This document shows, piece by piece, positions 1 to 37,813 of a stretch of 37,813 bases of DNA. Numbering within the stretch: the first letter of the stretch is position 1; every line of letters begins with the position of its first letter. The stretch is from positions 1 to 37,813 of the IMG/VR virus record IMGVR_UViG_3300022181_000109; one strand, 5' to 3'. The notes under the pieces were generated by a model. The model was not told where the DNA came from and made no database searches. It worked only from the letters and a program-made list of their open reading frames with translations. Origin of the DNA: a virus. Lineage: Duplodnaviria; Caudoviricetes. The translations under genes were made by a program, and so were the position numbers.

Positions 1-1065
1 TCAGGCCGGCGGGGTCCTGCCCGCCAGTCTGACAAGGCGAGCCGCTCCGAGCGTCCTCGCCTTTTCTACTGCGCCGCCATCGGGGGTCAGATACTTCTCC
101 GTCGTCGCGATCTCGGAATGGCCCATCAGGGCCTGCACGCTCCGCAGATCGATCCCATCCCGCAGCCAGTTCGTCGCCGCCGTCGATCGCAGATGCTTCT
201 GACTGAGACCCGCCGTGCCCGCCCGCGTCCTCAGACGCCGGAACGGCCGGTGGTTCTCATCCGGCAGCTTCCGCTGCCGGTCCGTCATCTGCCCCTGCGA
301 CCGCACGTACATCAGGTACGCATACCGGTCGGCGCTGAGCAATAAATACGGTTGGCCCGCCGGCAGGACATGCCGACGCGCCAAGAGGACGCTTTTCGCC
401 TGGTCCACCAGCGGAACCGTCCGCCAGTCCCGGTCCTTCGGCGCCCATCGCCAGGTCGTGTCCGTCTCATCGTGCGGCTGCACGGTGATGGTGCCCCGGT
501 CCCAGTCGATGTCCGACTCGATCAGCTGCTGGCATTCTGCCCTACGCAGGCCGGCCGTCGCCATGACCAGCACTCTGGCTTCGGTCAGGCCGCCATCCTG
601 TACGCGTCGGGCCTCGGCCATCAGCCGGGCCAGCCGATCGTCGCTGTAGACCTTGACGGGCCTTCGGACCCGCTTGATCGCCGGCAACTGGCCCCAGACA
701 TCCACGTTCGTCCTCTGGTGGATCGTCCACCATCGGAACGGAGGGCGGATCATCTTGAGGTACGAGGCCGCCGTCACCGGGCCAAAGCCCTTCATCAGGC
801 CCGCCCGGGCCCTGCCCGACAGCCGGCAGTTCATCCGTGAGAGTTCTTCGGCCGTCCGTGGCCGCCAGCCGCCGAGCAGGGCCGATCGATACTGCTCTGC
901 ATATGCCATCGCAAAGTGATCCAGTGACACATCCCCGCACACCGCGACAAACTGGTTGAACACCAGATGCCGCATCGCGCGGGTTGCCGCGTCCTGCTCG
1001 GGATGAGCTTCGTCAAACTTCGACAATAAGGTCAATACGGTCAATGTGCTCTGTGCGTATTCCAT
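1..1065 (-). CDS. int: Tyrosine recombinase / phage integrase
   Basis: Motifs TAGLRRAE (Arg), APK, KHLRST (HxxR box with Lys in place of the first His), LMGHS and TEKY (catalytic Tyr). Start at ATG 1065 follows a strong AAGGAGG RBS; the ORF track extends to 1095. Confidence 0.92.
   Translation of the reverse strand: MEYAQSTLTVLTLLSKFDEAHPEQDAATRAMRHLVFNQFVAVCGDVSLDHFAMAYAEQYRSALLGGWRPRTAEELSRMNCRLSGRARAGLMKGFGPVTAASYLKMIRPPFRWWTIHQRTNVDVWGQLPAIKRVRRPVKVYSDDRLARLMAEARRVQDGGLTEARVLVMATAGLRRAECQQLIESDIDWDRGTITVQPHDETDTTWRWAPKDRDWRTVPLVDQAKSVLLARRHVLPAGQPYLLLSADRYAYLMYVRSQGQMTDRQRKLPDENHRPFRRLRTRAGTAGLSQKHLRSTAATNWLRDGIDLRSVQALMGHSEIATTEKYLTPDGGAVEKARTLGAARLVRLAGRTPPA
1024..1046. repeat. 23-bp direct repeat copy 1 (CAATAAGGTCAATACGGTCAATG), 9-bp periodic GTCAAT units
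   Basis: Identical to 6918-6940. Confidence 0.9.
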
Positions 1066-1288
1066 AGGGTTCCTCCTTTCAGTTAGGAACGGCACAGCCG
1101 CAGGCCGGTCCGGGCGCTACCCGGACCCGCCCACAGCTTACCTCAGAGGAGACCCCATGCCAACACACAAGCTTTTTTGCCCACGCCCCTATTCGTATGT
1201 CAGAGAGCCCCCGGCGGCCGTTCCGAGGTTCCCGGCCGCCGGGCCCACACACACCGCCTACGCCCCCAGGCGCCGGCGGAAACACGCT

Positions 1289-1615
1289 TCACTGATCCAA
1301 CGGTTCGCCCTGGTGGATCACCACAATCTGATCCCCGTCGGCCTGGGCCTGGGCAATCGCGGCGTCCATCGCCAACTGATCCGCCGGGCTCGCATGCCGC
1401 GTCGCCGCCAGCCGGGCCAGGACCGTCGCATCGTCGAAACTCTCGGGGATCTCACTGACCCCCTTGGGCCCGATCAGCCGCCGGTGGTGCCGGCCGGAGG
1501 CGTCGCGGTACAGGATCACCGCCCGCTCCCCGGTCTCCACACACTCGGCGAACGCGAAATCCTCCGCAAAGTCCAACGCCAGCCTCAGCCGTTTGGGAAG
1601 CTTCTGCTCATTCAT
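1289..1615 (-). CDS. Hypothetical protein (108 aa)
   Basis: ATGA overlap with the methyltransferase stop codon; protein-like composition. Confidence 0.7.
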   Translation of the reverse strand: MNEQKLPKRLRLALDFAEDFAFAECVETGERAVILYRDASGRHHRRLIGPKGVSEIPESFDDATVLARLAATRHASPADQLAMDAAIAQAQADGDQIVVIHQGEPLDQ

Positions 1616-2271
1616 TCTCCATCTCCGCAGTGCAACACCCGCAATAGCTGTTTTCCTATGAATTCCGTATAAGCCGGAGGGGTGGCCTGGGCCAGTTCCC
1701 GCCGGGTCATCCAGTCAATGCCCATCAGCCGGGAGGCGAGATCGAACGGCCCTTGGCGACTATACTTGCCATAGTTCTGCAAAACCCTCACGAACGACTT
1801 GCTCGTGATAAGTATCGGGCGGCCTTGCGGGTGATGGCATTCGGGTTGAAACATTAGCCACGACGTCTCGAAGTTCCGATGCCTTCTGACCCATTCGCCA
1901 TCAGCGAAGAGGCCGAACATCGACCCACACAGAATAATGCCGCTGCTGTATGGGGCCCCGATGACGTTCTCAATAACGTAGGGCAGCCCGGACACGACAA
2001 GTCCTTGCCGCACGGCGTCGTACAGGTCGGGATGCTTGCTCTTGTCGCGTGTCGCTGTAGAATATGCCTGGCAGGGCGGACTCGCATGAATCGCGTTGAA
2101 CTCATGCCCATGCTCTTTCAGATACTCCAATGCGTCCGCCTGGTGGAACTCGAATGGGTACCTCGGCTGGGGCTTGATGTCCACGCCCACAACCTCGAAC
2201 CCCGCCCGGTGGTAGCCCATTGCGGCCCCGCCAGCCTTACAGAAAAGATCCAGGAGTTTTTTTTGCCCCAC
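1612..2271 (-). CDS. DNA cytosine-5 methyltransferase, short phage type
   Basis: Motif I LLDLFCKAGG, VGVDI, catalytic motif IV ASPPCQ and motif VI IENV. Likely start is GTG 2271; the track's extension to 2937 looks non-coding. Confidence 0.88.
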   Translation of the reverse strand: MGQKKLLDLFCKAGGAAMGYHRAGFEVVGVDIKPQPRYPFEFHQADALEYLKEHGHEFNAIHASPPCQAYSTATRDKSKHPDLYDAVRQGLVVSGLPYVIENVIGAPYSSGIILCGSMFGLFADGEWVRRHRNFETSWLMFQPECHHPQGRPILITSKSFVRVLQNYGKYSRQGPFDLASRLMGIDWMTRRELAQATPPAYTEFIGKQLLRVLHCGDGE

Positions 2272-2300
2272 TCTGTGCCCTTCGTGCCTCTGTGGTGAAC
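2271..2300 (+). repeat. CTCTGTG micro-repeat cassette copy
   Basis: ctctgtgcccttcgtgcctctgtggtgaac; abuts the methyltransferase start codon. Confidence 0.85.
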
Positions 2301-2577
2301 CCCCCTGAAAAGCCGCGGGGCAGGCCGGGCCGCAGCAAGCAACACGCCCCCGGCCCGCCGCCGTCGGTACTCCGGCAATCAAAACAGGCCCCAGAGTGGA
2401 GGGAGAGGAAAGGGAGATGCCCCTGGGGCCTGGGAGACTGCGCCGGACCGCCGCCGGACCCTCGTCGGAAAGAGGGCACCGGCCTGCGGTCCTCAGCGGT
2501 CGAGATCTCAAAGAAAGCCCCCGGACCGGCGAGAGGGTCAGTCCCGCACCGGGTGAGCCGGGGGCAATCTGGCGAGG

Positions 2578-2616
2578 AAAAAGGGCGGCGTAGGAGTGCC
2601 CAGCACCGCCGCCCTT
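2578..2616 (-). terminator. Possible intrinsic terminator or attenuator upstream of the MTase-integrase operon
   Basis: 10-bp inverted repeat AAGGGCGGCG (2581-2590) / CGCCGCCCTT (2607-2616) ending in a T5 run on the minus strand. Confidence 0.45.
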
Positions 2617-3055
2617 GGCAAAGAAATGGCCCGGTCGAGGGCCGTTCGCGACAAGACAGTGGGCGGCGCGACGGGAAGGCCCGCTAGCAGGATGCACCGG
2701 CCCCACTGTGGAATGATGAGAATGTGAAAATGCCAATACCGTCAACATGGCCACCCTGTCGAAAGTTCTTGACTTTGCCTGCCAACCTGCTATCCTGATC
2801 GGGTCAATCACACCCATCGGAGGGGTGACTTTCCCGTTTGAAACGCTTGCAGCCGCCGGCCCCGTGTTCGCTGCCAGGCTTCCACCCGGCCGCCAGCCGC
2901 ACTCACCAACCATTCCCCGTCCTCGTGACACCCTCAACTAAGCGATGGTGATTCTATCGGCGGGTGACTTCGGAAGTCAACAGCCTTTTTCGGGAATTGT
3001 CGGCACATGACCGAATGAATCGGACTTGCTTTTGGCTTAAGTAAAGGGGATTCGT

Positions 3056-3457
3056 ATGTTTATGAGCGACGTGCAGACCGAAAAAAAATTTGAAGCAAAG
3101 ATCCCAATGCCCCTCTGGGACCAGTGGGAAAAGTGGGCCCAGGGCCGGCCCAAGCTCCAGAACCCACAGATTTTCATCGGGTTCATGCGGCTGTTTCTCC
3201 TGATGTCCCGCGACGTCCAGATGAAGGCCCTCAGTGGCACAGAAGAGGAACTCCGTGACGCCCTTCACAAGGAAGGCATCGACATTGCCGCTTCCGCCAA
3301 AAACGAAGTTACATCGAGGCTGGAAGCAGCCAGGGCGGTTCTTCGTAAGATGTCGCCACAGGCCCGCGAGTCGCTGCCGCGAGAGCTGATCGTCTTGCTT
3401 CCCATCGAGGAAGAAAGCACAACAGAGCCGAAGGAGCGGAAGCGTAAGACCAGTTGA
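3056..3457 (+). CDS. Putative repressor / ribbon-helix-helix-like DNA-binding protein
   Basis: One of only two convincing plus-strand genes, divergent from the integrase operon. The N-terminal KKFEAKIP strand followed by helices resembles an RHH fold; RBS AAGGGG upstream. Function is inferred. Confidence 0.5.
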   Translation: MFMSDVQTEKKFEAKIPMPLWDQWEKWAQGRPKLQNPQIFIGFMRLFLLMSRDVQMKALSGTEEELRDALHKEGIDIAASAKNEVTSRLEAARAVLRKMSPQARESLPRELIVLLPIEEESTTEPKERKRKTS

Positions 3458-3504
3458 ATCGCGTTTACCGCCTTGGTGGATACCGGCGGGGAAAGGAGTA
3501 GACC

Positions 3505-3903
3505 GTGAGCCAGGGATCAAATCCGTTTTCGATCTTTCTTTGGATCGGCATGCTCATCGCGATCGGCTTCGCCGGGGGCTGGCAGTGCCGTGAAACCCGC
3601 CACTCCAAAGACCGCACCGTAGATCCAAACACCGACGACTGGCTGGCCCGTTTTTCTGAAACTGAGCTCCGCTACGCTTTTCAATCGCAACCCCCGTTCG
3701 ATACGATCCTCATTTTCGATACAGCAAACGGCCACATGTGGCTGAGAGAGCCCAACCGAATTACCGATCTTGGCACGCCAACAAAGCCGCGACGCATCGT
3801 CAGTGCCCTGCAAGCGCCTCCCCAGCCGTCCAAACCAAACCCCTTCCGGAATCGCCTGGAGGAACTACAGAGGTCCTTGCCCGTGGAGGAGCCTCGACCA
3901 TGA
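3505..3903 (+). CDS. Membrane-anchored or exported protein (possible moron or superinfection exclusion)
   Basis: GGAG RBS before GTG; N-terminal hydrophobic segment FSIFLWIGMLIAIGFAGG. Confidence 0.65.
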   Translation: MSQGSNPFSIFLWIGMLIAIGFAGGWQCRETRHSKDRTVDPNTDDWLARFSETELRYAFQSQPPFDTILIFDTANGHMWLREPNRITDLGTPTKPRRIVSALQAPPQPSKPNPFRNRLEELQRSLPVEEPRP

Positions 3904-4079
3904 CACTTACTATTGTTCGCCGCATCGCCTGGGCGCTGCCCTTTGGGCTGGGAGGCCTCCTCTGCGTCCTCCGCGGTCACCCCTGCCGCTCCATCGCGGC
4001 CTGAACTTTCCGGAAATACCGGATCGTTGCCGCCTTCCGCCACCCGGTAGGCCCCCCATTATGGATCCTCGCGATGGTT

Positions 4080-4313
4080 TCACCCGCCGGCGAACAGCCC
4101 CCGCAGCCAGATCGCCACCTGGGCGATCGCCGCCAGGACCAGGGCCCAGAGCCATTTACCCGCCGTCGCCCGCGACCGCTCCAGGTCCCGTATGCGGTCC
4201 CCGTAGCCGGGGGCCCCGTTGCCCTGCATCTGGGCCAGGATCATGTCCAATTTGTTCTCGATCTCGTCCAGCCGAGGTTTGCAGACTTCGTTCCAGCGTT
4301 CCTGGTGGTCCAT
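4080..4313 (-). CDS. Small coiled-coil protein with C-terminal TM helix (holin-associated type)
   Basis: AAAGG RBS; RLDEIENKLD...GNG.PG...RIRDLE followed by WLWALVLAAIAQVAIWL; position after the tail genes is typical. Confidence 0.7.
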   Translation of the reverse strand: MDHQERWNEVCKPRLDEIENKLDMILAQMQGNGAPGYGDRIRDLERSRATAGKWLWALVLAAIAQVAIWLRGLFAGG

Positions 4314-4334
4314 GTCTCGCCTTTCCTGGTGGTT

Positions 4335-4363
4335 CTCTGTGTCCTCTGTGTCTCTGTGGTGAA
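4335..4363 (+). repeat. CTCTGTG micro-repeat cassette copy
   Basis: ctctgtgtcctctgtgtctctgtggtgaa; intergenic, just after the tailspike stop; identical to 34187-34215. Confidence 0.9.
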
Positions 4364-4368
4364 TTGGT

Positions 4369-6906
4369 TTACGGATACGTCTGCCCGTTGCCGCTGACTT
4401 CGACCCAGTCGGTCCCGTCCCAGACCAGCTCTACCCATTCGTTCGCGGTGTCCAGGCGAATCACTTCGGGGTCGCTGGTGACGTGATTGGCGACCGTAAT
4501 GTCGATGTTGTTCCCGGCCACCTTGCAGACGAACTTCACCCGCTGGCCGGTATAGGTTCCGGCAGCCAGAGCCCCGGTGATACCAGCCGAGGCCGAATTG
4601 AAGATCGTCGTGCCGTGGTCGTTGACGTCGGTCACGTCGGCTGAGATCGAATAGACCCGAGACAGGTCGTACATCTCCGGCGGGCCAATCTCGCTGCCGA
4701 CCACAACAGCTTCGGAGTCGATCAAGGCGTAGGCGTCCTGCACATTGTCGAACTCCACCAGTTGGGCGGCAGAAAAGTACGCATCGTCATCCACAGAACC
4801 GCTGTTGAAGATCTTCATGCCAGTGATCGCGGCCGTGTACTTGCCCTCCAAAAGACAGTAGTACCTGCGCCAGTCCGTAGATGTCGGCATGTTCGCGATG
4901 TATGTGGCGTAACCCGTGCCGACGAACATCACAGAGACGTTCATGTCTGCTGCCGACTTGACATCCACGCTAAACAGGTAGAACTTGCCGTCGGTCGTCG
5001 CAACATCAGACCACGCATCGACACCATTGGCCTGGGTCTGGGCAGTTCCAGCGAAGTTGATCTTCATACACTTCGACCAGCCCATCGGGGTGTCGGTAGT
5101 CACGAAAGAGACTGTATTGCTGTTGTCGCTGATCCGACTGAACTCCACGGCACAGGACCCGTTGGCCAGTAGGTTCGTCAGCGTCCAGTTCGCCTTACTG
5201 TTGACGGGGCCGCGCCAGCAGGCTTTGTTCTCGGCGGCAGGTATCATCCTGGCCCGATAGCACAGATCCGGGACCGGCGTGTATGAGGAGGACGTAATCT
5301 GCGGGCGATGATGTTCCACGACACAACTGGCGGCGGTGGTCTTGGACACAGTCCAAACCGACGAGTACAGTCCAACATTTTCCGTATGCAGGACCGCGTT
5401 GGCGTTCAGTAGGCCGCCCCGCATCTCCATATTGCGAAACAATACGTTGGCGCTGTTCAAGTAGAAGTTGTCCGGATCGCTGTAATCATCCCCGTCGATG
5501 GTCACGGACGCGGCGGAACCGTTGGCCTCCAGCCACACATTGTCAAACACGACCACGCGGTTCAGCCAGGTCGAGTCCGCAAACAAGGCGAACCCAAGCC
5601 CGGACTCGATAATGCTGTCCCGCACAATCACCTGCCCCGGCCCCAAAGACCCCGTGTCGCCGTCCAGAACAATAGCCGCCGCCTGGTTCTGGTACGACCT
5701 GCAATCCTGGACCAGCCAGCAGCCACCGTGACTGCTGGCGTTGCTTTCGACGTAGACATCGTGATAACACTGCCAGAATCGGCACCCTATTGCCGTCGTA
5801 TCGATTGCGGCCGCCGTATGCACACCCAATTTGCATTGATAGAAGTCGCAGTTCTCGATGTACACACCGCTGCTGATGTTTCCATTGCCGACATAAATGC
5901 CATTGGCAGTCCTGGTCGATCCGTCGAACCGAATGCCCTCGACCCGGATCGGAACACTCAGCGACGTGGCCGTGATTGACAAAGCGGCCGTGTCCGCCGT
6001 GGACGACTTCCAGACTGTATTGCCGGCACCGGAGCCACGAAAGACCACCAAATACGGCGTCGTCGCCATCGTCACTTCGGCCAGGTACGTACCCGGCGGG
6101 AAGAACACCGTTCCACCTCCGGCAGCAATGGCCGCGTCAATCGCCGCCTGGATCGCCGCCGTATCGTCCGTCACGCCGTCGCCGGTGGCGTTGTAGGGCG
6201 CATCGGTCACGTTGATCACCCCGACCGCCAGCAGGGGCCGGATCGCCGAGGCCCCGCCCATCGCCGTCAGCGAGCCCGACAGGGTCGTCTCGGTCAGGAC
6301 GTTGCCCCAGAACGCCGAGGCCGCGGTGTCGGCCAGGTCGGTCGAGCTCATGCCCCAGGAGTCCCCGTCCCAATAGGGATACCCGGCCGACAGGCTCCAG
6401 CCGTCAGGCAGGCTCATATCCACGACCTCGCGGTCCGTCTCCTGTGCCATCAGCGCCCGCCACGACAGACCCCGCAAATACTGGATCTGCGTCACGATCT
6501 TGTCGACGGCGTCCTCGATCGTCGAGAGCCGCACGTACGTCGAGCCGTCGATGTCGCTGGTCTGGGTCAGAGGCGGCACCCGCGAGATCCAGACCTCGAC
6601 CCCCGAGGCCGGGGCCGCAGTGAACGTGATCGACCCGCCCGGCGTGCCGTCCCACCAGTCCCCATCGGAGTCGTTGTCCGTGGCCGTAAAGTCGGAGTTC
6701 AAGACCTGGACATCCTCGGCCCCCGTGGCGGTCGTCCGGAGCACCACGCGAAGCGTCGAGGTCGAAAAGATCCCGAACGGCACGGTAAAGGTCGCCGTCG
6801 AGCCGTTGCCGTTGTAACTGACGGAATCGACCGTCGAGTTCACCTCGGCCAGAGTAGAGCCACAGAGGGCACAGAGAACACAGAGAAGAGCGAAAATCGT
6901 TTTCAT
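4369..6906 (-). CDS. Tailspike / receptor-binding protein with signal peptide, T7 gp17-like anchor, pectate-lyase-3-type beta-helix and CBM-like C-terminal region
   Basis: SYNGNGSTATFTVPF anchor motif; NVTDAPYNATGDGVTDDTAAIQAAID...GGGTVFFPPGTY beta-helix cap; GAGGA RBS before ATG 6906. Confidence 0.88.
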   Translation of the reverse strand: MKTIFALLCVLCALCGSTLAEVNSTVDSVSYNGNGSTATFTVPFGIFSTSTLRVVLRTTATGAEDVQVLNSDFTATDNDSDGDWWDGTPGGSITFTAAPASGVEVWISRVPPLTQTSDIDGSTYVRLSTIEDAVDKIVTQIQYLRGLSWRALMAQETDREVVDMSLPDGWSLSAGYPYWDGDSWGMSSTDLADTAASAFWGNVLTETTLSGSLTAMGGASAIRPLLAVGVINVTDAPYNATGDGVTDDTAAIQAAIDAAIAAGGGTVFFPPGTYLAEVTMATTPYLVVFRGSGAGNTVWKSSTADTAALSITATSLSVPIRVEGIRFDGSTRTANGIYVGNGNISSGVYIENCDFYQCKLGVHTAAAIDTTAIGCRFWQCYHDVYVESNASSHGGCWLVQDCRSYQNQAAAIVLDGDTGSLGPGQVIVRDSIIESGLGFALFADSTWLNRVVVFDNVWLEANGSAASVTIDGDDYSDPDNFYLNSANVLFRNMEMRGGLLNANAVLHTENVGLYSSVWTVSKTTAASCVVEHHRPQITSSSYTPVPDLCYRARMIPAAENKACWRGPVNSKANWTLTNLLANGSCAVEFSRISDNSNTVSFVTTDTPMGWSKCMKINFAGTAQTQANGVDAWSDVATTDGKFYLFSVDVKSAADMNVSVMFVGTGYATYIANMPTSTDWRRYYCLLEGKYTAAITGMKIFNSGSVDDDAYFSAAQLVEFDNVQDAYALIDSEAVVVGSEIGPPEMYDLSRVYSISADVTDVNDHGTTIFNSASAGITGALAAGTYTGQRVKFVCKVAGNNIDITVANHVTSDPEVIRLDTANEWVELVWDGTDWVEVSGNGQTYP
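6860..6886 (-). repeat. Inverted CTCTGTG cassette encoding the tailspike signal-peptide core LCVLCALCG
   Basis: ccacagagggcacagagaacacagaga on the plus strand. Confidence 0.85.
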
Positions 6907-6917
6907 GGTATCCTCGT

Positions 6918-6940
6918 CAATAAGGTCAATACGGTCAATG
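6918..6940. repeat. 23-bp direct repeat copy 2
   Basis: Identical to 1024-1046; fills the gap between the large ejection gene and the tailspike RBS. Confidence 0.9.
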
Positions 6941-6945
6941 AAGTC

Positions 6946-9900
6946 CTACTCTTGTTTCTTTTCCCCTCTGCGGTACAGGCTCAAATACGCCCGCAGCGTG
7001 TCGCCCTTGGGCATGTTCGCCGGGTCCATCCGGCCCTTGACGCCTTCGGCGATCTCCTTTTCACTGACGACCAGCAGCGGCCGTTTTTGCTCCCGCATCG
7101 CCGCTTCGTGCTCGGCCCGCTCGGCAATCACCTCGCGCATGCCCTCGATGTCTCCGATCTTATGCGCCAAATAAAACCGGTCCACCCACTGCTGCTTGAT
7201 CGCGGCCCGATCGGCCCCGACCCGTTCGGCCAGTTTCTGCTTCTCGTAGGCCCGCGGGATCTGGTCCGGCTGAAAGCCCATCGCCTTGAGCGCCGCATCG
7301 AGCCCGTTCAGGCGGATCTGCTCGAACGTCTCAAAGTCGATCAGCGGCGAGCCCCGCCGGGTCGTATGGCCCTCGGAGTACAGCCGCCAGGCGGCCAGGG
7401 GATTTCGCAGGGCCTCCGGCGAGGCGTCCTCCAGGGCCCGCAGGTACTGGCGGTTCTTGAGGTCCGTCCCGACCCGGTTCAACCGGCCGGGGATGTCCGA
7501 GACCACGCCGCCCATCCAGTCGAGGACCTGCCACTGGAGGTCCTTGTCCGGGTCGAGCTCGGGAACCAGGTCGCTCATGGCGACAGAGCCCGTCAGGGAG
7601 ACGCCCGCCTGGGTCGGGAGCCCCCGCATGAGGATCTCCGCCGGGGTCTTGCCGATCAGGTCGGCCATATCCTCTTCCGGGTCCCTGCCCGTGGCCCCCA
7701 CGTAGATCGCCGTGGCCAGGCCTGCCAGGGGCATCGCCTTGAGTCCACCCGTCAGCGTCCAGGCCAGCATATGCCGCCCGAGGGCCCCCCACTCCCCCGC
7801 CTTGGCCTGGTTCTTCATCCAGGTCAGTTGATTGAGCGTGTAGGAGCGAAAGATCGTCAACGCCGACTTGCCGCCCCTCATCAGGGGCGGGCGGTTGCCC
7901 TTGGCGTAGTGGAAGTGGGCCGTATCGATGATCCCTGCCGCCTCGGCCACGTCCGTCACGCCGGCCCTGTGCAGGGCGACGGCCATACTGGTGCGGTTGA
8001 GCCGCTCCATGTGCCGGAACACGTCGGCAAACGAGGCCGCCTTGCCCACCGGGCCCCAGGCCATCCGGAGAATCGCGTTGCCGCCCCTGGCGGAGATCTC
8101 GCTGGTCATCTTGGCGTCCAGGTAGCCCTGCGACTCCAGGGCCGCGATGAAGTCCCGCTCGGCCTGGGAGGTCCGGCCCGCCGCGGTATCGGCCATGGCG
8201 GTCATCAGCTTGGCCGCGCTCCATCGCGTCCGCTTCGAAAGTTCTGGCCAGCCCATCATCAGGTTGCCGCTGACGTTGACCACGGCGGACTTGATATTGC
8301 CGAAGAGGTACCAGAGGTACATGACGCTCTTGAGTCTGCCCCACTCGAACTGATCGCCCATGACGTACCGGATATACTCGCTGGCGTACCGGTGCAGTCT
8401 CGGCGTCTTCTGCGGATCGATCCCCTCCATCGCCTCGGTGAAGGCCATTGCGGCCTCCATCTTCGTCAAAAACCCGCTGAGGCCCGCGAAGTATTCGGCC
8501 AGCGGCAGGCGGAGATCCGCCGTCCAGCCGGGCGTCTCGGCCCTCTTGATGAAGTGCATCCCGAAGCCCTTGGCCTTATAGAGGTCCTTGAACGCCTGAC
8601 GCATCGCGTCGGCCGTCGAGGGATCGTACGGCTTGCCCGCCTTCTGGGCCTGTTTCTCGGCCTGCTCGGCGATCACGTCCAGCATCTTGTTCACGGCCCA
8701 GGACGGGGCGTCCTGGAACGTCTCGTACTCCATCTTGGTCCGCCGGATGATATCGACTGTCGCGCCGGGGAACATCTTCAAGAGCCGGTCCCGCTCGGTG
8801 AACCGGTCCTTGGTATGGACCGCCGTCATGTACGCCGTTCGAGTCCTGCCGTCCGGGCCCTTCTCTTTGACCACGACAGCCCAGGGTCCGTACCACTTGT
8901 GCGGGATGTAGGACCCGATCCGGGCCTCGAACTCGGCGATCCGTTCCTCGGGCACGCCCAGTTCCCGCATGCGTTCGACCAGTATCCTGGCCGCATCGTC
9001 GAGTCCATCGCGGATCGCCGTATAGGCCGCGTACTGCTGGGGCGTCAGTTGGGCCAGCAGCTTGCCGACAATCTCGCCGCCCGGATACTGCTCCTGCGCG
9101 ATCAGCAGTTCGTCGACCGCCTTTTGTGCCCTGGTGTCCAGATCGAAATACGGCTTGAGCTTCTCGGCGAACGCCCGATCGAGGACCTGCTTGGCCAGTT
9201 CCCTCGCCCTCTGCACGCCGAAGACCGGGGCGAACTGCGGGAACGATCTGGCGATATCGAAGGGAAGCTGCACGTACCGCCAGAATCGAGAGAGGTCCTT
9301 ATTGCTGATCGGCTCGTAGCCGTCGAGACTCTTGATTCCGAATTTGTGCAGCATGCGGCGGATGAAGCCCGCCTCGGCCGGCGTCGGCTCCTGCGCAACC
9401 GCGGCCGGCAGGTCCGCCGCGGGCGGCTGCCCGAAGAACTCCGCCAGGTCCGCCTGCGTGTCGATCGAGTCCTGCTCGCTCTGGATCTCGCGGGCCTCCG
9501 CCTCGGTCCGGGGCCAGTCGACAACTTCGTCGCTCGTCGCCCGTGGCTCGTCGCTCGCGGGCGGGGGGGCACTGGTCGCCGCGCCCTCCGGCCGCTCCTG
9601 ACCGGTCAGTTTGTAGAACCAGTCCCAAGCCTGGATCGCCCTCCATTCTTCCTGGAGGGCTCGATACAGGCCCCTGGGCCCGCTGATCTGCTCGTTTCCG
9701 TACCTGGCCAGCCAGGCGGCTTGTTCCGGGTTTTTGCGATGCTCCGCCAACGCCAGCCCATAGCGTTCGAAGAACTGGGGATACGTCATCGCGCCGGGGT
9801 GCGGTTCCCCCTCGATCATGGGGGCTGGCTCGGGCTTGGCGGTATACGCCTCGATGGCCCCGCCGACAAAGGGAGCGAGATTCTCGCTGGAAGTCCCCGC

Positions 9901-12411
9901 CGTCGAGACCCCCAGGCTTCGGGCCAGTTGTCGCAGTTGCTCCGGATCACCCGGCAGTTTCGCCGCATAGTCCTCGTACGTGAAGTACTGCGGACCCTGG
10001 AAAGGATCCCGCTCAGACGCCGCGGGGGCTTGATCACCCGCGCCTTCGCTGCGCGGGGAGGGGTCAAAAGACTCAAGTGTTTTGCGAAGTTCGGCCTCAT
10101 CAATCAGTTGGCCCGGATCGTCGAGCACAAAGTCGGCGTCGGGCCGATCGTAGTACTCTTGCTTTTCCTGATTGAATCCAGCCCCCATGGGAGCCACATG
10201 ATCGGAAACGCGAACCGTCCTGATTTGCTCGCCGTCAGGGCTCTCGATCTGAACGTACTGACTGCCAAACCCACTATAGCCCCAGTTGACGTGCGTTACC
10301 TTCCACCCCAGAGACTCGGCAACGTCCATCACCCGTTTCGTCGCGGCAGTCTTCGTGTCGGCCATCGCCTTAGACTGCTGATAGTGCTCTTCGGTGGTCC
10401 GTTCAAGTTCCTTTGCGTCTTCGGCCTCGTTGATGGCCTGCTGTTTGTCGTCCTCAATGACCCCCTCGCGCCATTGACGTGTGTTTTCAATCCATTCCTC
10501 GCCGAACATGTCCAGATATAACTGTCCGGAAGGATCAGCCGCCACCACCGTAGCATCATCTGGGTTGTCGGCTCTGTATTGTTGGACTTTCGCGTCGAAT
10601 TTCTCTGCCGCGAGTCTTTGCGATTCCCGTCTGTCGGCAAGAGTCTCGGGAGACTCTTTGGGCTTTCGTGACGCGGCCCGCGCGGCGAGAAAGTCGTCGT
10701 GAAGGCCGAGCCTCTTGGCTTCTTTTTTTGCCCAGGTCTTGGAAATGACATTACGGTTCAGTTTGTCGAGCAGGTCTGCAATCTCAGGCCGAATTGTCCC
10801 TCCAGGCCGCTCTGGGGTTGGAGGCAGTTGTTTCTCGCGGCCCACCCCTTCGGGTTCTGCCATTGCCGCCATTGTACCGGCGGGAGCCGCCTGAGTCAAG
10901 GTTTCGGGCTGGGCGGGCCCTGTGCCAGCAGGTTGCCCGCCCTCATTCGCCGCCGCAGGCGGACCTTGCCCGATGTTTTCTGCCCCCTCCGGACTCTGTG
11001 CCCTCTGTGCCTCTGTGGTGAACCCCCGCGTCGCCGCCCCCGCCGCGGCTTTCGCCGCACCGGGCACGGCCAGGACTGCCGCCTCGACGGCCAGGTTGCC
11101 CGGCTGGAGGTCCTGCGAGAGCCCCGCCCGGATTCGTTCGAGCGGTCCGGCGTCCGGTCCGGCCCCGAAATCCTCCGTCCCGACCAGTCCGTTCAGGATC
11201 GTCGCGACCCGCTCTTCTCCCAGTTCCTCCACAAGCCCATCGTACCCGGCCCGCGTGAAGAACCGCTGCGCGAAGTTCGCCGCGGCCCCCGGCTCCGGAT
11301 GGATTGCCAGGTATGCCTGCCTCATCCCGTCGTAGAGCCGCGATCCGAAGGGAAGCCGCCGGATCTGCGAGGCCCCCAGTTTCGCCAGGGGCTTGAGGAT
11401 CTCCGCCCCGGCGGTCTCGGAGCCCGCCTCGATCGCGACCGAGCCCCAGCCCTTGAGGATGGAGGTCGCCCAGGACTCCGCCGGCGTGGCGATCGAAAGC
11501 TCTCCGTTGGGCCCCACGGCGATATGGTCGATCCTCCGTTCGACAATCTCGTCGCCCACGCGAAGGGGCAGGCCCAGCGTCGCACGCGTAATGGCTCCCC
11601 CGGTCCACCCGGCGCCCGTGAGCAGCGTTCGGCCCGCCGCCGTTTTGGCGTAGCCCTGGAGCGTCTTCAGGACCGCGCCGCGGGCCGCTTCCGACCCGAT
11701 CTGTGCCATCCCCCCGGTCATCGCGAATTCGATCATCCAGGAGGGCAGGTACGAGACCCCGTCGAAGACCTTGGCCCCGAACGTCTGGCCGCGTTCAGCC
11801 AGTTCGATCCGCTCGTGGATGTACTTCTCGATCTTCGCCGCATCCCTGGCCCGCCAGGCGTCTTCGACCGTCTTGAGTCTCTGTGCCCGCTCCTGCGCCG
11901 CAAAGCCCGGCTCCGGATTGACCGCCCGGCCCGAGCCGGGATAGAGCAGGGCCTCCGACATGCGGACCTCTTTCTCCGCCACGTCCGCGTAGGAGTTCGT
12001 CTTGACCCGCTGCGACGCCTCATAGATGTCCACCGCCTCCTGCATCGGCAACGGCGAGAAGGGCACCCTCTTGAGCCACTCGCCCTCCACCATGCGCGAG
12101 ATCTGCTCGCGAAGCCCGATCCGTCTGTCCTGCGGCAGATCCCCCACGTCGCTGGGGTCCGCGACGGTCGTCAGCCGCTTGAGGGTCCGAATCTCGAAGC
12201 CAATCTCCGGCCCGAACGGCTCGACGACGGCCATCGGCTGTCCCGTCTCGACGGCAACGTTCATATCCCGGTCGTACTGCCTGCCTGCATCGAACGTCGA
12301 GGCGGCCGCGTCGATTTGTTGCACCCGCTGCCGGAAGGGATTTCGCCCCGCCGCCGCGGGGGCGGCGGCCTCTTCGGATTCCAGGACGTCACGGAATGGG
12401 TTCTTGGCCAC
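6946..12411 (-). CDS. Large internal virion / ejection (polyvalent-type) protein, 1821 aa
   Basis: Size and position as the third internal virion gene before the tailspike; helical Ala-rich composition. SYIPHKWYGPWAV resembles the PLxRFG-domain motif, and the C-terminal region has hydrophobic helices. Confidence 0.75.
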   Translation of the reverse strand: MAKNPFRDVLESEEAAAPAAAGRNPFRQRVQQIDAAASTFDAGRQYDRDMNVAVETGQPMAVVEPFGPEIGFEIRTLKRLTTVADPSDVGDLPQDRRIGLREQISRMVEGEWLKRVPFSPLPMQEAVDIYEASQRVKTNSYADVAEKEVRMSEALLYPGSGRAVNPEPGFAAQERAQRLKTVEDAWRARDAAKIEKYIHERIELAERGQTFGAKVFDGVSYLPSWMIEFAMTGGMAQIGSEAARGAVLKTLQGYAKTAAGRTLLTGAGWTGGAITRATLGLPLRVGDEIVERRIDHIAVGPNGELSIATPAESWATSILKGWGSVAIEAGSETAGAEILKPLAKLGASQIRRLPFGSRLYDGMRQAYLAIHPEPGAAANFAQRFFTRAGYDGLVEELGEERVATILNGLVGTEDFGAGPDAGPLERIRAGLSQDLQPGNLAVEAAVLAVPGAAKAAAGAATRGFTTEAQRAQSPEGAENIGQGPPAAANEGGQPAGTGPAQPETLTQAAPAGTMAAMAEPEGVGREKQLPPTPERPGGTIRPEIADLLDKLNRNVISKTWAKKEAKRLGLHDDFLAARAASRKPKESPETLADRRESQRLAAEKFDAKVQQYRADNPDDATVVAADPSGQLYLDMFGEEWIENTRQWREGVIEDDKQQAINEAEDAKELERTTEEHYQQSKAMADTKTAATKRVMDVAESLGWKVTHVNWGYSGFGSQYVQIESPDGEQIRTVRVSDHVAPMGAGFNQEKQEYYDRPDADFVLDDPGQLIDEAELRKTLESFDPSPRSEGAGDQAPAASERDPFQGPQYFTYEDYAAKLPGDPEQLRQLARSLGVSTAGTSSENLAPFVGGAIEAYTAKPEPAPMIEGEPHPGAMTYPQFFERYGLALAEHRKNPEQAAWLARYGNEQISGPRGLYRALQEEWRAIQAWDWFYKLTGQERPEGAATSAPPPASDEPRATSDEVVDWPRTEAEAREIQSEQDSIDTQADLAEFFGQPPAADLPAAVAQEPTPAEAGFIRRMLHKFGIKSLDGYEPISNKDLSRFWRYVQLPFDIARSFPQFAPVFGVQRARELAKQVLDRAFAEKLKPYFDLDTRAQKAVDELLIAQEQYPGGEIVGKLLAQLTPQQYAAYTAIRDGLDDAARILVERMRELGVPEERIAEFEARIGSYIPHKWYGPWAVVVKEKGPDGRTRTAYMTAVHTKDRFTERDRLLKMFPGATVDIIRRTKMEYETFQDAPSWAVNKMLDVIAEQAEKQAQKAGKPYDPSTADAMRQAFKDLYKAKGFGMHFIKRAETPGWTADLRLPLAEYFAGLSGFLTKMEAAMAFTEAMEGIDPQKTPRLHRYASEYIRYVMGDQFEWGRLKSVMYLWYLFGNIKSAVVNVSGNLMMGWPELSKRTRWSAAKLMTAMADTAAGRTSQAERDFIAALESQGYLDAKMTSEISARGGNAILRMAWGPVGKAASFADVFRHMERLNRTSMAVALHRAGVTDVAEAAGIIDTAHFHYAKGNRPPLMRGGKSALTIFRSYTLNQLTWMKNQAKAGEWGALGRHMLAWTLTGGLKAMPLAGLATAIYVGATGRDPEEDMADLIGKTPAEILMRGLPTQAGVSLTGSVAMSDLVPELDPDKDLQWQVLDWMGGVVSDIPGRLNRVGTDLKNRQYLRALEDASPEALRNPLAAWRLYSEGHTTRRGSPLIDFETFEQIRLNGLDAALKAMGFQPDQIPRAYEKQKLAERVGADRAAIKQQWVDRFYLAHKIGDIEGMREVIAERAEHEAAMREQKRPLLVVSEKEIAEGVKGRMDPANMPKGDTLRAYLSLYRRGEKKQE
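9527..9557 (+). repeat. Heptamer array YCGTSGC x4
   Basis: tcgtcgc tcgtcgc ccgtggc tcgtcgc; encodes ASDEPRATSDE. Confidence 0.7.
10994..11023 (+). repeat. CTCTGTG cassette copy inside the ejection gene
   Basis: ctctgtgccctctgtgcctctgtggtgaac; encodes FTTEAQRAQS in frame. Confidence 0.9.
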
Positions 12412-14024
12412 TACGGGTTCTCCTGCCAGATCCGAAGGATATCTTCTGCCGTCCGGCCCCTCGCGAGGAGCCGCATGACATCGGCTTTCGCCTCGCTATC
12501 GAGTTGATCCCAGATCGATTCGAGTCCCGCCGGTGCGGAGGATTGTGGAACCGCAGAGGTTTGTGTCTTTCGGAGGTTTCCGAGATTGCCCGCCACGCCC
12601 GCCGCTTCGGGCCCCGGCATCCCGCCGGCCGACGCCTCCCACTGGCGGATCAGCGAATCCTGCTCCTCGATCGCCCGCTGTCCGATCTGGACCTGGATCA
12701 TCCGCCCCTGCCGCAGGATCTCGGCCCTCGTGGCGTCCGGGTTCTTTTGAATCCACTCCTCCAGCTCGTCTGAGAGCATATTGACCAGGTTGAGCTGCTG
12801 GGCCCTGGCGTCGCCGGCGGCGCGTATTGCTGACATGTCCCCGCCGGCCAGCGAGATTTTGAGAGGGTCGTCCTCTTGCACGCGCACGAACTGCCCGTAC
12901 GCCCTCTGCACGGCGTCGTTTTTGGCCTGCGTCTGCATGCTGAACGGGCTGCCCATCCGCTCCGTCGCCGCCTGCCGGGTCGCCGGCGTCAGCTTCGAAG
13001 CGTTCTGCCGGAGGAAGCTCTTGACGTCGGCGCCTGGGATCGCGCCGCGGGCCGCCAGGTCCTGCATCTCCACGAGTTGCTCGTAGACGTCCGGATCGTT
13101 CTGGCTCCTGGGTTCGGCCATGATCTGCCTCGCCTGCCTGTAGACCTCGTACGGCAGTTCGTTCCGCCGGACCGCCTCCAGGCCAGCCTCCAGGTCCGCT
13201 TCGCCCCGTTCCGCCGCGACGAGGTACTCGTCGGAGTTCTTTTCGACAACGGCCCGCTGGCGGCTCTCGGCGATGCCGGCCTCTTCCGCGACGAACCCCG
13301 CCAACTGATTCCGCACGGCCGCCGCCTCCGCCACGTCCAGGCCGTAGATCTGCTGCCACTGCGGGTCCTGGAGCGTCTGGCGGGCCTTCTCCCAGCCGTC
13401 GAATCGGGCGATCTCCTGGAGGTCCGACTGGGCGCCGGTCAGCCGCAGTTCGGCGGTGAGTTTCTCGTAGTCGTCCGGGTCCAGCCGGTCCCGGTAGAGA
13501 TCGACCAGGTCCAGACCCGACGCCGCCCGGCCCTCTCTCGCCAGGCCGCGGGCCTCGACCACCACGTCGGAGATCTCCATGCGGTCGAGCACGGTGGCGA
13601 CCTCCTGGGCCCATCGCGGCGAGGCGTCGTCATAGGACATCTGCAGTCGCGCCCGCGCCGAGGCGGACAGGCCCTGCGATACCCTTTGCATCTGTTCTGC
13701 CATCGCGTTCGGGAAGGCGTCCAGTTCCATCTCGTAGCCGGTGACGTTCGTCCCGCTGACCGGGTGGATCTGCGACGCGGACAGATCCTTGCGGCGGTCG
13801 GGCAACTGCCGCAGGTACCCGATCCGCCATTCGTCGATCTGCCGCCAGGCCCTGGAGGCGGCCAGGGCGTCGCCGCGGGCGACCATCTCTTCGCCGCGGG
13901 CCGTCATCCGTGCCCCCAGGCCGCCGACCACCGCGCCGACCTGGGATTGAGCCCGAGCCCCCAGTCCGGCCAACTGCTGGCCTCGCCTGTCCGGAGCGAC
14001 CTGTCTGACGTATTGCGGGATCAT
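12411..14024 (-). CDS. Internal virion / ejection protein (537 aa)
   Basis: MIPQY N-terminus, Ala/Gln/Arg-rich helical composition, middle position of the podovirus ejection trio. Confidence 0.7.
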   Translation of the reverse strand: MIPQYVRQVAPDRRGQQLAGLGARAQSQVGAVVGGLGARMTARGEEMVARGDALAASRAWRQIDEWRIGYLRQLPDRRKDLSASQIHPVSGTNVTGYEMELDAFPNAMAEQMQRVSQGLSASARARLQMSYDDASPRWAQEVATVLDRMEISDVVVEARGLAREGRAASGLDLVDLYRDRLDPDDYEKLTAELRLTGAQSDLQEIARFDGWEKARQTLQDPQWQQIYGLDVAEAAAVRNQLAGFVAEEAGIAESRQRAVVEKNSDEYLVAAERGEADLEAGLEAVRRNELPYEVYRQARQIMAEPRSQNDPDVYEQLVEMQDLAARGAIPGADVKSFLRQNASKLTPATRQAATERMGSPFSMQTQAKNDAVQRAYGQFVRVQEDDPLKISLAGGDMSAIRAAGDARAQQLNLVNMLSDELEEWIQKNPDATRAEILRQGRMIQVQIGQRAIEEQDSLIRQWEASAGGMPGPEAAGVAGNLGNLRKTQTSAVPQSSAPAGLESIWDQLDSEAKADVMRLLARGRTAEDILRIWQENP

Positions 14025-14034
14025 AGACTCACTC

Positions 14035-14466
14035 TTAGAAGAAACTCGAAAACGCTCCGATCACGCCGGAAACCTTGGACGCGTGGGCGGCCTTTCGCAG
14101 CTCTCTGGCGTCGGCCAGCAGGCTCTGGTATTCGTACGTGGCGTTGGTGGCCATCTGCATGCGGTCCAGGACCCGCTCGGCCTTGGAATTGGCGATCAGG
14201 TCCATCGGGGCCCCTTCCAGCCGCACGCCGGCCTCGCCGTACGTCGCCCGCTGGGTCGAGATCAGCCGCCGCGTGTCCTCGTTGAACCGGATCTGGTCCC
14301 AGACGTTGCGCTCGCGGACAGCCAGGGCCTCTTTCTCTTTCGCCCTGGCGGACTCCTTGTAGCTTTTGGCCTGCTGTGAGGCCGAGTACATCGTCCCGAA
14401 GGCCGCCAGGCCGCGGCCGGCCCAACGGAGGGCTTTCCCGGTCCCAGATCCGCTTGTCCCCATCAT
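14035..14466 (-). CDS. Small internal virion protein (gp14-like); in-frame alternative start at 14562
   Basis: QRATYGEAGVRLEGAPMD motif, Gly/Ala-rich termini, located directly after the nozzle; GGAGG RBS. Confidence 0.8.
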   Translation of the reverse strand: MMGTSGSGTGKALRWAGRGLAAFGTMYSASQQAKSYKESARAKEKEALAVRERNVWDQIRFNEDTRRLISTQRATYGEAGVRLEGAPMDLIANSKAERVLDRMQMATNATYEYQSLLADARELRKAAHASKVSGVIGAFSSFF

Positions 14467-14645
14467 CGAACCTCCACAATCGCCAGAATCGCCCGAACGG
14501 TCATCGGCAGGGGCTCGGCCTGTACGATCGTCACGGCCGCGGAGTCCGTTTGTCCCCATCATCGAACCTCCACAATCGCCACAATCGCCCGAACGGTCAT
14601 CGGCAGGGGCTCGGCCTGTACGATCGTCACGGCCGCGGAGTCCGT
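14454..14645. repeat. 96-bp tandem duplication (14454-14549 and 14550-14645) with one mismatch
   Basis: The copies differ only at 14486 (G) versus 14582 (C). Confidence 0.95.
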
Positions 14646-16919
14646 GGCGAAAGATCTGCTCAGGCTACAGTCCTTGTCCCCGGTGAACAAAGCCGCCGCG
14701 CCGCCGGTCAGGACACCGAACGCGCCGCGGGACCAGTCGAGAGACTGCGCCAGGGCCGCCGTGGGCCCGACCTTGGCGCCGAGGGTCTGGTAGAAACTCA
14801 CGGTGACCTGCCCGACCGCCTTGCGGCGGTGCCACGTAGCGCCCTGCTGGCCGGGCAGGTCATATCGGACCGTCGTCAGGGTCGAAGTGTACGGCAGCCC
14901 GACAGCAACCACCGAGGCCGCATCGTCCAGCGTCACGCTCCCGCCGGAGATGGTCCTGTCGTCGTCGGCCGCCCCGTCGGCGCAGATCGCGACCGTTTCG
15001 CCCTCCAGGTGACCGAGCCCGCTGAACGTCGTCGCCGCCGCCGCATCGTAGCTCAGTCCGCAATCGACGAAGTACACGTCGTTTTGATCCGTTCCAAAAT
15101 CCCACGGAGCAAGATACTCGACGTACCGCACGGTGGACCCGTCCACGGTTCGTCGCACGGACAGCCACAGTTCGTCCTCGGTCGCGCCCGGCACGGTGCA
15201 GATCGATTCGACCACGCCGGAGCCGCCGAGCGCGTGTCGGCTCCAGGAGACTGTCTGGAAGTTCCTGTCGTACGTGCAACTGGCCAGGCCGCCGTCGGCC
15301 CGGGCGCACCAGAGGATCGGGTACGGCTGATTGGCCCAGGCCATCTCCGAGACGCCCGAGCCGGTGATATGCTCACTGAACAGCGTCAGATCGGGAGCCA
15401 CCAGGGAATCGGCGTCGTAGCTGTAGAGCACCTCGCGGACCTTCTCGCCGCCCCGCTGGAGCACCAGGAGGATATTGTCGGCCACCACGGGCGCGACGTC
15501 GGCCGAGGCAATGGCCAGGGTATTGCTGATCGTCGGCGGATTGGACGGCCGGATGCCCGCGGCATTGTCCGCCGGCTCGATCTCCAGGACGCTGCCGGTC
15601 GTGCCCGCGATCAGGCCCCGGCGCCGCTGGGCGGTCAGCCAGAGGATCGGGTCCTGCTGGGCCCGGCCCAGCGTGTACCCGAAGGAATCCGCGTCGTCGC
15701 CGGCGGCCGCGTCGAAGCTCTCGTACTCGGCCGTGGCGGAAAACCAGATCGTCAAGGGCTGATGCGTCGTGGAGGCCAGGACCAGGCGGTCGGAATACGA
15801 GGCGATCGCGCGGGGGTACCCGCGTACGCCCGACCAGGCCCCCTCGCTCCACCGGACCGTCGCATCGGTCGAGGCCAGATCGCGGACCACGTCGCAGACG
15901 GCATGGCAGGGGTCCGAGACGGCCGTCAGCCGCACCACTCCGGTATGCATGTACGCATGCACCCAGAGCCGCACGCTGGCAGAACCGCTCGTGTCGGCCG
16001 TGCAGAACGCCCGGACCTGCACGTCCTGCCCGGTATCGTTGTCGTAGACCTCGTCGGTCGTCGAGGCGATGCTCGTGGAGATCATCGTCGCGTAGGCCGT
16101 CCAAGTCGAGCCCTCGTCGTAACTGATCTGAAGATCGATCGTACCGACAAACGAGCCTGAGACCGACCACTGAAAGTTTCCACCCGACTGACAGGTCAAG
16201 GCCGTCGTGGCGTCGTTGACGTCGTCAAACGTCGCCGAAACCGTCTGTATCCCGACCAGGTCCCGGATCTTCCAGTACGAACCCACGTGCCCAGCCGACC
16301 ACAAGGCCGCAGTCGAGACGAGATTGACGTCCGTGCCCGTCGTGGCGGAGGCGGCGAGGGTCGTGGCCGTCAGGTTCTCCGTGAGGAATGGCCCGTCCTC
16401 GATCTCGGCGTCGGCGATCGACCAGTCGTTCGGATCGGTCTGAACCAGTTTTTGGGGCCAGTCGCTCCCGCTGACGATGTACGCCGTGTCCGCCGACTGC
16501 CACCATTGCAGGCGGCCGATCTCGTTGGCGTCGAACGGCGTGGCCAGCTCGTAGATCGAGTCATCGTCATTGAGCACCAGGCCGTGCTCGCGATAGACCC
16601 GCATCAGATTGTCTGTGAACTCCAGCACGTACACATCGTCGCTGGAATACCGAAACCCCATCAGCCTCGCGACGTTGTTGGAATCGGTGGCCGCTACGAA
16701 CCGGGTCCCCGGCCGCCGGACGGCCGGGCCCTGCGGCACGGCGATCAGGTTTTCCATGGTCGCGGCGCTGGTCCAATACCGTTCCGCGTCCACGCGGGCC
16801 ACCGCCAGGGGCGACAGCTCCCCGCCGGTAAAGTTCGACTGCATGACCGGCAGCGTCTGGGCCAGAACCGCCGATGCGATCCAGAGGAAGACCATGCACC
16901 CAAGCCTCATCGTGTTCAT
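14559..16919 (-). CDS. Tail nozzle / tail tubular protein B (T7 gp12-like) with N-terminal signal peptide
   Basis: Motifs QSNFTGGELSP, PQGPAVRRPGT, GYPRAI, GLGHLEGETV, VGLPYTS and QAEPLPMTV. ATG 16919 overlaps the adaptor stop (ATGA) and has a GGAGG RBS. Confidence 0.92.
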   Translation of the reverse strand: MNTMRLGCMVFLWIASAVLAQTLPVMQSNFTGGELSPLAVARVDAERYWTSAATMENLIAVPQGPAVRRPGTRFVAATDSNNVARLMGFRYSSDDVYVLEFTDNLMRVYREHGLVLNDDDSIYELATPFDANEIGRLQWWQSADTAYIVSGSDWPQKLVQTDPNDWSIADAEIEDGPFLTENLTATTLAASATTGTDVNLVSTAALWSAGHVGSYWKIRDLVGIQTVSATFDDVNDATTALTCQSGGNFQWSVSGSFVGTIDLQISYDEGSTWTAYATMISTSIASTTDEVYDNDTGQDVQVRAFCTADTSGSASVRLWVHAYMHTGVVRLTAVSDPCHAVCDVVRDLASTDATVRWSEGAWSGVRGYPRAIASYSDRLVLASTTHQPLTIWFSATAEYESFDAAAGDDADSFGYTLGRAQQDPILWLTAQRRRGLIAGTTGSVLEIEPADNAAGIRPSNPPTISNTLAIASADVAPVVADNILLVLQRGGEKVREVLYSYDADSLVAPDLTLFSEHITGSGVSEMAWANQPYPILWCARADGGLASCTYDRNFQTVSWSRHALGGSGVVESICTVPGATEDELWLSVRRTVDGSTVRYVEYLAPWDFGTDQNDVYFVDCGLSYDAAAATTFSGLGHLEGETVAICADGAADDDRTISGGSVTLDDAASVVAVGLPYTSTLTTVRYDLPGQQGATWHRRKAVGQVTVSFYQTLGAKVGPTAALAQSLDWSRGAFGVLTGGAAALFTGDKDCSLSRSFATDSAAVTIVQAEPLPMTVRAIVAIVEVR

Positions 16920-17608
16920 AATCGCGCATTCCTCCACGTATCGCTGACGATGCCCGGCGCCGACTGCTCCATGGCATCGGCCATCCTCGCCTGAGGCAGG
17001 GAGATCCGCTCATGCCACTGGACCAACGCGTCGGCAATGGCGACGGCGCCCTCCCCGCAGAGGGCCGGGGCCAGGTACGCCGCCAGACGTTTGACGAGCG
17101 CCTCCACGAAAAGGTCGTCATAGAGATCCGTGTCGAGCGTGTACCGGATATACTCGATCTGGACGCTCGTGGCGTCGGTCTGGACATGGCGACCGACCTT
17201 GGTATATTCCACGTTGCTCAGCAGCCGCAGCCCGCCGATATAATCCGAGGGCAGCGAGTACGCATAGGCGAACCCGGCCGCCGGCGCCGTCGTGAGATTG
17301 CCCGAGATGTCCGCCTGGGCGGCCAGGCACTTCCAGTCGTGGCCTCGCGCCGCCGCGCGAAAGGCGAGTTCAAAATACAGAGCACACATGCGGGCCTCGT
17401 GCGGCACGTTGTCGCTCTGGCCGAAGTCCAGCGCCCCGATCTGCCGAGTAATTCCGCACTGCCCGAGCGCCATGTTGCAGATTCGCACCAAGCTGTATCC
17501 CATATCCAATGCCTCAAAAACGTCCTGGGTGTCCGGTTCGTCGGCCTCCAGCCAGATCTGGCCCGGCCGGCGGTATAAGGGATCGGCATACGCGGGTCGT
17601 AGGGGCAC
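16916..17608 (-). CDS. Tail adaptor / tail tubular protein A (T7 gp11-like); alternative start 17503
   Basis: ICNMALG, H.WK, FAYAYSLPSDY and DDLFVEAL...LA..LA motifs; located directly before the nozzle. Confidence 0.88.
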   Translation of the reverse strand: MPLRPAYADPLYRRPGQIWLEADEPDTQDVFEALDMGYSLVRICNMALGQCGITRQIGALDFGQSDNVPHEARMCALYFELAFRAAARGHDWKCLAAQADISGNLTTAPAAGFAYAYSLPSDYIGGLRLLSNVEYTKVGRHVQTDATSVQIEYIRYTLDTDLYDDLFVEALVKRLAAYLAPALCGEGAVAIADALVQWHERISLPQARMADAMEQSAPGIVSDTWRNARL

Positions 17609-17616
17609 GTCTCACC

Positions 17617-18849
17617 TCACGGACTGACGATCGTTCCCGTAGTCGTCCGGTTCCCGTAGGGCAGCGTCGACGTCAAACTCATGACCACCGTCGCCCCGTC
17701 CTGGCGGTAATACGTGTACGTTCTCGTCTCGTCGCCCACACTGACCGTCACGCGGCCGACCAGATCCGCGATCTGGGCCTCGATCAGCGAGTTCATCGTA
17801 ATCCCGTCGATTTCTTCCGCCAGCCAGGCCGCCACCACGGCGGCGGGCAATCCGCTCTGGATCGCGGCGATCGCCGTGGCGTTGGGAGCCCCGACCAGAT
17901 CCATCGCATCCCCGGCCTGCGCCGCGGTTTTGGCATGGTCGTAATCCGATGTCAAGATCACCGGGTCCGACGCCGGGTTCCAATAGGCGAGCAACAGGGC
18001 GTTGAACTCCTCCTCGGTCATGGCGTCTTCGCCGAGCGAGACCTGTTCGACAGCGTTCGCCGTGAACCGATAGACCGCCCCGTCGAGCTCCACCGCCGTG
18101 TCGAGTTTGTCCGTGACCGCCTTGACCGCCGCCACTTCGGTGTCCACGTACCCGGCGACCGTGCTCAATGCCGAAGCCGTGGCCAGCCCGCTCTGAATTG
18201 CGGCAACGGCTGTGGCGTTCGGAGCGTTGACGAAATCCATCTGGCTCCCGACCGCTGCGGGGGAGGCCGGGAGATTATCCGTTTTGGCCTTGATTGCGGC
18301 GACTTCGGTATCGACGTATCCTTTCACGGTGGCGATGTCCGCACTGACGCTGGCACCAGCCGGGGCCCCGAGCCGGGCAAAAGCATCGCCGGTCATGTCC
18401 GGCGCGGTCGATCCCTTCCACTGCGCCACGTTGGCCGACACATTCGTCGCCGAGACAGACCTCGCATCCACTTCAGCCTGGATCTGGAACGTGTGCACAG
18501 CCACCCCAGCGATGCTGTCCACCGTGGCCTTGACCACTACGACGTAGTTCTTGCCCTTCTCGAACCCGGCGGCTGTGGTCAGTTGCCGCCTCACGTAGTA
18601 GCAGCCGGTGATGGCGTCAAATGGGGAGCCCACCGTAATGGCCACGTCCTCGTCGATGCCCGTTGTGGAGCCGTCCTCGTAGATCGAATACGTCAGGGCC
18701 GACGGCGCGTAGGCCGCGCCCGTGGAGAACCGATGCGTCGTGGCCGGGATTCCGACGTAATCGTCGATTCTCCACGAGCCCAGATACTCGGCAGCCGCGG
18801 GGACGGACAGCCCCAAGGCAAGGACGGCGGCCCAACATGTTTTCGACAT
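17617..18849 (-). CDS. Signal-peptide-bearing virion-associated protein with Ala/Thr-rich internal repeats
   Basis: AAGGAG RBS; MSKTCWAAVLALGLSVPAAA|E; repeats GYVDTEVAA.KA.TD.L (x2) and MD.V.APNATA.AAIQSGL (x2). Confidence 0.8.
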   Translation of the reverse strand: MSKTCWAAVLALGLSVPAAAEYLGSWRIDDYVGIPATTHRFSTGAAYAPSALTYSIYEDGSTTGIDEDVAITVGSPFDAITGCYYVRRQLTTAAGFEKGKNYVVVVKATVDSIAGVAVHTFQIQAEVDARSVSATNVSANVAQWKGSTAPDMTGDAFARLGAPAGASVSADIATVKGYVDTEVAAIKAKTDNLPASPAAVGSQMDFVNAPNATAVAAIQSGLATASALSTVAGYVDTEVAAVKAVTDKLDTAVELDGAVYRFTANAVEQVSLGEDAMTEEEFNALLLAYWNPASDPVILTSDYDHAKTAAQAGDAMDLVGAPNATAIAAIQSGLPAAVVAAWLAEEIDGITMNSLIEAQIADLVGRVTVSVGDETRTYTYYRQDGATVVMSLTSTLPYGNRTTTGTIVSP

Positions 18850-18860
18850 AATGAATCTCC

Positions 18861-19889
18861 TTATCTGACCACCGACCCGCCTAATACGGACCGCATGAAC
18901 CCTGTGGTTTGTTCTTCGAAATACTCATCCGCCCCGACATCCCACGTCCCGCCCTGGGGACGGGCCTGACCATCGATGTCGATGGAGATGTAGGTAGACG
19001 CCGTAGATGAACCCTGCCCGATCAGTCCGCTGCCGGAAACCAGATGCAGGTTCTCGCTACCCTTGGTCACATTCCCGAAGCAACTTGTATCGAAGGCCAC
19101 CTGCGACGTGGATTGGCTCGCATCGGCGGAATAGCAGTTGGTCAGGGAGAGCGTGCCGCCCTTGCCCCAATCTGCCGTACTGTTGCCCCCGGCATAGCAG
19201 TTGATCGCAGTAAGAGTCTGGAAGCTGCCAGCGTAAAAGCCGTAGGTTCCATTGTTGACGGATGTGCAGTTGACGAACAGTCCGCTGTTGGAAGTGTTCG
19301 TTTGCGCTCCGGGGCCGGACGAGCCGTAGAACAGGCAGTTCATGGCGCGGCTGCTGCTGCTTAACAGAAGCCCGTAGAGTTCACCCCCACGGATAATACA
19401 CTCCTTCAGATAGACAATCCCGCCGGTGTTCACGCAGCGGCTTCCGGTTCCGCTGGTGTTGTGGATCTGCATCCCTTCCAGGACCGTGTAATTGGGAAGG
19501 GTATCCACAAGTTCGTCGTTGCCGACGCTGGCGACGAGGCGGTATTTGCTCGTGGACCAGACACCCGCGTGACGGTCCTCGGAATCCACTTTGATCCACA
19601 GGTAATAGGTTGCGTTCGTGGTGTAGCCCGATGTGGCCAGGCGGGTCGTGTCCGCGTTGGTCGAACCTCGGACATTGATTCGGACGATCTTCGTAGCCGT
19701 AACAAGGTCTGCGGCTTTGGCGTCCACAGCGGCGTCCACGCTGGAGTAGGCGTTAGCCCAATCGCGTCCGTCCGCATCGCCGCCGGAGACGTCCGTATCG
19801 ACATACCAATCGTCGATACTTTGGCCCCACGCAGGCCAGGTTAGCAGAACCAATAGAATGCAGATCGCCAGTCTCTTCATGTCACTCAC
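18861..19889 (-). CDS. Secreted right-handed beta-helix (pectin-lyase-like) protein with choice-of-anchor-Q-like end
   Basis: MKRLAICILLVLLTWPAWG|Q; YVD...DGRDWANAY cap; NC stacks; DIDGQARPQGGTWDVGADEY. Confidence 0.85.
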   Translation of the reverse strand: MSDMKRLAICILLVLLTWPAWGQSIDDWYVDTDVSGGDADGRDWANAYSSVDAAVDAKAADLVTATKIVRINVRGSTNADTTRLATSGYTTNATYYLWIKVDSEDRHAGVWSTSKYRLVASVGNDELVDTLPNYTVLEGMQIHNTSGTGSRCVNTGGIVYLKECIIRGGELYGLLLSSSSRAMNCLFYGSSGPGAQTNTSNSGLFVNCTSVNNGTYGFYAGSFQTLTAINCYAGGNSTADWGKGGTLSLTNCYSADASQSTSQVAFDTSCFGNVTKGSENLHLVSGSGLIGQGSSTASTYISIDIDGQARPQGGTWDVGADEYFEEQTTGFMRSVLGGSVVR

Positions 19890-22800
19890 TCTTCTTCAGC
19901 CCGATCTTTTTGGAGGCCGGAGCCGCCCGAGTCGTGAAGCTCCACTCGTCGCCGGTAATTTCCTGGTCGCCGTCGTCGAGTTCGTCCACTCGCCAGTAAT
20001 AGGTCGTGCTGTATTCAGTCACAGGCGTAAAGGTCAGCAGCGTCTGCGGACCTGCCGCCAGACTCAGATTCTCACTGACGGTCCCGAAGTAGACTTTATG
20101 TCGCGTCGCATGTTGTCCCGGCGTCCAGGATAAGACCTGCCCGAGAGCCACGCCCGTAGCGTCATCTGCCGGGGTTGGCGTTGTCGCCTTCGTCACCGTC
20201 GGGGCGGGGTCGTATTCGTATGTGGGTGGATAGACCCACTTGTTGCTCAGGATCACGCCCTTGGCGTACCCGGAAGTGTAGTTGCCCCAGTTGCCAGATC
20301 CCACGTTCGTGCGGCACCAATCGAAGTATTCGAAGAATTGCGGGCTGTTCCAAGAAGTCACAGCCGGAAAGCCTCCGTTCTGGTGCATAATCACAGGACA
20401 CACGGCAAACCCGATCATGCTCGATGTCACGATCCCATGATATCCACCATACAGATACGTTGGGTTTGAGATTGCCCACTGCCACGAATACGGCGGATTA
20501 GCTGCCAGCGGATTTTCGCACCAGTACGACACGCCTTCCCAGCTTTCGTCAAACTCATGGTAGTCGGCATAATCACTAACTTTATACTGCCGCCCTAAGT
20601 ACAGATGATTCCCGATAATGAACGAAACGCCGGTTGCGGTGTTGCCCTGATAGGGCGAGGTCAGCGTCAGCGTCGGCGTGCCGGACGTGGACGCCGATTG
20701 AATCGTGTACGCCACGGCCGTCGTGCTGTACCCGCGAACCTCGTCGAGGACTCGCAGAGTACCGAAAATAGTCTGCGTCGTGATGAACCGATCCCCCGCG
20801 ACCGCGCCACCCCAGGTTTCGCCCGCCTCTCCAATCACCGTAGAGGAGTTCTGAGTCACACTCACCGTGCCGGTGTTGTCCCTGAGCGTAGGATAAGCCC
20901 GCACCCTATACGGCTGGCTGTCCCAGAAGGTGTCCCCGCTGCCCAGGAAGTTGCTCGTGATGCGGAAGGTTTGTGCATTCTCGTCGAACTGGAACCCGTT
21001 CGGCAAATTCCAGTTGTCGTCTATGTCCTGGTTGGTGGCCAGCCCGAAGTTGACCATCTCGGCGTCGTCCAGCACGATCCCCGCGAACAGGATCGGCCAG
21101 TATCGACCGTGCGTGTTCCCGCCGGACGCCTTCCACCACAGCGATTGACCCTGTTTGCACACCGCCCACAGGTCCAGCCCCCTCTGAATGCAGCCGATCA
21201 GCAGCCGGCGCTTCTGCTCCAGCGTCCCGATGTCGCTATCGAACAGTGCGAGATACGCATCACCGTTTTCTTTCGCCCAATTGCCCGCGTACAATTCCGA
21301 GGCATCCCAGGCATGACACCGCGATCCAGCGTCCACCGTGGCAAGCTCCATAGTTGGTCTGGTGACGATTCGCTCTAGCGACGTGAACGACTCTGTTTTG
21401 AGCGACCTCGTCTCGCCTGCGCTACTGAGCAACTGCCTCGTGCCCCCCAGTGCAACTTGCGGAATGCGGGCCGTCACGACATCCGACCACTGGTACTCCA
21501 CCGCTCGGCCGGTGTACGCTCGATACGGCGGTCGAAACCACGTATTGTTCGCCAGTGCCGTTTCAACCACAGTCAACACGGACACAGACCGCATGGAATA
21601 GCGAAACTCGACTTTGGGTTCGGGGTCGGTCGCGTAGTCCATCGAGTAGCAGTTCAGAACCGACGACGGGAACGTGTCCACCATGAACGGCAACTCGTCG
21701 CCCCGGTTGGCCGCCGCGGAGAACGCCGAGGCAACCCAGCCGGACGCAACCTGTGCGTCCAGACCCGAACCAGTCCCCGTCGGATTGACCATCATGCCGT
21801 TTATCACCCGGCCCACGGCCCCGCCGTCCGGGAACGCGCTGGCACTGTAGCCGAACGGCGGATCGTATGAAACGATGACCGTCTTGCCGACGGTGGCATA
21901 CGACCCGTCGATAAAGCGAAACACCCGCCGATAGTCCTGGAACGTGCGGGTAATCGCAAACTCCGTCAACGTCTTTGTGTAGTAGGCTCTGTCTGGCCAT
22001 TCGACGTACGGATTCGGATGGGCGCTTTCGTAGGGATAGAAGATCGTCGCGTCCGGACTGATGAGAATGATCGCGGCATCGGACTCAGTGTCACCAATTC
22101 CACTCCAGCCCATCGCAGTAGCAGGAGTCGCTCCATTCCCTGTGCCGCCTGGCGTCACGAAGTACGTGTGGTCCGGGAAGTTGAAGGTGGAAAACTGCTG
22201 AATCGCCCCAGCCGTGGTTCCGCCAGCCGTGGTCGCGTCCACGCGGACGTAGTATGTCGAGTTTTCATCCAAGGCTTCCGTGTCGCAGTAGAGCACGCTG
22301 ATCGCATCCCCAATCTTCGTGCCTGGCGGACTGGTCTTGCCGATGTAGACGTCGAACGTCTGCTCCTGCGTCGCATCGGCCGGAGTCTTGGTCCACATGA
22401 TCCGGGTCTGATAGTTGACCGTGTCCCCGGTCTTAGGCCAGACCATCGTGACTGCAAAAGGAGCCGTATCGCCCCGGTCAATCGGATGGTCGGGACCGTC
22501 GAGGCTGGTCGTGCTGGTGTCGGAGACCGTCAGATTGTCCGTCTCGACGCTGTAGTCGTCGAACAGCGGCAGGTTCCAATCCGGAGCCCCGCCCGTTGCG
22601 GCACCCGGCAAACCCCCGGCGTCCAGAGCCGCACGTTCTGCACTCGACAACTCCCGCTTCCAGAAGGCGACTTCCGCGAGCTTGCCATTGAACGTAGAGC
22701 CACCGAGGACCAAGTTTGCTGCCACATTCAGGGCCTGCGTGTACGTGCTCGCAGACGTGTACGCGAGAATCTCCGATCCGCCCTGCTTGTACGAGTAGAG

Positions 22801-23202
22801 ACGAATCTTCAGATCATCGCCGCGACTCATCGTCACGCGGCACCAGCCGGTTTCGTTTCCGGTGTACGCTTTCTTGTCATCGACGTGGGGGGTTCCGTTC
22901 GTTGGGAAGTGGCCGTACAGGCAACTGGGCGGCCAGGTTCCGCTGCCCTGAATCGCCAGACGCAGGGCTGCATCGCCCGAATCCGTCCCGGCACGCCACA
23001 AAAAGAGATTCCGCCAACTCGTTGACGCCCCGCCCGGCTTGACCCACATCGACAGCGTCCACGCCTCGGACGACCCGATGGACAGGACCGCGTCGTCCGT
23101 GATCGTAATCGTGCCGCCGTTCATGGCGACCGAGGCGAAAGCCGCAGGGACCACCACGGAGGCACAGAGGACACAGAGAAGAATCGTTCGGGTGATCGTC
23201 AT
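19882..23202 (-). CDS. Secreted multidomain protein (LamG-like, Fn3-like, unknown helical domain with an inserted tail-fibre-like module, Fn3-like)
   Basis: Signal peptide; WTLSMWVK...FNGKLAEVAFW (LamG); DVYIG...TYYVRVD and KVYFGT...TYYWRVDE...WSFTT modules; GTVSVTQNSSTVIG...LTLTSPYQG module; ATGA coupling to the glycosyltransferase gene. Confidence 0.8.
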   Translation of the reverse strand: MTITRTILLCVLCASVVVPAAFASVAMNGGTITITDDAVLSIGSSEAWTLSMWVKPGGASTSWRNLFLWRAGTDSGDAALRLAIQGSGTWPPSCLYGHFPTNGTPHVDDKKAYTGNETGWCRVTMSRGDDLKIRLYSYKQGGSEILAYTSASTYTQALNVAANLVLGGSTFNGKLAEVAFWKRELSSAERAALDAGGLPGAATGGAPDWNLPLFDDYSVETDNLTVSDTSTTSLDGPDHPIDRGDTAPFAVTMVWPKTGDTVNYQTRIMWTKTPADATQEQTFDVYIGKTSPPGTKIGDAISVLYCDTEALDENSTYYVRVDATTAGGTTAGAIQQFSTFNFPDHTYFVTPGGTGNGATPATAMGWSGIGDTESDAAIILISPDATIFYPYESAHPNPYVEWPDRAYYTKTLTEFAITRTFQDYRRVFRFIDGSYATVGKTVIVSYDPPFGYSASAFPDGGAVGRVINGMMVNPTGTGSGLDAQVASGWVASAFSAAANRGDELPFMVDTFPSSVLNCYSMDYATDPEPKVEFRYSMRSVSVLTVVETALANNTWFRPPYRAYTGRAVEYQWSDVVTARIPQVALGGTRQLLSSAGETRSLKTESFTSLERIVTRPTMELATVDAGSRCHAWDASELYAGNWAKENGDAYLALFDSDIGTLEQKRRLLIGCIQRGLDLWAVCKQGQSLWWKASGGNTHGRYWPILFAGIVLDDAEMVNFGLATNQDIDDNWNLPNGFQFDENAQTFRITSNFLGSGDTFWDSQPYRVRAYPTLRDNTGTVSVTQNSSTVIGEAGETWGGAVAGDRFITTQTIFGTLRVLDEVRGYSTTAVAYTIQSASTSGTPTLTLTSPYQGNTATGVSFIIGNHLYLGRQYKVSDYADYHEFDESWEGVSYWCENPLAANPPYSWQWAISNPTYLYGGYHGIVTSSMIGFAVCPVIMHQNGGFPAVTSWNSPQFFEYFDWCRTNVGSGNWGNYTSGYAKGVILSNKWVYPPTYEYDPAPTVTKATTPTPADDATGVALGQVLSWTPGQHATRHKVYFGTVSENLSLAAGPQTLLTFTPVTEYSTTYYWRVDELDDGDQEITGDEWSFTTRAAPASKKIGLKKSE
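23152..23178 (-). repeat. Inverted CTCTGTG cassette encoding the signal-peptide core LCVLCASVV
   Basis: caccacggaggcacagaggacacagag on the plus strand. Confidence 0.85.
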
Positions 23203-23954
23203 AGAACTTTCCCTTGCTCGGACAAACGCTGGATCTCGTCACAGAGCCGCTCATACTCACCCCGGCGCGGCTCGCCGGGATGGGCCGGCGGCGACGGAGG
23301 ACCTGCCGCCGCCGGCCCCACAGACGAAAGGCTCTCTGCGTCATCTTCGAGTAGGTCGGTCACCTTGTAATGGTGGCACCGCACGCTCGGATCGCACAGG
23401 ATCCGATAGCCGCACTCGTGCACGCGATCGGAGAAATACACGTCCCCGGACCGCTTGACGTACTCCAGGTCGCTGGCAGGCCGGTCCACGTATTCCCGGA
23501 AGAACCAGGGATAGCCCAGATGGTCCAAGACGCCGCGTTCGACCAAAACGGTCGTACCGCCGACGTGCCGGACCGGGAAAGGCCTGGCAGGCAACGGCAC
23601 ATCCCTGGGCCACCAGTCGCCGGGGGCGTCGGCGCGGATGTTCCAGAATCTCGCCCCGCGCCGGCGGATCGGAGTCACACCGCAGGCCACCGGCGCCCTT
23701 AGGGCCAGCAGCCGCTCCACCGCGTCGGGCGGCGGCACGGTATCGGAGTCCAGGAAGAAGAAGTGCCGCACGCCGGGCTCCCGGGCCAGGGCCGCGGCGA
23801 TCGCCGCGTTGCGGTTGGCGTCGCAGCTGTCCCCGCAGGGGTTGGCCACATCAACGTTCGAGTACCGGCGGCACAGGGCCGCCAGCCAGAGCGTTACGCG
23901 GCCGTCCACTAGAGGGTGCCGGGGCGCCGGGAGCACGACGAGCAGCTTGTCCAT
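23199..23954 (-). CDS. Glycosyltransferase, GT-A fold (GT2-like)
   Basis: DANRN, FFFLDSD (DxD), VGGTTVLV, YPWF and GDVYFS...G..I.CDPSV.C.H pattern. Confidence 0.85.
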   Translation of the reverse strand: MDKLLVVLPAPRHPLVDGRVTLWLAALCRRYSNVDVANPCGDSCDANRNAAIAAALAREPGVRHFFFLDSDTVPPPDAVERLLALRAPVACGVTPIRRRGARFWNIRADAPGDWWPRDVPLPARPFPVRHVGGTTVLVERGVLDHLGYPWFFREYVDRPASDLEYVKRSGDVYFSDRVHECGYRILCDPSVRCHHYKVTDLLEDDAESLSSVGPAAAGPPSPPAHPGEPRRGEYERLCDEIQRLSEQGKVL

Positions 23955-23955
23955 C

Positions 23956-24390
23956 TTATTCCTTCGCGTACAGATAGTGGATGTCCACCGTGTCGGTGCT
24001 GGCCAGGGCATGGGCGGAACTGGTGCCCATCGTGGCGTAAATGTCGGTGTCGGCCGCCAGGGGCTCGTTGATCTGTTCCCGGGCGGGGTAGAGCACCTGC
24101 GTTTTGGTCGTCGTCAGCGCCGTCGTGGTGCCCAGCGCGTCGGTATCGCCGGAGTAGCCGATCTTCAGGATACCGCTGTCGCTGCCGTTGTACCGGATCA
24201 CACCGAAGAGCGGAATGGCCCCCTTGGGCATCTTGCCCAGATAGATGATGTCGCCGCTGGCGACACGGGCCCCGGTATACTCTTCGGTCATCGACCGCAC
24301 AACGCCCCCGGACTGCTCGGCCTTGAGAGCCGTGCTGGGGGTCAGCGACGCCAGAATGGTCGCGTTGGTGCCGTATTTCGTAGCCATCAA
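23956..24390 (-). CDS. Capsid-associated (decoration/cement-like) protein
   Basis: Follows the major capsid gene; beta-rich; GDII.L..MPKGA pattern. Confidence 0.6.
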   Translation of the reverse strand: MMATKYGTNATILASLTPSTALKAEQSGGVVRSMTEEYTGARVASGDIIYLGKMPKGAIPLFGVIRYNGSDSGILKIGYSGDTDALGTTTALTTTKTQVLYPAREQINEPLAADTDIYATMGTSSAHALASTDTVDIHYLYAKE

Positions 24391-24404
24391 TAAACCCTTT
24401 CTGA

Positions 24405-24424
24405 CCGGCCCTCTTCAGGGCCGG
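24405..24424. other. Perfect RNA hairpin after the capsid gene
   Basis: CCGGCCCT-CTTC-AGGGCCGG with no U-tract, just before the next RBS; may act in mRNA stability or stoichiometry. Confidence 0.55.
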
Positions 24425-24454
24425 AATCCCAAACTGTTACTGCACGGCCAATCA

Positions 24455-25408
24455 TCAGGCCGCGGCCTTGAGCTCGATTTCCACGACGGCGGGCCCTTCG
24501 TTGCGTTCGGCCCCGACCTCCAGCGTGCAGAGCACCTGATCGGCGTCCTTTTCGGGCACGCGCTCGATCACGGTGCGGACGTCGCCGCCGATGCCGAACG
24601 TCACAGCACCCTCAGCAAACGCGTAGCTCCGCACGCAGTCGGTCTCCACCGAGTGGTATCGCAGTCCCGTCCCCGTGGCCCGGTACTCGATCGGGATCAC
24701 GAAGAAGCCCAGGATCTGTTCGATCCGGCCGGTCTTGATGTCGCGGACCACCTTCATTTCCTCCCCGTTGAGCGTCGTATCCGCCAGCAGGGCGTTGATG
24801 TTGTAGCTGTTGGTCACCAGGTACCGGCGACGGTCGGGGTCGATCTCGGCGGCGTCCAGGAGGTTCTTGAGGGTGACGACCTTGGCGTAGGTCAGCGCCG
24901 TCGCCGTCACGTCGGTGGAATCGGAACCCGCGGTGGCCACGGTGCCGTCGGATTTGACCACGCGGCATTCGCCGGCGTCGTAGTTGTTGACGCTGGTGCC
25001 GCCGGCCTCGCCGGCGTGGGCGATGCCGCCCAGGGCGTTGATGATCCACATGTCCTTGGCGCGATTGGCCGCGGCCACGCAGTTCTGGACGTACTTGCCC
25101 TGAGGATCGATGATCAGCTTCTCGGTGTCGGCCCGGTCGATCAGGTGCCGGCTGACCATGTCATGGATGGTGCCTTTGCGCCGGCTGTGCTCGAATTCCG
25201 AAAGGGGAATGTCGGCGTGACGGGCCGTCCGCTCGGTCATTTCCGCCGTGCCGAGCCGTTCGGCGTAAAACGATTTTCCCACCACAGAGGCCACCTGGCA
25301 GGCCTTCTGCAGGCGGGAGTCCTTCTGCTGGCTGAGCATGATGACCGCCGCGGAAAACTGGTCGATCATCGCTTGGGTTACGGTATACGACATCGGAGAA
25401 CTCTCCAT
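24455..25408 (-). CDS. Major capsid protein (alternative start 25393)
   Basis: QF...V.MLSQQKDSRL, D.EKLIIDP..KY...AA.R.KD.II.A and ILGF.VI motifs of BPP-1/T7-like capsids; follows the scaffold gene. Confidence 0.9.
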   Translation of the reverse strand: MESSPMSYTVTQAMIDQFSAAVIMLSQQKDSRLQKACQVASVVGKSFYAERLGTAEMTERTARHADIPLSEFEHSRRKGTIHDMVSRHLIDRADTEKLIIDPQGKYVQNCVAAANRAKDMWIINALGGIAHAGEAGGTSVNNYDAGECRVVKSDGTVATAGSDSTDVTATALTYAKVVTLKNLLDAAEIDPDRRRYLVTNSYNINALLADTTLNGEEMKVVRDIKTGRIEQILGFFVIPIEYRATGTGLRYHSVETDCVRSYAFAEGAVTFGIGGDVRTVIERVPEKDADQVLCTLEVGAERNEGPAVVEIELKAAA

Positions 25409-25630
25409 TTTGCAAACACGCGTTCGTGGTTACCGGCCCATGATGGGCCGACTCTGGAGAGCTCCCCGATCGCCCGCGCGACTTCAGACTCGTCACGCCT
25501 GCGAAACGGACCCTACCGTTTTGCGTTTCTCCGCGCCCGGCTGCGGACCCCGGAGATGCCCGAGGCTGCCCGCATTTGCGGTGTCCACGTTCGGCCGGAC
25601 CGGTAAGGCTCCCCGGCCTTGCGGACGGTA

Positions 25631-26458
25631 TTACTTTTTCGCTGCGGTCAACTGGTTCCGCAGTCTCATCAACTCATCGAGCACGCGATCGTGCGCCGGA
25701 CCGCGTTCGCTCAGGTACGCCGGCGACCGCATCAGCTCGTCGATCTTGCTCTGGATGCCGGAGCCGTCCACCGACCCGCCCTTCTGTTGGGTCAACCGGT
25801 CCGGAGCGACCGCCTGGCCGACCTTGGCCATCAGCTTGAGGAAGGCCGGATGTTCGAGCAGGCCCGCTTCCGTCAAGGCCGCCAGGTCCTTCTCGTCGGC
25901 GAAGGCCGCCGCCGCCGTGTTGGCCCGTTGCACCTGGGCCTCGTACGCCGGGCCCAACTCCGTTTTCAAAGCCGCTTTCGCCGCATCCAGGGCGGCCTGC
26001 CGCTCCTGCTGCTGCTGGCGCTGCGTCGCGACATTCCAGGCCGCGACCCGCTCCGCAAATCCGGTAAACTGGTCGGGAGTCCAGCCCAGTTCCGCGGCCC
26101 AGGCGCGGAACTGCTTGTCCGTCGCCTCATCGACCGTCAGGCCGTCGGGCATCTTCACGGCCGGGTACTTGTCCGGCGAGTCCGGAACGCCAATCGCCTT
26201 GCGAAACGCGGCCAGACCCTCCTTGTCGTCGGGTCCTTTGGGCAGGATCGCGCCCTTGCGGCCGACCATCGCCTCGGCATCGGCCAGCATCTTCAGAGCC
26301 TTGTGCACGGGCTGGCCCGCCAGGCCGGCGATCGTCTTATTGCTTCTGAGCTCAGCGTCCAGCCCGTCGATACTGATCGTCATGGGACCCGGCGAAGCCG
26401 GCGCCGGCACGGGACCCGGCCCAGCAGGAATTACCGGAATGTTCGGGTTCTCAGTCAT
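25631..26458 (-). CDS. Capsid scaffolding protein
   Basis: GVPDSPDKY, LKTELG..Y and GL.EHPAFLK.MAKVG motifs; located before the capsid gene. Confidence 0.85.
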   Translation of the reverse strand: MTENPNIPVIPAGPGPVPAPASPGPMTISIDGLDAELRSNKTIAGLAGQPVHKALKMLADAEAMVGRKGAILPKGPDDKEGLAAFRKAIGVPDSPDKYPAVKMPDGLTVDEATDKQFRAWAAELGWTPDQFTGFAERVAAWNVATQRQQQQERQAALDAAKAALKTELGPAYEAQVQRANTAAAAFADEKDLAALTEAGLLEHPAFLKLMAKVGQAVAPDRLTQQKGGSVDGSGIQSKIDELMRSPAYLSERGPAHDRVLDELMRLRNQLTAAKK

Positions 26459-26486
26459 ACTCTCTCGTCATCGTCGTCCGGTCACG

Positions 26487-26966
26487 TTACAGGCCGCCGG
26501 CCGCACGGAGGCGGTCGGCCGCTTCGATCTGCTCGGTCGTGACTTCTACGCTCTTGCCGTTTCCGTCCGGGAAGGCGAATTGCACGGCCGTTTTGTTTTC
26601 GTTCAGATAGTCCCGCGGCAGGCTCGCCAGAGGCGACAGGGCCTCCAGGCACTCGGCCACCGTCGGCGGCCGGGGCGGGTCGCCCACGCAATCGTTGACG
26701 CATCGGCGGGCCCTCTCGATGTCCTCGGCGGTCAGCTTGCCCCGCTGGCCCAGCCGCTGCAAGGTGTATACAGGCCCGTACCCGGGCGCATTGGGCTGGA
26801 TCGCCGCCAGGACAGACAGCAGGCCCTTGGCTTTGGCGATCGTGGTCCGCTCCTGCATCTGCCGTGTCGCCACCTCAGCGGCCTCCTGCGCCAGCTGCCG
26901 CGACACCTCGCGGTCCCGTTGGGTGACTACCGTCGTGGGTTCATTGATCTTGGCCATGACTGACAT
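26487..26966 (-). CDS. Hypothetical protein in the head module
   Basis: 159-aa ORF filling the gap between the Bbp19-like gene and the scaffold. Confidence 0.7.
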   Translation of the reverse strand: MSVMAKINEPTTVVTQRDREVSRQLAQEAAEVATRQMQERTTIAKAKGLLSVLAAIQPNAPGYGPVYTLQRLGQRGKLTAEDIERARRCVNDCVGDPPRPPTVAECLEALSPLASLPRDYLNENKTAVQFAFPDGNGKSVEVTTEQIEAADRLRAAGGL

Positions 26967-27204
26967 GCTCCGGTAACAAGGTTCGATTCGCCTGCGACTC
27001 GGCCAGGCGGAGCCCGATGATCTGGAGCATCCGCAACTGACCGAGGTTATGGGCCGTCACATACTGATTGTCCGGGCAGAAGTCGCCCGGAATCTGCGAT
27101 TCCAAATCCGTCAGGATCGTCTGGGCCATCAGGCCGCACGCCGCGAACTCCCGATACGCCCGCAGGGTCTCGTCGGAGGCCTGCGTCAAGCCCAAGGCGG
27201 TCAT
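26941..27204 (-). CDS. Bbp19-like small head-module protein
   Basis: ATGA overlap with the portal stop; AYR.F......ILTDL...TAHN.GQ..ML..I pattern typical of the post-portal gene. Confidence 0.7.
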   Translation of the reverse strand: MTALGLTQASDETLRAYREFAACGLMAQTILTDLESQIPGDFCPDNQYVTAHNLGQLRMLQIIGLRLAESQANRTLLPEHVSHGQDQ

Positions 27205-28883
27205 GCCACACCCCGCATCACGGCCTCGGCCGGCGAGCCGGGCTCGGGCTTTTGCGTCACGCGGGCCATCTGTTCGGCCTGCTGCATCGCCATCGCCTGC
27301 TGCATCTGCTGGGCCTGGACCTGCATGCGGGCCTCCCGAAGGGCCCGGACTTCGTCCCGGGGCTTGAGCCAGCGGGGCGGCAGGGCCATCTTCTCGGCGA
27401 TCCCGCGGCTGATCTCGTCGAAACTGAAATTGTCCCAGACGGTCGGATCGATCTCGGCAAAGGGCGAGAGGAACACCATCGCGTCCTGCATCGCCGTCAT
27501 CTCGGCATATTCCATCGCCAGGGCCAGCGTACTGGTGTACCGGATATTGGCCAGGTTCAGCAGATCCAGCGGAATCCCGCCCAGCAGGTGCGGCGCCTCG
27601 CTCATGATCGACAGGTTGATCCGGATCAAGGCGTCGAAGAACTCGACCTTCATCCGCCCGAACTGCGGACCCAGGAGCCTCATCTGGTCGTGCAGGATCG
27701 CGCGGACCTCCGTGGCGGTCTTGGCATGCGTCTGGTCCATCAGGACCATGAACAGATCGTTGAACATCGCCGCCCGGATGATCCGCCGTTTGCTCTCGGC
27801 GTATTCCAGCCCGAAATCGACGCGGGCGCCGGTACTGAAAGGTTCCGGTTTGACCGACGGAGCGACGAAGTTCACGCGGTAGTTGAGGATGGAACCCGGC
27901 CGAAAGAGAATGACCGGCTTGCCGTTGGCGTCGCGGCTGTTGCTGATCAGGCCGGCGCCGTCGGGATTGAGGATCGGAGGCCGGACGACCTGCTCGGCAC
28001 CCTCGATAATCGCCCGCTCGATCTGGTTGACCATCTTGATATCGGGCAGACAGGTCATCGCCGGCGACCGCCCGTGCTTTTCGCCGGCGGCCTTCACCCA
28101 CCGGCAGACAAGGTACCGCAACTGCGGCCATCCGCTCTCGCGGAGCACTTTGGCGTCCATCACCGCGACCCAGACCGAGGCCACGGGCATATTCCTGGCG
28201 TCCAGTCGGCCGCCCGCGTAGTCGTTCCGCGGCACCGCCGCGTGCAGGACCTCGAAGATCTTCTCCCGGTCCCGGCCGTCATTGTCGCTGTAGGCGTCCC
28301 AGATCGTCTTGCCGACGGCCGCCTCGCCCGCCCCGAACTCCTGGACGATCTGACGGGCGGACCAGCCAAACCGCCGGTACACTGCGTCGACACGGCCCCG
28401 GCTGCCCTCCTCGAACGTCACCTGCTCGAACGGATACGCCGTGTACTCGAACAGCGAGTCCAACCCGCGATTGACCTCGACGGAGGCCACTCCGGCCGTC
28501 ATCAAATCCAAAAACCCCTCGTAAGCCGCCTCCGCGTAGTTGCTGCGGCTCACGTGGTCCCTCATCGTCTCCGAGACGCCCAGCATGTCGCGGCCGAACT
28601 CGCCCGCCAGGCGGCCGTATTCGATCGGCGGCGTCAGCATGAACCACGCCCGGTCCGATGGACACATCGCCCCGTACAGGCCACTGGCTCCGCGCTCGGT
28701 CGACATCTCCGCCGTCGAATCGGTCAGATCCTTGTGGAGGTTCTGGCCCTCGGTCCGCTGGACCATCACCGTCGCACGCCGCGGCAGGCAGTATTCCATC
28801 ACCTCCTGAACCAGGCTCTTGACCGTCGATCGGGCGGCGTCCAGCGTATTCCAGCGGGCCAGCAGCAGTTTCGGATCGATCAT
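27201..28883 (-). CDS. Portal (head-tail connector, T7 gp8-like family)
   Basis: YCLPRR, DSTA, RW.K..GE.HGRSP.M.CLPD.K and KTATEV...MRLLGP..GR...E motifs. Confidence 0.93.
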   Translation of the reverse strand: MIDPKLLLARWNTLDAARSTVKSLVQEVMEYCLPRRATVMVQRTEGQNLHKDLTDSTAEMSTERGASGLYGAMCPSDRAWFMLTPPIEYGRLAGEFGRDMLGVSETMRDHVSRSNYAEAAYEGFLDLMTAGVASVEVNRGLDSLFEYTAYPFEQVTFEEGSRGRVDAVYRRFGWSARQIVQEFGAGEAAVGKTIWDAYSDNDGRDREKIFEVLHAAVPRNDYAGGRLDARNMPVASVWVAVMDAKVLRESGWPQLRYLVCRWVKAAGEKHGRSPAMTCLPDIKMVNQIERAIIEGAEQVVRPPILNPDGAGLISNSRDANGKPVILFRPGSILNYRVNFVAPSVKPEPFSTGARVDFGLEYAESKRRIIRAAMFNDLFMVLMDQTHAKTATEVRAILHDQMRLLGPQFGRMKVEFFDALIRINLSIMSEAPHLLGGIPLDLLNLANIRYTSTLALAMEYAEMTAMQDAMVFLSPFAEIDPTVWDNFSFDEISRGIAEKMALPPRWLKPRDEVRALREARMQVQAQQMQQAMAMQQAEQMARVTQKPEPGSPAEAVMRGVA

Positions 28884-28886
28884 GCG

Positions 28887-29162
28887 TCAGATCCCCACCA
28901 GAGAGGGAAGATGCAGTTTCGACGTCTGGCCCGACCGCCCGCCGCCCAGCATGCTCGAACCCCCGGAGCCCCTGGCATGGGCCGTCAACGCCCGGCGGAG
29001 CCGGTCGTCACTGGCCAGGACCTCCGTATCGGTCGGTCCGATGGGTTTGGGGGCCTTCGTCGGCGCCGTACTGGTCACCCAGTATTTCGCGAATCCGGCC
29101 CAGCCCTGGTCCTTGATCAGCGGACTGGCCCGGATCCATTTCTGAAAGATGTTTTCAGCCAT
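28887..29162 (-). CDS. Small pre-portal virion protein
   Basis: GAGG RBS; Pro/Gly-rich with an RLRR...G..S pattern, in the usual pre-portal position. Confidence 0.65.
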   Translation of the reverse strand: MAENIFQKWIRASPLIKDQGWAGFAKYWVTSTAPTKAPKPIGPTDTEVLASDDRLRRALTAHARGSGGSSMLGGGRSGQTSKLHLPSLVGI

Positions 29163-29205
29163 GCCTCAAGCGTAGACCGGCAGCGAAGATTCGAGGGCCT
29201 AAATG

Positions 29206-29240
29206 TGTCAAAACGTGGTTTTCCCGCGTGAAACCGCGTG
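29206..29240 (-). promoter_or_regulatory. Candidate activator-dependent late promoter
   Basis: Perfect TTGACA (29211-29206) preceded by two CACGCGG direct repeats 10 bp apart (29240-29234 and 29230-29224); no consensus -10 box. Confidence 0.4.
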
Positions 29241-29253
29241 TGCCTGTATATAA

Positions 29254-29604
29254 TTAGGGATACTCTTTTGAATTGGCAGGCAGCAGGATTCCGGAGGCCA
29301 GGACGATCGTCGAGACCAACTCACCGCGGTTCCGCACCCGCAGTCGATGGTGCAGCCGCTGGTTGTAGGTCTGCACCGTCCCCTTGCTGATCCCGAGGGC
29401 CTTGCCGATCTCGCCCAAAGACAGTCCCTTGACCATCAGGAGGGCCACCTGGAGTTCGCGGACCGTGATTCCGAGATCCGCGGCCGTCTGCCGCCAGCGG
29501 GCGGGATCGGCGAACCGCTCGTACGACATCTGCATCCGCGCTTTCCACTCCGGCATCCTCCCGATCACCGGCCCCAGTTGTTCCCGTCGGTCACTTCGGG
29601 TCAT
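29254..29604 (-). CDS. LuxR/GerE-type HTH transcriptional regulator
   Basis: ITVRELQVALLMVKGLSLGEIGKALGISKGTVQTY...L.VRNR.ELV matches the LuxR HTH pattern. Confidence 0.9.
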   Translation of the reverse strand: MTRSDRREQLGPVIGRMPEWKARMQMSYERFADPARWRQTAADLGITVRELQVALLMVKGLSLGEIGKALGISKGTVQTYNQRLHHRLRVRNRGELVSTIVLASGILLPANSKEYP

Positions 29605-29791
29605 CGCTTGCGAGTCCTTTCGCCTGTCGCTGCTGCTCGCACTGCGGGCAGTGGGTCTTTCCGATCGGGGCCCGCGAGGCCTTCATCCGCTTGACGTGCC
29701 CGCATGCCAGCGTCAGCGTCACGCAAGACCCCAGCCGCTCGCAGTCGCATCGGGCTTCCGTCCGCACGTGCACGATCTGTCGTGGCGTCAT
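29591..29791 (-). CDS. Small Cys-rich, putatively zinc-binding protein (66 aa)
   Basis: ATGA coupling; LACGH...CPQC. Confidence 0.65.
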   Translation of the reverse strand: MTPRQIVHVRTEARCDCERLGSCVTLTLACGHVKRMKASRAPIGKTHCPQCEQQRQAKGLASDDPK

Positions 29792-30375
29792 CTTCGAGTC
29801 TCCTCCGGCAACCGCTCGGCCGCGTCCCGGCGGGACAACTCCAGCCCCAGCGCCGCAAACGCCAAAGCCGCCACCGCCGGATAGTCTTGGAGTTTCAGGT
29901 CGGCCGGGTCTTCGTTGGCCGGCACCACCAGCATTTCGCCCGCCAGGGCCGACGTCGGCGGCACCCGCAGCCGATCGCCCCACGAGCCGGGCCCGCTGTA
30001 GATCCGCTGCAAGAGCGGCATCACGTACGCCATCGGGCCCCGCAGCTCGCACAGGCCCGAATGCTCCACGCGGAGGCCCCGGCCGACGTACTCATGGCAG
30101 ATCGTCATCGCCGCGGCGTTCCTCGCGTCGGCCAGGACGCGTTCGGGATGAAAGAAGTCCCGCAGGGCCGCCAGCAGGGCCACGAGCCGGTCCAGACGCG
30201 GCGAGTCCGCCGCATCGAGCACGTCCAGGCAGGGGCGGCCGGCGATATGCTCGGTCGCATGCTCGCCGACCACCACCACCCAGCCCGGCCGCACGCCCGG
30301 CCACATCGCCCCGGCAAAGATCCGCGAGTACTTGACGTCCATCTCGACCGGAAAGTGCATTTCACTGGGCATCAT
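29788..30375 (-). CDS. Hypothetical protein resembling an inactivated terminase RNase H-like domain
   Basis: AAGGA RBS before ATG 30375; segment pattern parallels the TerL C-terminal domain (see findings). Confidence 0.65.
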   Translation of the reverse strand: MMPSEMHFPVEMDVKYSRIFAGAMWPGVRPGWVVVVGEHATEHIAGRPCLDVLDAADSPRLDRLVALLAALRDFFHPERVLADARNAAAMTICHEYVGRGLRVEHSGLCELRGPMAYVMPLLQRIYSGPGSWGDRLRVPPTSALAGEMLVVPANEDPADLKLQDYPAVAALAFAALGLELSRRDAAERLPEETRR

Positions 30376-30434
30376 CGCAAATCCTTTCGCCACAGAGGGC
30401 ACGCTCTTCTGATGTCCTCATAACCTGCTACCTT

Positions 30435-31724
30435 TCATCTGTGGAAGTATCCCGCCCCTTCCGTGCTGTACAACAGGTACCGCAGGGCGTCGGGGCAGTG
30501 GTCGTTCTGTTTCTCGGGCTCGTCGCGAGGGTCCCGCGTCTCGGTTCCCTCCCGCCATCGGTACGCGATCATCTCGCGAATGGTGTTGCGGCAGCCGGGA
30601 TCGATCGTCAGTTGAGGCCGGCCGTCGGCCTGAACCTTGAGCTTGGCCTGGACCAGTTCGATCCCCAGGCGAACATCCTTTTTCGCCGGCAGCGTCTCGA
30701 TCCCCAGCTGCCGCAGCTCGTAGATGTCCTGTGCGTCGTGGTCGGCCCAGCGTGCGATGATCCGGGTCCGGCCGGTCATCGCCCGGATCTTCGCGGCATG
30801 CCAGGCCAGAGACTCCCTCGCCTGGTAGTGCTCCGCGTAGACGTGCCACCGGCGGTCCGCCCCGTACCGGGCGGCACAGAGGCAGACGAACGGATTGTTG
30901 AAGCCCAGGTCGATCCCCTGATAGTGCTGGGCGTCCGCCGGCAACTCGACCTCGCACACGTGGACGTCGCGGCGGAACGTCTTGTACACCGCACCCAGGA
31001 ACGCCGCGAAGTACCCCTTGATACGCGTCGCCTGGACCTCTTCGGGCCAGACCGCGATCAACGCGTCGATCTCCTCGTCGGCGATGTACCCGCCGCGGCT
31101 CTTTCGGTTGTCGTTGAGGTCCGCATGGAAGACCGCGTCCTGCGGCCCCGGATCTCGCTCTCGCTTCTCCATCCAGTCCTGCGCGATCAGCGGAGTCGCC
31201 GACCAGGCAAAGAACCCGTTTCGGTCCGCCAGACGCATCACGAGTTCGTCCATGATCGAGGCTGAGTCGTGCTCACACTGCTCGTCGCAGTAGATCCCAT
31301 CGACCGACCGGCCCTGGAAGGCCACGCGTCCCTGCTCGAATGCCTTGAACTCGATCCGCGTCCCGTTGTCAATCAGAAGCTCTTTCGGGATATCGGCCCC
31401 CTTGTTGTGCCAGACGATCCCCTTGAGCCGCCGCATCGGCAGATAGGCCTTGATCTTCTCCTGCCAGAGGATCTTGCCCACCATGTCCCAGGTCGGCGCG
31501 ATCGCCCAGATCACCGCCCCCGCCGGCGTCCGTCGCCAGGGATGCACGCTTAAAGCAAAGGAGCACAGATCGTATCCGATGTTCGATTCCGACTTGCCCG
31601 ACCGGTTGCCGCCAAAGAACCAGCGGTACTTCGCCTGCGAAGCGTGGAACCGGCCCGCCTCGGGCAGCGCCCGATACGCCAGGATCTTCCTGCCGATCAT
31701 CGCAATCGCTCGGTCCGTCACCAT
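30435..31724 (-). CDS. terL: Terminase large subunit
   Basis: Walker A GGNRSGKS, Walker B GIYCDE, coupling motif SATP, nuclease GIDLG and NDHCPDALRY. Confidence 0.95.
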   Translation of the reverse strand: MVTDRAIAMIGRKILAYRALPEAGRFHASQAKYRWFFGGNRSGKSESNIGYDLCSFALSVHPWRRTPAGAVIWAIAPTWDMVGKILWQEKIKAYLPMRRLKGIVWHNKGADIPKELLIDNGTRIEFKAFEQGRVAFQGRSVDGIYCDEQCEHDSASIMDELVMRLADRNGFFAWSATPLIAQDWMEKRERDPGPQDAVFHADLNDNRKSRGGYIADEEIDALIAVWPEEVQATRIKGYFAAFLGAVYKTFRRDVHVCEVELPADAQHYQGIDLGFNNPFVCLCAARYGADRRWHVYAEHYQARESLAWHAAKIRAMTGRTRIIARWADHDAQDIYELRQLGIETLPAKKDVRLGIELVQAKLKVQADGRPQLTIDPGCRNTIREMIAYRWREGTETRDPRDEPEKQNDHCPDALRYLLYSTEGAGYFHR

Positions 31725-32260
31725 CAGCCTGTTTTCTCTGTGTCCTCTGTGACTCTGTGGTGAACCCTCATCGCCTGGCGGATCTCCTCACACTCCTCGG
31801 GCGACAGGACCTCCGCCGACTCCATCACCACATGGGCCACCGGCCGGCCTTCATCGCGGTCCCACATCCGCATCGTCGCTTGAAGCGCCACGCCGCCCAG
31901 GCCCTTCTTCAAAAGCTGTAAGGCCTGCTTGGCCGCGATCCGCCGGGCCAGAGATTCGCTCTTGTCCTGCTGGACCCGCCGGGCCTCATCCTCCCCGGCC
32001 TCCAGGAACTTGCAGATATGCCGCCACAGGTTCGCCCGCGCCGCCGGCGTGCCCGCCGGATTGCCCGAAACTCCGGGTGCAAACTGATGCTCCACAGGCG
32101 GCCTGCCGTAGCCGACATCGCCCCGTTTCGGGCCTTTTCCCAGTTCCGCAGGGATTCGATTCGTGGCCCGTGACCCGTAGCCCGTGGCCCGTGGCCGCTT
32201 GACCGCCCTGGCGGGCTTCGCCGCCGGCCGCTTGCCGCTTGCTTTGCGTTTCGCTGTCAT
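31724..32260 (-). CDS. Terminase small subunit candidate (DUF5681-like)
   Basis: VGYGRPPVEHQFAPGVSGNPAG motif; directly upstream of terL. Confidence 0.8.
   Translation of the reverse strand: MTAKRKASGKRPAAKPARAVKRPRATGYGSRATNRIPAELGKGPKRGDVGYGRPPVEHQFAPGVSGNPAGTPAARANLWRHICKFLEAGEDEARRVQQDKSESLARRIAAKQALQLLKKGLGGVALQATMRMWDRDEGRPVAHVVMESAEVLSPEECEEIRQAMRVHHRVTEDTEKTG
31736..31765 (+). repeat. CTCTGTG cassette copy forming the TerS C-terminus
   Basis: ctctgtgtcctctgtgactctgtggtgaac; encodes VHHRVTEDTE. Confidence 0.9.
32161..32195 (+). repeat. Heptamer array YCGTRRC x5
   Basis: tcgtggc ccgtgac ccgtagc ccgtggc ccgtggc. Confidence 0.75.
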
Positions 32261-33522
32261 GATTTCTCCTTCGCCAGGCTCCGCACGATCCCCGGCACGA
32301 TCTTGTCCATCGCCACGGCGCCGAGGTTCCGCACCCCGGCCTTGCCGCGTTTCCTGGCTACGTCCCGTTCGGCCCGCTCACAGAATGCCCCAAATTGGCC
32401 CGGATTGAGCCTGTGGCTGAATTTCTTGACCCAGGCCGATGCCCAGGCCCCCAGCACGCTCCGATCGCTCCTAGAGGCCGTGGTGGCATCCGCCGGGGCC
32501 TCCCGGCCCAGGACCGCCCGGAACATTTTCCGGGCGAAGTCCATCGCCAGAGGATCGCTCCAGTGCAGGAAGTCCCCCAGCCTGCCGGCGTCGTCGGCGA
32601 AAGCTGACGGGGAGCGGCTGTTGCGCCCGGCGGCACGGTCGCCGCTCCCCTGGTCAGAATCAGGCAGGTTGGCAGGTTCTGTGGGGCTGTCCCTGTGCCC
32701 TGTGCCCTGTCCCTGTCCCTGTGGGTGTCCCTGTCGCTGTGGGTGTCGGCTGTCCCTGTCCCTGTCGCTGTGCCTGTCGGCTGTCCCTGTCCCTGTCGCT
32801 GTCGTCTCGCTGCCCGGACAATCTCTGGAACCTGACCAAAGCGCGCGCGCATGCTTGCCTGTGGGCTGTCGCCTGTCCCCTGTCCCTGTCGCTATCCCTG
32901 TCTTCTCTCTGCTGTCTCTGTCTGAAACCTGGACCCCATACTCACCCCTGGAATCCCCCCCTATAGTCCCCCCCTTTGTCCCCTCTCTTTCCCCTAACCC
33001 GTCGCTCGTGACTCGTGACTCGTGCCCCGCCGGTTTCCGGCCGCCGGGCTTCCAGGCTTCCATCGCCAGCTTCTCCGCATGCGTCAGGTACACCAGGGCC
33101 CCGGCCTCCAGCATCGCCGACAGCGTGGCGTTGAGCGTCTCCGGATCGAGTCCCCACTGAAAACACAGCCGCGTCGGCTCGCCCCACTCCACGCCCCAGT
33201 AGTCCGCCTTGGCCATCATCCGCCAGACGTTGATCATGCCCATCTGCACCGCCGGCGTCGCCCCGGCGAACCAGGGCTTTCGCCACAGCGAGTCGCACAG
33301 GGGCAGCCAGGCGGGCTCCCGCCGAAAATGCTGCCACACGCCCCAGGGACCCCGCGCATTGACCACCGCCAGCCAGGGCGAGGCCAGGCAGAACCGCTGC
33401 GCAGGCTTGGCCGGCCACGGGAACCGGTGCAGCGACCAGCTCGTCACCGAGGCCGGCGAGGGCGGTCCGTCGCCCTCTTTGCCCGGCCCAGATACTGCCT
33501 CCTTGCGTTGTCTCGCTGCCAT
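32257..33522 (-). CDS. Putative replication initiator-like protein with a low-complexity linker
   Basis: Ordered N- and C-terminal parts separated by a linker encoded by CTGTCC/CTGTCG hexamer repeats (about 32687-32922). Position and architecture suggest a replication protein; no firm family match. Confidence 0.5.
   Translation of the reverse strand: MAARQRKEAVSGPGKEGDGPPSPASVTSWSLHRFPWPAKPAQRFCLASPWLAVVNARGPWGVWQHFRREPAWLPLCDSLWRKPWFAGATPAVQMGMINVWRMMAKADYWGVEWGEPTRLCFQWGLDPETLNATLSAMLEAGALVYLTHAEKLAMEAWKPGGRKPAGHESRVTSDGLGEREGTKGGTIGGDSRGEYGVQVSDRDSREKTGIATGTGDRRQPTGKHARALWSGSRDCPGSETTATGTGTADRHSDRDRDSRHPQRQGHPQGQGQGTGHRDSPTEPANLPDSDQGSGDRAAGRNSRSPSAFADDAGRLGDFLHWSDPLAMDFARKMFRAVLGREAPADATTASRSDRSVLGAWASAWVKKFSHRLNPGQFGAFCERAERDVARKRGKAGVRNLGAVAMDKIVPGIVRSLAKEKS
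32687..32922. repeat. Degenerate hexamer tandem repeats (CTGTCC/CTGTCG/CTGTGC), possible origin region
   Basis: Many copies visible; they encode HSDRDRDS, QGQGQG and TATGTGT stretches in different phases. Confidence 0.7.
32999..33026 (+). repeat. Heptamer array YCGTSNC x4
   Basis: ccgtcgc tcgtgac tcgtgac tcgtgcc; encodes HESRVTSD. Confidence 0.75.
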
Positions 33523-33579
33523 ATCCTATCTCTGTATCCCAAGCGGCCCGCCCTCGCCGCGGTCCGCAGAACCGTCATT

Positions 33580-33610
33580 CCGTGCCTCGTCGCCCGTGAC
33601 CCGTGACTCG
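33580..33610 (+). repeat. Heptamer array YCGTSNC x4, intergenic
   Basis: ccgtgcc tcgtcgc ccgtgac ccgtgac tcg. Confidence 0.75.
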
Positions 33611-33619
33611 AACCGGCCG

Positions 33620-33796
33620 CTACGGCGGCCCGGTCGAGCGCTTGGACGCCCACTGATCACACGTCGCCGCCGCGCCGGTCTGCATCATGTAATGCTCCAG
33701 GGCCTTCGTACAGTGGCACACGGTCGCCATGCGCCCGAACTCCACGATCCTCGCCCGCCACCACCGGCACCGCTCGCAGGTCCTCGGGCCGGTCAC
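33620..33796 (-). CDS. Small Cys-rich protein (58 aa)
   Basis: GTGA overlap; TCERCRWW...C.C...TCDQW, a common small phage zinc-binding pattern. Confidence 0.6.
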   Translation of the reverse strand: MTGPRTCERCRWWRARIVEFGRMATVCHCTKALEHYMMQTGAAATCDQWASKRSTGPP

Positions 33797-34380
33797 TGGG
33801 CCAACTCCGCGACCGCGAACGAACCCTTGCAGGTCTCCAGACGACTCGGGTCTTTGTGCAGCACCGGATATCTCTGTCCCTCGTAGACCCGCGACCCTAT
33901 CTCCTGTTTGCACACCGAGCATACGACCTTCTTCCACGACTCCCGATCCCCCGGCAGACTGGCCCGCCCCGTACGTTTCGCAGGCGGTTTCTCCGCCTTG
34001 AGCCGGCCCTTGCGAACCCCAGCCTGCTTTGCCGCACACTCGCCCTTGATCCCGAATAATACCCGGCACAACTCCTCCAGACGGGCCTTGTCCCGCCGCA
34101 TCCGTTCGGTGATCTCTACCAGTTCATCCAGGGGCGATCCCTTCGTCTGTTCTGCATCCATGCTCAAATATACTCCTTCCTGTTGTCTCTGTGTCCTCTG
34201 TGTCTCTGTGGTGAATCGATCTTCAAACTCAATCGCGGCGTCCAACGCCGCAGCCTTTTCCGCGGGCCGTGCCCGCACGTACAAGATCGGGCTCTGGTTC
34301 CATTGGGCCCCCAGACTCCGGCAGTTGCCAAACCGATCGATCAGCCCATCAACGCTCGTTTGCCGCACCCGCACCGGCAT
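33793..34380 (-). CDS. Hypothetical protein with C-terminal CxxC...H...C zinc motif (true start possibly 34161)
   Basis: CSVC...HKD...C; AAGGAG RBS before the internal ATG at 34161. Confidence 0.6.
   Translation of the reverse strand: MPVRVRQTSVDGLIDRFGNCRSLGAQWNQSPILYVRARPAEKAAALDAAIEFEDRFTTETQRTQRQQEGVYLSMDAEQTKGSPLDELVEITERMRRDKARLEELCRVLFGIKGECAAKQAGVRKGRLKAEKPPAKRTGRASLPGDRESWKKVVCSVCKQEIGSRVYEGQRYPVLHKDPSRLETCKGSFAVAELAQ
34187..34215 (+). repeat. CTCTGTG cassette copy
   Basis: Identical over 29 bp to 4335-4363. Confidence 0.9.
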
Positions 34381-34588
34381 CCTTTCGCGTTCGCCGCCGA
34401 AGCCGCACCGCCAAGGTGTGCAACGCCGCGCCCGTCGCGTCCAACTGATCTGCGGTCAGCCAGAACGACCCATGCCCGCGCACCTGGGCCAGGGCCTGCG
34501 AGTAGTCGTCGATCTCCATTTCCAGATAGTTGTCCTGGGAGTTGCCCTGCACTCTCACCAGTCGGTCTGTGATCTCGACCCCGCTCAT
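34349..34588 (-). CDS. Hypothetical protein
   Basis: ATGA coupling with the lipoprotein stop. Confidence 0.6.
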   Translation of the reverse strand: MSGVEITDRLVRVQGNSQDNYLEMEIDDYSQALAQVRGHGSFWLTADQLDATGAALHTLAVRLRRRTRKDAGAGAANER

Positions 34589-34857
34589 TCCGTTCTCCAC
34601 GATTGCACGATCATTTCCGCCTCGATCAGCTCCAGATACCGACCGCGGGACAGGATCACCGCCGGCCAGGGCGCCGCCGCCGGCTGGTTAGGATCGAGAA
34701 AGATAACCCGCTCGCTGTCCGGCACCACGATGACGGCCGAGTTCCTTGGCCACCCGCAGCCACTGGTCGTACAGAGCCACAGCATCGCCAGTGCCGCGGG
34801 CCACAGCCACCTCGTGGGCCTTCTTGGCTCGGTCCCATTGCTCGTTGAGTTCCGCAT
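34585..34857 (-). CDS. Putative lipoprotein, o-spanin (Rz1)-like
   Basis: Basic n-region, hydrophobic core, TSG|C lipobox-like site and Pro-rich mature part; overlaps the upstream TM gene in another frame. Confidence 0.6.
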   Translation of the reverse strand: MRNSTSNGTEPRRPTRWLWPAALAMLWLCTTSGCGWPRNSAVIVVPDSERVIFLDPNQPAAAPWPAVILSRGRYLELIEAEMIVQSWRTE

Positions 34858-34966
34858 AGCGTTTCTCCCACCGGGCCCGCGCCGTCAGCCGGTCCGTATA
34901 GATCAACACCGCCAGGCCCGCCAGGGCCGCCACCGCCGTCGCCACCGCCGTCACCGCCGCCGTCAT
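34688..34966 (-). CDS. N-terminal TM plus helical protein, i-spanin (Rz)-like
   Basis: ATGA overlap with the holin-like stop; MTAAVTAVATAVAALAGLAVLIY followed by an amphipathic helix. Confidence 0.55.
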   Translation of the reverse strand: MTAAVTAVATAVAALAGLAVLIYTDRLTARARWEKRYAELNEQWDRAKKAHEVAVARGTGDAVALYDQWLRVAKELGRHRGAGQRAGYLSRS

Positions 34967-35199
34967 GGGTTTCGGCCGATCTGCGACTTCGCCGTCACGC
35001 GGCCCCAGAGAGCCGCCAAACCGCTGACCACCAGGCCGATCTGCATCATGATCTCCAGCAGGCTGTCCTGTTCGACCGCCACCTGATCGAGTTGGACCGG
35101 GCCCACGCGCCCGATCCCTAACATGGTCATTACACTCAGAAACACCGTGACCATACTCGCCCAGACGGTTTTGCTCGCGTACCACCGTTTCGTTTCCAT
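34963..35199 (-). CDS. Holin-like two-TM membrane protein
   Basis: 78 aa, KRWYASKTVW N-terminal motif, two hydrophobic helices, basic tail (GRVTAK); AAAGGG RBS. Confidence 0.65.
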   Translation of the reverse strand: METKRWYASKTVWASMVTVFLSVMTMLGIGRVGPVQLDQVAVEQDSLLEIMMQIGLVVSGLAALWGRVTAKSQIGRNP

Positions 35200-35243
35200 A
35201 CACAGTCCCTTTCTATTTCATTTGGTCCACGTTGCCGTGTAGG

Positions 35244-35333
35244 TCATCTGCGTTTTCGCAGCTCGTCACGGATCTCATACAATTCGATCCAGATCAAAAT
35301 CATCGCCGCTATGATGGTAATATCCGCGATCAT
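35244..35333 (-). CDS. 29-aa single-TM peptide
   Basis: MIADITIIAAMILIWIELYEIRDELRKRR; ATGA coupling and GGAGG RBS; below the ORF-track size cutoff. Confidence 0.5.
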   Translation of the reverse strand: MIADITIIAAMILIWIELYEIRDELRKRR

Positions 35334-35653
35334 GGCGTCTTTCCCTCCAGTTCCGGCTTGGCAGGGCCCTCGTATAGGTCAGCCACGTCATGATACCCTG
35401 ACCATGCCTCGGTTTGCCGCTCCAGTTCTGCAATTCGCCCGGTCTGCGAAGCTACCGCCATGGCCAGTCTGCGGTTCTCCTGGCGGATACTGGAGAGCAG
35501 TTCGTTCGCGGCGGCAAGCTGTTTGGCCTGCTCGTCGTACTCGCTGCGCAGCGACACGTAGCTGTCAGAGATTCCATCGCATTCGCTTTTGAGCCGGCGG
35601 AACTGCTCGGTCAACTCATCAAGTTTTTTGGCCATCTCGGTTTTCGGTTTCAT
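35330..35653 (-). CDS. Coiled-coil hypothetical protein
   Basis: AGGAG RBS before ATG 35653; heptad-rich sequence. Confidence 0.7.
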   Translation of the reverse strand: MKPKTEMAKKLDELTEQFRRLKSECDGISDSYVSLRSEYDEQAKQLAAANELLSSIRQENRRLAMAVASQTGRIAELERQTEAWSGYHDVADLYEGPAKPELEGKTP

Positions 35654-35717
35654 GGTTTTCTCCTGGAACAGCGCCATCTGGCCGGCCTTGGCCCCGCGGG
35701 CGGGGACGGCGGCGGGG

Positions 35718-36458
35718 TCAGTCCTCAAAGAACAGTGGTGTTTCATTTTTCGCACTCGGGGCATCGCGATTCAGCCACCATTGCCAGTATTCTTCTGCCG
35801 TCCTAAATGGCCCTTTCCCTTGCTTGAAGGTCGCCTTGACTGCTCGCTCCCACGCCCGGGCTATCTGGGGCCAGCGGGCCATCTGTTCCTCGACATTTCG
35901 GGTCATGGGGCATAGAACGCACCCTACTCTGGTTTGGCCTTCGGCGTAGAGGCTGCATGTCTTGATCTTGCGTTTCCAGATGTACGACCAGACATCAGTT
36001 GTCGTCCAGTCGATGATTGGATGGAGGTATCGCTTTGTTGGGTCGCGGTAGCAGGACTCAACCATCTTGCGGGTCGCGCGTCGGTTACTCTCGGCCCAGC
36101 GGACGCCTGTCACAACAATGCGGCCATGCCCTCCACGTTCCTTCAGTTCCTGGCAGCAGTATCGGGCTTGCCTTCGCGGCGGCGAATGATTCCGCCGCAC
36201 CAGTTCCCACATCGTGTACGGGGGGCGATCAATCACCACATCCGCCTGCTCCTTGACATGCCGCACCACTTCGGGCGGGTCGCAGGTCGTCAGATTGTGG
36301 TGGGCGTCGTACTTTACGCCTGATCGCCGCACGAGGTCCAGGACGACGTCAGAGTCCTTGCCGCCGCTGTAGGCCACGTAGTATCCTTCGGCTGGCTCAA
36401 ACTCACGTAGGCGTTCGATGGCTATCTCGGCCAGCGTCTTGCCGCAGAGCGTGTTCAT
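35718..36458 (-). CDS. PAPS-reductase-family (PP-loop) protein
   Basis: YSGGKDS, RYCCQELKE, TGVRWAES, HPIIDWT and RVGCVLCP motifs; GGAGG RBS. Confidence 0.92.
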   Translation of the reverse strand: MNTLCGKTLAEIAIERLREFEPAEGYYVAYSGGKDSDVVLDLVRRSGVKYDAHHNLTTCDPPEVVRHVKEQADVVIDRPPYTMWELVRRNHSPPRRQARYCCQELKERGGHGRIVVTGVRWAESNRRATRKMVESCYRDPTKRYLHPIIDWTTTDVWSYIWKRKIKTCSLYAEGQTRVGCVLCPMTRNVEEQMARWPQIARAWERAVKATFKQGKGPFRTAEEYWQWWLNRDAPSAKNETPLFFED

Positions 36459-36520
36459 AGCATGACCTCCAGGCAATCCCCGCACAGCTGCCAGTACCGA
36501 ACCTGTTCTATCGTCATCAT
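36455..36520 (-). pseudogene. 21-codon ORF resembling the start of an amino-DNA methyltransferase
   Basis: MMTIEQVRYWQLCGDCLEVML*; GDCLEVM is a typical N4/N6 MTase N-terminal motif; ATGA-coupled at both ends. Confidence 0.45.
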
Positions 36521-37065
36521 GTCATTTTCTTTCCCGCCAACCTCTTGTCGTTCAGTCGCTCCAACTCGCGGAGGAAGGCAGCGGGCTTACCCAGCCAGTG
36601 ATACGTCCCATTGCTGCACAGGAACCGTGGCGATACGATCCTGCCGGGGCATCGGTCGCACGTCTTGGTGTTGTTGCCATGCTCTCTGCTGTAGGCACAG
36701 AAATAGCAATCACAGTAGATCCTTCCCGCGTCGTCTGGATAATGCTCTTGTATCCACTTTCTCTTTAGGGCCGGCACATCGGACTCCGGCTGCAATCTGG
36801 TCTCTCTCACGACATCCCGCCACATCGCGAGGCAACGGTTCCAAACTTCGTCGAGCGACAGGGATGGCTTCTTCTTCGCCTCCAGGATCTTCTTGGCGCT
36901 GCGCAGGGCTTGCAGGAGGGTCTTGCCTGAAGCGAGGTCTTTGTACGGATAGCGAGATATGACCCCAGATGATGGCTCTTGTACGCGCGTCCAGCCATCC
37001 CATTGAATCTCGATACAGAGTCCGTTGCGTCGTGCCCATCTCAACAGGCGTCTCAGCTCATCCAT
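36517..37065 (-). CDS. Hypothetical protein with Cys-rich C-terminal part
   Basis: CDCYFC...CDRCPG...C; GGAG RBS. Confidence 0.7.
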   Translation of the reverse strand: MDELRRLLRWARRNGLCIEIQWDGWTRVQEPSSGVISRYPYKDLASGKTLLQALRSAKKILEAKKKPSLSLDEVWNRCLAMWRDVVRETRLQPESDVPALKRKWIQEHYPDDAGRIYCDCYFCAYSREHGNNTKTCDRCPGRIVSPRFLCSNGTYHWLGKPAAFLRELERLNDKRLAGKKMT

Positions 37066-37071
37066 TTGTCG

Positions 37072-37260
37072 TCACTCCACACCCCCTCCGCGTGCCTGGC
37101 AGTCCTGGACGTCCCAGAACCGTAGACACCGCCGGCACAAGTGGGTGTTGTGGCCTGGGCGATAGACCCCTGGAAATTTGTGCATGTCATGCCCGTACAC
37201 CAGGCATTGCAGGGCCCGCCATACCCGCCAAAACAAACCGCTTCGGTCAATAAATCTCAT
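37072..37260 (-). CDS. Small zinc-finger-like phage protein
   Basis: CLVYGH...CRRC pattern. Confidence 0.55.
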   Translation of the reverse strand: MRFIDRSGLFWRVWRALQCLVYGHDMHKFPGVYRPGHNTHLCRRCLRFWDVQDCQARGGGVE

Positions 37261-37362
37261 CGTTTTCTCTTCTCTGCCTTTCCCACTCTTCCGGGATCGG
37301 CGTCGCGTTCGTTCGCGAACCGTCGCCCCAGATGTCCAGGTCGTGCCCACTGAGGTCCTCGT

Positions 37363-37392
37363 ATCTGCGTTCATCAGCGTTCATCCGCGGTT
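37363..37392 (+). repeat. Decamer array ATCHGCGKTY x3
   Basis: atctgcgttc atcagcgttc atccgcggtt. Confidence 0.8.
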
Positions 37393-37411
37393 CCATCCTC
37401 TGCCTCATCTC

Positions 37412-37813
37412 TCACGCCAAAGTCTCCGCCTCGTACAAAATGATCCGCTCGGCGAACCCATGCTCCAACTGTTGCAGCATCCGCACCGCCTCGTTTCGCC
37501 CCCCCGGCGCCACGATCAGCCGGTACCGCGCCGCCCGGTCGAACACCCCGTCGGCGTAGATTGCCCGATAGACCATCCGCCAAACTGATTTGCCGATCAG
37601 TTCGAGCCCAACCGGAGTGTCGCCCCGCTGTAAGGCGAATCGCACGCTACCGGCCAGGTCCGCCCGCTCTTCGACCGGCGGCAGTCCGCGGACCCGAGTC
37701 GGCAACGCCCCCGCGGAAGGTCGGGCGTACTCATTGCGGATCGTCGTAGGGTCCGAACCCAACCGCTCGCTCAAGGCGGGCACAGGTTGGCGTTGTGTCT
37801 TTCGTCGGGTCAT
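37412..37813 (-). CDS. Hypothetical protein (133 aa)
   Basis: ORF starting at the window end with a protein-like C-terminal half. Confidence 0.6.
   Translation of the reverse strand: MTRRKTQRQPVPALSERLGSDPTTIRNEYARPSAGALPTRVRGLPPVEERADLAGSVRFALQRGDTPVGLELIGKSVWRMVYRAIYADGVFDRAARYRLIVAPGGRNEAVRMLQQLEHGFAERIILYEAETLA

What the first reader, a model, noticed from the sequence alone, without database searches (positions are those of the whole stretch)
6847..23202. Two signal peptides are built from an inverted dispersed DNA repeat
Seen: five full copies of the CTCTGTG cassette (2271, 4335, 10994, 31736, 34187) lie so the mRNA reads CACAGAG, giving polar peptides such as TTETQRTQR. The only two full copies in the opposite orientation (6860-6886 and 23152-23178) lie in signal-peptide h-regions, where they encode LCVLCALCG and LCVLCASVV. 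Inference: a spreading micro-repeat was co-opted as a ready-made hydrophobic core, a route to de novo export signals on phage proteins.
Basis: partly seen in the sequence, partly recalled or inferred. Interest (0 to 1): 0.8.

Follow-up and report, generated by a model that had tools for sequence, protein, structure and literature searches.

The report
Micro-repeat rewrites phage export signals
In this prophage a 27-base repeat that normally sits between bacterial genes encodes the greasy core of two predicted export signals, but related proteins carry such signals without it, so the repeat most likely replaced the core of older signals rather than creating new ones.

Summary
In detail: seven cassettes, far above chance, and both CTCTGTG-reading copies encode 9 residues of predicted signal-peptide cores (tail fibre 4369-6906; 1106-aa protein 19882-23202). 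Two of the five 'polar' copies are probably untranslated. De novo signal birth is not supported. Homologues of the 1106-aa protein (83-89% identical) have cassette-free signals with the same cleavage region. All 14 fibres of the closest clade have signals, four without the cassette, some built from other 7/9-mer repeats. Three more late genes have cassette-free signals. The window is a temperate short-tailed prophage of a Sedimentisphaerales host. The cassette is a lone arm of a widespread intergenic inverted repeat that sometimes brackets GxxExxY genes; its CTCTGTG arm normally faces the next start codon. Two unrelated families (a Terriglobales protein, another phage tail protein) show the same patchy replacement of signal cores. 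Best reading: repeated overwriting of a tolerant, older signal core. Export is untested. A printed precedent exists (a Yersinia MITE in a predicted signal). This scan noted repeat-encoded signal cores, the GxxExxY arms and signals on phage tail proteins before, on other DNA.

The parts
6859..6885 (-). Cassette, 9+9 form, encoding LCVLCALCG in the predicted h-region of the tail fibre
6847..6906 (-). Predicted Sec signal peptide of the fibre (20 aa, predicted cleavage TLA|EVNS)
   Evidence: sequence; the phage tail N-terminal domain match starts at residue 22 (phrog_1640)
4369..6906 (-). Tail fibre/spike gene, 845 aa: phage tail N-terminal domain plus pectate-lyase-like beta-helix
23152..23178 (-). 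Cassette, 9+8 form, encoding LCVLCASVV in the predicted h-region of the 1106-aa protein
23134..23202 (-). Predicted Sec signal peptide of the 1106-aa protein (23 aa, predicted cleavage AFA|SVAM); cleavage region shared with cassette-free homologues
19882..23202 (-). 1106-aa LamG-domain protein; its last ~100 aa match a module with 120 hits in the host relative G498
2271..2297 (+). Cassette (degenerate), mRNA reads CACAGAG; probably 5' untranslated region of the DNA methyltransferase, overlapping its GTG start
4335..4361 (+). Cassette, intergenic, 7 nt after the fibre stop codon
10994..11020 (+). Cassette in a low-complexity linker of the 1821-aa probable internal virion protein (TTEAQRAQ)
31736..31762 (+). 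Cassette encoding the C-terminus of the probable small terminase; the relative L370 has a copy at the same place
34187..34213 (+). Cassette in a 195-codon frame (TTETQRTQR); by eye L006 shares the upstream flank without it
6915..6940 (-). A different 9-mer array between the stop of the 1821-aa gene and the fibre start; second copy at 1020-1046 near the integrase start
14559..16919 (-). Tail tubular protein B (nozzle, phrog_376) with a cassette-free predicted signal peptide
17617..18849 (-). 410-aa late protein with a cassette-free predicted signal peptide
18861..19880 (-). Beta-helix late protein with a cassette-free predicted signal peptide

Best explanation
The cassette is a lone arm of a widespread intergenic inverted repeat, and in two genes of this prophage it has likely replaced the hydrophobic core of predicted export signals that were already there. 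Shown: the arm is almost always intergenic in bacteria; full elements read CACAGAG arm first and CTCTGTG arm last, so the CTCTGTG arm sits just ahead of start codons and the CACAGAG arm just after stops; relatives of both genes have signals without it. Inferred: arms land at gene junctions, which in a compact phage often means the first or last codons of a gene. The polar reading is tolerated in linkers and C-termini. The Leu/Cys/Val reading is tolerated almost only in a signal core, where any 9 uncharged hydrophobic residues do the job, so it persists there and is later overwritten by other 7/9-mer arms or decays. The signals themselves likely send the fibre, nozzle and neighbouring late proteins through Sec; that is a lineage-wide trait older than the cassette and is untested. 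How the arm moves is unknown; a GxxExxY nuclease carried by some full elements is the candidate.
For: (1) P0137 and P0138, 89% and 83% identical over residues 1-400 of the 1106-aa protein, begin MMHRIRIYLILIFL and keep the PA(A/V)FA|SVAM cleavage region. (2) Fibre tree, 50 of 99 rows: a 14-row clade (SH-aLRT 100) has signals throughout; 10 have cassette-type cores, 4 do not; P0010 and L007 lie outside the 12-row group that holds all cassette types. L007's core is a different 9-mer array; L003, L004 and L006 carry 7-mer arrays in the n-region. (3) Three more late genes have cassette-free signals; 43 of 150 nozzle representatives were flagged as signal-bearing by my heuristic. (4) Intergenic: 112 of 118 sites in 80 loci across phyla and 140 of 148 in 117 host-genus loci. 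Arm order 82/126 versus 7/132. A host pair folds at z -12.8; the three phage sites tested do not. (5) GxxExxY genes lie between arms (TIGR04256): 8 genes in 117 host-genus loci. (6) Terriglobales family: 53 orthologues at 40-85% identity all show signal-like leaders; near-full cassette in 6 (6 changes on the tree), word arrays in 14, neither in 33. (7) Second phage family: of 30 loci, 19 have a signal without repeat words and 7 with them, scattered over the tree.
Against: The DNA of P0001-P0009 and P0137/P0138 was not seen, so their cores are classed by peptide only, and the direction of change at the 1106-aa gene rests on two homologues with no outgroup. The trees are quick, short (120-300 columns) and midpoint-rooted; L003 and L004 nest among cassette-type fibres, so loss of the cassette is as possible there as gain elsewhere. 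In the Terriglobales family 75 of the 120 closest proteins keep a cassette-like peptide, which also fits long vertical conservation of one co-option. All five other copies in the window share one orientation, a stronger bias than the near-even split between co-directional host genes (33 versus 40). Two of seven copies in signal cores is a little more than target size predicts (P about 0.06 on a rough model). Signals were judged by eye and by a home-made hydrophobicity rule, genes by a home-made caller; no SignalP, no export or expression data. The window holds no GxxExxY gene and no paired arms.
Confidence: 0.72

Rival explanations
1. De novo birth: insertion of the cassette gave signal-less phage proteins their first export signal.
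For: Most distant fibres (79 of 99 rows) and about 105 of 150 nozzle representatives have no signal, so signals were gained or lost somewhere. The cassette supplies 9 of about 12-13 core residues. Nine of the ten closest fibre homologues have cassette-type cores. A MITE-derived predicted signal is in print (PMC2229807, passages).
Against: Cassette-free signals in 83-89% homologues, in the fibre clade and in more distant fibres, and on the nozzle down to about 33% identity. The one case that first looked de novo (L487/L466 versus signal-less L637) fell when 19 of 30 family members proved to have cassette-free signals.
Confidence: 0.08
2. Directed, selected turnover: an element-linked process (GxxExxY nuclease with repair from other arms, or gene conversion) keeps rewriting signal cores, and the variation tunes export of tail proteins.
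For: Near-perfect cassettes in orthologues only 55-70% identical: L586 versus L612 share 8 of 9 cassette codons against 45% in the mature part. Different arm families occupy the same leader in close relatives. Core matches are about 30 times denser in this prophage (7 in 37.8 kb) than in the closest host relative (37 in 6.3 Mb); a second phage-like contig has 8 in 41.7 kb.
Against: The 'full' class was defined by likeness to the cassette, and 2 of its 6 members were found by the pattern, so the codon figures are partly circular. Arms are just as common at junctions of genes with no signal. No GxxExxY gene in the window or in 80 viral loci. Nothing shows a fitness effect.
Confidence: 0.14
3. 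Local slippage: pyrimidine-rich codons of an ordinary signal core duplicated in place and came to resemble the dispersed repeat.
For: The 6859 copy is a plain three-unit 9-mer array, and P0009 has a longer run of the same peptide unit.
Against: The 23152 copy matches the irregular 9+8 pattern with its non-periodic end at 1 mismatch in 25; the 9+9 form matches a common host arm (49 sites).
Confidence: 0.06

Closest known systems
Bacterial MITEs fused into genes: Yersinia YPAL/RU-2 forming part of the predicted signal peptide of YPO1552; ERIC/RU-1; Rickettsia palindromic elements (PMC2229807, four passages read)
   Same: A dispersed intergenic inverted-repeat element read in frame; its hydrophobic translation contributes to a predicted signal peptide.
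   Different: Those units are 100-170 bp and were proposed to create new proteins; here a 27-nt lone arm occupies the core of a signal that relatives have without it, in several unrelated families and in phage tail genes.
Neisseria opa CTCTT coding repeats in the leader peptide (PMC3960869, passages)
   Same: A pyrimidine-rich repeat encodes part of an export signal.
   Different: Opa units are 5 nt and switch the frame by slippage; here units are 9 nt (or 9+8), in frame, and belong to a dispersed family.
Heptamer repeats of Xanthomonas and Nostoc (PMC4692102, abstract and section 13 read); cyanobacterial STRR/SDR repeats (recalled; paper not held)
   Same: Short degenerate tandem arrays, mostly intergenic, with the purine-rich strand just after stop codons and its complement just before start codons.
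   Different: Different words and period; no link to signal peptides in the parts I read.
Inverted word-array arms around GxxExxY genes (TIGR04256); earlier notes of this scan, not found in print
   Same: Same words and arm order; GxxExxY genes between arms in L079, L188 and L205.
   Different: The window has only lone arms and no GxxExxY gene.
T7-type podovirus tail: tubular protein B/nozzle (phrog_376) and gp17-type fibre N-terminus (phrog_1640; PF03906 in homologues)
   Same: Gene order and profile matches.
   Different: Nozzle and fibre carry predicted Sec signals; in T7 the tail is built in the cytoplasm (my knowledge).

Membership tests
Sec/SPase I signal peptide | Basic n-region, uncharged hydrophobic core, small residues at -3/-1, no lipobox | tested here: met
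   Both N-termini by eye and by heuristic (core scores 3.3 and 3.0, net +1; TLA|E and AFA|S); fibre domain match starts right after the site
Sec/SPase I signal peptide | Cleavage and export in a cell | not testable with these tools
   No SignalP, proteomics or reporter data
De novo signal gained from a repeat | Relatives lacking the repeat lack the signal | tested here: not met
GxxExxY-associated inverted arm element | Arm sequence identical in kind to host arms | tested here: met
GxxExxY-associated inverted arm element | Paired inverted arms forming a hairpin, with or without the nuclease gene | tested here: not met
   Met in hosts but not in the window: nearest opposite copies are over 2 kb apart, three sites give z above 0, no GxxExxY gene
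MITE | Target-site duplication and mobilisation by a transposase in trans | not tested
   No clean filled/empty site pair was obtained at DNA level
Opa-type phase-variable coding repeat | Unit length not a multiple of three, with copy-number variation shifting the frame | tested here: not met
   Both signal copies span 27 nt in frame; no frame-shifting variation was seen for these two genes
Temperate T7-type short-tailed phage | Portal, capsid, tubular A/B, internal virion proteins, fibre; integrase and attachment site | tested here: met
   bases 1-16906 identical inside the 655-kb contig L002, next to tRNA-Pro and feoB

The most novel reading that the evidence does not exclude
A tiny selfish arm element, spread by a GxxExxY nuclease system, keeps rewriting the cores of export signals across bacteria and phages, and here supplies the working signal of a phage tail fibre that is exported and joined to the head outside the cytoplasm.
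Probability: 0.2. Interest if true: 0.78.

Novelty: new variant of a known kind. Interest (0 to 1): 0.42.

Why it matters
It shows how little a signal core needs: short intergenic repeats of several families can be swapped in without losing the signal, in four unrelated gene families, which gives natural leader series for export tests. It corrects the stronger claim of de novo targeting. The larger open question sits beside the finding: why nozzle and fibre proteins of these short-tailed phages carry export signals at all. I found no paper on that, though this scan has noted it on other genomes.

Tried and rejected
De novo origin in the L466/L487 family: raised by signal-less L637, rejected after 30 family loci (two of the four 'none' rows have a signal-like leader out of frame). 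Hairpin sequestering the start codon at the two signal sites: z 0.63 and 0.99. Lipoprotein signals: no lipobox at the cysteines (sequence). Fibre relatives in named genomes: none in genome contigs; in 24 host-genus genomes the alignment hit almost only the beta-helix part. DNA of P0137: not in viral contigs, so the 5' DNA of cassette-free relatives of the 1106-aa gene remains unseen. Laying four runs on 4200-24000 was too wide to show bases at the cassettes; one relative contig covers 6377-6889 without gaps. Runs with small shares were not used for habitat or expression. The order-level search around G003 hit a lineage whose nozzles show no signal at their starts. The host contig itself could not be searched, so cassette density in the true host is unknown; G498 (FeoB 83% identical) stands in. 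In 101 genomes of the wider host family a 20-nt pattern matched only 14. Paper searches that gave nothing relevant.
Full report
What the window is. Profile scans give integrase, methyltransferase, terminase, portal, capsid, tail tubular proteins A and B, internal virion proteins and a fibre, nearly all on the minus strand: a T7-type short-tailed temperate phage. Bases 1-16906 are identical to part of a 655-kb metagenome contig, where the integrase end abuts tRNA-Pro and then host mntR and feoB. Named members of the MntR cluster are Sedimentisphaerales. The closest genome I reached is G498 (FeoB 83% identical).

The observation. Seven cassettes are present. Six match the 9+8-spaced pattern with 0-2 mismatches, none expected by chance in 100 shuffles; the fibre copy is a 9+9 form, and both forms are common host arms (47 and 49 sites in 117 loci). 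The two copies that read CTCTGTG in the mRNA encode codons 8-16 of the fibre and 9-17 of the 1106-aa protein, within leaders that have a basic start, an uncharged core and small residues at -3/-1. Of the five opposite copies, 4335 is intergenic and 2271 is probably untranslated; 10994, 31736 and probably 34187 are coding.

What the repeat is. An exact 29-nt pattern returned 121 stretches from a partial scan of species genomes (about 1600 estimated), in Planctomycetota, Acidobacteriota, deltaproteobacteria, Chloroflexota, cyanobacteria, gammaproteobacteria and one archaeon. With a home-made gene caller, 112 of 118 sites in the 80 loci with long flanks, and 140 of 148 sites in 117 loci drawn mainly from the host genus, are intergenic. 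They are arms of inverted pairs: 82 of 126 CTCTGTG arms have a CACAGAG arm within 250 nt upstream, 7 of 132 downstream, and one host pair folds at z -12.8. So the CACAGAG arm follows stop codons (median 20 nt in the host set) and the CTCTGTG arm precedes starts (median 48 nt). The same polarity is published for heptamer repeats of Xanthomonas and Nostoc (PMC4692102, section 13). Some pairs enclose GxxExxY genes: 8 genes in 117 host loci, 1 in 80 cross-phylum loci, none in 80 viral loci or the window. The window holds lone arms only, about 30 times denser than G498 (7 core matches in 37.8 kb versus 37 in 6.3 Mb), along with other 6-10-mer arrays (12 versus 0-1 in 20 shuffles).

Did the repeat make the signals? 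For the 1106-aa protein, the only two other homologues found (89% and 83% over residues 1-400) have a different leader with a full hydrophobic core and the same cleavage region; its C-terminal module has 120 matches in G498, pointing to a host protein family. For the fibre, nine of the ten closest proteins have cassette-type cores (peptide only) and one does not. Four related phage loci seen as DNA have signals without the cassette: L007's core is a different 9-mer array, and L003, L004 and L006 carry 7-mer arrays near the start. On a quick tree of the domain after the signal (50 of 99 rows: all 20 signal-bearing, 30 of 79 without), a 14-row clade has signals throughout, and two cassette-free members lie outside the group that holds all cassette types; six more distant fibres have cassette-free signals. 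The nozzle and two further late genes of the window have cassette-free signals. Signals occur on 43 of 150 nozzle representatives by heuristic, with two more by eye, and on nozzles of three Sedimentisphaerales prophage contigs at about 33% identity, while six others show none. Head, portal, adaptor and internal proteins of the window have none. The signals are therefore a lineage trait, not a product of the cassette.

Does it generalise? In 80 viral loci, 78 of 91 sites are non-coding and 12 of 13 coding ones read CACAGAG, in linkers or C-termini. Of 107 start-plus-cassette pairs in 119 viral loci, only two long called genes had the cassette in the LCVLC frame, both with signal-type leaders. 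In their family, 19 of 30 loci have a signal without repeat words, 7 have words (in two different frames), 2 have an out-of-frame leader and 2 none; the word-bearing rows need 6 changes on the tree. In a Terriglobales protein family, 75 of the 120 closest proteins keep a cassette-like peptide. Among 53 orthologues seen as DNA (55 loci, two from unpublished genomes left out), all show signal-like leaders by eye, 6 carry at least 25 of 29 cassette bases and are scattered over the tree, 14 carry word arrays and 33 neither. Cassette codons are more alike than mature codons (8 of 9 versus 45% for L586 and L612), but the class was defined by likeness to the cassette, so this is partly circular.

Mechanism. 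Shown: arm identity, arm order, intergenic preference, signals in cassette-free relatives. Inferred: arms arrive at gene junctions; the CTCTGTG arm faces the start, so slipping a few codons inward puts it in a leader; only a signal core tolerates its Leu/Cys/Val reading, while the polar reading is tolerated in linkers and tails. Inferred from established knowledge of Sec signals: the core needs hydrophobicity, not sequence, so the swap is near-neutral. Unknown: how arms move, and whether the proteins are exported. Against this reading: no DNA for the closest protein homologues, weakly rooted trees, a one-sided orientation in the window (5 of 5) against 33 to 40 in host operons, and a mild excess of copies in signal cores (rough P 0.06).

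Prior knowledge. A Yersinia MITE forming part of a predicted signal peptide is described in PMC2229807 (four passages); Neisseria opa repeats lie in the leader (PMC3960869, passages); gain and loss of bacterial signals by N-terminal exchange is described in PMC5952966 (abstract only). Nine searches (listings only unless named above) found nothing on this cassette, on GxxExxY arms or on signals on podovirus nozzles; the library lacks most subscription journals, and I opened no supplements. The STRR/SDR names and T7 assembly are recalled. Earlier notes of this scan describe repeat-encoded signal cores, GxxExxY arms and signal-bearing phage tails on other genomes; I reached the three readings before seeing them, and they gave me two papers to check.

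Verdict. Real sequence feature, partly right reading: co-option yes, de novo no. New variant of a known kind; interest 0.42.

Noticed in passing
window 14559-16919, 4369-6906, 17617-23202: Nozzle, fibre and three neighbouring late proteins carry predicted Sec signals while capsid, portal, adaptor and internal proteins do not; 43 of 150 nozzle representatives share the trait, hinting at tail parts made outside the cytoplasm.
   Followed up: partly
window 2271-2297: The degenerate cassette supplies the first base of the methyltransferase's likely GTG start and a GAAGG Shine-Dalgarno-like word made by changes from the consensus.
   Followed up: partly
window 1020-1046, 6915-6940, 32173-32242, 32690-33029, 34908-34933, 37363-37389: Other 6-10-mer tandem arrays (12 found versus 0-1 in shuffles); one encodes TLTVLTLL near the integrase start.
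   Followed up: partly
window 14449-14640: Two near-identical 96-nt direct repeats spanning the end of the nozzle gene and the start of the internal virion gene; possible duplication or assembly artefact.
   Followed up: no
L268-L270 (G708:C806): A second, phage-like 41.7-kb contig in the host genus (judged from translations only) has 8 cassette cores, mostly at gene junctions: prophages of this genus may collect these arms.
   Followed up: partly
L340:1500 and 1917: One 561-aa viral protein carries the cassette twice in frame as polar insertions.
   Followed up: no
L734 and L741, just upstream of 1201: Signal-like leaders out of frame with the mature tail protein: sequencing error or phase switching.
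   Followed up: no
L185:1524-3329: A gene at the portal position of a Sedimentisphaerales prophage contig begins with a signal-like stretch.
   Followed up: no
L205:1559-2033; L188; L275: GxxExxY gene bracketed by arms at what looks like the same site in several host-genus genomes, once with an extra cargo gene between the arms (L188).
   Followed up: partly
window 19885-20226: The C-terminal ~100-aa module of the 1106-aa protein has 120 matches in one host relative yet no Pfam or NCBIfam name.
   Followed up: partly
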